Assembly: GCA_002308215.1 (NCBI GenBank) | Contig: DBVO01000023.1 | Location: forward strand, 40,754 to 73,309 | Direction of reading: 5' to 3' | DNA: 32,556 nt | Origin: Christensenella sp. UBA1262 | Lineage (GTDB): Bacteria > Bacillota > Clostridia > Christensenellales > CAG-917 | Shown: one piece after another, positions 1 to 32,556 of the stretch | Numbering within the stretch: the stretch's first letter is position 1 | Layout: every line of letters begins with the position of its first letter | Made by a program: the position numbers and the translations under genes | The notes under the pieces: generated by a model | What the model saw: the letters and a program-made list of their open reading frames with translations, nothing else | What the model was told of the DNA's origin: nothing | The model's database searches: none

Positions 1-65
1 GATATTTAAACTGCCTGTTATGAAAATTAAAGCAATCTACTAGCATGCATACTTAAGGTGTAAAA

Positions 66-2015
66 TTGGCAAAATCTATTGACAAAAATTTGAGAAAATT
101 ACCATTAGGTGCTATTCGCCCAGAGGGTTGGCTCCAAAGCCAAATGTCTCTTGTATGCTCTTTGCAAAAGAGACTGGGAGCATTGTCAGGTCTTGTCAAA
201 AATGGCGAATGGGAAACCGGAGAATTTTTGCCTCGCTATTTACGCGGATTAGTGCTTTTAGCAGCATGCTTAGATGACAAAAATCTTAAAGATAAAGCGC
301 AGAGTTTATTAACCCCAATTCTTTTCTCTGCAAATGAGGGTGGTGATTTTGGCCCAAAACAAACAAGATCACTTACGCCAAAGATTGAGGCAATCAAAGC
401 TTTATTGACTTACTATGAGTATACTGGTGATGAAAGGATCCTTCCTTTCTTAAAGAAGTATTTCAAAAACCAATTCAACACTTACGCTGTTTCTCCTTGC
501 TGGTTTAATTCTCGTGCCAGATTGTTAGAAGAAATTATGGCAATAGAGGCAGTGTATCGTGAAACAGACCTTGAATGGCTACAAGACCTTGGCGAGAAAT
601 TAAGAGACACGAGCAATGATTGGTTTAAACTTGCTGGTAAGTTCCCATATAAAAAGCCTTATGGCAAATATGTTAGTGCTAGTTCATTAAAACGCACCCT
701 CAAAAAGGTTGCAACGTATGAGCCATATGACCTTCCACCAAGAGCTAAACCATATAGCCATGAGCTTGTAGAAGCAGAATGGCATAAAAAGGCGCATCAA
801 GTAGCAATAGAAACTGATAGTGTAAATCTTGCCAAAGCAGTAAAGTACCCAGCAGTATATGGTAGATTTGTAGGCGATGATGAATTAAAGAACCTTTCGG
901 TTAAAATGGTTGCATCGCTCATGCGCTATCATGGCACGCCTATGGGCATGTTTGCGTGTGCGCCTAGATTAGGGTTATCTTCATCTACAGCTGGCATTGA
1001 TGTGCTTGCATCGGTAGAAATGATTGAATCACTTGTTGAAGTTGTTAAAGAAACAGGTGATTATGGACTCATGGATATTATTGAACGCATAGTGTTCAAT
1101 GTTATACCGGCAGCATGTTTTGATGATTGTTCTGCGGTTCAAGATTTAGTGCTTGTAAATCAAGTGGAAGCATCTAATCAAAGAAAACTTCCTGGAGCAG
1201 AAGAGGACAATGCATATTATACAAAGCGCATGACCCGTGGGGCAGTGGCATTGTTGTCCGCATATCCGTTATATTTGCAAACTGCGTGCATGATTAAGAA
1301 TGAAGAAATAAACTTCTTGACTTATGCTCCATGCAAAATGGATATTTTAGTCGCGGGATGTAGAATGACTATATCGGAGCGCACTGGCTATCCATTTAGA
1401 AACACAGTAGCATTTAAAGTTGAGCATGTAGATGGAGAACCGGAAGTTAGAATTAACTTCCGTGCACCAAGAAATACTACAATTCGCCTCATTTCTGGCG
1501 GCCAAGTGGTTGCTAGTGGTACAAAACAGATATCAGTTAAATGTGTGCTAAAAACAGGCAGCACATTTATGATCAAATTAGATATCCCGCTTGTAGCAGA
1601 AGAAACCAACAAGGGATTTGAAAGCTTATATAAAGGCAACCTTCTTATGAGCGAAAAAGTGCCAGCTGATATTAAAGTTACGGCAGAAGATAGACGAGTA
1701 TTCTATATCAACTTTACAAAGCGTTGGTCTATTGCCCCTATTCTTTCTAGAAAGAATAACGGTGGAGTAAGAACGCTTTTTGAGCCGGAAAGAACGGTAG
1801 TACATGAAATAGGAGAACGGCCATTTTCATTTGATAATCCGCCGTTTGAATTGCTTATTAGATCAAAGAATGTTGCAAACTGGGAATTTGATGTTAATGG
1901 TTTTGCAGAAGCTCCAAAAAAACCAAGCTATTCGGAAGAGAGTTTGGAGAGAACCTATATCCCTTGCGGATGTACGCTGCTAAGAATTTCTGAATTCCCA
2001 AAATTCTTAAAATAG
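66..2015 (+). CDS. Cytoplasmic protein of uncertain function, possibly (alpha/alpha)6-barrel glycoside-hydrolase-like (GH127/DUF1680-like)
   Basis: 649-codon ORF ending TAG 2013-2015. TTG at 66 is the first possible start after the in-frame TAA at 54-56 and lies 5 nt after AAGGTG (55-60). No signal peptide or TM segment. The N-terminal LPLGAIRPEGWLQSQ resembles, from memory only, N-termini of DUF1680/GH127-type proteins. The CDS call is strong; the functional call is weak. Confidence 0.6.
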   Translation: MAKSIDKNLRKLPLGAIRPEGWLQSQMSLVCSLQKRLGALSGLVKNGEWETGEFLPRYLRGLVLLAACLDDKNLKDKAQSLLTPILFSANEGGDFGPKQTRSLTPKIEAIKALLTYYEYTGDERILPFLKKYFKNQFNTYAVSPCWFNSRARLLEEIMAIEAVYRETDLEWLQDLGEKLRDTSNDWFKLAGKFPYKKPYGKYVSASSLKRTLKKVATYEPYDLPPRAKPYSHELVEAEWHKKAHQVAIETDSVNLAKAVKYPAVYGRFVGDDELKNLSVKMVASLMRYHGTPMGMFACAPRLGLSSSTAGIDVLASVEMIESLVEVVKETGDYGLMDIIERIVFNVIPAACFDDCSAVQDLVLVNQVEASNQRKLPGAEEDNAYYTKRMTRGAVALLSAYPLYLQTACMIKNEEINFLTYAPCKMDILVAGCRMTISERTGYPFRNTVAFKVEHVDGEPEVRINFRAPRNTTIRLISGGQVVASGTKQISVKCVLKTGSTFMIKLDIPLVAEETNKGFESLYKGNLLMSEKVPADIKVTAEDRRVFYINFTKRWSIAPILSRKNNGGVRTLFEPERTVVHEIGERPFSFDNPPFELLIRSKNVANWEFDVNGFAEAPKKPSYSEESLERTYIPCGCTLLRISEFPKFLK

Positions 2016-2026
2016 AGGAAAATGCT

Positions 2027-2596
2027 ATGAAAACTCTTGAAAGAAAATATTCTAAATCCGAAAGAATTGTCGCAAAAGCCAAGTTTTCAGCTTGGGTATT
2101 TTTGAGGCAGGTTATTATCGCGCTTATCCTAGGCGGAATTATTGCTGTGCTTTGGATTTTTGGTGCCAAAATCATAGGTTTTATCAATGACAAGCTCAAT
2201 CAGCATATCGCTCTTGCAACGTATATCAAGGGTCTAAAATGGGCCATTCTTGGTTCGGCAGGATTTGTTCTATTCCTAGTAGTAATTCAAGCAATTTCTT
2301 TGTATAGCAAAGAACTCATTGTTACAGAGGACAAAGTAGTTTTGCGTTATGGAGTTTTTGATGTTCAAAATGCGATTATTCCATTGAGCGAAATAAGAAT
2401 AGTCGAGAGCAAACATCGTTTATTCCAAAGAATTGGGCATACTGGGGATATAAGCATAATATCAGATGCAGAAAAGCCATACATGCTAAAAGGTGTTGTT
2501 GCTGCGGATAGACTTGCAAGAAGAATCATGAAACAAGTCAACTACAACAAGAAGAATGCAGAGAGAAAAATGCGCATAGTTTTAGCGGCACAATAA
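2027..2596 (+). CDS. Membrane protein with bacterial PH domain (bPH_2, YdbS/YdbT-like)
   Basis: 189-codon ORF. ATG 2027 is preceded by GAGGA (2015-2019). Two hydrophobic helices (VIIALILGGIIAVLWIFGA and AILGSAGFVLFLVVIQAISL) are followed by LIVTEDKVVLRYGVF...IPLSEIRIVESKHRLFQRIGHTGDISI, the usual layout of membrane-tethered bacterial PH domains. The 11-nt gap to the upstream gene suggests an operon. Confidence 0.75.
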   Translation: MKTLERKYSKSERIVAKAKFSAWVFLRQVIIALILGGIIAVLWIFGAKIIGFINDKLNQHIALATYIKGLKWAILGSAGFVLFLVVIQAISLYSKELIVTEDKVVLRYGVFDVQNAIIPLSEIRIVESKHRLFQRIGHTGDISIISDAEKPYMLKGVVAADRLARRIMKQVNYNKKNAERKMRIVLAAQ

Positions 2597-2612
2597 TTAG
2601 AAAATTGACAAT

Positions 2613-2646
2613 AAAAAAAGCACGCTCTGCGTGCTTTTTATTTTTT
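2613..2646. terminator. Bidirectional intrinsic terminator shared by convergent genes
   Basis: AAAAAAA-GCACGC-TCT-GCGTGC-TTTTTATTTTTT. The 6-bp GC stem (2620-2625 / 2629-2634) is extendable by A:T pairs. It is flanked by an A-run on one side and a T-run on the other, so it reads as stem plus U-tract on both strands. It sits between the stop of the + gene (2596) and the stop of the - gene (2651). Confidence 0.85.
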
Positions 2647-2650
2647 ACAA

Positions 2651-3625
2651 TCAAATTCCCCAACTTCCAGTTATTCCGAAAGTCACTAACTCTAAAATAC
2701 CAGCTAAAATAAGGATATGACCCAAATAGAAATACAAAGCATATCTTCCTACAAAACTAAATGGGATATGCCATTTCCCGTCTAATTTAGGGAGCAATGA
2801 CCTGCGTTCTTTATAAAGAAGAGGCCCAAGTATAACACCTGCAAAAAAGAATGCAGTATATGGTATTAAAGTGAATAAATCTCCAGGAGATATCTCACCT
2901 TGAGAATAGAATTCAGTGTAATTACCGTGAATGTCTTTAGGTGGGAAAACTATTCCAAATACTTTAGGGGTGTTGGCAGGTGGAGTGTAGAAGAAGTATA
3001 AACACACCGTGACTATTATTATAGCGAGACTAATGCCTGCAATAATCCACTTTTGGTACTTAGTTTTTTTAGTTGCAAGTGCAAGTATTGCATACAAAAG
3101 TATGCAAAATGCAAGAAAATGAAGAACACCAAATGATACAAATACACTTCCTGCGTGTAACACTTCTGTGTCTTCAAATATAAGTGTTTGTGCCGCATAT
3201 GTTGCGAGAGAATAGATAAGTGCAACTGCGGCAAGTAGTGCGCCACGCTTAAGATTTGATCTTGAGAAAGTACAAGATATTCCAGATATTGAGAAGAAAA
3301 TAAACAATACGATTGGATGTATAATTCGCCTTGCTAAACTTTCAAAAAACCAAAAATAGCAAAATCTTGAAAACGCATCCCACAATTCAAAGTCATAGCC
3401 ATACCAATTAGGCGCAAAGAAGCCACCTATTAGCATTGCGAGATGGTCTAGAACCATAAGATAAACACAAAATCCGCGCAAGAAATCTACTTCCCAAATG
3501 CGCGGTTTTTTAAGTTTTTGTGGGGCTGAAACTTCCTCAAAATCATCCGTATTTTGAGGTTCTAATTGGGTATTTTCGGTGTCTGTTTCAGGCTCATTTA
3601 TGGTTATTTGTTCATCTTGTTCCAT
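2651..3625 (-). CDS. Polytopic membrane protein, DUF1624 / heparan-alpha-glucosaminide N-acetyltransferase (HGSNAT)-like acyltransferase family
   Basis: 324-codon ORF with TGA stop (2651-2653). An acidic ~40-aa N-terminal tail is followed by RIWEVDFLRGFCVYLMVLDHL, the characteristic first-helix motif of DUF1624 proteins as I remember it. About 8-9 further hydrophobic helices follow. Confidence 0.75.
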   Translation of the reverse strand: MEQDEQITINEPETDTENTQLEPQNTDDFEEVSAPQKLKKPRIWEVDFLRGFCVYLMVLDHLAMLIGGFFAPNWYGYDFELWDAFSRFCYFWFFESLARRIIHPIVLFIFFSISGISCTFSRSNLKRGALLAAVALIYSLATYAAQTLIFEDTEVLHAGSVFVSFGVLHFLAFCILLYAILALATKKTKYQKWIIAGISLAIIIVTVCLYFFYTPPANTPKVFGIVFPPKDIHGNYTEFYSQGEISPGDLFTLIPYTAFFFAGVILGPLLYKERRSLLPKLDGKWHIPFSFVGRYALYFYLGHILILAGILELVTFGITGSWGI

Positions 3626-3631
3626 GGCTAA

Positions 3632-3660
3632 ATGTTAGCATGTTAAACGTTGTATGTCAA
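3632..3660 (-). promoter_or_regulatory. Sigma-A-type promoter positioned to give a leaderless mRNA for the DUF1624 gene
   Basis: Minus strand reads TTGACA (3660-3655) - 17 nt - TGc TAACAT (TG 3640-3639, -10 3637-3632) - TTAGCC - ATG (3625). The A of the ATG is the 7th nt after the -10 hexamer. No Shine-Dalgarno sequence is present. Confidence 0.5.
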
Positions 3661-3761
3661 ACGCAAAATCATTGCTTTTTGTTGACTTGTATAAAACATT
3701 AAAAATTCTAAAAAAATTTTAAAATAAGCAAAGCTTATAAACCTCTCAAAATCGCCATTTT

Positions 3762-3777
3762 CCACAATAGATTGTGG
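3762..3777. promoter_or_regulatory. 16-bp palindrome CCACAAT-AG-ATTGTGG in the divergent control region (candidate operator)
   Basis: Perfect 7-bp arms with a 2-nt spacer, 57 nt upstream of the -35 of the giant-gene promoter. Statistical support is modest: palindromes of this size are expected several times per 30 kb, but only about 0.1 times in a 300-bp intergenic region. Confidence 0.3.
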
Positions 3778-3833
3778 CAAAAACAACACATGTACGCTAT
3801 ACGTTGTGTATGCGCGATTGCGAAAGTTAAGTA

Positions 3834-3861
3834 TTGACTTTTTGCATTAGAGTGCTATAAT
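3834..3861 (+). promoter_or_regulatory. Near-consensus sigma-A promoter of the giant gene
   Basis: TTGACT (3834-3839) - 16 nt spacer - TGc (3853-3855) TATAAT (3856-3861), i.e. an extended -10. Predicted TSS is near 3866-3868, giving a ~55-nt leader ending in GGAGG (3913-3917) 5 nt before ATG 3923. Confidence 0.75.
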
Positions 3862-3922
3862 TATTATGTGTAATAATCTGCACATACGCGCATAATACGT
3901 GTGTATATGCTTGGAGGAGATT

Positions 3923-4000
3923 ATGAAAAAGCAAAAATTATTGCCAATTATCTTGCTGCTAGTACTGGTAGTCATTGCAGTCATCAGTCTTGCAGCATGT
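3923..4000 (+). other. Lipoprotein signal peptide with lipobox L-A-A-C (Cys26)
   Basis: MKKQKLLPIILLLVLVVIAVISLAAC has a Lys-rich n-region and a 17-residue hydrophobic core. L(-3) A(-2) A(-1) C(+1), with TGT at 3998-4000. It is followed by a Ser/Pro/Asp-rich linker (NPSSRQSSGGRQVIDKPDTPVNPTDDDD). Confidence 0.85.
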
Positions 4001-7000
4001 AACCCGTCCTCTCGTCAGAGCAGTGGCGGGCGTCAAGTTATTGACAAGCCTGATACGCCTGTCAATCCTACTGACGATGATGATATTGCGAACGAGAATT
4101 ATATTGGTTCGCAAGAAGCGTGGAGATTGTTGAAGGATTCAGCACTTGCTGCTTCAGCACAAGGTAAAGATGCTAGATACCTCAACTTCGACACATCGGT
4201 CAATTTTGGTTTTGCCAAAGACGTGTATAATGCTCAATACGTTCTTCGTATAGCAGGCAGCATTGACACGCAATATGACAGAACACAAGGTGACTCATCT
4301 AAGCTTCTCATTGAACTCAACCGTACGACAACAAACGTGTTGCCTGATGGAACGGTTGAAATAGTAGCAGATTCAACGGGTCCAGTTCTCAGCCTCTACT
4401 ATGTAAATGAGCAGATAGTCATTGACCTTGGTGGTTTGTCAAAAGGCGCGCACGCGGTTAAGACAAGTGACATTGACCTTACAGACCTCATCGCAAAACT
4501 TGATGGCATCATTGAGAGAATAGGTATCTCAGATCTTCTTTGGGATAAGATCTTTGGTTTGAACATTGGTACAGTGCTCAAAGAGCTTGCCCATATGGAT
4601 TTGGTCAACGTGACACTTGAAGACCTCATCGTCAACTTCTTGTTTGGTGCAAACAAGAGTCGTCTTGTTGATTTGGGCGAAGGACGTCAACAACTTCAAA
4701 TTCCTTGTGATCTTTCATTGATTGCAAGTTTGTTGCCACTTGTTCAAGGCCTCATTCCAGAAGATATATTTGATCTTATTGACAGAGTTCTCGGAATTGA
4801 TCTGAGAAAGATTAGTGCACTCAGCGGTATGGCACTCTACCTCCAAGCAGAAATTACCGATGATAAGCTCACAGGCTTAAGTGCAGATATTGATGTAAAC
4901 CTTAACTCCTTCGGCAGAGATGAAGTCATTAAGAGATATGGCTTATTCCAAAATGACATTGGCATCAACCTCGGTTATACTAGCGCATCATTTAGCAGTG
5001 CTCCAGACATCGATGTTGAAGCAGTCATTAATAATAAGTATTCAGAAGGCCTTGCAAATATTGAGGAATACTCCATCCTCACTCTTGATGCAAGGGTAGA
5101 TATTAACATTAACGCAATTACAAAGACAGTCACGATCGATAATATCGTTGGCTCTTTTGGCAATTTAATTACAAATCTTCTTACAAAGTATTTGGGCGAA
5201 GATATGTACAACAGTCTCCTCCCACTTTTCGCAAAAGAAATAGACTTTAATAGAGGCACATTCAGCTTGTCATTTGTATTGCAGGGCTCTATTAACACGC
5301 GCGATAATGCTAAGACAGAAATCATAGCAGAACTACGTTCTGAAGATGGTTCTACAGCTCTTGGCATCTACTACATTGGCTCCAAGAAAGCTGTTTATAT
5401 TGACGCAAGCCATCTTCTAACAGGTGTTAAAGAAGAAGATTCTTTGGGCAATATCAGCTTTGCTGGTGCAAAATTGAAGATTGAAAACATAGACCTCAAT
5501 GCAATTATTGATAGTTTGTTTGATAAATTAGGAAACACAATTATTGATGCAATCAATAACATTTCTATTTTCCAAAATACAAAGAACGAATTAGAGGGTG
5601 CTATTGCAAATAATACAATCATTATCCCACACAATGCTATTTCATCTGCGGATGATGAACAAAAGGTTGATACAATGGCTCTCATTAATATGATTCTTGA
5701 TTGTATTGATATTGAAATGGATGGCAATATCTTTAATATTACTGATATTAAGGTTGCTCTTACGAAAGATGTTATTGATGCAATTCTCGGGCTTGTCCTT
5801 ACAGGGGATAACGCAGGAATTAAGATACCAATTACAAATATTGATCTTGTTTTCGCAAACCAAGGCGTTACTAAGGTAAAAACATTTGGATTCGATCTTG
5901 GTCTTGGCGTTACAGAACCACTCGTTTCTCTTGACCTTACAGGTCAAATCCAATTTGGTAGTATTATAGACAAGGAAACCTTCTCTAGAAAGATTGGCGA
6001 TGTCATCTATGATGACGCAAGCTATATCGGTATTATGGAAGATGGTACACTTGATATATCCAAGTTCAATATCTCACTTAGCACAGGTTTAACACTTGAT
6101 TTGCAAACACTTGAAGGAAAGATTGGCGAAATTGACATTGATCTTGGACATCTTGGCATTGCAGATGACTTCCTCGCAGGCATGTATGCAAACATTTTGC
6201 TTACACTCGGAAACATCCAAGGCGGTCTTGTGGTTAACCTTGATGCAAGTATTGATTTGTCAACTGGTCTCACTCTTGACACTCTCCTTAATTCTCAAAT
6301 TAGACTCACAATCAATAAAGCAACAAATGGCGAACAAGTAGTTTATATTTGTTTGTCTGATGGTTATATCTACATTGACTTGTCAGTCTTGATGCTTGGC
6401 GTACAAAAGGTTAAGGTCAAAGTGTCAGACATCATGAATCTCGTCGGACAATTTACAGGCGAGAGTTCATCTGATGCTCTTGCGGCTGATGATGAGGGCG
6501 GACTCCTTGGTGGCATTGATCTTGGTAATATTGATATTATCGGACTTATCGCAACTTCTCTTGGTAAGATTAAAGTTACAGATGGATTTATCGAAATTGG
6601 TCTCGCAGCAGGTCTTATTGATAAACTTTTGTCAATGATCGGCCTTACTGGTATTGATATTAAATTTGAAAAAGCAGAAGCTGATGGTGGTATTCGTCTT
6701 GCTGTACCAGACAGCCTTGATCTTGATGATTTGCAACTCGAGATTTGGCTTGCTGTAGGTAGCAACATGGACTTCACAGTTTCTCTTGATGGTTTCAAGG
6801 TTGGTCTTGTAGATGTTCCACTTGGCCCAGCAAATCCAGATGAATTTACAGATGTTTTAGATGCTCCATATGTCTCTCTTGATCTAGGTCTTGGTTTTGA
6901 CTTCTATGGTGATGAAGGAACATCAATCTTTGAACTTGGCGATGATAACAATGTCGCACTTGTTCCATTTACATTCAATGACCCAATGACTTTCAACTAT

Positions 7001-10000
7001 AAGTTGAGGGTAGCAGGCGATCTTGACTTAACACCAGTTCTTGACTATTTGTTTGGTGCAACATCAATTAACACAAACGATAACACCAGTGAACTTCTTA
7101 TTGAAATCTCTGGTTCTAAGTTTGGCGGCAACGAAAAAGTGTTGCTCGGCTTGTACTATACTGGTGGTACACTTTATATTGATGCAGAGAACTTTGGTAT
7201 AACCAAAGTTTCAACTGATATTGACTTGTATGAACTCATTCTTAATTTGTTGATGAAAGACGTCAACATAAAAATTAACGATGTTGGGCATACGGTTGCA
7301 GAAGCACTTGCAGCAGGCGACGAAGAAGATCAAGCGGCTGCAAGACGTGAAATCTTCTTTGAAGTGCTTACATTTATCCAATCAGATTATGCAAAGGTTG
7401 AAGTAACAAGGGGTATTACAGAGGCAATCTTTGAAATCTTTGGTATTGATACAAATAACGCAATTGCATATCTCAACTTTGCATGGGATAAATTTGAAGA
7501 ACATAATCATAGAAGCTTTGAATTTACAGGTGCAATTTATAATGAAAATGCACAATATGTTGGCGCTGCAACAATTTATGCAGATGATGATTTAAGCGTC
7601 AAGATTGTTAACGCACTTGAAGGTCTCTATATTAAACATAATGTATATGACAGAGATGACAATCTTGTTGTTGATGATAATGGTTTGCCAAAGGTATTTG
7701 CACTTTCAGAATATGTTCTAGCAAGCAATGTACATGGTGGATTTGATGAAATTGATTTGTTCAATTCCAGCAAAGATATTGTACTCCCAAGTATTTTCGT
7801 AGAGTTGAAGGGTACAATTTCACTTGGCGCAGCTGCAGGTAACGACGAATGGACTATAGGCGAATGGATTGCAAACTTCTTGGATGCAGAAGATAATCCT
7901 GCACTTTATACCTTCATCGGCGATTTGTTGCTCCAATACAATATTCCTTCAGATGTTGCTAGAGATTTTGGATTCCGTATCGCATTAAAGGCAAGACTTA
8001 ATCCAGAAGTTCCTATTAACCTTACAGCAAACATTAAATATGTAGAATTAACTCAAGATAACCCTTCATATACTGAAGTTTATAAACTCGTTAGAAACGA
8101 GTTCAAACTCTTGTCTGATGAAGAAAGAGCATCATTTGATGGCAAGATGTATGTTAAAGAATACTTGCCAGAGGGCATTCCTCTTGAGGAACTCAAGAGT
8201 CTCGAAGGTCTTGAAGGTGATGTAAAGGTTTATGTTAAAGTTGGCGATAATTTCAGAAAAGTTGATCCAACAAGAGTAGCAGATGGAACAAAGATGTATG
8301 TTGCAAAGAATTTGTTTGATTTAACATATATCCTTTCACACTCCGATCTCGCTATTGAAATTTACAATAAGCATATTGATTTAGTCGATGCTATGACTTC
8401 TCAAACTGAAAAGAATGCTGCAACAATCCTCGCATTGCGTCTTGTCGCTAGCGAGAATGGTTTGAGCACGCTTTATCTTGACTTCAGAGATGATTTCCAT
8501 ATGGCAATCGACAATTTGAATCTCGGAGAACTTTTGGGCAGTTTGCTTTCACTCGTTGGAAACGATGAAAAGAAAGATAATAATGCTACATCATCAGCAC
8601 TCCTTGATAACTTTGATACATCAGATTTGCTCGGAACAATTAAGGGCATTTTAGCAGGTGTTATTTATAGCATTAACGCAGACAAACAAGGCTTCAAGAT
8701 TAACTTCGCTGAGGGTCTTGTGACAATGCTTGTTAATATGCTTGCAGGAAAACAAATCCCAGCAGATCAATTTATTAAACTTAACACAGAAACAAGCTTC
8801 TTTGAGTTCTATTGGAAGTATGCACTTAATTTGAGTCTTGGGATTGATCCTCTCAAATTTGCAATTGGCTTGTCTCAATTGAAGCTTGAACTTGGCGGAA
8901 GCGCAAGCATATTACCAGATGATTTCAACAAGTCTAATTACATGACAATTGACCAATTAGACGAATTCTCCGTCAATATGGCACTTAATGTAGACTTGGT
9001 AGTAAAGAAACAACCAGAACAAATTCGCATTGAAAAGTATCTGGATGTTCTTATTGCAGATCTTGGATTGAAACTTGGTATTGATTTCCCTAAAGACCAT
9101 GACATTACTTATGGTATTGGTTTGACGCTCGGCGCAAATCTTGCCCTTAACAATGCAGAGAACACTAAGATTGTTCTTGAACTTTTGAACACAGTTGAAG
9201 ATGAGATTATAGCAGGCTTCTATATCAAAGGTTCTGAATTGTATATTGATATGGGCAAATTGTCTAAACAAGCAATTTATGTAAACAACACAGATCTTGC
9301 TGATCGTATCTGCGCATTTATTGTCGAACTTATGGGTAGAATAGGTGAGGATGCAGATGCTGTAACATCTGCTGATACAGATCCAGCGCAAGAACTTGAA
9401 ATCATGCTTAACATTGCAAATGGTAAGCTCGGATTGCTTGTTACTGAAAATGTTATCCTTGGTCTCATTGCAGCTCTTGCTGGTAATGATGAGATTGCAA
9501 ATGGTAAATCTATCACAGAAATCATTTCAGAATTTGGTCTTGATCTTTCTCTTAGCGCAGATATGGGCCTTGACCCAGTTGAGATTAACGTTGATCTTGA
9601 CAGTAGTTTGATTGAGCTTGGCATCAGAGTAGAAGATGTAGGTATTGCAACAGGTTCACACAACGCAACAAGTGATACAATTGCTGCAAAACTTGAAGCT
9701 GCAATTACTCGTCAAGACTATGTCTTGCTTACAGATGAAGAGAAGGCTGCTATTGGGGCTGATGCAACCAAGAGATATAACTATGATAGCGGTACAAATA
9801 GTTATGTAAACGATCCATATGGTGATTATCAACTAAAGGATCATTTCAAACAACAAGCAGATACTCACGTTATTACACTTGATCTTGGCATCATTGTTGA
9901 CTATAGCGCATGTGCAACATATGCTCTTGTTGATGAAACAACACTTGCAAATTACCCACTTAACGAAAGATATTCTAAGAATGTACATGATGGCAGATTT

Positions 10001-13000
10001 GTTAAAGATCCAAAGGGTCATTATGTAAGAAATGGTTTCACCTATAATGAAATTATTGAACAAATTTTAAGATTGCCAGCTCTTGCAGACATCCTTTCGA
10101 CAGCACTTCCTGTAGTTCGTTTCGGTGGTGAAAACTTTGTCTCAACAGAAACAGATGGTTCACTTACAGTTGGTGCATTGTTGCAACATCTTGGGCTTAA
10201 TGTATTCCTTGATTCCGCAATAGATGATGGTTTCTTAATTGATATTGGAATAAAGATTGATCTTGAAAAACTCGGTATCTTCGAAGAAGGAACAGACGAA
10301 TTAAAGGAAATTGATAAGATTCATATCACAGGTCCAAACATTTTGAGAGCAATAGAACTCAAGATAGAAGTTGACTTTGATTATGATAAAGCAAAACCAG
10401 CAAGTGAACACGCAAAAGTTGGTATTTACTTCGCAGATGGTGAACTCTTCCTTGACCTTTCAGGCATTGGCAGTGAAAAGATTAAGATTGAAGTTCAACC
10501 AATATTTGACTTGCTTGGATTTGATCTCTCAACATTTGATTTCTCCCTTGGATCAATCGTTGATACTGTAAAAGACGCACTTGCTTCTGCAGATGAAGAA
10601 GAGCCAGGCATTCTTGATGGTCTAGTTGATAGATTTACAGATGTCTCTGGTATTATTTCTATTGTCAACTCGGCAATTACTAGAATTCAACTTCAAGCAG
10701 AACAATGGGCAAAGAATCCATTACTCTACAAGATAAAAGACCTTAGTATCTTCTTCAGTGCAAACATTGTTAATGATTTGCTCTCACTTCTTGTTGGTGA
10801 TGAAATCTTCTTTGAATCATCTATTCTTGATGAGACACAAAGTGGTATCTTCTTCAACCTTGATGATGATTCATTCGCAGATGTTTATGCTGATGATATG
10901 TGGTCATTGAGACTCTTGTTTGCATTAGCAAACAAAGAAGATGTCAATGCTGACCCACTTGCAGAAGATAAGACATACAAGATTGATATTAAGCTTGGCC
11001 TCAACCTCGGTGTTCAATTTGAAAGCATTCAAACAGCAGAAAGCCTTGTTCCAAACAGCAAGAGACTTGAATTCATCAGCCTTGATGAATATCTTGAGAA
11101 TTTGCTTAATGTATTCAATGGCATCTACGAATGCACTTATGATGAAGAGACTGATCCAGCAGAAGATCAAATCTATTACACATTCTCAGAAAACAAAGCA
11201 GATGGCGATTACATTGTTAAGAACCGTACATTCCGCAAGATTATTCCAGGCGAAGGAATTGCCGAAGACACAATGCGTTATACACGTGGATTTGCACTTG
11301 TTAACAGCGGAATTGTGTATAATGTGAACTTCGTTCAAAATGATGAAGGCAACTATGAATATGATGCAGAAAATGATATTTATGTAGCGTACGCAGGCGC
11401 AGGCGCGAACAATAGATATAATGCTCAAATAGACGTAGCTCTTGGCGAGAATGTAAAGCTTTATAACAGAAATGATCTTGAAACATATACAGATCAAAAT
11501 ATTTCACTTAGCATAGCAGGTCTTATTTACTTCAATACTTCTGGTGTTGAAACATACAATATCGGCAACTTAGTGAGCAACCTACTTGGCGAAATGCTCA
11601 TGGAACTCAAGACTCTTGAGGCATTTAATAATGGTATTGGTTTCAAACTTAGCCTGAACCTTGACCTTGCAGCTATTGATTTTGGTGCACTTCTTGGTGG
11701 TGATTTTGATTTAATGGAATTCATCACAGAAAGTGACTTCACAAAGATTGAATTAGCACTCGAACTTATCGAACTTGATGAATATAATGCATTCAAGAAG
11801 ATTAGAAAGAGTGATGGAACTTTACAAGACAGAGTACTTGGCGGTATCTATATGAGCCATGGTTCACTCTACCTTGATGCAACAGAACTTGTTAATGTTG
11901 CTGAAAACTACTCAAGAATCGATAACTTTATGGATCTTGTAGCAGTTGTAATAGACAAAGGCAAGAATGCAATTGATTCTCTTAAGAACTTGTTTGGTGG
12001 CAGTGAAGAAGAAGCTCAAACCGCAGCTGAGAGTGAAGAAGAGATTCTTCATGATGCAATTCTCGCTCTTGTTTATAGCGATACAGCATTCCAAATTCAA
12101 ATCACACGTTCTATTATCTCACTTCTCATAGCATCAATTTTGCCAGATCTTGGTTCTATTGATGAAATCTTTGATATGTTTGATATTTCACTTAATATCA
12201 AGCATGGTGAAGAAGTCTTCTCAAAGATCTCTGACATTGAAGATGCAGAATTTAGAGCTAAGTTCGAAGACGAATATAAGGCTGATAAATATGCATATTT
12301 TGCAGATGAAGACTATAGCGAAGAAGATAATGTAAATGGTAAATATGCAGCAGCAAATATTGGTGGAATTGAAAGATATTTGCCAATTAATGTTTATAAA
12401 CTCTATCATGAGGAAACAATTGATGCTAAGACAGTAATGGTTGCCAATGAGAATAATGCGTTTATTGATGGTAAGACTAACTATATTACTTACAATGGCA
12501 CGTTCTATGAGGTAATCAATTTGCGCACAAGAAGAATTGGCTATGTCAAGGATCCAGATGTTGCTATTAGCGATGCATACTATCGTTCAACAAGATATTA
12601 CTCAAGACTTGATGAATTCTTTGTTGGCCTTGATATCGCAGTTGGCAGCATGAATCTCGGATTTGAAGTTGGTGGTATTTCCTTCGGCTTCGGCGCAGGT
12701 CAAACATTGCTTCCTGATTATATTAGAGACAGTAAAGCTCACACATATATTGACGAACATGGTGATGAGCTTGTTTACAATGCACTTGATCCAGATGCTA
12801 TTGAGCGTACTGAAGATTTGAGTACGAACCCATTCTATGACACAGTTATTAGAGTGGCATTCTCAGTAGAAATTGACTTCTCAATTACAGAAAGCATATT
12901 TGACTTCGGCAAGATATTACATAATATCTTGGGTGATATCAATGGCGTTGTATTTGAAGCTCCACATACAGCAAAGCATTTCTCTTCTGCACACTTCCGT

Positions 13001-16000
13001 CTTGATTTCAGTTTGATGTTAGATATGTATGACATCACAAATTCTGAACTCAAAGTAGAACTTATTGCTATTACTGAAACTGGCTATGAATCCAAGTGGC
13101 TCGGTCTTTACTATCTCAACAATGCACTCTATATTGATGCTGAAGAATTCTTCAACATCCCTAAAATTGCAATCAATGGTTTGAATATTAGAGACATGTT
13201 GTTCCAACTCATTGGTGAAGATATCTTCATTGACTGGGATGAAATCGGAGCATCTAGCGCAGAAGCTTTGGCTGCAGATGATGGCATTGATTTCAGCAAT
13301 AAAGAACTTGCTCTTGCAATTCTTATAAGTAAGAACAATCTTGCAATCGGTATTGGTGATAAGTTGTTTGACTATATCATTGGTCTTTTAACAGATCTTA
13401 CTAATATCGATTTCGAATCCATAATCTATACAGCAATTGATGGTAACTTGGCAGTAACACTCAATACAGAAGACGGTATTGATCTTGAAGCAGCTGCTGG
13501 CTTGAATATTGCTGGTGATAGATATAATGTCGTTGGTGATGTTGAAAATTATCATGATGAAATTCTTGCTAATTTGAAGAACGATAATGCTAAGTATTAT
13601 ATCTTCGAAGAAGAAGATCCAACACCTGGTTCACAAGCTGGTTATTATATTGAATCGGATAATGCTCAATATTATCGCGCGGTGACACCTGTTGATCCAG
13701 CAGGAAAGCGCTATGTGAGATATGAAGTTGTTCTCAACAACGCACAAGATTCATTCAAGAAGAGAATGGTTCTTGATCTTGATGAGAAGGGCATCCCACA
13801 ATATGGCCCAGAAGTTAATGTCCAAAATGCTGATATGGTATATGCATTAACAGAAGGCGATTCAGTTAATAAAGCATATGTCGCAGATGGCGGCAAATAT
13901 GATATTGACCTTAAGTTAGTACTTGGTATTCGCGATCTTGATGTACAATTCATCAATTCTAGAAACTATGCACTCACAGAGGAAGACCTTGATAAGTACA
14001 CAAGCCTCAATGACCTTGATCGTATTAGTCTCTCTGAAACAATTGAATTGGATGCAAGTTTGAAGAAGTCTGAAACAGATGAACGCGAAAACGATATCGA
14101 TCTTAGCGAACTCATCGAATACTTCTTGCCAGGTATAAGCAGTGAAGAAGTTATTACTTTGATTAGTGCAAGTTCAGATAGCGGAAAAGATGTTGACAGA
14201 AAGTTCTGGCTTACAGTAACAGTCGACATCCAACTTTCAGCACTCATGAACTATTTGCGTACAACTAAGTTTGATATGGGTACAGAAGAAGATCCAGATG
14301 CTATCACATATGTAACAAAACTTATTGATGGCATTAAAGGTTTGCTTGACGGAGGCTTTAGCCTTGATAAAGTATTGGATATTGTTCTTGACGTCGCAAG
14401 TTACATTGGTATTTCCATTGTAATTACAACACAAAACGGTCAAGAGAGAGAAAAAGGTATTGAACCTCACACAGTATTTGGTATTTATCTTGTCGGTGGT
14501 TCATATAAACTTATGTCTGCAAACGAATATGTTGAAGCTGATGATGATTATGTATCTCCAGACTTTAGATATAGCCATTACTATGAGAATAGTAAGGGTA
14601 GCTATATCTATGATGGACATAACTTTGTGTACAATCATGATCCAAATTATATTGGAACACGTTACTCATTTGACTCATCATATTGCTATAGAAACCCACT
14701 TGGCGAATATAAACGCGAAAATGGTGGTATCTATATCGACCTTAGCTATTTCAACCTCCCAAGCCTTGTTATTAACAGCAAGACAATGAGAAATCTCGTT
14801 GCAAATCTGCCAAACTTAATTGCAAGCTTTACTTCTAGCGACGCACAAGTAGCTGATGAGGATGAAGAAGAAAGCAGTGGTGGTCTTAGCCTTCCACTTA
14901 TTGATGATACTGTCAGTGAGTATCTAAAGACATTTATCTTTGGTCTTAGAATGACATCGTCCTACATTGCGCTTATGCTCAACCCAGACTATATTAACCA
15001 AATTTTGAAACTCATTGGTGGTGAAGACTTTACACTTCAATTTGGTTATGACTTTGTCAATAAGCCAGAAGTTAAGATTTATGCTGATAACCACAGATAT
15101 AAATATCTCAGCACAGATGAGATTTTAGCAGAAGTTAAGGCAGCAAAAGAAGCATATGATGTAGACCCAACTACAGAGAATCGTGATGCATGGCAACTAG
15201 CAGTTGCAGAAGTTGAAAAATTGTTCAACAACACAAGATATAGATTCACGGTTGAAAAAGTCGATGATATCGATGATGGTATGTATTGGATTGATGAGGA
15301 TGGCGCTTATGCATTGAAGACAGATATGACTGTTTCAGAGCGCAAGAATTATGATCGCGAAGTTGAAGCAGGAACCAAGTTCTATTACAACGTAAGCACA
15401 ATAGATACATACGTAAAAGTTGGTACAGATTATGTCAAATACGTTAATGCAACTACTGCTCAAATGAGAAGCGTGGAGAACAACGCACAACTATACTCAT
15501 TGTATGGTGTTACATTCCCACAACTCTATTTGCTCACAACAGATTATGAGCCAGTAGATGAAATTTTGGCAGCACAACTTTATTGTGTTGATGTTCTTGC
15601 AGAGCGCAACCCACTCATCGGTATCCAACTCTATCTCTGGAACTATGAAGTTGCACTCAATATCAAGATGCCAAACATTAAGGCTGATGAATTTATTTAC
15701 ATCACTGGCGCTGATGCAATTGCAGCTCACGTAGATGCTCCTATTGCTGCTCGTTATGCAACAGAAAGCAAAGAGCTTTTGACAGCAGTGGATAGAGTAC
15801 AAGATGGTCTCTATCAATGGAAAGCTGACTACTATACAGCAGATGCATTTGATGTAGTCAAGTACAATGCAAATCCACGTCAATATGAATATAAGAATAA
15901 GTACTACATTATCGATGGTACAACTCTCTGCACAATCGATACGGACAATAAGTACATCCCAGTTGGCGCACCAATTCCAGATTACATGTACGAAATTGCT

Positions 16001-19000
16001 GAGAATGGAGCAGTATATTATATTCATGTTCCAGATGAAGGCTACTTCAAACTTCAAAGATCATTCGTATATAGACTTACAAAATATGACCTTGATGGAA
16101 AGCGTCTATTGTCAGTTGAAGAAGCATCATCAAGCGAGTTTGAAGATCCAACATCATATTATGTACGTGACGTTCAAACTAGTGCAATTACAATCCCAGA
16201 TTTCTCAACATCAGCATATGACGCATATGCATATGATGATTTTATTGACACAGACGATGTATTCTATGTATCAATGAAACTCGCAGGAAGAATCGCATTT
16301 GAAGGCGGTAAGATGTACTTCGACTATGACAAGTACAGAACCCTTTATAATGCAGATCCACTTCATACACTTACACTTGGTCCAACAGATTTGGATATCA
16401 CAAACGATGAATGGGCAATGCTTAGATTGATCTCATTCAAGTACTTCCATGGTGACTATGTGCAAGTTACTGATAGAGCTGAAGCCAACCAACTTAAGAA
16501 AGACGGCGAACTCTTTATTTGGGCGAACTCAGAACTCGGCGAGAAATATGATGGTGTAAATGAACCATTGAACCAAGTTCTCAGCGGAATCCTTGGCAGC
16601 ATGCAAGGTTACTTCCAAGTCACAGAGAAGACTAAGATGGAAATCTTCTTCGAAATCAAACTCAATATGAGCTTTGAAATCAACTTTACACCAGCATTTA
16701 ACATCATCGTTCGTGACCTCGACCTTGCTATTGATGCTTGGGGTAGACAAGAAGATTTGAAGACAAATCCACTTACTACAGATGAAGATGATTATGAGTA
16801 TGTAACAGCAGAAGAAAGAAAGAACTATTCTGGCGAACTCTTCTATGGTTCATTGACTCACGTACTTGGCATCTACTATTCTAACGACCATGATACAGGC
16901 GAAGCTGGTCTCTATGTTGACCTTAGCTGGTTGCTTGGAAATGGTGGCAAGATCTACATTGATCTTAGCGAATATACAATTGAAGATGTTATCAGCGGAC
17001 TCGTTGGTGATTTGTTAGGAGGCAATTCAAGTGATGCTCTTGCAGCAGATGATGAGGTTGTATATCAATCTCCAGATGATGCATCACTTTATCTCAGCAT
17101 ATTCACAAATGCTCTTGCACTTGAGCTTTCAACAAGCTTCTTGAAGGTTCTTATTGCAGAACTTGCCCCAGATTCAGGCAATATTTTGGATATGCTTCCA
17201 AACGCAAAGATTTATCTCAAGCAAACACTCAATCCATATGATTTAACACTTGGCTTGTTGCTCTATAACGAAAAGGGCACAGTCCCAGTTTTGGATGTTA
17301 AGCTTCAAGTATTTGGTTTGAATGGTAATGGAACTGATGAATCTTCTTATGTCGATTTCGGTAGAGAAGAAGAATTCCGTGCTAGAGAGAATATTGAAGA
17401 ACCAAGCTACATCTTCTATTATGCAAACTTCTATAGTGATAACGAAAATGGTAACTTTGCAAAGAATGGCGTCTATAAAGGTTATATGCCAGCAAGCAAT
17501 GTTGATTTCACATTGAAGCCAGATGGAAACTATAAGAAAGTTGCAGATGAATATGTTGCTCTTTCTAGAGAAGAACTTACTTCTTATACTGGTGACAGAT
17601 ATGCAGCTAATGCATCTTATGAGAGACTCTCTCTTAGCGAGAAAGAATTCGTCCCAGTTCTTGAAAAGTCAAGATACGCTTATGGTTCAGTATGGCAAGA
17701 TCAATATAATGGATATCTCTATGATGTAAACGGCAACGTTCTCTTTGATAATCAACTTTACAGAGACATTGTTGATACAAGAGTGTTCCATGAATATACA
17801 GGTCCTCTATATATTATGAACGTGCACGAGAACAACAAGCTTGAATACGTTACAAAGCTTAATCTCACTGGCTTTACAGCTGAAGGCGATTTGCAATATA
17901 TTTTGAAGGATCAAGCACCTACTGAATTGGTCGACGCTTGTGTGGCAAATGGTATTGGCACTCTTACACTTAGAGGTGTTGAATGCTACCCAGTTGATTA
18001 CAATGGCGACGGAACTACAGATAGAGATGAAGCTGATCGTATCGCAAACAGCGTAACAGTTTACAAAGCAGTTCAAAACTTTACAGACTATACAAGAGTC
18101 GGAGCAATGAACCTCAATGATATTATTAATGGTATTTCTGGAGGCAACTTCGAAATAGCATCGTTGCTTGAAGGATTTGACACCTTTAATACAGTTGAAC
18201 TTAACCTTAACATCGACCTTGGTCTTAGACTTAAGGATGTTATCAACTGGACAAATATCATGACAGAGTTCATCGGCGATTCTGCTATAGCAGAAACAGT
18301 TTTCTTCCTTGCAACATCCTTGACAGCAGACGATCATTCATTCGAGAGTACAATTGGTCTTGATATAGCATTACATCTCTATATCAATGTCCAAAGCTTA
18401 CTCAATGCACTTATGGATGAGGATGGATTTGACCTCGTTAAAGGTCTTGAAGGATCCAAGATCTTCGCTGAAATCGTTTACAACACTAACTTCCATGGTG
18501 ATGATAAGCCAAAGATGAAGTTGTGGATAGAAATTGAAGATGGCAAGCTCAATGGTTATATTGACATGAAGGAAATTGGTGAGATTGTTGGTCTCGGTGA
18601 TTACTTCTCATATGGCCTTGTAGAAGGTGTTGATGTCAACAACCTCCTCAGCCAAGTTTCAGGTTTGCTTGGTGGACTTGGCTCAGCTTCAACAGAAGCA
18701 CTTGCGACTGCAGATGATGAAGAAATTGTTTCAACGGGTGTTCTTCCAGAAAACATTTGGAACATTGTTAATGCTATCATCGGTAGACTTCTTATCGCAG
18801 ATGACTTTGTAACAATCGGTCTTGATGAGAACCTCATGAACGGTCTTATCAAACTCCTCATTGGCGGCGACAATGATGACCTTGTTGACATCATTGCTCT
18901 CTTGCCACACCTTAGAACAACAAATGATAGAAATACATCAGGTATTACAATTAACTTCTATGGCACAGCTCCAACTATTGACCTTAACTTTGGTTGGGTA

Positions 19001-22000
19001 GTAGGAAAAGAATACGAGCTTGAAGTTTCTGAATATAATGCAAAATATGGTGTACATGGTTCTCAACACGATGGTGAAAATATAGTGGCGAACCAAGCAG
19101 GCATTGCATTTGATAGCGAAGGCAAAGTAATCGTTTCTACTAAGGAATATGCACTCAAAGGATTTGCTTATCCAAGTTGGGCTGGTGACAGCTATAAGTG
19201 GGATGGTGAAGAATTCGTTGTTGATGCAGCAGGTAAGTATTTGAAACTTGGTGACTTTAACTTGTTCGTAAGCATCTATGGATTGACAGCAGATGTCAAC
19301 AAACCATTCACTTATGGCACAGCACAAGAAACCATGATGAGAGATGAGTTTGATAACGATATTAGCGATCAATTCGTTAAGTTCGAAGATGCTCACTTTG
19401 GCATTGACCTTGCAATTGGTGTTGCAATTTATGGTAGCGGACCAGCTGGCGATGCAAATATTATTGATCTCAGCGAAATGCTTGACCTCATCCTTGGTCT
19501 CGTAGCTCCAAACAGCGCAATTTCTGGATCAACTCTTAGATTGAACATTGTTAACGAACTTGGTTATTCAGATCGTGACTTTGTAACACTTAATATCAAA
19601 GCATACATCTCTAATAACAAGTTTAATCTTGATCCTGCAAATGGTGAATTGTTTAACGTACAAGCAGCAATCACGCTTGTGCTCCACAGAGATTCTGGCG
19701 ACAAGATTCTCCTTGGCGCATATCTTGACCACGACAACGTATATCTTGATCTCAGCGAAATCCTTGGCGAAACAGCAAAGATCTCTATTACAAACCTTGG
19801 TGTTAATAAGCTTCTTGCTGAATTGTTGAGCGGCCTTGTTCAAGCAAACGATGCAAGCGAAGCAATGGCAGCAGGTGCTGATGAGATTGCTTATATCGAA
19901 AGCACAATGATGGATGTCCCATACGTCTTCATCAAGGTCAACCCAAGAAAGATCTTGCTCCAACTCAACGCAGACGTTGTCAACGCTGTCTATAAGAAGA
20001 TCATGGCAATCCGTGGACAAGAGCAAAAGAACCTTATCCCAGATATTGGTGACTTGATGCTTAAGTCATACACTGATGCAGATGGTACACACCTTAGCTT
20101 GAACCTTAGATTTAGTGATGGCTTCTATGCTTGCTTGTCTATCCCAACGCTCAAGCTCACAAAGGCAGCTCCATCAGGCCTCACAATTTCTGATGCAGAA
20201 AAACTTGAATATCAAGAAGCAATCACATCTGATGCATCAAAGGGTGGTCTCGTCGGTGGTGGAGACCTCGAAGTCAAACTTAGCACAATTGGTTTGCACC
20301 TCGGCATGAACATCACGATGACTTCTGAGAACCACTTAGAATCATCTGAGCCAGAACTCTATAATAAGAGCTTGTTTGGTTGGCTTGAAAAAACACTTGC
20401 ATCCCTCCTTAGCGGAACAGAAGCTGTAGGTAGTTTCGTTGCACTCTCTTCAGCTGAACTTGAAACATACACTGGTAAGCGCTATAAGATAGTTTATAAC
20501 GAAGATCCTCAAGGCTTATATAAGAAGAGTGGTAATAACTATGTAAGAATTGCTACAAGCACAAGTGAGTGGACAAGCACAACTCTTACAAGATATTCAC
20601 AATCTTACGTAGAAGATGAAGAAGGCACATACAAGTTTGTAATGGCAGATATGAGCTTCACATTCACATCTACGCCAATTGAAATCTTCATCGACCTCAA
20701 AGCTAACGTTAACTTGCCAGCAATTTTGCAATATGGTATTGCAGGTATCTTGTTCAGCGATTTGGCTCTTGAAATTAACATGGGCGCTCCAATTAATAAG
20801 ACGTTCATGAAGTTGTATTATCTTGGTTCTTCAAGACTTACAGATACACCAGCTGAAGGATTAAGACATCAACTTACTGCAACAGATACAGGCGTATATT
20901 CAGACGCAATCTATATTGATGCAACAGGTCTTGGACTTGGCAAGATTAAGTTCCAAGGTCTTGCAGGCCTCCTTGGTGCACAACCAGGCGGTCCAATTGC
21001 TGATGCACATACAGCATCTGAAGGAAATTCAGCAGCAGATCAAGCAGCGGCAGCAGCTGCACTCTTCCTTGAGATTAGTCTTGAGAATGGTAGAACATCA
21101 GTAACATTTGATAAGAGCCTCTTAGAGTTTGCTATTGGTCTCTTGAATCTTGATTTGCCATTCGATTTGCCAGATTTGCAATCTGTTGATTTGTCTCTCA
21201 TCTCTGATGGTGGCAACCTCAACGAAATTAACCTCAATGCACTTCTTGACACAGTCGGAACTGCAGCAAATATTCAAATCAAACCAATTACACTTGGTTT
21301 CGGATCAGGCTTCCTTGACAGAGAATCTCTTGTAGACGAAGTTAAGACAGGTTATGCTGGTATAACATACTCAAAGACAGCAGGTTTGTTCAGCCTTATT
21401 CAAAACGTTCTTGATGGATTGAATCCAGGTCTCTATATTGAAGTGCAAAACAACATCAGTGAATATGTTTCATCTGGTACAGGAAGTGTAACTTCATCAT
21501 CTGGTACTTCAAATGTTAAACTTAGACTTAACAAAGCATATAACGAAATCAAGAATGGTGAGAAACACTACATGTTGGCAGCAACTATTGTTGCAACTCA
21601 TCCAAAGGCAAGTAAGACTTTGAATGCAAGCTTGAACATCGGTTCAAACAACATTTACGTTACAGGCCTTGACTTCTTGAGTGGTCTTGGTGATGCAATC
21701 GTTGGTTGGTTGATCCCACTTGCTCTTGAAGATGACAACACTTCATTCATTGATAACTTGCTTACATGGGTAGATGACAATGGAAATGAGCAAAAAGGCT
21801 TAGTAAGAGGTATTGATGGTGATAATGGCACATGGTCATATCCAAAGAACACACCAGGCAGCAGTGGCGGCGGATCACAAGAAAAGATTGATGGTATCAA
21901 ACATACTGCTCCAGATGGAAAGACCGTAACATATAGCTATCCACTTGAACTCAAGAATCTTGTCAAGAAACTTGAAGTAAATCTCTTCAATAATAATGGA

Positions 22001-25000
22001 TATGTTCCATATTATAGTGGCATGGGCACTGTTGCGAATACCAACCGCTTCGTATCATTGCATATCGAGCTCAACCATAGAGCATACAATGAATTGTTAC
22101 TCTTCGTTTATACACTTGTTCTTAACTTGTTTAAGGATAAGATCGATGATGGCGATATAAACGGTGGTTATAAGTACTTCGTTAATAATGGTTCATTAGA
22201 GAGCACATCATGCGCTGGCGTATTGGATGGTCTTAACACAAGATATAAGACATATGTTAATAACCCAACTGATGCTAACTTTAATGCAATGGTCACATAC
22301 ATGAAGAATTACATCAGTGGTATTCCATACACACTTGAACACTTCTTGATGCAATGTGTCGTTATGCCAGCTATTAACATGAACTTGTATGGTGCAATTG
22401 ACTTGGTTGAATGGGCAGAACATGCGCTTCAAAATATCGCATCACTTATTGGTACACTCTTGCCAATCCCATTCTCAGAAGGAACATATAATCCAAATAT
22501 TAACCTCTACATTGACTTGAACCCAACTGCAGCAGATTATGGCCGCAGCGGTAAAACAATGTTGCCAGGTATTCAAGCAATTGAAATCATGGTCAACTGC
22601 AAGAAGAATGGTACTGGTACAGGTATGACAACAGGTACAAACTATTGGTTCTTGCGTATCAATCCACTTAGCGCTGAAGATTCATCAATCAAGACTGGTA
22701 TGCTTGCATTTAATGAATCTGCAGAAGCTGCTGAAACTGATATTAACCTTGGTGATGCATATATCACAATTACAGATCCAGCAACAAGAGAAGGTACACT
22801 TACTGCAAGTGGTAGCACAAAGAGCATTGAGCTCAGAGACGCGTACTTAACAGATAAGAACTACTTCCCACAATATGCGGATGTCACATTCTTGCAGAAA
22901 GATGGAGGCAACTACTTACATTCCTACAAAGAAGGTAGTTATAAAGCATCTCGTGGTACGAGAATCGTTTGGGATGCTTCATCAGTTGACCTAACACCTC
23001 CATCAGCAGAATCAAGTGAGACAAGAAGACTTGCTGGTTATGTATATGGTTATGCTCTCAACACAGTCATGTATGCAATTCCAGTCTACGTGACAGATGG
23101 TAGAACAGTTACAGACGTTAAGTCTTATACATACGATAGTGCTTCTGGTAGCTGGAAAGCTAAGAAGATTAAAGTTGATATTAACGAAAATGCAAAGATC
23201 TTCGGCAATCAATTGCCAGACTTAGTACAACTCGTATTCAATGATGGCGCTAAGATCTTCGGCACAGTCCAAGGCGGATCAGCACTCATTGGTACGAATA
23301 TTAATATCAATAATGTAACAAATAATACATTTGAGTCTACTAAGACCGAAACAGGTGTTAAGGTTTACACAACTGTTCCTGCATACACTGCAGCTCTTGT
23401 AAAGAATCCAGATGGAACATACTTCAAGTACTCACCAACAGATGACCCAGGTGAATATTATGTTGTAGATCGCAGCTTGTTGCCACCATCATCCAACTAT
23501 CCAGCTGGTATCATTACTTGGGATACAAGCAATTATAAATATGATTGGAAGGGTGCAACAGATAAATCTGGCAAACTCGAAATCAGTTATACATATCAAT
23601 GGGGCTTCAGTGCAACATGTAAGGGAACAATTGAAATTGACACAGTCAATTATGAGATTGAGACACTTAATAAGTTCTCATTCGTAAATGGATCATCTAT
23701 CAAGTCGCTTGATAATCTTGATGCATTTGCTTTAACAGCAGATCAATCAGATCTTGAGGCATACATCAACAACATTAAGACTGTAAGCGGTACAACAACA
23801 GGCAATGGCAAGATCACAAACATGAGCGTTAAGTGGGATCTCACAAATCTCAGAAAGGCAATTGCAGATCTTGGCAAAGATGCAGATAATCATACCAATT
23901 ATTACAAAGGTCTCGATGTAGAAGTAACAGCATATGTTGGCGGCGATGTATTTAAGGTCATCTCCGTAAAAACTGATGCAGAAGATGGCGGACTCCTTGG
24001 CGGCGGCAGCAGCGCAAATGAATATGGATTTGTAGGTAAAGGTTCAACAGATCCAAATTATGCAACAGCAGGCCATATTGCTCAAGCTTTCAAAGTTAGA
24101 GTAAAAGTTAAACCATACACATATGATAGTATCCCTGCAAAGGGCGCATTGGTATTTGATCCATATTCAGCAGAGCAAATCAGCGGTGCATCATTCTCAG
24201 TTGAGCGTCAAATCAACTTTAGAAATGGTACAAGAACTGCAACTCCAAAGAGTATGAATGAAAACCTCCTTTCAATTGATGCTCCATACTTCTATGTTGG
24301 TGGTGAATACATCAACGCATATGGCAATGGCCTTAAGATTGGTGATATTACTTATAACGGATATAGTGGCTCAAGACTTTATGCAAAACTTACAATAGGT
24401 ACAGCATACAGCGGCAAACAAGTTGTATATGCACCAATCACAATTAATGCATTGAAGCAACAAGTTACACCATTAAGAGTTGGACATGAAGATGTATTTA
24501 ATCCAGAGTGGTATAGCAATGTATCTGTAATCGAAAATGTCTCATTCGGCAGTGGTATCGTTCACGATATGGTGCCAGATTGGACAACAATTAAATACTT
24601 CAAAGAACAAAATGCAAAGACTCCACTTGCTAATATCTATGCAGGCGGCACAGTTTTTGCACAAGTCAAAGCATACGTAAAAGATGGCAATACAAATATT
24701 GGATGCCCGAAGGATAAAGATGGAAATGATATTCCACAAACTATTACTCTTAAACTTACTGTTGAACAACAGAAGATAACAAATGTTAAATTCTTCTATA
24801 ACAATGGTTTGCAAGGTGGCAGAGATATTTATAGCACTAAGGACGGAGCACCTCTTGTTTCAACACTTAGCGAGTCAGTCCTTAAGAACCCAGATAACTA
24901 TGTCGGTACAGTCTATGCACAAACCCATATGGTTAACATGACTGCATATGGTATTGATCCACTCAACTACGTATTGCATCCAGAAGATTACTTCAAGATT

Positions 25001-28000
25001 GGTGATTGGGGCGATGTTGTAAATGGTACAGCAGTTCTCGTTGAACTTGAGAGTGGTGATCCTTATATTGGATACTTGCAAGATGTTGTAATCGCGATTA
25101 GAGATAAGGTTGAAGGTATTGAAACAACAATCTATGGTACAATCGGCGGACAAAATGTTAAACTTGCAGTTCATATGCCAAACTACACATTCACAGGTGT
25201 TACAGCACTTGATGGTAGCTCAACGCTTTCATTAAGAGGTGGCGATCCAAATCCAACATCACTTGCATTTAACTATAGTGCACTTGATGCATGGAGATTG
25301 CCAGAATTTGCAAGATTCACAACAGTAACTGGCCCAGATGGCGGTGTTGTTGCAAATATCACATGGCTTAATGAAACATCACCATCCATTGAAGAACTCA
25401 ATGAACATGTTGACGCAGGCGATCACTATGTAATTAGAGAGTATCGCTTCTTCGATGGCACGAAGTATCAAACAGATATTTATCAAGCAAGAATCTACGT
25501 TACAAATTATGACAAGAACGCAGATAGCATTATACTCAATGGTTTGAACACAGTTTATACACCATTCACAGAGTATAGCTTGCCAACAACAGCAACAGTT
25601 ACATATTCTGGTGGTACAGCAGAAGAAGTCCCAGTAATTTGGAATGATTACAGCACTCCATCCGAAGAAGAAATCAACGCAGGAGCATTTACAAGAAAGG
25701 TCTTCGTTGGTGGTAATATGAGAGCAGCTGGTTGGTCACAAGATATAATCTTCACAGTAGACAAGCAATTTGAATTTAAGTCAGCTGAAGGATTCATAAC
25801 AAATGGTTCTAATATTAGTTATGTACTCTCAGCAGACAACTTCTTCGAAGGCTTGCCAAGATCTGGTAAGGTTGTTGTTGGTGGCGGAGAAGTTGCAGTT
25901 GAATACTTCTGGGATATCACTTATAATGCACAAGGCTACGAAGGGGAAGTCAATCTCTATGTAAAGAACGAATATCTTGAAATCGCTGTTCCAGTTGCAC
26001 TTACTGTTGAAGGAGCAACTATTGCAGGCTTCAAGAAGGATGATGGTAACAAGCTCAAGATAGACCATTATGGAGTTGAAAGCACATTCTTCAAGTCTGG
26101 AACAGAAGCAATGCTCATAAGCTCCACCGGTGAAGATGTTGAAGTTCTCGGAACTTATACATTGCCAGCAGACTTCTATTCCAATGCAGCTAAGTACTTC
26201 GGTAAAGTTTTGAATGTAACAGTTACATTCAGCTTCAACGGAGGAAGGGAAGATGTCTTAACAGAGACATTGACAGAGTCTGTATATGTAATAGATAGAT
26301 CTGCTAAGTACATCTCTGAATCTGCATTCCGTTCAGTAACGATTGACCCATTCTATGAGAACAGCATCGCACGTCTTGAAGAAGCAAATGAAAACGGTCT
26401 CCATATCACAGTATTTGCAGATGAAACTTCATTTAATGAGTTCGAAGCAGATGTTGATTGGTCAGGCGTTGCAAAACTCTTGAAGAATCAAGACAGCGAT
26501 TATCTGTATTCTGCTAAAGTAACAACAGTTGTAGATGGTGTACAAGTTGTACAAAGCGTGGTTATCCCAGTGACAATCATGAACCGTACAGTTGTTGACA
26601 CAGACTTCAACCCAGAAACAGAAGGCAAGGATTGGGAATTCTTGTATTCAGACACAAGTAAGTCTGCAACTACAACAGATACATATCGTAGCAACCATGG
26701 TGAATACTTCAATATTGTGTTCTCAACAAAGGCTGGTGAGTATCCAGAACAATTCATCTTTGAGAATCAATTCTCATATAGAGGATTAGCATGCTTGCCA
26801 TCACAAATTGAATTCACATTCGAAAATGATGAAGTTAGACATTATGCATTAACTTACGAGAATGTTCCAGGATTTGCTGAAGTATCTTTGAATTCTACAA
26901 CACGTCGTACAATTAAGCTCAACATTTGGAGCGGTGAAGAAGATGACGCAGCTGTAGAACCAGCAGGCGATGGCAGTGATGGAAGATTTATCTTCAATAC
27001 TCTTGAAGTAGAACTTGTTATCCGCCCAGTTCAGATTACAATTCAAAATTCTGATCTTGCATATAATGATTGGGATATAGAACATGTTTATGTACATGAC
27101 CTTAACCCATATGCATCGGAAGCAGATTCAGTATTTGGATCAAATTCTGGATTCCCAGATACAACAACATACTATGTAGGAGGTACATACATCAAACTCT
27201 CCAAGTGGACATCACAAGGTGACTTTGGCGACAGTACTAACACAGATTGGAAGCGTATCCACTCAATCTACTATGCTCTTGGTACATATAGCAATGCAGC
27301 AAGTGCATCTGCAATAGCAGCGGATGGCATGTGGTTATACGCAAAGGATGCTGTTGGTGATGGTTATCATATTGCATATGAATATGATTGGGAAACAGAA
27401 AGACTTGTAGTCAAAGAAGATGAGGCAACAAGCACTAAGTATTATGTAAACCCACTCAGATACAGATACAATTCAATCAATAGAACATACAAATTAGATG
27501 ATACAGTATCAGATGAAGATGCATATATCTTTGTGTATGTTGTAAAACAAACATTGGATGTTGAGTGGGATCACACTGGCGTTGCATATACTTATAAGGG
27601 TGGTGTTGTTTATACATCAGCTAAGGTCTCAACGTCAGATCAAGATAACAAGACAGAAGCTACAGTTAAGGTACCAATCCATATTGCAAATGCTAAGGTT
27701 CAAAGTATAGATTTCGCTGCGCATACTAGTGGCACAACAGGGCGCTTCTATAGAGCAGTGGGCAACTACTTTGAGATCTATCCATATGATTCAGTTGTAA
27801 ATGGCAATTTCTTCGAGAGAGTTGGCGGTTACGATGTCAGCATGCGTTATGCAAAGAAAGATGATGGCACGTTTGAACTCGATGAAGAAGGCACATATAA
27901 GTATGTTGATGGTGAATATGTTGAACTTACCTACGCAGAACTCGGTAACTACAAGTACTTCCCAAGTGTAGGTACAATTACACTTACAGATGGAACAACA

Positions 28001-29206
28001 ATTGACGTGCCAGTTCAATGGGATTTCAGCGGTGTTAACGTGAGTTATGCAGGTGGCACATTCACAGCATATGCATATATCAATGGTGATGGTGGATATG
28101 ACTACGAAAGAGCAGATGGTACAAAGAACGAAGTTGGTGCTCAAAAGGTTAAAGTAACTATTACCGTTAAAGATGGCGAAGCAAAATCAATTGTTGCTAG
28201 CGTCAACGACACAGCAAAAGGCGTTGTATATAACCTTGCAACAATCGATGGCATCATTTACAAATCAGATAGTTATATTAACCCATATGAATATGTTGAG
28301 CCAACAATGCCTAATGCTTTGAGAGTTAAACTCGCAGACGAATCCACAAAGGATTATAAAGTTGGGGCAAAGACCAATTCTCTCACATGGAACTTCTCAA
28401 CGTTCCGTCCAACATATCAAGGTGGCGTAACAAATGTAACAGCAATTCTTGTTGGTGAAGATGGCAGCGTACAAAAACTTGAGATACCATTTAGAGTTTA
28501 TAAGATGGAAGTTAAGAATATAACATCTTCTGCTTATACAACTACTATTACAAATGGTAGCGCAGATACGGATTATACAATCAATCCATATGATGGAACA
28601 ACATTGGCATTGCCAACAAGCTACACTGCAACATTTGCAACATACAAGCCAGTACTTGATTCAAACAACAAGGTAGATGACTTTACTGCAACAACAGATA
28701 AGTCTAAGACATTCTCATATGTTATTGTATCTATGCCAACAGCGTTAACATGGGATATTGCAGCTAGTGGTATTACATCAGAAGGTAATGGCAAAGAAGC
28801 AACAATTCAATTTGCAAATCAACAGAGAATTAATGTCAGACTTGCAGTTGCAGCAACAACTTCAATTACATCTGAACCATCACTTACAGCAAGTGCATCA
28901 ACTCTTACAACAAGAGTAACAGTTGGCGGAAAGAGCGTCCCAGTTGTTTGGTACGGCACAGCACAAGTATATGCAACAGATGGTTCAACAGTTATTGCAA
29001 CATATAATGTAACGCTTTCAAGCACTGGTTCATCAATGGCTCCACCTTCAGTAAAGGGCAGAACGATAAAATACACATTGAAGGCATATGTTGGTGCAGT
29101 TGTTAATAAGAACGGTAATGTTGTAACAACACAAAAAGTTGGCAACGCGGATGTTCCAGTTGGACAATATGTCACAGGCAATAAGACAGTCACTGTTACA
29201 GCCTAA
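3923..29206 (+). CDS. Giant (8,427-aa) N-terminally lipid-anchored, acidic surface protein: 13-14 diverged modules of unknown family plus a C-terminal Big_4-like Ig array
   Basis: The reading frame is open for 25,284 nt, with TAA at 29204-29206. The ORF-track start at 3899 (MCICLEEI) is rejected in favour of ATG 3923, which has the GGAGG site and starts a canonical lipoprotein signal peptide. The modular grammar is consistent along the whole ORF. There is no LPXTG, SLH or other recognisable C-terminal anchor; the C-terminus is ...GNKTVTVTA. Confidence 0.9.
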   Translation: MKKQKLLPIILLLVLVVIAVISLAACNPSSRQSSGGRQVIDKPDTPVNPTDDDDIANENYIGSQEAWRLLKDSALAASAQGKDARYLNFDTSVNFGFAKDVYNAQYVLRIAGSIDTQYDRTQGDSSKLLIELNRTTTNVLPDGTVEIVADSTGPVLSLYYVNEQIVIDLGGLSKGAHAVKTSDIDLTDLIAKLDGIIERIGISDLLWDKIFGLNIGTVLKELAHMDLVNVTLEDLIVNFLFGANKSRLVDLGEGRQQLQIPCDLSLIASLLPLVQGLIPEDIFDLIDRVLGIDLRKISALSGMALYLQAEITDDKLTGLSADIDVNLNSFGRDEVIKRYGLFQNDIGINLGYTSASFSSAPDIDVEAVINNKYSEGLANIEEYSILTLDARVDININAITKTVTIDNIVGSFGNLITNLLTKYLGEDMYNSLLPLFAKEIDFNRGTFSLSFVLQGSINTRDNAKTEIIAELRSEDGSTALGIYYIGSKKAVYIDASHLLTGVKEEDSLGNISFAGAKLKIENIDLNAIIDSLFDKLGNTIIDAINNISIFQNTKNELEGAIANNTIIIPHNAISSADDEQKVDTMALINMILDCIDIEMDGNIFNITDIKVALTKDVIDAILGLVLTGDNAGIKIPITNIDLVFANQGVTKVKTFGFDLGLGVTEPLVSLDLTGQIQFGSIIDKETFSRKIGDVIYDDASYIGIMEDGTLDISKFNISLSTGLTLDLQTLEGKIGEIDIDLGHLGIADDFLAGMYANILLTLGNIQGGLVVNLDASIDLSTGLTLDTLLNSQIRLTINKATNGEQVVYICLSDGYIYIDLSVLMLGVQKVKVKVSDIMNLVGQFTGESSSDALAADDEGGLLGGIDLGNIDIIGLIATSLGKIKVTDGFIEIGLAAGLIDKLLSMIGLTGIDIKFEKAEADGGIRLAVPDSLDLDDLQLEIWLAVGSNMDFTVSLDGFKVGLVDVPLGPANPDEFTDVLDAPYVSLDLGLGFDFYGDEGTSIFELGDDNNVALVPFTFNDPMTFNYKLRVAGDLDLTPVLDYLFGATSINTNDNTSELLIEISGSKFGGNEKVLLGLYYTGGTLYIDAENFGITKVSTDIDLYELILNLLMKDVNIKINDVGHTVAEALAAGDEEDQAAARREIFFEVLTFIQSDYAKVEVTRGITEAIFEIFGIDTNNAIAYLNFAWDKFEEHNHRSFEFTGAIYNENAQYVGAATIYADDDLSVKIVNALEGLYIKHNVYDRDDNLVVDDNGLPKVFALSEYVLASNVHGGFDEIDLFNSSKDIVLPSIFVELKGTISLGAAAGNDEWTIGEWIANFLDAEDNPALYTFIGDLLLQYNIPSDVARDFGFRIALKARLNPEVPINLTANIKYVELTQDNPSYTEVYKLVRNEFKLLSDEERASFDGKMYVKEYLPEGIPLEELKSLEGLEGDVKVYVKVGDNFRKVDPTRVADGTKMYVAKNLFDLTYILSHSDLAIEIYNKHIDLVDAMTSQTEKNAATILALRLVASENGLSTLYLDFRDDFHMAIDNLNLGELLGSLLSLVGNDEKKDNNATSSALLDNFDTSDLLGTIKGILAGVIYSINADKQGFKINFAEGLVTMLVNMLAGKQIPADQFIKLNTETSFFEFYWKYALNLSLGIDPLKFAIGLSQLKLELGGSASILPDDFNKSNYMTIDQLDEFSVNMALNVDLVVKKQPEQIRIEKYLDVLIADLGLKLGIDFPKDHDITYGIGLTLGANLALNNAENTKIVLELLNTVEDEIIAGFYIKGSELYIDMGKLSKQAIYVNNTDLADRICAFIVELMGRIGEDADAVTSADTDPAQELEIMLNIANGKLGLLVTENVILGLIAALAGNDEIANGKSITEIISEFGLDLSLSADMGLDPVEINVDLDSSLIELGIRVEDVGIATGSHNATSDTIAAKLEAAITRQDYVLLTDEEKAAIGADATKRYNYDSGTNSYVNDPYGDYQLKDHFKQQADTHVITLDLGIIVDYSACATYALVDETTLANYPLNERYSKNVHDGRFVKDPKGHYVRNGFTYNEIIEQILRLPALADILSTALPVVRFGGENFVSTETDGSLTVGALLQHLGLNVFLDSAIDDGFLIDIGIKIDLEKLGIFEEGTDELKEIDKIHITGPNILRAIELKIEVDFDYDKAKPASEHAKVGIYFADGELFLDLSGIGSEKIKIEVQPIFDLLGFDLSTFDFSLGSIVDTVKDALASADEEEPGILDGLVDRFTDVSGIISIVNSAITRIQLQAEQWAKNPLLYKIKDLSIFFSANIVNDLLSLLVGDEIFFESSILDETQSGIFFNLDDDSFADVYADDMWSLRLLFALANKEDVNADPLAEDKTYKIDIKLGLNLGVQFESIQTAESLVPNSKRLEFISLDEYLENLLNVFNGIYECTYDEETDPAEDQIYYTFSENKADGDYIVKNRTFRKIIPGEGIAEDTMRYTRGFALVNSGIVYNVNFVQNDEGNYEYDAENDIYVAYAGAGANNRYNAQIDVALGENVKLYNRNDLETYTDQNISLSIAGLIYFNTSGVETYNIGNLVSNLLGEMLMELKTLEAFNNGIGFKLSLNLDLAAIDFGALLGGDFDLMEFITESDFTKIELALELIELDEYNAFKKIRKSDGTLQDRVLGGIYMSHGSLYLDATELVNVAENYSRIDNFMDLVAVVIDKGKNAIDSLKNLFGGSEEEAQTAAESEEEILHDAILALVYSDTAFQIQITRSIISLLIASILPDLGSIDEIFDMFDISLNIKHGEEVFSKISDIEDAEFRAKFEDEYKADKYAYFADEDYSEEDNVNGKYAAANIGGIERYLPINVYKLYHEETIDAKTVMVANENNAFIDGKTNYITYNGTFYEVINLRTRRIGYVKDPDVAISDAYYRSTRYYSRLDEFFVGLDIAVGSMNLGFEVGGISFGFGAGQTLLPDYIRDSKAHTYIDEHGDELVYNALDPDAIERTEDLSTNPFYDTVIRVAFSVEIDFSITESIFDFGKILHNILGDINGVVFEAPHTAKHFSSAHFRLDFSLMLDMYDITNSELKVELIAITETGYESKWLGLYYLNNALYIDAEEFFNIPKIAINGLNIRDMLFQLIGEDIFIDWDEIGASSAEALAADDGIDFSNKELALAILISKNNLAIGIGDKLFDYIIGLLTDLTNIDFESIIYTAIDGNLAVTLNTEDGIDLEAAAGLNIAGDRYNVVGDVENYHDEILANLKNDNAKYYIFEEEDPTPGSQAGYYIESDNAQYYRAVTPVDPAGKRYVRYEVVLNNAQDSFKKRMVLDLDEKGIPQYGPEVNVQNADMVYALTEGDSVNKAYVADGGKYDIDLKLVLGIRDLDVQFINSRNYALTEEDLDKYTSLNDLDRISLSETIELDASLKKSETDERENDIDLSELIEYFLPGISSEEVITLISASSDSGKDVDRKFWLTVTVDIQLSALMNYLRTTKFDMGTEEDPDAITYVTKLIDGIKGLLDGGFSLDKVLDIVLDVASYIGISIVITTQNGQEREKGIEPHTVFGIYLVGGSYKLMSANEYVEADDDYVSPDFRYSHYYENSKGSYIYDGHNFVYNHDPNYIGTRYSFDSSYCYRNPLGEYKRENGGIYIDLSYFNLPSLVINSKTMRNLVANLPNLIASFTSSDAQVADEDEEESSGGLSLPLIDDTVSEYLKTFIFGLRMTSSYIALMLNPDYINQILKLIGGEDFTLQFGYDFVNKPEVKIYADNHRYKYLSTDEILAEVKAAKEAYDVDPTTENRDAWQLAVAEVEKLFNNTRYRFTVEKVDDIDDGMYWIDEDGAYALKTDMTVSERKNYDREVEAGTKFYYNVSTIDTYVKVGTDYVKYVNATTAQMRSVENNAQLYSLYGVTFPQLYLLTTDYEPVDEILAAQLYCVDVLAERNPLIGIQLYLWNYEVALNIKMPNIKADEFIYITGADAIAAHVDAPIAARYATESKELLTAVDRVQDGLYQWKADYYTADAFDVVKYNANPRQYEYKNKYYIIDGTTLCTIDTDNKYIPVGAPIPDYMYEIAENGAVYYIHVPDEGYFKLQRSFVYRLTKYDLDGKRLLSVEEASSSEFEDPTSYYVRDVQTSAITIPDFSTSAYDAYAYDDFIDTDDVFYVSMKLAGRIAFEGGKMYFDYDKYRTLYNADPLHTLTLGPTDLDITNDEWAMLRLISFKYFHGDYVQVTDRAEANQLKKDGELFIWANSELGEKYDGVNEPLNQVLSGILGSMQGYFQVTEKTKMEIFFEIKLNMSFEINFTPAFNIIVRDLDLAIDAWGRQEDLKTNPLTTDEDDYEYVTAEERKNYSGELFYGSLTHVLGIYYSNDHDTGEAGLYVDLSWLLGNGGKIYIDLSEYTIEDVISGLVGDLLGGNSSDALAADDEVVYQSPDDASLYLSIFTNALALELSTSFLKVLIAELAPDSGNILDMLPNAKIYLKQTLNPYDLTLGLLLYNEKGTVPVLDVKLQVFGLNGNGTDESSYVDFGREEEFRARENIEEPSYIFYYANFYSDNENGNFAKNGVYKGYMPASNVDFTLKPDGNYKKVADEYVALSREELTSYTGDRYAANASYERLSLSEKEFVPVLEKSRYAYGSVWQDQYNGYLYDVNGNVLFDNQLYRDIVDTRVFHEYTGPLYIMNVHENNKLEYVTKLNLTGFTAEGDLQYILKDQAPTELVDACVANGIGTLTLRGVECYPVDYNGDGTTDRDEADRIANSVTVYKAVQNFTDYTRVGAMNLNDIINGISGGNFEIASLLEGFDTFNTVELNLNIDLGLRLKDVINWTNIMTEFIGDSAIAETVFFLATSLTADDHSFESTIGLDIALHLYINVQSLLNALMDEDGFDLVKGLEGSKIFAEIVYNTNFHGDDKPKMKLWIEIEDGKLNGYIDMKEIGEIVGLGDYFSYGLVEGVDVNNLLSQVSGLLGGLGSASTEALATADDEEIVSTGVLPENIWNIVNAIIGRLLIADDFVTIGLDENLMNGLIKLLIGGDNDDLVDIIALLPHLRTTNDRNTSGITINFYGTAPTIDLNFGWVVGKEYELEVSEYNAKYGVHGSQHDGENIVANQAGIAFDSEGKVIVSTKEYALKGFAYPSWAGDSYKWDGEEFVVDAAGKYLKLGDFNLFVSIYGLTADVNKPFTYGTAQETMMRDEFDNDISDQFVKFEDAHFGIDLAIGVAIYGSGPAGDANIIDLSEMLDLILGLVAPNSAISGSTLRLNIVNELGYSDRDFVTLNIKAYISNNKFNLDPANGELFNVQAAITLVLHRDSGDKILLGAYLDHDNVYLDLSEILGETAKISITNLGVNKLLAELLSGLVQANDASEAMAAGADEIAYIESTMMDVPYVFIKVNPRKILLQLNADVVNAVYKKIMAIRGQEQKNLIPDIGDLMLKSYTDADGTHLSLNLRFSDGFYACLSIPTLKLTKAAPSGLTISDAEKLEYQEAITSDASKGGLVGGGDLEVKLSTIGLHLGMNITMTSENHLESSEPELYNKSLFGWLEKTLASLLSGTEAVGSFVALSSAELETYTGKRYKIVYNEDPQGLYKKSGNNYVRIATSTSEWTSTTLTRYSQSYVEDEEGTYKFVMADMSFTFTSTPIEIFIDLKANVNLPAILQYGIAGILFSDLALEINMGAPINKTFMKLYYLGSSRLTDTPAEGLRHQLTATDTGVYSDAIYIDATGLGLGKIKFQGLAGLLGAQPGGPIADAHTASEGNSAADQAAAAAALFLEISLENGRTSVTFDKSLLEFAIGLLNLDLPFDLPDLQSVDLSLISDGGNLNEINLNALLDTVGTAANIQIKPITLGFGSGFLDRESLVDEVKTGYAGITYSKTAGLFSLIQNVLDGLNPGLYIEVQNNISEYVSSGTGSVTSSSGTSNVKLRLNKAYNEIKNGEKHYMLAATIVATHPKASKTLNASLNIGSNNIYVTGLDFLSGLGDAIVGWLIPLALEDDNTSFIDNLLTWVDDNGNEQKGLVRGIDGDNGTWSYPKNTPGSSGGGSQEKIDGIKHTAPDGKTVTYSYPLELKNLVKKLEVNLFNNNGYVPYYSGMGTVANTNRFVSLHIELNHRAYNELLLFVYTLVLNLFKDKIDDGDINGGYKYFVNNGSLESTSCAGVLDGLNTRYKTYVNNPTDANFNAMVTYMKNYISGIPYTLEHFLMQCVVMPAINMNLYGAIDLVEWAEHALQNIASLIGTLLPIPFSEGTYNPNINLYIDLNPTAADYGRSGKTMLPGIQAIEIMVNCKKNGTGTGMTTGTNYWFLRINPLSAEDSSIKTGMLAFNESAEAAETDINLGDAYITITDPATREGTLTASGSTKSIELRDAYLTDKNYFPQYADVTFLQKDGGNYLHSYKEGSYKASRGTRIVWDASSVDLTPPSAESSETRRLAGYVYGYALNTVMYAIPVYVTDGRTVTDVKSYTYDSASGSWKAKKIKVDINENAKIFGNQLPDLVQLVFNDGAKIFGTVQGGSALIGTNININNVTNNTFESTKTETGVKVYTTVPAYTAALVKNPDGTYFKYSPTDDPGEYYVVDRSLLPPSSNYPAGIITWDTSNYKYDWKGATDKSGKLEISYTYQWGFSATCKGTIEIDTVNYEIETLNKFSFVNGSSIKSLDNLDAFALTADQSDLEAYINNIKTVSGTTTGNGKITNMSVKWDLTNLRKAIADLGKDADNHTNYYKGLDVEVTAYVGGDVFKVISVKTDAEDGGLLGGGSSANEYGFVGKGSTDPNYATAGHIAQAFKVRVKVKPYTYDSIPAKGALVFDPYSAEQISGASFSVERQINFRNGTRTATPKSMNENLLSIDAPYFYVGGEYINAYGNGLKIGDITYNGYSGSRLYAKLTIGTAYSGKQVVYAPITINALKQQVTPLRVGHEDVFNPEWYSNVSVIENVSFGSGIVHDMVPDWTTIKYFKEQNAKTPLANIYAGGTVFAQVKAYVKDGNTNIGCPKDKDGNDIPQTITLKLTVEQQKITNVKFFYNNGLQGGRDIYSTKDGAPLVSTLSESVLKNPDNYVGTVYAQTHMVNMTAYGIDPLNYVLHPEDYFKIGDWGDVVNGTAVLVELESGDPYIGYLQDVVIAIRDKVEGIETTIYGTIGGQNVKLAVHMPNYTFTGVTALDGSSTLSLRGGDPNPTSLAFNYSALDAWRLPEFARFTTVTGPDGGVVANITWLNETSPSIEELNEHVDAGDHYVIREYRFFDGTKYQTDIYQARIYVTNYDKNADSIILNGLNTVYTPFTEYSLPTTATVTYSGGTAEEVPVIWNDYSTPSEEEINAGAFTRKVFVGGNMRAAGWSQDIIFTVDKQFEFKSAEGFITNGSNISYVLSADNFFEGLPRSGKVVVGGGEVAVEYFWDITYNAQGYEGEVNLYVKNEYLEIAVPVALTVEGATIAGFKKDDGNKLKIDHYGVESTFFKSGTEAMLISSTGEDVEVLGTYTLPADFYSNAAKYFGKVLNVTVTFSFNGGREDVLTETLTESVYVIDRSAKYISESAFRSVTIDPFYENSIARLEEANENGLHITVFADETSFNEFEADVDWSGVAKLLKNQDSDYLYSAKVTTVVDGVQVVQSVVIPVTIMNRTVVDTDFNPETEGKDWEFLYSDTSKSATTTDTYRSNHGEYFNIVFSTKAGEYPEQFIFENQFSYRGLACLPSQIEFTFENDEVRHYALTYENVPGFAEVSLNSTTRRTIKLNIWSGEEDDAAVEPAGDGSDGRFIFNTLEVELVIRPVQITIQNSDLAYNDWDIEHVYVHDLNPYASEADSVFGSNSGFPDTTTYYVGGTYIKLSKWTSQGDFGDSTNTDWKRIHSIYYALGTYSNAASASAIAADGMWLYAKDAVGDGYHIAYEYDWETERLVVKEDEATSTKYYVNPLRYRYNSINRTYKLDDTVSDEDAYIFVYVVKQTLDVEWDHTGVAYTYKGGVVYTSAKVSTSDQDNKTEATVKVPIHIANAKVQSIDFAAHTSGTTGRFYRAVGNYFEIYPYDSVVNGNFFERVGGYDVSMRYAKKDDGTFELDEEGTYKYVDGEYVELTYAELGNYKYFPSVGTITLTDGTTIDVPVQWDFSGVNVSYAGGTFTAYAYINGDGGYDYERADGTKNEVGAQKVKVTITVKDGEAKSIVASVNDTAKGVVYNLATIDGIIYKSDSYINPYEYVEPTMPNALRVKLADESTKDYKVGAKTNSLTWNFSTFRPTYQGGVTNVTAILVGEDGSVQKLEIPFRVYKMEVKNITSSAYTTTITNGSADTDYTINPYDGTTLALPTSYTATFATYKPVLDSNNKVDDFTATTDKSKTFSYVIVSMPTALTWDIAASGITSEGNGKEATIQFANQQRINVRLAVAATTSITSEPSLTASASTLTTRVTVGGKSVPVVWYGTAQVYATDGSTVIATYNVTLSSTGSSMAPPSVKGRTIKYTLKAYVGAVVNKNGNVVTTQKVGNADVPVGQYVTGNKTVTVTA
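4388..21150 (+). repeat. Array of 14 highly diverged protein modules (about 260-730 aa each), each closed by a conserved junction cassette; protein-level repeat only
   Basis: ...YY/...YID-type cores at 4388-4435, 5357-5404, 6338-6379, 7145-7183, 8462-8482, 9212-9250, 10418-10456, 11837-11878, 13100-13138, 14723-14740, 16865-16963, 18521-18565, 19709-19750, 20813-20920. Acidic Ala-rich hinges at 5642-5659, 6467-6496, 7298-7330, 8561-8617, 9347-9394, 10574-10603, 12002-12043, 13253-13285, 14834-14872, 17027-17056, 18683-18724, 19850-19885, 21011-21061. In 12 of 13 cases the hinge starts 21-41 residues after the YID/YLD core. Confidence 0.75.
17996..18037 (+). other. Single EF-hand/dockerin-like Ca2+-binding loop D-Y-N-G-D-G-T-T-D-R-D-E
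   Basis: DYNGDGTTDRDE fits the 12-residue loop pattern D-x-N-x-D-G-x-x-D-x-x-E. It lies in the context LTLRGVECYPVDYNGDGTTDRDEADRIANSV. Only one such loop was noticed in the protein. Confidence 0.45.
22859..29203 (+). repeat. C-terminal array of roughly 15-17 diverged Ig-like units of the Big_4 type
   Basis: The pattern (L/F)P..(a).V.(f/y)..G......V.W(D/N)....(v)....G.Y......(v) recurs. Examples: LPTTATVTYSGGTAEEVPVIWND (25580-25648), FPSVGTITLTDGTTIDVPVQWD (27959-28024), FPQYADVTFLQKDGG...RIVWDASSVDL, LPRSGKVVVGGGEVAVEYFWD, MPNALRVKLADESTKDY...LTWNFS. Assignment to PF07532-like domains is from memory of the consensus, not from an HMM search. Confidence 0.6.
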
Positions 29207-29230
29207 GGTCAAACAACTAAATAATTAACT

Positions 29231-29254
29231 CAAGGGCGTAGCAATACGCCCTTG
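29231..29254 (+). terminator. Strong hairpin (10-bp stem, GCAA loop) without a U-tract, 3' of the giant gene: partial terminator or 3'-end stabiliser
   Basis: CAAGGGCGTA-GCAA-TACGCCCTTG is a perfect 10-bp stem 25 nt after the stop codon. It is followed by AAAATCAAATATC, which is A-rich rather than T-rich, so it is not a canonical intrinsic terminator. Confidence 0.5.
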
Positions 29255-29302
29255 AAAATCAAATATCAATAAAAATACATACGTTTTGGAGGAAGCAACA
29301 AA

Positions 29303-30433
29303 ATGGGCTTATTTTCAGGCATCAAGAAACAACTTCTCAAAGTTATAGAATGGGAAGATCAATCAAGAAACACTCTTGTCCACAAATTTATTTGTGATGA
29401 CAGATATGCAATCATGAAAGGTTCACAACTTATCGTTAGACCTTCTCAAGCTGCAATATTTGTTTATCAAGGTTCTATCTGCGATGTTTTCACAGAAGGC
29501 ATTTGGAAATTAGAAGAAGGTTCAACACCTATTCTTACCAAACTTGCAAACTGGAAGTACGCATTTGAAAATCCGAAGCTTGTTGACGTATACTTTGTCA
29601 ACCTTCGTCAATTTACTCAAATGAAATGGGGTACACCAAACCCTATCATGATGAGAGATAAAGACTTTGGAATGATTAGAATTTCCGGTCACGGCGAATA
29701 TTCATTCCATGTTATGAAACCAGACCTCTTTATGAGAGAGTGCTTTGGTACAATCCATTCCTTCAAAACAGAAGATATTCAAGAACACCTTAGAAGTATC
29801 GTTCTTGCAGAACTCACCGACCTTATGGGTGAGTGCCAAATTCCTGCACTTGATCTTGCAGCAAATTATCTTGAACTTGGCGATACAGCACGTAATCATG
29901 CAGCAGCAAGATTCCAAGCTCTCGGTCTTGACATAGATCAAATTCTCATTCGCAATTTGAAGCTCCCAGAGGCCGTAGAACAAGCGATGGATAAACGCAC
30001 GACTCTTGGTGTGTTCAGTGGCGCTATGGACCAATATGCTCAATATGAGGCCGTAGGAGCTATGCGTGATGCAGCAAAGAATGGTAATGGTGCAGCGGGA
30101 TCATTCGTTAATATGGGCATGGGCCTCACAGCAGGCGCCGCAATCGGTCAACAATTTGCAGGTGGCCTTAATGATGCTATGACACCACAAGCAAAATGTC
30201 CAAAATGTGGAGCATCCGTAAAGAAGGGCGTAAAGTTCTGCCCAGAATGCGGAGCAAAGATTGAACAAGAAAGCGAAAAGGTTGCATGTCCAAAATGTGG
30301 ACAACCCGTAGATCCTAATGCAAAGTTCTGCCCACATTGTGGCGAACCAATGAAGAAAACTTGCCCAAAGTGTGGTCAAGCTGTTAATGGCGGAGTTAAA
30401 TTCTGCCCAAATTGCGGAGAAAAACTTTCATAA
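29303..30433 (+). CDS. ydjI: SPFH (stomatin/prohibitin/flotillin/HflKC)-domain protein of the YdjI / COG4260 type with three C-terminal zinc ribbons
   Basis: 376-codon ORF. GGAGGA (29288-29293) lies 9 nt before ATG 29303. The N-terminal MGLFSGIKKQLLKVIEWED...IMKGSQLIVRPSQAAIFVYQG...KYAFENP...VYFVNLRQFTQMKWGTPNPIMMRD...IPALDLAANY...LPEAVEQAMDKRT matches my recollection of the COG4260 (putative virion core protein-like) SPFH family to which B. subtilis YdjI belongs. An Ala/Gly-rich linker and CPxCG zinc ribbons follow. Confidence 0.8.
   Translation: MGLFSGIKKQLLKVIEWEDQSRNTLVHKFICDDRYAIMKGSQLIVRPSQAAIFVYQGSICDVFTEGIWKLEEGSTPILTKLANWKYAFENPKLVDVYFVNLRQFTQMKWGTPNPIMMRDKDFGMIRISGHGEYSFHVMKPDLFMRECFGTIHSFKTEDIQEHLRSIVLAELTDLMGECQIPALDLAANYLELGDTARNHAAARFQALGLDIDQILIRNLKLPEAVEQAMDKRTTLGVFSGAMDQYAQYEAVGAMRDAAKNGNGAAGSFVNMGMGLTAGAAIGQQFAGGLNDAMTPQAKCPKCGASVKKGVKFCPECGAKIEQESEKVACPKCGQPVDPNAKFCPHCGEPMKKTCPKCGQAVNGGVKFCPNCGEKLS
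30194..30430 (+). repeat. Three tandem zinc-ribbon units (C-P-K-C-G-x9-10-F-C-P-x-C-G)
   Basis: The units are KCPKCGASVKKGVKFCPECG, ACPKCGQPVDPNAKFCPHCG and TCPKCGQAVNGGVKFCPNCG. First Cys codons are at 30197, 30287 and 30362 (spacing 30 and 25 codons). The DNA string tgtccaaaatgtgg is repeated at 30197 and 30287. Confidence 0.85.
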
Positions 30434-30439
30434 CGCGTT

Positions 30440-31507
30440 ATGGCAGAACCAAAAGTAAATACAGCTGGGGTTATCAAATGTAAATCATGTGGGGCGGATA
30501 TGGTATTCGACCCAGAATCTCAACAACTTAGATGCCCATACTGTGATATAACAAGAGATATTGAGAGACGTGTTCCACATATCCGTGATTTTGAAAGCGA
30601 ACGACATGCTGGAGAAGTTGCAATTGACGGTGATATCTATAAATGTCCAAACTGTGGTGGAGAAAGCGAAATACAAGGCTTTTCAACGGCAGTTAGTTGT
30701 CCTTTCTGTGGGGGCACTAATGTTGTAAAACTTGAAGATATGAAAGGTCTCAAACCAGATAGTGTGCTTCCATTTGCGCTTACTAAAGATACCGCAGTTC
30801 AAGCAGGACAAAAGTGGATTAAGAAGAGATTCTTTGCTCCAAGCAAATTAAAAAAGAATTTCACTGTTGATAAGTTCAATGGTGTTTATATCCCATCTTT
30901 TGCATTTGATTCAGACACCGCTTCAACTTATGATGGACGTTTTGGTACAGATAAAACTCGTACAGTTCAAACGAAAGATGGCCCAAAGACAGAACATTAT
31001 ATTGAATGGTATCATGTAAGTGGCAAGTGGAATAGATTTTTTGAGAATACAATGGTAGAAGCTTCTACGCAAATCCATCAGGGTGAACTAAATAAGATTT
31101 TGCCATATGACATGAATAATGCAACGGCATATTCAAGAGAATTTCTTGCCGGTTTCTCTGCAGAGCGTTATAACACATCTCTTGATGACTCATTTGGTAC
31201 AGCAAAGAGTGAGATGGATAGTGTAATTAGAAATGAGATCACTAGACATTACAACCCTGATCATGTAGATTATCTTCATGTTTCAACTGTGTTCTCAAAT
31301 GTTAAATTCCGTTATACATTACTTCCACTATGGATTTGCGGATACAAGTTTAAAGAAAAGTTATATCGTTTCTTAGTGAACGCAAGAACAGGAAAGGCAA
31401 CTGGAACGGCTCCTAAGTCACCAGGAAAGATTGCCCTTGTTGTGCTCTTTATACTTGCTATTATTGCAGCAATTGCCGCAATAGCAATATTTGGTGGAAA
31501 CCAATAA
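30440..31507 (+). CDS. YdjG-like protein: two N-terminal zinc ribbons, central domain, C-terminal transmembrane anchor
   Basis: 355-codon ORF starting 6 nt after the upstream stop with no separate SD, which suggests translational coupling. Zinc ribbons: CKSCGADMVFDPESQQLRCPYC and CPNCGGESEIQGFSTAVSCPFCGG. C-terminal TM helix: IALVVLFILAIIAAIAAIAIFGG. Size and layout match what I recall for B. subtilis YdjG (partner of YdjI); this is not verified by alignment. Confidence 0.6.
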   Translation: MAEPKVNTAGVIKCKSCGADMVFDPESQQLRCPYCDITRDIERRVPHIRDFESERHAGEVAIDGDIYKCPNCGGESEIQGFSTAVSCPFCGGTNVVKLEDMKGLKPDSVLPFALTKDTAVQAGQKWIKKRFFAPSKLKKNFTVDKFNGVYIPSFAFDSDTASTYDGRFGTDKTRTVQTKDGPKTEHYIEWYHVSGKWNRFFENTMVEASTQIHQGELNKILPYDMNNATAYSREFLAGFSAERYNTSLDDSFGTAKSEMDSVIRNEITRHYNPDHVDYLHVSTVFSNVKFRYTLLPLWICGYKFKEKLYRFLVNARTGKATGTAPKSPGKIALVVLFILAIIAAIAAIAIFGGNQ

Positions 31508-31561
31508 CCTTGTGGCAAGGTAATGCCACACCAATATGATTATAATTTGGAGGATTTATAT

Positions 31562-31762
31562 ATGATTACAAAGGATATGCTAATTATTGATATATTAAAT
31601 CAAGAAAAAGCAAATGACCTTGCAGAAGTTCTTTTTGAGAGTGGAATGCATTGCCTTGGTTGTCTCGCAGCACATGGCGAAACTCTTGAACAAGCAGCAG
31701 CAGTGCATGGCATTGACCCAGATGAATTAGTCGCACGTCTTAATGAAGTTTTGAACGCATAA
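31562..31762 (+). CDS. DUF1858 / hybrid-cluster-protein-associated redox disulfide domain protein (66 aa)
   Basis: ATG 31562 lies 7 nt after GGAGGA (31549-31554) and is preferred to the track start at 31523. The sequence [12 protein letters not shown]...[32 protein letters not shown] contains the C-x-x-C motif and the typical ...TLEEAA..HGID.. tail of this small-protein family. Confidence 0.7.
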
Positions 31763-31783
31763 GAGTGGATTAACAGAATAATT

Positions 31784-31819
31784 AAAAGCCCGTCTTATTG
31801 ACGGGCTTTAATTTTATTT
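31784..31819. terminator. Bidirectional intrinsic terminator shared by the DUF1858 gene (+) and adenine deaminase (-)
   Basis: AAAA-GCCCGTC-TTATT-GACGGGC-TTTAATTTTATTT has a 7-bp GC-rich stem (31788-31794 / 31800-31806) and a 5-nt loop. A-rich sequence lies 5' and T-rich sequence lies 3' on both strands. Confidence 0.85.
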
Positions 31820-31826
31820 CAAAGAA

Positions 31827-32556
31827 TTATTCAACGATTGGACTAACAAATTTAAAGGTTCTGCAATCTACTAGTCCGCGGTTGGTTAGGCGAAGTTCAG
31901 GTAAACAAGCGAGAGGAATTATTGACATTGTCATAAATGGGGAAGGAAGAGTTGACCCCATATCTTGCCAAGCCTTTTCGAGATTTGAAACGGCTACTAC
32001 CATTTCATCAAGCGGCTTGTCACTCATAAGCCCAGCAATAGGAAGTGGAACTTCTCCAAGTATCTCACCATTTCTAACAGCGATCATGCCACCGCCTACA
32101 CGAATCAATTCATTTGCGGCAAGTACCATATCTTCATCATTTGTACCAACAACCAGCAGATTGTGAGCATCATGTGATACTGTTTGAGCCAATGCACCTT
32201 CTTTTATGCCAAATCCCTTTAGGAAGCCATACCCACGTGTGCCTGTTTCGTGATGCCTTTCAAAAACAAATGCTTTTAAAATGTCTTGAGAAGAATCTGC
32301 TTGAATTTTCCCATCTTTAACAGGAAGGGTCGCAAAACGTTCAATTGTGCTTGTTTTACCACCTATTGCTTCAATAACGCGTACATTAACATTGTTTCCA
32401 TCGTGCTTTATCTCAAAGTCTTTAAGAGATAGAGGAGAAAGATGAACTGAGTGTGTCGCATTATCTGGATATACATAAGATTCCCATTTTGCTATGGTAT
32501 TACCATTTTCTGCTACTAAATCTCCGTCAATCCAAACTTTTGTTACGTGACATGTG
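31827..32556 (-). CDS. ade: Adenine deaminase, C-terminal part (5' end lies beyond the window)
   Basis: The minus-strand frame stays open from the window edge (32556) to TAA at 31829-31827. Hand translation upstream of the track start gives ...KAFVFERHHETGTRGYGFLKGFGIKEGALAQTVSHDAHNLLVVGTNDEDMVLAANELIRVGGGMIAVRNGEILGEVPLPIAGLMSD..., the conserved C-terminal half of adenine deaminases. The TTG at 32192 in the ORF track is an internal Leu, not the start. Confidence 0.85.
   Translation of the reverse strand, partial: TCHVTKVWIDGDLVAENGNTIAKWESYVYPDNATHSVHLSPLSLKDFEIKHDGNNVNVRVIEAIGGKTSTIERFATLPVKDGKIQADSSQDILKAFVFERHHETGTRGYGFLKGFGIKEGALAQTVSHDAHNLLVVGTNDEDMVLAANELIRVGGGMIAVRNGEILGEVPLPIAGLMSDKPLDEMVVAVSNLEKAWQDMGSTLPSPFMTMSIIPLACLPELRLTNRGLVDCRTFKFVSPIVE

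Follow-up and report, generated by a model that had tools for sequence, protein, structure and literature searches.

The 32,556-nucleotide stretch of DNA from Christensenella sp. UBA1262 analysed here (the window) contains a single giant gene, located at 3923..29206 on the plus strand, which encodes a protein of 8,427 amino acids that begins with a lipoprotein signal. Judged by its sequence relatives, this protein is a member of a small but real family and not a one-off. We consider it probable that the giant is a cell-surface fibre or adhesin, lipid-anchored at its N-terminus and assembled from a new family of modules.

The giant gene and its expression signals

The open reading frame comprises 8,427 codons plus the stop codon, and translation from ATG 3923 meets a single stop, at its end, giving a product with a mass of 929 kDa and a pI of 4.4. 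At the base composition of this ORF, the probability of encountering no stop over 8,427 codons is approximately 10^-260. The computed list of ORFs starts the gene at an upstream GTG (3899..29206, plus strand). A ribosome-binding site, GGAGG, can be read directly in the sequence 5 nt before ATG 3923 (3913..3917, plus strand), and a consensus scan predicts a sigma-70-type promoter with an extended -10 element (3834..3861, plus strand; TTGACT, 16 nt, TG-n-TATAAT; 11 of 12 consensus positions). A preliminary description of this DNA had pointed out the single ORF, the GGAGG and the near-consensus extended -10, and all three are seen in the sequence. The observation of one giant ORF with a ribosome-binding site, a predicted promoter and a lipoprotein signal is thereby confirmed. 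A palindrome upstream of the promoter was dropped because its exact pattern is not kept in related loci. A terminator scan returned a GC-rich hairpin with a 12-bp stem at 29229..29256, 23 nt past the stop codon; it was scored on the minus strand, and the plus strand has no qualifying T-run. No Rfam family or tRNA was detected in the window.

The giant protein is rich in acidic residues (Asp and Glu 14.7%; Lys and Arg 7.6%), with a net charge of about -601. It contains 19 cysteines, 18 of them past the lipobox, close to the twenty or so previously guessed for an acidic, Cys-poor protein.

Intactness and selection

An independent Logan assembly matches the window at 99.94% identity, gap-free, over 19303-32556 and includes a partial gene call of 6,787 aa. 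The codon usage of each tenth of the ORF correlates at 0.89-0.96 with that of the whole and at 0.67-0.81 with that of the neighbouring genes, compared with 0.07-0.16 for an off-frame control; codon usage had earlier been judged uniform by eye, and the computed correlations agree. No tandem or long direct DNA repeats were found in the giant gene by repeat scanning. Against the closest orthologue (L002), pN was 0.14-0.19 and pS 0.76-0.90 in each 500-codon tile over aa 23-4,600, indicating that the giant gene is under purifying selection across this span.

Of 32 related loci, 28 have an open frame of at least 4,496 aa and 30 show no interruption before the locus ends; of the other two, one contains a scaffold gap and one is an error-prone assembly. 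The sole long-read assembly (L017) shows two frame switches in its 13.7 kb of sequence. These are probably sequencing errors, because a neighbouring gene in the same assembly likewise matches only in truncated form.

Family, distribution and genomic neighbourhood

The family comprises 74 cluster representatives among 1.84 billion proteins. The giant gene occurs in at least 34 GTDB species, all of them uncultured Clostridia or ‘Christensenella sp.’ MAGs from gut and rumen, with humans, mice, cattle and buffalo as hosts or sources. One complete genome of the group measures 1.65 Mb, and the giant gene amounts to about 1.5% of such a genome. A weak match in the representative search, P0067, was rejected as an unrelated repetitive Laminin_G_3 protein, and tblastn against phage and plasmid collections returned no match. 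Independent full-length homologues measure 5,800-7,924 aa, and the protein in the window is the longest member found. When the protein was divided into 400-aa tiles, these were colinear in seven full-length orthologues (7,286-7,924 aa) all the way from the lipobox to the C-terminus. The window protein has the features that define the family, namely the lipobox, the colinear core modules with acidic linkers and the conserved junction and C-terminal region, and its gene lies, as elsewhere in the family, between acyltransferase_3 and SPFH genes.

Upstream, Pfam identifies a GH127-like protein of 649 aa (66-2015, plus strand), a bPH_2 protein (2027-2596, plus strand) and an acyltransferase_3/HGSNAT-like membrane protein whose gene diverges from the giant gene (2651-3625, minus strand). 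The order of these three neighbours is kept wherever the upstream sequence suffices; all three are present in 23 of 35 loci, and the acyltransferase in 33. Downstream lie an SPFH/Band-7 protein with double zinc ribbons (29303-30433, plus strand) and a zinc-ribbon protein of 355 aa (30440-31507, plus strand), both assigned by Pfam and both conserved. Four distant loci (L037-L040), from a scan with a 3-sequence C-terminal alignment, also have the SPFH (60-63% identity) and zinc-ribbon (49-51%) genes following the giant, with an extra permease gene between. The 34 GTDB species and this fixed neighbourhood supply the taxonomic range and conserved neighbours that the preliminary description had left to be defined.

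The giant itself evolves faster than its surroundings, with 38-45% identity where the GH127-like gene has 60-66%, and its conservation profile includes indel-prone zones. Fast evolution and indel-prone zones are typical of exposed surface proteins.

Lipoprotein signal and anchoring

Residues 1-26 (3923..4000, plus strand; MKKQKLLPIILLLVLVVIAVISLAAC) form a predicted SPII-type lipoprotein signal peptide consisting of a basic n-region (MKKQK), a 17-residue hydrophobic core (LLPIILLLVLVVIAVIS) and the lipobox L-A-A-C, in which Cys26 is the putative lipidation site. The sequence matches the Sec/SPII lipoprotein pattern of basic n-region, h-region and lipobox [LVI][ASTVI][GAS]C, and its core is the sole strongly hydrophobic segment of the giant protein (Kyte-Doolittle >2.0). 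A lipobox precedes the cysteine in 31 of 31 frame-intact GTDB loci and in all 21 long family proteins inspected, with the form (L/M/F/T/I)(V/A/T/I/G)(A/G)C in orthologues. The Cys26 column is invariant in alignments A1-A3, and the lipobox is retained even at an N-terminal identity of ~25-45%. The canonical signal with LAAC that was first read from this single sequence is thus a pattern kept across orthologues. With a canonical lipobox following the only hydrophobic segment and conserved in this way, a lipid anchor is plausible. Neither lgt nor lspA lies within the window.

The signal is followed by a Pro/Thr/Asp-rich tether at aa 27-60 (4001..4102, plus strand; NPSSRQSSGGRQVIDKPDTPVNPTDDDD), a position at which orthologues carry PVIPTPTPxPD-type stretches; a low-confidence AlphaFold model gives the tether no secondary structure. 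Monoderm surface lipoproteins share with the giant the basic n-region, the hydrophobic core, the lipobox and a flexible Pro/Thr-rich tether. Typical lipoproteins have a few hundred residues, and we know of no characterised lipoprotein near 8,000 aa.

None of the other anchoring or secretion routes tested is present. The motif [LN]PxTG does not occur anywhere in the protein, which terminates in ...KTVTVTA, and the sole match to LPx[TSA]G, LPRSG at aa 7,311, is distant from the C-terminus. Hydropathy analysis revealed no C-terminal hydrophobic segment. Pfam searches of the whole protein in 940-aa tiles detected no SLH, CWB2, choline-binding, LysM or SH3b domain at E <= 0.1, nor did the 330-aa C-terminal tiles contain wall-binding domains at E <= 5, and no RTX domain was found by Pfam in the giant. 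These Pfam and motif scans agree with the earlier remark that the C-terminus lacks LPXTG, SLH, choline-binding and T1SS-like signals.

A modular N-terminal region

The N-terminal region is modular and, according to structure prediction, beta-rich. Residues ~61-5,720 (4103..21082, plus strand) are made up of 13-14 divergent homologous modules of ~260-720 aa, each with a core of ~73 aa (LGlYYxxGxLYID) and, behind it, an acidic linker that carries a phase-locked motif. The core motifs lie on the plus strand at 4343-4561, 5315-5533, 6299-6517 and 7100-7318 (cores 1-4), 8402-8620 (weak), 9167-9385, 10373-10591 and 11795-12013 (cores 5-8), 13055-13273, 14657-14875 and 16820-17038 (cores 9-11), and 18476-18694, 19667-19885 and 20837-21055 (cores 12-14). 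An iterated core HMM gives 13 matches in the giant protein (E 1e-26 to 6e-5) and 5-11 matches per orthologous giant. The homology of the modules was recognised by tile self-BLAST and module alignments; self-BLAST of the whole protein returned the identity match alone, and the repeats surfaced with tiles.

Pairwise identity between modules is ~15-25%. Neither tile self-BLAST nor DNA repeat scans found near-identical tandem domains, in line with the original view that this protein is unlike the Ebh/SiiE/LapA-type giants in this respect. The preliminary description had also assigned the first two thirds to no nameable family, and here Pfam, NCBIfam, PDB searches and Foldseek on the module model likewise give none; profile searches that could have exposed a known N-terminal repeat family did not do so. 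That part of the claim stands, but the region is not featureless, since its 13-14 diverged modules had escaped the first reading. The further claim of one architectural grammar over the full length does not hold: the protein consists of two unlike regions, aa ~60-5,720 and ~5,720-8,427.

The acidic linker motif (SDALAADDE) first appears at 6470..6496, and further copies lie at 7298-7324, 9353-9379, 10571-10597, 12008-12034, 13259-13285, 14837-14863, 17030-17056, 18692-18718, 19856-19882 and 20999-21025, all on the plus strand. Its consensus is S-D/E-A-L/V-A/T-A-D/A-D/E, or S-D/E-A-L-A-A-D-D-E in stricter form, and the regular expression matches 10 times against 0.024 expected in shuffled sequences. 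Each copy is found 54-72 aa past a core start; modules 1, 2 and 5 have a weak copy or none. It is kept in orthologues and is the only place with DNA similarity between paralogous modules (families D2 and D3). The phase-locked motif is a concrete, testable feature.

The best-predicted part of a module, aa ~983-1,120 (6869..7282, plus strand), was modelled by AlphaFold2 (model m1ac04d8e0cd9) as eight antiparallel beta-strands that meander up and down, together with short helices; the strands are 4-14 residues long, and six of them have 9-14 residues. The pLDDT is 78-86 over this part and moderate overall (mean 62.9), and the linker motif sits in the stretch of lowest confidence. An AlphaFold2 model of aa 1-1,200 based on 7 sequences had a mean pLDDT of 35 and was unusable. 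Given the moderate module model and the poor 1,200-residue model, an extended rod is a candidate shape for the giant. A Foldseek search with the module model returned nothing at E <= 0.001 from PDB or BFVD.

A distinct C-terminal region

The C-terminal region (aa ~5,721-8,427; 21083..29203, plus strand) is, on tile composition, beta-rich, Ser/Thr-rich and less acidic. The core HMM has no match past aa 5,710, and so this region is not made of the N-terminal module; it is colinear with orthologues. Near its start, a conserved junction domain (aa ~6,010-6,440; 21950..23242, plus strand) ranks among the best-conserved stretches of the conservation profile. It carries the motifs NLFNxNGYxPY ... LLPxPFASYD ... 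PGIQAIELMVN ... IVWDASSVDLT ... RLAGYVYGYALN, has 52 invariant columns in alignment A9, and has no PDB or Pfam match. Further along lies a variable, partly lineage-specific stretch (aa ~6,600-7,400; 23720..26122, plus strand) with an occupancy of 0.30-0.66 and an identity of 0.08-0.18. It is missing in most orthologues and is the source of much of the giant's extra length; tiles 6801 and 7201 match P0015 and P0032 only.

Two Ig-like segments pass the Big_4 (PF07532) Pfam gathering threshold of 22.1 bits, and they are the only ones to do so: aa ~7,216-7,279 (25568..25759, plus strand; 26.8 and 30.2 bits, with an internal HMM match) and aa ~8,001-8,095 (27923..28207, plus strand; 22.6 and 24.7 bits). 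Within these segments, the scores belong to aa ~7,216-7,256 and ~8,001-8,055. Big_4-related motifs occur at aa 7,869, 8,020 and 8,144. The C-terminal end itself (aa ~8,200-8,427; 28520..29203, plus strand) is conserved, with an identity of 0.34 at an occupancy of 0.93 and the motifs LPTxY, MPS, VVWYGTA, YxLxAYxGAVV and ...TVTVTA. In the alignment of seven orthologues (A7), the last 600 aa contain 35 invariant columns.

Pfam searches of ten overlapping 940-aa tiles, and of ten further tiles of 330 aa covering the C-terminal third (E <= 5), returned Big_4 alone. NCBIfam gave no match with the same 940-aa tiles, phmmer searches of both protein halves against PDB sequences gave none at E <= 1, and PDB profile searches with A4 (module), A7 (C-terminal) and A9 (junction) gave none at E <= 10. 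Orthologous fragments (P0024, P0028, P0029, P0040 and others) and the C-terminal 3,200-3,300 aa of two distant orthologues had at most one weak Big_4 match in Pfam. Nowhere in the giant protein did the searches reveal a ligand-binding, lectin, enzyme or known stalk domain, and searches of the literature turned up no account of the family.

Comparison with known giant proteins

Ebh of Staphylococcus and adhesins of the SiiE, LapA and BapA type measure several thousand to ~10,000 aa, are acidic and form extracellular fibres; SiiE and LapA carry Ig-like domains. In these classical giants, many nearly identical domains (FIVAR-GA, BIg) follow one another in tandem, with a C-terminal membrane anchor in Ebh and type 1 secretion with an N-terminal retention module in LapA and SiiE. 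The protein in the window is of similar size class and acidity, but has a lipobox anchor and diverged modules instead. It shows no FIVAR, GA or DUF1542 match in Pfam and no C-terminal hydrophobic segment of the Ebh kind. As to RTX or type 1 adhesins, it has no BIg, cadherin-like or RTX Pfam domains and no near-identical repeats, and its neighbours are unrelated to T1SS.

Closer in setting are the Giant1-5 surface proteins of Apilactobacillus kunkeei, which are 3,000-8,000 aa long, are encoded in a 1.5-Mb genome and have been modelled as elongated rods (PMC12863079). These have been proposed as adhesins of a small-genome Firmicute in an animal-associated, carbohydrate-rich niche (PMC12863079). 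Like the giant described here, Giant1-5 are very large, have no transmembrane segment beyond the signal, contain previously undescribed repeats and have no dedicated secretion system nearby (PMC12863079). Their polarity would be the opposite, with proposed attachment through an SH3b-like, positively charged C-terminal end and a putative N-terminal binding beta-solenoid, and their stalks consist of alpha-helical repeats (Giant1-3), beta-sheet domain arrays (Giant4) or a single helix (Giant5) (PMC12863079). Whereas A. kunkeei has a five-gene cluster, the window has one gene with a putative N-terminal lipid anchor, beta-rich modules and acidic linkers. Pfam finds neither SH3b nor beta-solenoid in the window giant, and the comparison with A. 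kunkeei is one by description.

With Big_4 surface proteins, the giant shares the two segments and a few V-x-W-D/N-x-S ... Y-x-G-G motifs. Big_4 makes up less than 2% of the giant; no Pfam family covers the N-terminal two thirds or what remains of the C-terminal third. The adhesin role leans on these two weak Big_4 matches and on analogy.

Proposed role and alternative explanations

We propose that the giant is exported by Sec, and that its signal peptide would be cut by the lipoprotein pathway and Cys26 lipidated, so that the N-terminus would tether the protein to the outer face of the cytoplasmic membrane. From there, the short Pro/Thr/Asp tether would lead into about 5,700 residues of 13-14 beta-rich modules and flexible acidic linkers, which may form a long, strongly negative stalk that crosses the cell wall and extends past it. 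The last 2,700 residues, comprising the junction domain, heterogeneous beta-rich domains with Big_4 and the conserved C-terminal end, would then be the exposed, ligand-binding part of a surface fibre or adhesin of this uncultured gut and rumen Clostridia lineage. We infer the extracellular role from the putative lipid anchor, the size, the beta-rich modules, the distal Big_4 segments and analogy; lipidation, traversal of the wall, an outward-facing C-terminus and adhesion would all follow from the same reading. No dedicated accessory secretion genes lie beside the giant gene, though 929 kDa must pass through Sec.

The same features could belong to an envelope scaffold, that is, a wall-spanning anionic matrix or coat that organises or protects the wall with no specific external ligand, perhaps by binding cations or as a substitute for an S-layer. 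This would suit the net charge of about -601, the pI of 4.4 and the conserved acidic linkers, as well as the presence of the gene in all 34 species and its fixed surroundings, with an SPFH gene and a gene for an acyltransferase_3 membrane protein, and a conservation that is fairly even lengthwise, with no hypervariable tip. However, SLH, CWB2, LysM and SH3b wall-binding domains were not found, and the Ig-like segments and the conserved distal end suit binding at least equally. The synteny may merely mark a stable genome region, because the neighbours are more conserved than the giant itself. Overall, we regard a scaffold as unlikely.

A lower probability still attaches to a polyprotein in which the linker motif is a processing site, so that the gene would yield a dozen or more module-sized surface proteins with the first alone lipid-anchored. 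The motif occurs once per module, 54-72 aa past the core, in the part with the least structure. No other element is as well conserved among paralogous modules, even in DNA, and orthologues keep it; its small residues at -3 and -1 (A-x-A or A-x-T) resemble peptidase recognition sites. This reading is made improbable by the absence of an adjacent protease gene, by the weakness or absence of the motif in modules 1, 2 and 5, and by the fact that freed modules would have no visible means of retention at the cell. The motif could equally well be a conserved helix cap, or a site of metal binding or modification.

The module model also calls to mind the delivery domains of large clostridial toxins (TcdA, TcdB, TcsL), which likewise contain extended antiparallel beta-sheets and recur among the top-ranked Foldseek matches: TcsL, TcsH, TcdB and TcdA take nine of the top 50 PDB ranks. 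None of these matches is significant (best E 0.36, probability <= 0.10, TM <= 0.14), there is no sequence similarity, and Pfam detects no glucosyltransferase, cysteine protease, pore-forming delivery domain or CROPs. A lipid-anchored N-terminus also follows another anchoring logic and is ill-suited to a released toxin. A toxin-like or contact-dependent delivery protein with a scaffold of this kind is therefore very improbable.

We give slightly less credence again to a bridge-like lipid-transfer protein spanning the envelope from its N-terminal anchor. Long amphipathic runs of beta-strands in repeated units with an intervening loop, following an N-terminal anchor, do resemble the repeating beta-groove of AsmA/TamB/VPS13-like bridge proteins. 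Yet Pfam shows no match to AsmA, TamB/DUF490, DUF748 or Chorein models in the giant or three orthologous fragments, and Foldseek finds no significant PDB match for the moderate-confidence model. Moreover, the modules contain helices and have acidic linkers between them, the distal third is Ig-like, and the lineage is not known to possess an outer membrane.

Finally, although mis-joins in MAG contigs can yield giant ORFs and one long-read orthologue shows frame switches, an assembly artefact, gene fusion or decaying pseudogene is effectively refuted, as the preliminary description had argued, by the same structure in an independent assembly, seven independent colinear full-length orthologues, open frames of 4,496 aa or more in 28 of 32 loci and uninterrupted ones up to the locus end in 30, consistent codon usage, purifying selection throughout the compared tiles and the lack of repeats able to mislead an assembler.

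Significance

Giant surface proteins are already known. What is new here is the putative N-terminal lipid anchor, the highly diverged modules and the near absence of database matches. The fold of this protein is probably new, and the protein offers a defined target for structural work and envelope proteomics as well as for the cultivation and visualisation of the lineage. The gene is likely to be central to the gut life of the lineage, because it is so costly and yet is kept across the group.

More tentatively, and more likely wrong than right, the N-terminal 5,700 residues may constitute a new fold and module family from which a surface organelle is assembled, lipid-anchored and arranged like beads on a string, with functional acidic linker motifs. 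If so, the linker motifs would be sites of processing, modification or partner docking. The gene could then encode the central device, for attachment or in the envelope, behind the lifestyle of this whole uncultured lineage of gut and rumen Clostridia with small genomes; such a device might, for instance, hold the cell to host glycans, plant fibre or other microbes.

Integrity of the gene

The giant gene (3923-29206, plus strand) lies in a frame that the ORF list gives as uninterrupted from 3899 to 29206. Translated from the ATG at 3923, it yields 8,427 residues with one stop, the terminal one, as the preliminary description had stated. Given the base composition of the window, stops should occur about once in ~15 codons, and an open run of 8,427 codons has a probability of ~10^-260. 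The same description held the gene to be neither fused nor mis-assembled, and five independent lines of evidence establish it as real and single.

In the Logan assembly of run SRR5324889, window positions 19303-32556 are matched at 99.94%, with 8 substitutions and zero gaps, and the same downstream gene is present; the gene call there is a 6,787-aa fragment running off the contig end. The ORF is free of tandem repeats and its direct DNA repeats do not exceed 58 nt, leaving nothing that could mislead an assembler. Each tenth of the ORF has a codon usage that correlates with the whole at 0.89-0.96 and with flanking genes at 0.67-0.81, against 0.07-0.16 in an off-frame control. Compared with the closest orthologue (L002, rumen MAG RUG767), every 500-codon tile across aa 23-4,600 has a pN of 0.14-0.19 and a pS of 0.76-0.90, so that this whole span is under strong purifying selection. 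Finally, 400-aa tiles of the window protein find colinear matches, with 23-45% identity, in seven full-length relatives (7,286-7,924 aa) all the way from residue 1 to the C-terminus.

Among 32 GTDB loci, the frame is open to the end of the available sequence in 30, and in 28 it spans at least 4,496 aa. In one exception the break comes after a scaffold gap filled with Ns. The second, L017 (CP091723.1, 10001-23694, on a complete 1.65-Mb long-read MAG chromosome), has two frame switches within 13.7 kb. Since the neighbouring GH127-like gene there also gives only a truncated match, the switches probably reflect long-read indel errors across the assembly rather than pseudogenisation.

Predicted expression signals and proposed surface anchoring

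A ribosome-binding GGAGG (3913-3917, plus strand) lies five bases before the ATG, and the extended -10 promoter noticed earlier reads TTGACT-16-TATAAT with the TG element (3834-3861, plus strand), matching at 11 of 12 positions. Upstream of it is a near-perfect palindrome, TTTTCCACAAT-ag-ATTGTGGCAAA (3758-3781), which as an exact pattern is absent from related loci. An inverted repeat (3809-3829 / 3874-3894) with an 8-bp perfect core (TATGCGCG / CGCGCATA) flanks the -35 and -10 hexamers. Judged by sequence, both elements look like operator sites.

Residues 1-26, MKKQK-LLPIILLLVLVVIAVIS-LAAC, have the three-part architecture of a lipoprotein signal peptide, as proposed; no other stretch of the protein is strongly hydrophobic. 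The product, of 929 kDa, is strongly acidic, with a net charge of about -601 and a pI of 4.4. It is indeed Cys-poor, but the earlier estimate of about 20 cysteines after the lipobox was slightly off, the count being 18 there and 19 in total. The reported lack of other anchoring or secretion signals also holds: there is no LPXTG motif or C-terminal hydrophobic segment, and Pfam finds no SLH, choline-binding or RTX domains.

The modular N-terminal region

Usage of codons is uniform along the ORF, as had been claimed, but the single architectural grammar described for its whole length is really two different regions; apart from this and the Cys count, the facts given in the preliminary description all stand. 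The lipobox is followed directly by ~30 residues of Pro/Thr/Asp-rich tether and then by a modular region (aa ~60-5,720). When tiles of the protein are compared with one another, they show weak internal resemblance, at 25-45% identity. An HMM seeded with one such match and then iterated settled on 13 copies of a ~73-aa core, with a weaker 14th near aa 1,494. The core reads roughly LGlYYxxGxLYIDxxxxG..K(I/V)....(I/L)(D/N)Lxx(L/I)(L/I), recurs every 255-721 aa and is matched 5-11 times in each orthologue. Core-to-core alignments indicate that the modules are homologous over their whole length, beyond the core alone. Each carries a strand-helix element, xIEIxLxxxLIxxLLxLL, and the strand blocks GGIRLxL, PxVSLDLxLGFDF, FxYxLRVAGxLDL and SELLIEL. 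Paralogous modules are only about 15-25% identical, which is why they escaped the preliminary description, Pfam-style repeat logic and DNA repeat finders alike.

Each module has one acidic, Ser/Gly-rich linker, located 54-72 residues downstream of where the core begins, with a conserved motif such as SDALAADDE, AEALAAGDE or TEALATADD. A regular expression for it occurs 10 times in the giant, against 0.024 expected in shuffled sequence. Sites of the S-D/E-A-L-A-A-D-D-E type lie at 6470-6496 and at ten more positions from 7298-7324 to 20999-21025, and only at this motif does DNA-level similarity between paralogous modules survive. The orthologous form is (S/T)(E/D)A(L/V/I)(T/A)A(A/D)(D/E/G). The linker that carries the motif is predicted to be disordered, and the motif may be a processing, modification, metal or docking site.

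An AlphaFold2 model of aa 1-1,200 from 7 sequences was unusable (mean pLDDT 35). A second, of aa 781-1,138, built from a paralogue-plus-orthologue alignment of 35 core-to-core segments, reached a mean pLDDT of 62.9. In its best-predicted part (aa ~983-1,120, pLDDT 78-86), eight antiparallel beta-strands are modelled as an up-and-down meander, accompanied by short helices; the strands have 4-14 residues, and six have 9-14. The acidic linker has a pLDDT of 31-44. This pattern suggests structural units set apart by the linkers, like beads on a string. Foldseek found nothing significant for the model in the PDB (best E 0.36, TM <= 0.14) or BFVD (best E 0.018, TM 0.10).

The C-terminal region

The C-terminal region (aa ~5,720-8,427) is less acidic than the modular region, richer in Ser/Thr and aromatics, and without core motifs. 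It includes a well-conserved junction domain of ~430 aa (aa ~6,010-6,440) in which 52 columns are invariant across an alignment of six orthologues, and ends in a conserved VVWYGTA ... AYxGAVV ... TVTV. Two segments exceed the Pfam threshold for the Ig-like domain Big_4, alongside a few related motifs; one lies in a variable stretch (23720-26122, aa ~6,600-7,400). This stretch accounts for much of the extra length of the window protein, being absent from most orthologues and from five of the seven colinear full-length ones, and the distal region therefore gains or loses domains between lineages. Outside Big_4, nothing was recognised in the giant by Pfam, NCBIfam, or PDB searches with phmmer and three profiles, nor in its orthologues by sequence methods, which upholds the view that the first two thirds belong to no recognised family.

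Gene neighbourhood

The neighbourhood is conserved on either side. Genes for GH127-like, bPH_2 and acyltransferase_3/HGSNAT-like proteins all lie upstream wherever locus sequence suffices. The first (66-2015) encodes 649 aa and scores 20.2 bits against the GH127 beta-L-arabinofuranosidase catalytic domain, below the Pfam cut-off of 24.9. With 60-82% identity across nearly all related species, it is a conserved, poorly annotated, enzyme-like protein. The acyltransferase_3/HGSNAT-like membrane protein gene (2651-3625, minus strand) diverges from the giant gene across ~300 bp (3626-3922), a pairing kept in 33 of 35 related loci. On the 3' side (29303-31507) are genes for an SPFH/Band-7 protein with double zinc ribbons, three zinc-ribbon units being fused, and a 355-aa zinc-ribbon protein. 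Both also follow the giant in the distant metagenome loci L037-L040, at 60-63% and 49-51% identity. In distant relatives a Mem_trans/SBF-type permease gene stands between the giant and SPFH genes (L037, 9862-10977; L038, 10166-11200); the window lacks it. Neighbours are 60-66% identical, compared with 38-45% for the giant N-terminus, and the synteny may mark a stable region instead of a functional unit.

Family and hosts

Only 74 of 1.84 billion cluster representatives (50% clusters) matched in a profile search at E <= 0.001, many of them fragments ending at contig breaks and none named; full-length relatives span 5,800-7,924 aa. A word-indexed search returned a few entries, labelled 'hypothetical protein, partial [Clostridia bacterium]'. 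Scanning one genome per GTDB species gave 34 loci, most labelled uncultured Clostridia/Clostridiales, 'Christensenella sp. UBA...' or Firmicutes bacterium CAG:475 or CAG:238, with a few in bins labelled otherwise. Record titles name cattle rumen (RUG), water buffalo reticulum, human gut (UMGS, HGM, Hadza) and MGBC bins, the last presumably from mouse gut. As one host is the complete 1.65-Mb chromosome, the gene takes up ~1.5% of such a genome. No relatives turned up in phage or plasmid collections.

Proposed function and relation to known systems

The giant is an intact gene under purifying selection, with a family-wide lipoprotein-type signal, no other anchor and a conserved two-part architecture. 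By established lipoprotein biogenesis, it would be exported via Sec, diacylglyceryl-modified at Cys26, freed of its signal by signal peptidase II and left anchored in the outer leaflet of the cytoplasmic membrane. Architecture and analogy suggest that the highly anionic modular region of 5,700 residues would act as a stalk through and beyond the wall. The junction, Ig-like and terminal domains would make up its exposed functional end, for which host, dietary or microbial surfaces are the most plausible binding targets. We hold this stalk and surface-binding end to be somewhat better than an even bet.

The strongest competitor, a non-adhesive envelope scaffold or coat, is unlikely. A polyprotein cleaved at the linker motifs is improbable. 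Still less credible is a toxin-like delivery protein; large clostridial toxins recur in the top Foldseek PDB ranks of the module model, far below significance, and their resemblance is a lead only. A bridge-like lipid transporter is marginally less probable again, and an artefact or pseudogene can practically be dismissed.

The nearest described analogues in kind to this putative membrane-tethered stalk are Giant1-5 of Apilactobacillus kunkeei, very large, elongated surface proteins encoded in a 1.5-Mb genome; their repeat units are novel, and they lack a dedicated secretion system (PMC12863079). Their stalks are mostly alpha-helical, and attachment is thought to be C-terminal (SH3b-like) and binding N-terminal (beta-solenoid) (PMC12863079), a polarity opposite to that of the window protein with its predicted N-terminal lipid anchor. 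Giant-gene surveys list Clostridia giants of RCC1, Listeria-Bacteroides repeat, YG and dockerin repeats (10.1101/2023.11.21.568195); Pfam finds none of these here. As the preliminary description had it, the protein also differs from Ebh, SiiE and LapA/BapA in repeats, domains and anchoring. Its only family memberships are 'bacterial lipoprotein', by its signal, and 'Big_4-containing protein', by two short segments.

In summary, these giant lipoproteins are a genuine, unannotated and deeply conserved family. By sequence comparison its main building block is unrecognised by current libraries, and searches of two structure libraries, PDB and BFVD, likewise gave no significant match to the predicted model of one module. 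The giant is not categorically new: it belongs to a known kind, the giant bacterial surface proteins, in which its anchoring, polarity and module type are new.

Follow-up and report, generated by a model that had tools for sequence, protein, structure and literature searches.

The locus under study raises the question of what kind of protein is encoded by one uninterrupted plus-strand open reading frame (ORF) of 25.3 kb in the window, that is, the whole stretch of 32,556 nucleotides of DNA that was analysed, and whether the peptide motifs recurring along it form a genuine repeat. The host is an uncultured gut Clostridia bacterium. The ORF translates into 8,435 aa with an 8-codon upstream extension included; the mechanical call opens at GTG 3899 and the likely true start is ATG 3923, at whose equivalent position the relatives begin with MKK/MRK. 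Its main features are:

3899..29206, plus strand: the whole giant ORF, 8,435 aa
3913..3925, plus strand: RBS GGAGGAG ahead of ATG 3923, the probable start codon
3923..4000, plus strand: predicted lipoprotein signal peptide MKKQKLLPIILLLVLVVIAVISLAA/C with lipobox L-A-A-C
4235..21259, plus strand: array of 14 paralogous beta-rich modules, aa 113-5787
21269..29203, plus strand: non-repetitive, Thr/Val/Tyr-rich C-terminal region of 2,645 aa, with Big_4 as its sole family match

The lipobox Cys (ORF residue 34, or residue 26 when numbering begins at the ATG) is followed by a flexible Pro/Thr/Asp-rich spacer of about 35-60 aa leading to the first repeat unit. Like the window protein, each of the 44 relatives that exceed 3,000 aa and have an intact N-terminus carries a lipobox, which predicts a giant, N-terminally lipid-anchored surface protein; this prediction shares the single joint grade, slightly better than even, that we give to the whole stalk reading developed below.

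Systematic profile analysis was used to establish the number and significance of the repeats. The sequence-only reading had described 13-14 ultra-diverged recurrences of a composite signature at 4388-21150 (aa 164-5751 of the ORF), and all the signature peptides quoted by it are present in the translation. An HMM of the cassette, built from 14 hand-anchored copies, returned exactly 14 copies spanning aa 113-5787 with no further copy anywhere else in the protein, and iterating the HMM over 877 instances of the cassette in relatives left the count at 14. The array thus read consists of 13 hinge-to-hinge units of 258-731 aa, in keeping with the 262-731 aa estimated earlier, and one partial unit at the N-terminus. 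Every cassette was in turn omitted from the model and scored against 200 shuffles of itself; the HMM positions and leave-one-out scores are:

4235..4816, plus strand: cassette 1 (aa 113-306; 21.4 bits)
5228..5782, plus strand: cassette 2 (aa 444-628; 18.6 bits)
6209..6754, plus strand: cassette 3, hinge SSSDALAADDEGG (aa 771-952; 41.0 bits)
7016..7555, plus strand: cassette 4, hinge AEALAAGDEED (aa 1040-1219; 43.3 bits)
8300..8860, plus strand: cassette 5, the most degenerate copy (aa 1468-1654; 8.4 bits)
9080..9607, plus strand: cassette 6 (aa 1728-1903; 32.8 bits)
10271..10843, plus strand: cassette 7 (aa 2125-2315; 34.6 bits)
11690..12220, plus strand: cassette 8 (aa 2598-2774; 32.9 bits)
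12953..13480, plus strand: cassette 9, nearest to the consensus (aa 3019-3194; 52.1 bits)
14597..15109, plus strand: cassette 10 (aa 3567-3737; 32.6 bits)
16772..17281, plus strand: cassette 11 (aa 4292-4461; 32.6 bits)
18407..18937, plus strand: cassette 12, matched by metagenomic fragment P0001 (aa 4837-5013; 31.2 bits)
19577..20125, plus strand: cassette 13 (aa 5227-5409; 30.8 bits)
20723..21259, plus strand: cassette 14, degenerate (aa 5609-5787; 9.6 bits)

Twelve of the 14 cassettes reached 18.6-52.1 bits, and the best of their shuffles 2.5-7.7 bits. Cassette 5 (8.4 bits; shuffle maximum 11.7) is inseparable from its own shuffles and cassette 14 (shuffle maximum 7.6) is barely separated from them, and the family-wide HMM recovers the two at 49 and 65 bits, respectively. 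Similarity at the DNA level is limited to imperfect matches of 31-58 nt confined to the hinge motif, so the label "ultra-diverged" is accurate; the copies are only about 20% identical to one another.

What had been regarded as a junction cassette closing each module is indeed conserved and recurrent, although it is not a separate domain added onto otherwise unrelated modules. Sequence comparison indicates that it is the best-conserved, C-terminal end of one unit together with the linker and the N-terminal part of the unit that follows. In a profile comparison by hhalign, modules 3 and 4 aligned with 99% probability and an E-value of 2.8e-17 over 224 columns, which amounts to the entire unit. 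The unit opens with a short helix, a beta hairpin and an amphipathic helix, continues through about seven long strands (9-14 residues) in which Leu/Ile alternates with Asp/Ser/Gly/Glu and then a helix, and proceeds to an antiparallel four-strand meander (S-E-L-x-[LI]-E-L, L-L-G-[IVL]-Y-Y, G-x-L-Y-[LIV]-D and K-[IV]-K-[IV]). It ends with an amphipathic helix, D-L-x-x-L-[LI], and the acidic Ala-rich linker E-A-x-A-A-x-D, whose motif over the 877 copies is carried by A94 (67%), A97 (46%), A98 (44%) and E93 (35%). A passive spacer would not usually conserve such a motif, which a stalk model leaves unexplained.

The proposal that a unit of about 270 aa was duplicated within the protein long ago and later acquired insertions is borne out by the whole-unit homology, the module lengths and the sites of insertion. 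The 729 family modules have a median length of 299 aa, with 250-300 aa as the most frequent class (344 modules), and insertions of at least 12 aa fall mostly after positions 120 and 188 of the module profile. Short modules contain 2-3% Tyr and the longest ones 7-9%; the differences in module length come largely from Tyr-rich insertions, mostly at these two loop positions. One example from the main hot-spot, profile position 120, is:

11027..11467, plus strand: Tyr-rich insertion of 147 aa (aa 2377-2523)

Further insertions after the same position occupy aa 1923-2045, 3231-3363, 5057-5147 and 5431-5523. With regard to timing, aa 590-1225 of the window protein match approximately aa 550-1170 of eight full-length clusters with E-values of 1e-18 to 1e-58, whereas paralogous modules match that segment at about 1e-9 or worse. 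Since the position of each module is preserved among the closer relatives, the duplication predates the divergence of that clade, and the alignments indicate that the array arose through tandem duplication before the closer relatives split.

The family comprises 129 representatives at 50% identity (E<=1e-3), many of them of 6,500-7,900 aa with approximately 8-15 cassettes; the full-length relatives listed measure 5,654-7,924 aa and carry 7-15 cassettes within their first 3,700-5,800 aa. Two members were traced to named records, a Clostridia metagenome-assembled genome (MAG) and the human-gut MAG UMGS814 (Clostridia/Clostridiales), and an L13 protein on the contig of one relative carries the name Clostridium sp. 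/ Clostridiales. The gene adjoins metG, tatD and ksgA in conserved synteny, which shows it to be a chromosomal core gene; its neighbours offered no functional hint for the giant protein. Sequence searches of Pfam, NCBIfam and the PDB matched the module to no entry. Judged from its sequence, the unit represents a domain family not described before, set in a protein of a familiar kind.

Structure prediction was carried out with AlphaFold, with 19 orthologues as input alongside the window protein (mean pLDDT 56.6, pTM 0.37). The model shows long beta strands, few helices and disordered acidic hinges, with pLDDT of about 30 in the hinges and 70-80 in the cassette strands, which are among its most confident parts. 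Each unit holds about 13 strands and 4 helices, the helices splitting the strands into runs of 2, 7 and 4, and the strands (9-14 residues) follow a strict two-residue periodicity with an aliphatic face opposed to an acidic/polar one. Covariation across the 792 cassette instances retained, with E32-G46 and D57-K65 as top couplings, revealed antiparallel ladders between successive cassette strands, a signal limited to local hairpins. Foldseek with this pLDDT-57 model returned no significant structural match.

The C-terminal region is collinear among the closest orthologues. Big_4 (PF07532, bacterial Ig-like domain group 4), the sole curated family detected in the whole protein, matched two stretches of it at E 5.5e-8 and 2.9e-8 in two scans; these lie outside 4388-21150, cover fewer than 100 of the 2,645 residues and are unrelated to the 14 modules. 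Beyond this weak signal no adhesive or enzymatic domain was recognised in the distal region, and its sequence contains no LPXTG motif, hydrophobic tail or other visible anchor.

Our best reading, slightly more probable than not, is an acidic, lipid-tethered stalk of 14 modules whose far end bears the C-terminal region and its weak Ig-like matches. Sec export and Lgt/Lsp lipidation would leave the protein tethered to the outside of the cytoplasmic membrane. The array, which is strongly acidic (aa 35-5790: pI 4.25, net charge -503), would then act as a long jointed stalk bearing the 2,645-aa region through and past the cell wall, where that region may contact host, dietary or microbial surfaces.

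Ebh of S. aureus is a giant repetitive Gram-positive surface protein of the fibrillar adhesin type. Giant1-5 of Apilactobacillus kunkeei are giant repetitive surface proteins as well, according to their published description (PMC12863079). Like these, the window protein runs to thousands of residues, is acidic and is predicted to be exported and cell-anchored; in it a stalk unit repeated many times in tandem is joined to a distinct terminal region, and a single gene takes a large share of a small genome. Its predicted anchor, however, is an N-terminal lipid rather than an LPXTG motif or a C-terminal transmembrane segment, so its distal end would be the C-terminus. Moreover, its repeat of about 270 aa is beta-rich and unmatched instead of Ig-like, FIVAR/GA or beta-solenoid, and its copies are about 20% identical whereas those of many adhesins are near-identical.

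An improbable alternative, though the foremost of those considered, is that the units are 14 half-barrel cups of the LolA/LppX kind, each a curved sheet with helices around a hydrophobic pocket, and that the protein binds or stores a large load of hydrophobic molecules (lipids, bile acids, glycolipids) on the cell surface. The M. tuberculosis lipoprotein LppX (2byo) obtained the highest Foldseek probability (0.90), other weak matches were the sheet-plus-helix lipid binders CD1b and nitrobindin, the strand and helix content of the unit fits such a fold, and the giant protein is itself a predicted lipoprotein. The LppX match is nevertheless non-significant (E 0.017, TM 0.14/0.34, rmsd 15 A) and derives from the pLDDT-57 model, and there was no match to LolA, LppX_LprAFG or related Pfam families at E<=10 nor any PDB sequence match. 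The window protein resembles LolA/LppX/LprG half-barrels in lipoprotein context and in an antiparallel sheet with few helices, but each of these half-barrels is one domain of some 180-230 aa that has a defined ligand cavity, as against 14 tandem units here.

Less probable still is an AsmA/TamB/VPS13-like conduit, in which the modules line up as a single, very long beta-taco and its Leu/Ile face makes an unbroken hydrophobic groove, along which lipids or other hydrophobic molecules move away from the anchoring membrane. The sequence-only reading had raised this likeness, which finds no support in Pfam, hhalign, Foldseek, the anchor type or the taxonomy of the traced members. The resemblance to AsmA/TamB (PF05170, PF13502, PF04357) lies in long, two-residue-periodic amphipathic strands with a hydrophobic face, an N-terminus at the cytoplasmic membrane, and a unit ending in a strand, a D-L-x-x-L-L-type helix and a long disordered loop; the sixth element of the beta-groove unit resembles such an ending, if loosely. 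A structure model as weak as the present one also leaves room for a continuous sheet. Unit size and strand count differ, however, with runs of 2, 7 and 4 strands between helices rather than five-strand units. No AsmA, AsmA_2, TamB/DUF490 or related Pfam family matched the window protein or 19 relatives at E<=10; hhalign of the cassette family against TamB, itself a shallow alignment, gave 0.14% probability, and no TamB, VPS13, ATG2 or Lpt structure occurred among the 50 PDB Foldseek matches listed. Instead of a transmembrane helix that runs on into the sheet, the N-terminus has a lipobox and flexible spacer. At the C-terminus there are weak Ig-like signals and no domain recognisable as one for docking to a membrane or a partner, and the most conserved residues (Y48, Y55 and D57, together with K65 and E32) are located on the polar face and not on the aliphatic one. 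The two traced members are Clostridia/Clostridiales, a group that normally lacks a second membrane to which a bridge could run, the single-membrane envelope type being taken from taxonomy.

It is very unlikely that the product is a polyprotein precursor cut at the hinge E-A-L-A-A-x-D into about 14 beta-rich proteins, which would then assemble at the cell surface. In its favour, A-x-A is similar to a cleavage motif of the signal-peptidase type, and the hinge follows an amphipathic/hydrophobic helix and a run of small residues, lies in a predicted-disordered segment yet keeps its motif across the 877 copies, and is the sole part of the repeat similar enough for detection at the DNA level. This support is purely motif-based, though; no protease gene is conserved beside the giant gene, only the first fragment would stay anchored once cut, and the module order kept in closer relatives is easier to explain with an intact chain. 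Lastly, that there is no true repeat and that the motifs are a chance outcome of Leu/Asp/Gly-rich composition deserves next to no credence, for although the unit has a simple composition, its consensus being rich in L, D, G and S, and cassettes 5 and 14 fall near shuffle level, it is refuted by the leave-one-out scores (12 cassettes at 18-52 bits against <=8 for shuffles), the whole-unit hhalign result (E 2.8e-17) and positional orthology (877 instances in 129 representative proteins, with order kept in closer relatives).

Two signals flank the giant gene:

29229..29256, strand unspecified: G+C-rich hairpin with a 12-bp stem, 23 nt past the stop codon, possible terminator
3834..3861, plus strand: promoter-like site TTGACT-16 nt-TATAAT upstream of the gene, by consensus match only

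The scan assigned the hairpin to the minus strand, and its role on the plus strand is only our inference. The promoter-like site agrees with the consensus at 11 of 12 positions and has a TG preceding the -10 hexamer.

One unbroken open reading frame on the plus strand (3899..29206, 8,435 codons) was obtained by translation of the window, and the stretch 4388-21150, where the sequence-only reading had seen a signature recurring 13-14 times, corresponds to aa 164-5751 of this giant ORF. Every peptide quoted in that reading was found in the translation. Anchoring on the L-Y-[ILV]-D motif yielded 14 cassettes, each a copy of the conserved signature that spans an acidic, Ala-rich hinge, and the recurrence can be set at 14, as the profile of these copies finds the 14 and no others in 8,435 residues; a profile iterated over 877 instances from relatives also finds 14. 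When a profile of 13 cassettes was used to score the left-out copy together with 200 shuffles of the same copy, 12 of the 14 cassettes reached 18.6-52.1 bits (shuffle maximum 7.7 bits). The weak cassettes 5 and 14 gave 8.4 and 9.6 bits vs shuffle maxima of 11.7 and 7.6, and reach 49 and 65 bits with the family-iterated profile. A chance or compositional origin of the repeats is excluded. The copies have diverged to ~20% identity, yet their order and the Tyr/Asp signature are kept, and hinge-to-hinge spacing ranges from 258 to 731 aa. Matches between copies at the DNA level are imperfect, 31-58 nt long and located over the hinge motif only, which argues against any recent duplication in the array.

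The cassette had been taken for a stand-alone junction element, a view that has to be given up since the whole unit is homologous: hhalign matched profiles built from orthologues of module 3 (aa 590-861) and module 4 (aa 862-1137) along the full length of both units, at 99.0% probability and E 2.8e-17 over 224 columns. It follows that a cassette straddles two units: it opens with the well-conserved beta meander and helix at the C-terminus of one unit, runs through the acidic linker and takes in the helix-hairpin-helix with which the next unit begins. Among 729 delimited modules of the family the median length is 299 aa, the commonest class being 250-300 aa (344 modules). Insertions, mapped by aligning the modules of the giant protein to the 269-position unit profile and counted at >=12 aa, lie mostly after profile position 120, where modules 7, 8, 10, 13 and 14 carry 123, 147, 133, 91 and 93 aa, with a second hot-spot after position 188; modules 9, 11 and 12 had a large N-terminal block left unaligned, and the insertion points come from the other modules. 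Tyr content rises from 2-3% in short modules up to 7-9% in the longest. Whole-unit alignment, module lengths, insertion positions and Tyr content together support the ancient duplication followed by insertions that had been proposed from the sequence. The Tyr-rich insertions sharing short motifs (aa ~1950-5580) are as follows.

9665-10033, Tyr-rich insertion
11027-11467, Tyr-rich insertion
13589-13987, Tyr-rich insertion
14495-14719, Tyr-rich insertion
17559-17650, Tyr-rich insertion
20189-20467, Tyr-rich insertion

Within such insertions G/T-x-[RK]-Y-x-[YF] occurs 16 times (5.9 +/- 2.5 in shuffles) and [DNE]-x-x-G-x-Y 12 times (3.6 +/- 1.9), and L-[ST]-x-E-E-x3-Y-x-G-x-R-Y begins several of them (aa 1405, 4555, 5516). 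Strings such as TKRYNYDSGT and DPYGDY are reminiscent of YD/RHS hairpin repeats; the insertions gave no match to Pfam RHS_repeat.

Only through the hinge can the repeat be recognised in the DNA, where the longest match is 58 nt at 74% identity (6440-6497 vs 17000-17057). The hinge motif, E-A-[LVM]-[AT]-A-A-D, is kept in a linker that is predicted disordered, one Ala being present in 67% of 877 copies, and its A-x-A is similar to a signal-peptidase-type site. Linker motifs are centred at the following positions.

6479, hinge centre
7307, hinge centre
10580, hinge centre
13268, hinge centre
14846, hinge centre
17039, hinge centre
18701, hinge centre
19865, hinge centre

Single-sequence AlphaFold prediction of aa 764-1221 gave a pLDDT of 37, and with an alignment of 19 orthologues the best model of aa 590-1225 had a mean pLDDT of 56.6 and a pTM of 0.37. 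In this latter model the unit runs as helix, two-strand hairpin, helix, about seven strands of 9-14 residues, helix, four strands and helix, so that strand runs of 2, 7 and 4 lie between helices, the last four strands being the cassette meander; each unit is closed by the acidic hinge, 14-46 residues at pLDDT ~30. The cassette strands and the unit start are the most confident parts (pLDDT 70-80). The family consensus is two-residue periodic (e.g. L-D-L-S-L-E-G-E-L-D-L-E-L), leaving one face aliphatic and the other acidic or polar.

Mean-field covariation over 792 cassette instances (effective number 521) revealed antiparallel ladders of constant i+j between successive strands, the strongest couplings being E32-G46 and D57-K65 (cassette-profile positions). 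The most conserved cassette residues, Y55 (83%), D57 (70%) and Y48 (69%), share a face with E32, G46 and K65 and not the Leu/Ile face, and we infer that both sheet faces are engaged at the junction. To tell contacts within a module from contacts across the hinge, long-range covariation was computed for whole modules and also for columns joined from the preceding module, the cassette and the following module; the maximal couplings, 0.84 within and 0.89 between modules, barely exceed the 0.77 of the negative control. Individual long-range pairs, such as cassette 59-142 and module 44-239, failed to replicate and were dropped.

The proposed search of metagenomic proteins with a cassette HMM did disclose a family. 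When the 14-copy profile was run exhaustively with HMMER against 1.84 billion representative proteins, 129 passed E<=1e-3, of which 66 also passed E<=1e-10 and 18 passed E<=1e-30. This search was used in place of a word-indexed search with the cassette profile, which yielded one fragment only because common Leu/Gly-rich words saturate its candidate list. Among the full-length members listed, lengths are 5,654-7,924 aa with 7-15 cassettes within the first 3,700-5,800 aa. The segment aa 590-1225 is collinear with ~aa 550-1170 of eight full-length clusters (E 1e-18 to 1e-58), while in more distant members the match is weaker (1e-13 and below) and paralogous modules reach ~1e-9 or worse; as collinear modules match better than paralogous ones, the module order is older than the divergence of the closer relatives.

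As to sources, MDE6059947.1 (GenBank) is a 'hypothetical protein' from a Clostridia MAG, and a scan with a relative's sequence located another member in a single genome, the human-gut MAG UMGS814, labelled uncultured Clostridiales; a GTDB genome scan with the giant protein's own segment gave no match. The contig of a third member also carries a ribosomal protein L13 that its sources name Clostridium sp. or Clostridiales, and this L13 protein is found on at least 1,000 contigs, the longest of 1.66 Mb. Literature searches on the giant-protein family, its accessions and AsmA-like proteins in single-membrane Firmicutes returned nothing relevant.

The signals at the two ends of the giant gene are listed here.

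3834-3861, promoter-like site TTGACT-16-TATAAT upstream of the giant gene
before ATG 3923, ribosome-binding site GGAGGAG of the giant gene
29229-29256, G+C-rich hairpin with a 12-bp stem, 23 nt past the stop of the giant gene, scored by the scan as a minus-strand terminator

The mechanical GTG start at 3899 is probably eight codons too early, and ATG 3923 is favoured by the ribosome-binding site and by the N-termini of relatives; public gene calls for the family may accordingly be 5' over-extended. The deposited family fragment P0029 reaches still further upstream than GTG 3899 (window 3899-3922). Read from ATG 3923, the N-terminus is MKKQKLLPIILLLVLVVIAVISLAAC, a typical lipoprotein signal with lipobox L-A-A-C. 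Judged by a positive n-region, a hydrophobic h-region and [LVI][ASTVI][GAS]C ~15-35 residues from the start, the giant protein has the sequence features of a bacterial lipoprotein (Lgt/Lsp substrate), and lipidation is predicted. An equivalent lipobox is present in all 44 N-terminally intact relatives of >3,000 aa. A spacer rich in Pro, Thr, Asp and Ser directly follows the lipobox Cys, and inspection of the C-terminus found neither an LPXTG motif nor a hydrophobic tail. Since no sizeable minus-strand gene ends at the hairpin, it may serve the giant gene or both directions.

The remainder of the protein beyond the array is one region.

21269-29203 (aa 5791-8435), C-terminal region of 2,645 aa, Thr/Val/Tyr-rich and of a composition unlike the array

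It is likewise collinear in the closest orthologues, in which aa 5800 to ~6700 and 7850-8435 are conserved and aa ~6850-7850 occur in some only; the more distant cassette-bearing members gave no significant match to it. A homologue search with the conserved C-terminal 586 aa returned only two unnamed fragments, and neither sequence relatives in the PDB nor, by BLAST, repeats within the region were found. A weak Big_4, located here, is the only curated domain in the giant protein. The DNA of this region has a higher AT skew.

Compared with known families, the first 5,700 residues gave no Pfam match at E<=0.1 and no NCBIfam match at E<=1, and 19 two-module segments from different members shared no recurring Pfam family at E<=10. 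Of two profiles searched against all PDB sequences, one had a best E of 0.4, to Lpp, and the other was without any match. Foldseek of the pLDDT-56.6 model retrieved nothing from the PDB at E<=1e-3, and the one match below that threshold among viral structures (BFVD; E 7.9e-4, probability 0.23, TM <0.1) is not meaningful. Beta-solenoids, with ~20-30-aa coils and parallel stacking, differ from the ~270-aa unit with antiparallel ladders, and no Pfam solenoid family was found in the giant protein or the 19 segments of relatives. With fibrillar adhesins, a functional class and not a homologous family, the likeness is partial: the giant protein has an export signal, an anchor and tandem stalk-like repeats, and where adhesins bear a distinct binding region it has a conserved distal region in which no adhesive domain beyond the weak Big_4 is recognised. 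A giant, repetitive, anchored surface protein is a familiar kind of protein. Undescribed in the libraries and literature searched are its repeat unit, the use of an N-terminal lipid anchor by so large a protein, and the extreme divergence with preserved order and a conserved linker motif.

The array is strongly acidic (pI 4.25, net charge -503) and probably acts as a long jointed stalk; its charges would repel one another and the anionic polymers of the wall, and so favour extension. Beyond the wall, such a stalk would display the C-terminal region together with the loop insertions rich in Tyr, and these may contact host, dietary or microbial surfaces.

Ligand cups of the LolA/LppX type, strung in a chain, are an unlikely alternative to this stalk. 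As to their fold, an unclosed barrel of ~11 strands with a helical lid, the highest-probability Foldseek match of the low-confidence model was lipoprotein LppX (2byo; probability 0.90, E 0.017, TM 0.14/0.34, the latter on the target, rmsd 15 A), and after it came other sheet-plus-helix proteins. No match to the LolA or LppX_LprAFG profiles was found in Pfam at E<=10, and none to their solved members among PDB sequences.

A repeating-groove conduit, the use suggested by a likeness to AsmA/TamB proteins, is quite improbable. That likeness was not borne out: AsmA (PF05170), AsmA_2 (PF13502), TamB/DUF490 (PF04357) and PF27051 were absent in Pfam searches of the whole protein at E<=0.1 and of the 19 two-module segments at E<=10. 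By hhalign, the 877-instance cassette profile and E. coli TamB gave a probability of 0.14% over one aligned column, a weak test as the TamB alignment is shallow (Neff 1.1), the retrieved sequences being nearly all ~89% identical and enterobacterial. TamB, VPS13, ATG2 and Lpt were absent from the 50 Foldseek matches listed. AsmA/TamB proteins have an N-terminal transmembrane helix in the donor membrane, whereas the giant protein has a lipobox Cys and a flexible spacer; they have a second membrane to reach, whereas its named sources are Clostridia/Clostridiales, with the envelope inferred from taxonomy; their continuous beta-taco, open along a hydrophobic groove, is built of five-strand units with a crossing loop, unlike the 2, 7 and 4 strand runs of the pLDDT-56.6 model; and its C-terminus shows weak Ig-like signals only. 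Membership is unsupported by curated profiles, profile-profile comparison, fold search and architecture. With a model of such low confidence, a groove-like mode of action of the array keeps a small probability.

We attach very little likelihood to the proposal that the 14 modules make up one continuous Leu/Ile-lined beta-sheet channel or groove of >100 nm, membrane-tethered and with the acidic hinges as crossing loops, which carries hydrophobic molecules between the membrane and beyond the wall. If true, the channel would be a structurally independent Gram-positive counterpart of the bridge-like lipid-transfer proteins, with lipids, bile acids and host or partner-cell lipids as possible cargo, and such a groove would extend bridge-type lipid transport to single-membrane bacteria. 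That the giant chain is a polyprotein, cut at the conserved E-A-L-A-A-x-D hinge, is hardly credible.

Whichever its role, the giant gene has been kept at full length in a clade of uncultured gut Clostridia, with the order of its modules unchanged, and is for this reason likely to shape strongly how these cells appear to their environment; at 25 kb it would take up ~1.5% of the genome, were this close to 1.6 Mb, the size of the largest contigs seen for relatives. A core of 5,700 residues stands outside every curated family and without solved relative in the families and PDB searched. A new domain family could be founded on the unit (877 aligned instances, 269-position profile), through which >100 giant proteins now without a name could be annotated. 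For the study of repeat evolution the array is instructive: its copies are down to ~20% identity, yet their order is kept and the seemingly disordered linker holds a conserved motif.

The genes flanking the giant gene in the window are as follows.

66-2015, 649-aa protein with only a sub-threshold match to the GH127 beta-L-arabinofuranosidase catalytic domain (E 3e-4, 20 bits; cut-off 24.9)
2651-3625, minus strand, HGSNAT-type acyltransferase gene, immediate neighbour of the giant gene
29303-30433, Band_7_1 (SPFH) protein with three C-terminal zinc ribbons, just downstream of the giant gene
30440-31507, 355-aa zinc-ribbon protein after the Band_7_1 protein

Five of the six loci examined have a Band_7/zinc-ribbon gene downstream of the giant gene, in 4 of them preceded by Mem_trans; metG follows the Band_7/zinc-ribbon gene in those four of the five whose contigs are long enough, and tatD and (in 2) ksgA lie beyond. 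This shared downstream synteny indicates a chromosomal core gene and not a mobile element. The Band_7_1 and zinc-ribbon pair, missing behind the giant gene in the most distant of the six loci, is probably inherited synteny. The neighbourhood was rejected as a functional clue: the synteny breaks down at the most distant locus examined and looks like plain inheritance within a narrow clade. Upstream, a PIG-L deacetylase gene adjoins the giant gene in 4 of 6 loci (L003, L004, L008 and L009, including a distant one of the type of family protein P0022), with a GH20 hexosaminidase gene nearby in 3 of the four. Both genes are absent from the window, having been lost in its lineage, and it is owing to this loss that the HGSNAT-type gene adjoins the giant gene. 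A bPH_2 protein comes after the 649-aa protein, and the two stay near the giant gene in the closest relatives, on the opposite strand in L003.

Follow-up and report, generated by a model that had tools for sequence, protein, structure and literature searches.

A short alanine-centred motif is conserved in an internal loop of the repeated cassettes of a giant, predicted lipid-anchored protein of Christensenella sp. UBA1262

Christensenellales are abundant and heritable gut and rumen bacteria that are linked to host health, and their cell surface is little known. The rumen bacterium Christensenella sp. UBA1262 encodes, in the window analyzed here (32,556 nucleotides; GCA_002308215.1 DBVO01000023.1:40754-73309), a giant surface protein of 8,435 residues that is predicted to be membrane-tethered. 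A sequence-only reading of this window described thirteen acidic, Ala-rich hinges in the protein, two of which are the identical decapeptide SSDALAADDE, and proposed that they punctuate its modules and serve as proteolytic, cation-binding, or docking sites. Which part of these hinges is conserved, and what could it do in a protein of this size?

The giant ORF lies on the plus strand at 3899–29206 (8,435 codons of the translation, counted from GTG), and its true start is likely the ATG at 3923, a choice made from the signal peptide MKKQKLLPIILLLVLVVIAVISLAAC. Translation and a hydropathy scan predict a lipoprotein signal peptide at 3923–4000 (plus strand) with the lipobox L-A-A-C, which conforms to the pattern [LVI][ASTVI][GAS]C and ends at Cys34 in GTG-based numbering. 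In the hydropathy scan, neither end of the protein has another strongly hydrophobic segment that resembles an anchor: 19-residue windows with KD > 1.8 begin at aa 8, 1844, and 3491 only, and the C-terminus, which reads ...GNKTVTVTA, has no LPXTG, membrane segment, or hydrophobic window. The protein is strongly acidic (1,240 D+E vs. 637 K+R), and its C-terminal non-cassette part has one match to the Ig-like domain Big_4 in a Pfam-type profile search (aa 7224–7264; 25568–25690, plus strand). Transcript fragments were also seen.

A cassette of approximately 200 aa fills the first ~5,800 residues. A profile built from 13 copies matches 14 copies in the protein at 24–158 bits and 6–11 copies in each homologous locus; the 14 cassettes, between which long variable inserts stand, are very old copies of one repeated domain. 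All lie on the plus strand, and the thirteen hinge strings were found in the translation of 3899–29206 at exactly the nucleotide positions first given for them. Cassette 1 (aa 100–214; 4196–4540) is a partial match of 24 bits with no Ala motif after it, and cassette 2 (aa 402–657; 5102–5869) contains hinge 1, SSADDE (5642–5659), which lacks the E-A-φ-T-A core described below. Hinge 2, SSDALAADDE (6467–6496), lies in cassette 3 (aa 718–944; 6050–6730), hinge 3, AEALAAGDEED (7298–7330), in cassette 4 (aa 1005–1205; 6911–7513), and hinge 4, TSSALLDNFD (8588–8617), in cassette 5 (aa 1451–1649; 8249–8845), where the core reads N-A-T-S-S-A from Ala1563. Cassettes 6 (aa 1702–1894; 9002–9580), 7 (aa 2097–2325; 10187–10873), and 8 (aa 2578–2773; 11630–12217) contain hinge 5, EDADAVTSADTDP (9347–9385), hinge 6, DALASADEEE (10574–10603), and hinge 7, SEEEAQTAAESEEE (12002–12043), respectively. 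The best profile match (158 bits), cassette 9 (aa 2994–3194; 12878–13480), carries hinge 8, SSAEALAADDG (13253–13285), and was used as the AlphaFold2 query. It is followed by cassette 10 (aa 3473–3736; 14315–15106) with hinge 9, SSDAQVADEDEEE (14834–14872), and cassette 11 (aa 4255–4450; 16661–17248) with hinge 10, SSDALAADDE (17027–17056). The last three are cassette 12 (aa 4796–5008; 18284–18922) with hinge 11, STEALATADDEE (18689–18724), cassette 13 (aa 5207–5396; 19517–20086) with hinge 12, DASEAMAAGADE (19850–19885), and cassette 14 (aa 5580–5777; 20636–21229) with hinge 13, SEGNSAADQAAAAAA (21017–21061), whose core is degenerate (S-A-A-D).

Each cassette opens with a five-stranded β-meander that closes with h-h-G-x-Y-Y-x-G-x-L-Y-x-D and a K-I-x-V strand. 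There follow, in this order, a short amphipathic helix (D-L-x-x-L-L-x-x-L-L), a turn made of some 10 Gly or small residues, the motif [ST]-x-[DE]-A-φ-[TA]-[AS]-[AD]-[DE], an acidic/polar spacer of variable length (typically 21–35 residues, range 2–89), and a β-hairpin followed by a second amphipathic helix. The hinges are therefore not punctuation between modules, as had been supposed, but an internal loop of the ~200-aa cassette with conserved strands and helices on both sides. The module boundaries are corrected accordingly, and what was called a hinge belongs inside the conserved unit.

Giant surface proteins with thousands of residues and many tandem modules are known from Staphylococcus aureus (Ebh) and Staphylococcus epidermidis (Embp), and further examples are Giant1–5 of Apilactobacillus kunkeei (PMC12863079) and a 7,651-aa Ig-repeat adhesin of Mobiluncus (PMC10619420). 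The present protein has in common with such giant fibrillar proteins of Gram-positive bacteria its adhesin-like Ig domains, its rank as the largest gene of the locus, and its very acidic composition. It differs from them in its predicted anchoring by an N-terminal lipobox rather than by a C-terminal LPXTG/membrane segment, and its C-terminus has neither the LPXTG nor the hydrophobic segment that, with a charged tail, mark LPXTG-anchored adhesins. Moreover, its cassette has no domain in common with them (no match in Pfam, NCBIfam, or PDB), and its repeats have diverged to about 12–25% identity, yet each keeps the short loop motif.

The recurring unit is narrower than the acidic, Ala-rich string originally described. 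That a motif recurs was borne out, and 12 of the 13 hinges share its core, hinge 1 being the exception; however, the conserved part is E/D-A-φ-T/A-A and not the acidic run. The core can be written [DE]-A-φ-[TA]-[AS]-[AD]-[DE], where φ is a hydrophobic residue; it sits about 39 residues past the Asp of the L-Y-x-D strand in a loop of small, polar, and acidic residues, and is shifted or degenerate in hinges 4 and 13. A loose form of it, [DE]A[LIVMQ][TAV][AST], occurs 13 times in the protein vs. 1.2 ± 1.2 times (maximum 4) in 200 shuffles, and 10 of these 13 occurrences lie 13–48 residues past a YxD-like core, 9 of them at 27–48. Column entropy falls to 0.5–1.7 bits at offsets –1 to +5, compared with about 2.5 bits elsewhere, and this low-entropy island lies within a stretch of 70–99% small/polar residues. 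The Gly-rich turn noted ahead of the hinges is likewise present, offsets –6 to –2 being 89–99% small or polar, while the D/E share is 63% at offset +5 and 20–36% at offsets +6 to +14.

A search for homologues gave 148 matches at 26–40% identity, most of about 7,300–8,000 aa (7.3–8.0 k aa), which are alignable along the whole cassette array and come from metagenome-assembled genomes of rumen and gut Christensenellales/Clostridiales. Across 126 cassettes, two columns alone reach at least 90% conservation, namely the YxD Asp and the motif Ala. The motif Ala, which matches the cassette Y and D in conservation, is A in 117/126 copies and is hardly ever replaced, even by Ser or Gly; among 1,230 distinct copies it is A in 1,078 (88%) and lies a median of 39 residues (IQR 35–45) past the YxD Asp. 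The motif is preceded by a tight linker (median 12 residues, IQR 10–17) and followed by a loose one. Orthologues that are 26–40% identical keep E-A-φ-T/A-A hinge by hinge; in hinge 9, for instance, 41 orthologues have E in 29, A in 39, T in 20 or A in 17, and A in 39, against a mean column conservation of 0.46. Orthologues of hinge 1 have a conserved motif of their own, S-x-G-E-P-I-x-D-T. No part of the hinge varies more, in length as well as in sequence, than its acidic tail: one clade (P0113) has lost it while keeping A-x-T-T-A, with K/Q/S/Y in place of the φ residue, and distant giants have lost the acidity and kept the Ala core. The question of whether homologues conserve the motif, on which the sequence-only reading had staked its claim, is thus answered by about 150 giants, in which the core has kept its hinge positions and its spacing from YxD. 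The motif is real and is under selection. Comparison of sequences from 12 paralogous positions and about 150 orthologous giants shows that it was evidently inherited from an ancestral cassette and kept by purifying selection on the protein.

The twin decapeptides (aa 857–866 and aa 4377–4386) can be read against this background. They share 27/30 nucleotides, within a 58-nt stretch that is 74% identical, and the column frequencies predict only about 0.013 identical 10-mer pairs, which could speak for a recent duplication or micro gene conversion, the remaining hinges being compositional bias of generic linkers. We consider this origin hardly credible, and it is already contradicted on four counts. 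The flanks are unrelated in DNA, 150 nt on the two sides being 57 and 59% identical vs. 58 ± 3% for 150-nt pairs drawn at random within this gene; all three differences (tct/agt, gcg/gca, and gct/gca) are synonymous, as expected of independent codons under one peptide; the core recurs at orthologous sites in the homologues; and the number of occurrences far exceeds that in shuffled sequences. DNA repeats in the giant gene are confined to short motif-encoding stretches. Close relatives do not keep the exact 10-mer (P0002 reads ASEAGVADD and SKDAMAAAD there), and the identity of the twins is therefore best seen as two copies sitting on the consensus. The earlier conclusion, protein-level constraint instead of recent duplication or gene conversion, thus holds.

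Structure prediction is less confident for the motif than for the β-core. With the 126-sequence alignment, the AlphaFold2 model of cassette 9 has a β-core at pLDDT 78–90 and the motif as coil at pLDDT < 50; in a 673-aa model, ALAA and AEALAAG are each drawn as a short helix. In the 126 copies, the positions three or four before the Ala are S/T/D and that directly before it is D/E, resembling a capping box, and T or V at +2 in 76/126 copies disfavours a helix. Direct-coupling analysis (DCA) on 843 copies recovered the known YxD hairpin ladder and gave clustered weak couplings of motif columns 123–125 with columns 101–113 of the pre-hinge helix and of columns 120–122 with columns 168 and 173 of the post-hinge helix, in addition to further clusters linking the two halves of the cassette; the motif couplings have z values of 2.5–3.8, close to noise. 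The units of repeating β-groove (RBG)/AsmA-like lipid-bridge proteins such as TamB, YhdP, VPS13, and ATG2 comprise five strands and then a loop opening with a helix. The order of elements in the cassette model (five strands, a short helix, and a long low-confidence loop) resembles this layout. However, no AsmA, AsmA_2, TamB (DUF490), DUF748, or Chorein_N profile matched at E ≤ 0.1 with the whole protein or at E ≤ 1 with the 126 cassettes, and the cassettes differ from such proteins in being separated by long variable inserts and in being carried by a Clostridia lineage. A comparison with the β-taco/groove fold of solved members could use only models of low to medium confidence (pLDDT 47 and 63), with which Foldseek returned nothing at E ≤ 0.001 (TM < 0.2).

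As a tentative explanation, and one we hold at somewhat less than even confidence, we propose that the motif is an intramolecular cap or joint within an intact, lipid-anchored, very acidic segmented fibre. The motif may form a short, N-capped, Ala-rich turn or mini-helix, whose invariant small Ala and single hydrophobic residue would pack back on the two flanking amphipathic helices of their own cassette, while the acidic spacer behind it would remain flexible and charged. As a cap or latch, it would define one joint per cassette of a segmented, polyanionic surface fibre, tethered through the N-terminal lipid with the Ig-like domains distal, and would not be a point at which the chain comes apart into free fragments. 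The tight linker before the motif, the capping-box-like residues, the short helix in the 673-aa model, and the weak DCA clusters agree with such folding back, whereas T or V at +2 speaks against a helix. An intact chain is favoured because the only anchor is the N-terminal lipobox, without LPXTG or a C-terminal membrane segment; the packing itself lacks a confident model because the motif is coil at pLDDT < 50.

As a sequence pattern, a strictly conserved short motif between variable flexible linkers is also a hallmark of sites that a protease or a partner recognises. A protease, secreted or on the surface, might cut each motif, e.g., directly behind the invariant Ala and ahead of the hydrophobic residue (thermolysin-like) or after A/S at +3 (A-x-A-like). 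The product would be either a polyprotein cut into about 13 fragments or a nicked fibre, the halves of which are held by the folded cassette. We regard such regular proteolysis as unlikely, although a short island of strict conservation within an exposed, variable-length loop of low pLDDT and an almost irreplaceable Ala, as expected for a P1 pocket, are consistent with it. For a cut after A/S at +3, the would-be –1 and –3 positions agree with the small-residue rule of signal peptidase I (A or S in 116/123 copies at –1; L/V/I/M/S at –3). However, none of the three hydrophobic windows directly precedes a hinge, and the pre-hinge helices are amphipathic with no membrane h-region, making this enzyme improbable. 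If cleavage were complete, all that lies past the first cassettes would be lost from the cell, so that a single lipid anchor at the N-terminus is hard to reconcile with the suggested polyprotein of about 14 free fragments; no protease gene adjoins the giant gene here or in a second locus (L011), and the φ residue is replaced in the P0113 clade. The variant in which each cassette is nicked at the E-A-φ-T-A loop, by a dedicated protease or autocatalytically, with its halves staying bound inside the folded domain, has little likelihood in our judgement; the weak cross-hinge DCA clusters, which suggest that the cassette halves touch, would allow nicking without release. SEA/GAIN-type domains are cut inside a folded domain, and their halves stay associated. 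They offer only a conceptual parallel for this variant, a conserved loop in a folded repeat of a surface stalk, and the cassette has neither a relation to them in sequence or fold nor a G↓S-V-V-V-type autoproteolytic motif. The best precedent for processing is the P97/P102 family and P146 of Mycoplasma hyopneumoniae, surface proteins cut at the short motif S/T-X-F↓X-D/E in disordered regions, with cell-retained fragments (PMC3322551). Like the hinges, these sites have an acidic residue after a hydrophobic or small one and lie in disordered stretches of large surface proteins; unlike them, the E-A-φ-T-A motif has no Phe at the corresponding place in any of the 13 hinge strings, recurs once per cassette rather than at a few sites, and belongs to a walled organism in which cleavage at the hinges is only hypothetical.

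Each loop could instead show the same peptide to a partner (e.g., a modifying enzyme, a polymer of the wall, or a protein encoded alongside) at about 12 equivalent sites per fibre. Docking shares the conservation and disorder signature of a cleavage site, and the same two genes follow the giant gene here and in L011, encoding an SPFH/Band_7_1 protein with zinc ribbons, which is 69% identical between the loci vs. only about 40% for the giants, and a second zinc-ribbon protein. However, the N-terminus of neither neighbour, as read, shows an export signal, which makes it unlikely that they touch an extracellular loop; the synteny comes from that one other locus, and no candidate partner emerged. 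We think docking distinctly improbable. Of the three functions originally suggested, the binding of Ca2+ or Mg2+ by the D/E runs, which would stiffen or bridge the fibre, is the weakest and appears very unlikely. The D/E enrichment at offsets +5 to +14 and the acidity of the whole protein agree with it, whereas the acidic tail is variable, the acidity is lost in the P0113 clade and distant giants, and the invariant Ala and φ residue would be left unexplained. A search for D-x-[DN]-x-[DN]-G (EF-hand) or GGxGxD (RTX) found neither in the 13 hinges, and the only DxDxDG-like sites in the protein, at aa 4700 and aa 6084, are both outside them.

This family of predicted lipoproteins of roughly 1 MDa is the largest gene product of the Christensenellales and falls outside all described domain families. 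Its motif has 7 residues, recurs some 12 times in each molecule, is retained throughout the family, and provides the one short handle on how such a fibre is constructed or processed. If it is a structural latch, as we tentatively propose, it sets the register in which the protein can be divided into expressible pieces for structural studies. A role in cleavage or docking would make it a new recognition motif and imply an enzyme or a partner yet to be found. If the cassettes are nicked but bound, the megadalton fibre would be a chain of about 12 non-covalent joints, possibly a mechanical fuse or shedding device of a gut-bacterial surface organelle.

All 13 acidic, Ala-rich hinge strings (hinges 1–13) that the sequence-only reading reported in the giant gene are encoded at the positions it gave. 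The pattern that it ascribed to all of them holds for most; hinge 1 (SSADDE) lacks the core [DE]-A-φ-[TA]-[AS]-[AD]-[DE], in which φ is hydrophobic, and hinges 4 and 13 are degenerate. A loose form of the core, [DE]A[LIVMQ][TAV][AST], occurs 13 times compared with 1.2 ± 1.2 times (maximum 4) in 200 shuffles, and the recurrence of the motif is thus real and far above chance. Ten of these 13 loose cores lie 13–48 residues after a YxD-like core, and nine of the ten at 27–48 residues.

BLASTP of the giant protein against itself detected no internal repeats, which are detectable by profiles only. When the 13 junction regions were aligned, a pattern was shared on both sides of the hinge, and an iterated junction profile found 14 copies of a cassette of approximately 200 residues in the giant (24–158 bits) and 6–11 copies in each homologous locus. 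Given that the profile is conserved on both sides, the hinge lies inside a conserved unit; the hinges had been regarded as boundaries between modules, whereas the profile copies place them within the cassette. The stretches between cassettes are long and variable and carry Tyr-rich inserts. The giant has only two DxDxDG-like sites, and one of them, DYNGDG (17996–18037, aa 4700), belongs to a variable insert of this kind and not to a hinge. At hinge 1 (5642–5700, aa 582–600), the orthologues share a motif of their own, [SA]-S-x-[GD]-E-P-[IA]-x-D-T-x-G-L-[IV]-x-A-I, in place of E-A-φ-T-A, indicating that the second cassette is a distinct subtype.

When 126 cassettes, taken from the window and from 11 loci, were aligned, at least 90% conservation was reached by two columns only: the Asp of L-Y-x-D, a strand end found in each cassette, and the motif Ala. 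Relative to this Ala (117 of the 126 copies), position −4 is S/T/D, −3 is S/A/G, −2 is S/A/T, −1 is D (65) or E (23), +1 is L/M/V/I and also S, +2 is T (52), A (28) or V (24), +3 is A (79) or S (37), and +4 is D (85) or E (17). O-glycosylation of the +2 Thr, or an ester cross-link on it, was considered and rejected, since Thr is present in only 52/126 copies and the position is mostly Ala in the copies of this giant. Among 1,230 distinct cassette copies, the motif Ala is conserved in 1,078 and follows the Asp of YxD by a median of 39 residues (IQR 35–45). In the same set, the linker from the end of the preceding helix to the motif is tight (median 12 residues, IQR 10–17), while the linker behind the motif is loose (median 26, IQR 21–35, range 2–89). 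In the more distant cassette copies, which came from a profile search of representative proteins, Ala still accounts for 349 of 437 occupied positions.

A search among 5.8 billion proteins yielded 148 homologues, most of which have 7,300–8,000 residues and are 26–40% identical to the giant; the few named ones are annotated as 'hypothetical protein' and come from Clostridia MAGs. In a species-genome scan, the closest relatives were Christensenellales or 'Clostridiales' MAGs from cattle, buffalo, rabbit and human gut. The cassette profile matched only 185 proteins among 1.84 billion representative proteins, and the family is therefore narrow. The sequence-only reading had staked a functional role for the motif on its conservation in homologues, and both the motif and its position are kept: for nearly all homologues, full-length alignments show the core at the corresponding hinge. 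At hinge 9, the 41 aligned sequences have E in 29, A in 39, I/L/V in 34, T in 20 or A in 17, and A in 39; at hinge 10, they have E in 35, A in 35 and A in 40. The mean column conservation, for comparison, is 0.46. Averaged over 10 hinges, the column entropy is 0.5–1.7 bits at offsets −1 to +5, against a baseline of about 2.5 bits, and the region around this island, from −9 to +14, is 70–99% G/S/T/A/D/E/P/N/Q, +1 being the only hydrophobic position. Behind the core, the acidic tail is variable in both length and sequence and tolerates inserts. In 4 of 18 aligned homologues, hinge 4 carries a Cys-rich D-x-D-G-D-G-x-C-D-x-C insert, which shows that the loop tolerates mini-domains. P0080, P0088, P0097 and P0101 insert C-T-x-H-T-D-A-D-G-D-G-V-C-D-V-C-G directly after the hinge 4 core (aligned to 8588–8617); this insert resembles a small loop of the metal-binding or thrombospondin-type-3 kind.

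The two SSDALAADDE copies (6467–6496 and 17027–17056) differ, as stated before, at three synonymous positions and nowhere else. Their flanks are indeed unrelated, the 150 nt on each side being 57% and 59% identical compared with 58 ± 3% for random 150-nt pairs from the gene, and a gene-wide repeat scan found only short motif-encoding stretches, the longest of which spans 58 nt (74% identity). These background-level flanks and short repeats contradict recent gene conversion between the copies and, together with the family-wide core, bear out the view that the decapeptides are held by protein-level constraint. The exact decapeptide is not kept in the nearest relatives (the homologue P0002 has ASEAGVADD and SKDAMAAAD at the two sites), so the identity reflects two copies that are both on consensus. 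About 0.013 identical decapeptide pairs are expected from the column frequencies, which makes the pair unusual, but the observation was chosen after the fact.

Structure prediction places the core in a flexible loop within each repeat cassette. AlphaFold2 with 13 sequences gave a poor model of aa 588–1260 (pLDDT 47), with low-confidence short helices on ALAA and AEALAAG; an alignment of a 673-aa fragment with full-length homologues scattered over paralogous modules and was discarded. For cassette 9 (aa 2984–3204), the best profile match, the 126-cassette alignment gave a model with a pLDDT of 63, in which a five-stranded β-meander (pLDDT 78–90) is followed by a short helix, the motif region as coil (pLDDT <50), and a β-hairpin and helix (pLDDT 63–76). 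Foldseek searches with both models detected no significant match in the PDB, and the PDB sequences likewise contained no match to the cassette in a profile search; the fold is therefore either undescribed or modelled too poorly so far. Weak Foldseek matches to BPI/LBP and porin-like proteins were not taken as evidence. Mean-field direct-coupling analysis of 843 distinct cassettes (Meff 411) detects real contacts, as it recovers the hairpin ladder of YxD (80–97, 82–95 and 81–96). Weak clustered couplings link the halves before and after the hinge (95/96 with 185/186; 83/85 with 162/163), and weak couplings (z 2.5–3.8) link motif columns 123–125 with the pre-hinge helix and columns 120–122 with the post-hinge helix. 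When all windows are ranked by long-range signal, the motif window is at the 74th percentile and the spacer behind it at the 3rd–17th; the motif signal is too weak to place the motif and is suggestive only.

The carrier, a single ORF of 8,435 codons on the + strand (3899–29206), encodes a giant surface protein with a predicted lipid anchor. The ORF is listed from a GTG at 3899 (VCICLEEI...), and the likelier start is the ATG at 3923, which gives a canonical lipoprotein signal peptide; the GTG extension (3899–3922) is probably untranslated. After this extension, the translation begins with MKKQKLLPIILLLVLVVIAVISLAAC, a lipobox-containing lipoprotein signal peptide. A hydropathy scan found no further anchor-like hydrophobic segment at either end, and LPXTG is absent from the protein, which terminates in ...GNKTVTVTA and is strongly acidic (D+E 1,240 vs. 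K+R 637). Residues 1–5,000 have no match in Pfam or NCBIfam, the only match in the giant being a Big_4 Ig-like domain beyond them.

Upstream of the giant gene are genes for a weak GH127-like protein, a bPH_2 protein and an HGSNAT-like acyltransferase; downstream are those for an SPFH/Band_7_1 protein of 376 aa with double zinc ribbons at its C-terminus and a second zinc-ribbon protein (355 aa), together at 29303–31507, and an adenine deaminase. In the one other locus compared for synteny, L011, which has a related giant gene, the same pair follows at 24277–26496. The SPFH/Band_7_1 proteins are 69% and the zinc-ribbon proteins 56% identical, compared with only about 40% for the giants, and the three genes may form a conserved unit. 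The public record of L011 calls the giant as 4,703 aa (10001–24112). Counted from the locus start, the same frame stays open over 8,036 codons (2–24109), and it encodes cassettes ahead of the called start; eight minus-strand gene calls that overlap this frame (1–7951) are probably spurious antisense ORFs. Four minus-strand ORFs of 152–186 aa within the giant gene of the window (15497–16057, 17807–18337, 18938–19396 and 19568–20026) are, like the frames mis-called as genes in L011, most likely open by chance.

Almost the entire window is covered by two runs from a single bovine gut metagenome sample. Rumen metatranscriptomes from sheep and cattle include contigs with pieces of the window at 95–100% identity, so transcription of the giant gene in vivo is very probable, DNA carry-over in metatranscriptomes being possible. 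A 315-nt sheep rumen metatranscriptome contig matches only 18690–18724, the 35 nt encoding hinge 11 (STEALATADDEE), and has flanks that do not resemble the window; in this relative's transcript, the conservation island is thus visible at the nucleotide level too.

Giant modular Gram-positive surface proteins with acidic linkers are a known general kind, which includes Ebh/Embp, the A. kunkeei Giant proteins (PMC12863079) and a Mobiluncus adhesin (PMC10619420). The cassette, the lipobox-first topology and the conserved loop motif match no described family: Pfam searches with the 126 cassettes returned only noise (best E 0.0035), and our literature searches found no paper on the giant cassette-protein family. 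The order of five strands, helix and loop recalls RBG/AsmA-like units, but none of the membership tests that we ran was positive.

The 7-residue core is under protein-level, family-wide constraint, and several roles can be weighed. Generic cation binding, including Ca2+ binding by acidic hinges as proposed earlier, is very improbable because acidity is the least conserved feature of the hinges, which contain no Ca2+ motif; P0113, the most divergent aligned member, has lost the acidity and the φ residue and kept the Ala core as A-x-T-T-A. A conserved island between floppy linkers is typical of a docking site, which we regard as a rather improbable role, and equally of a protease site. Regular cleavage at the motif has a precedent in the adhesins of Mycoplasma hyopneumoniae, which are cleaved in disordered regions, at S/T-X-F↓X-D/E, into fragments that remain on the cell (PMC3322551); in the giant, cleavage would be most plausible as a nick within a folded cassette and seems unlikely, the single N-terminal anchor of the giant favouring an intact chain. 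Action of signal peptidase I on the membrane-distal sites was rejected.

We tentatively favour an intramolecular cap or latch, which is a serious possibility rather than a probable one. The low pLDDT of the motif and the β-branched residues at +2 speak against it, as does the island-like conservation. In its favour, the motif is inherited by every domain copy and conserved like the core residues of the domain, which is most simply explained if it is part of the domain; in addition, the linker before it is nearly fixed in length, and an S/T/D ... D/E capping box, invariant small residues and one hydrophobic residue suit close packing. The single N-terminal anchor also speaks for a chain that stays whole. 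The small residues and the hydrophobic residue would pack closely onto the two flanking amphipathic helices, and the latch may thereby define the joint of each cassette in an intact segmented fibre.
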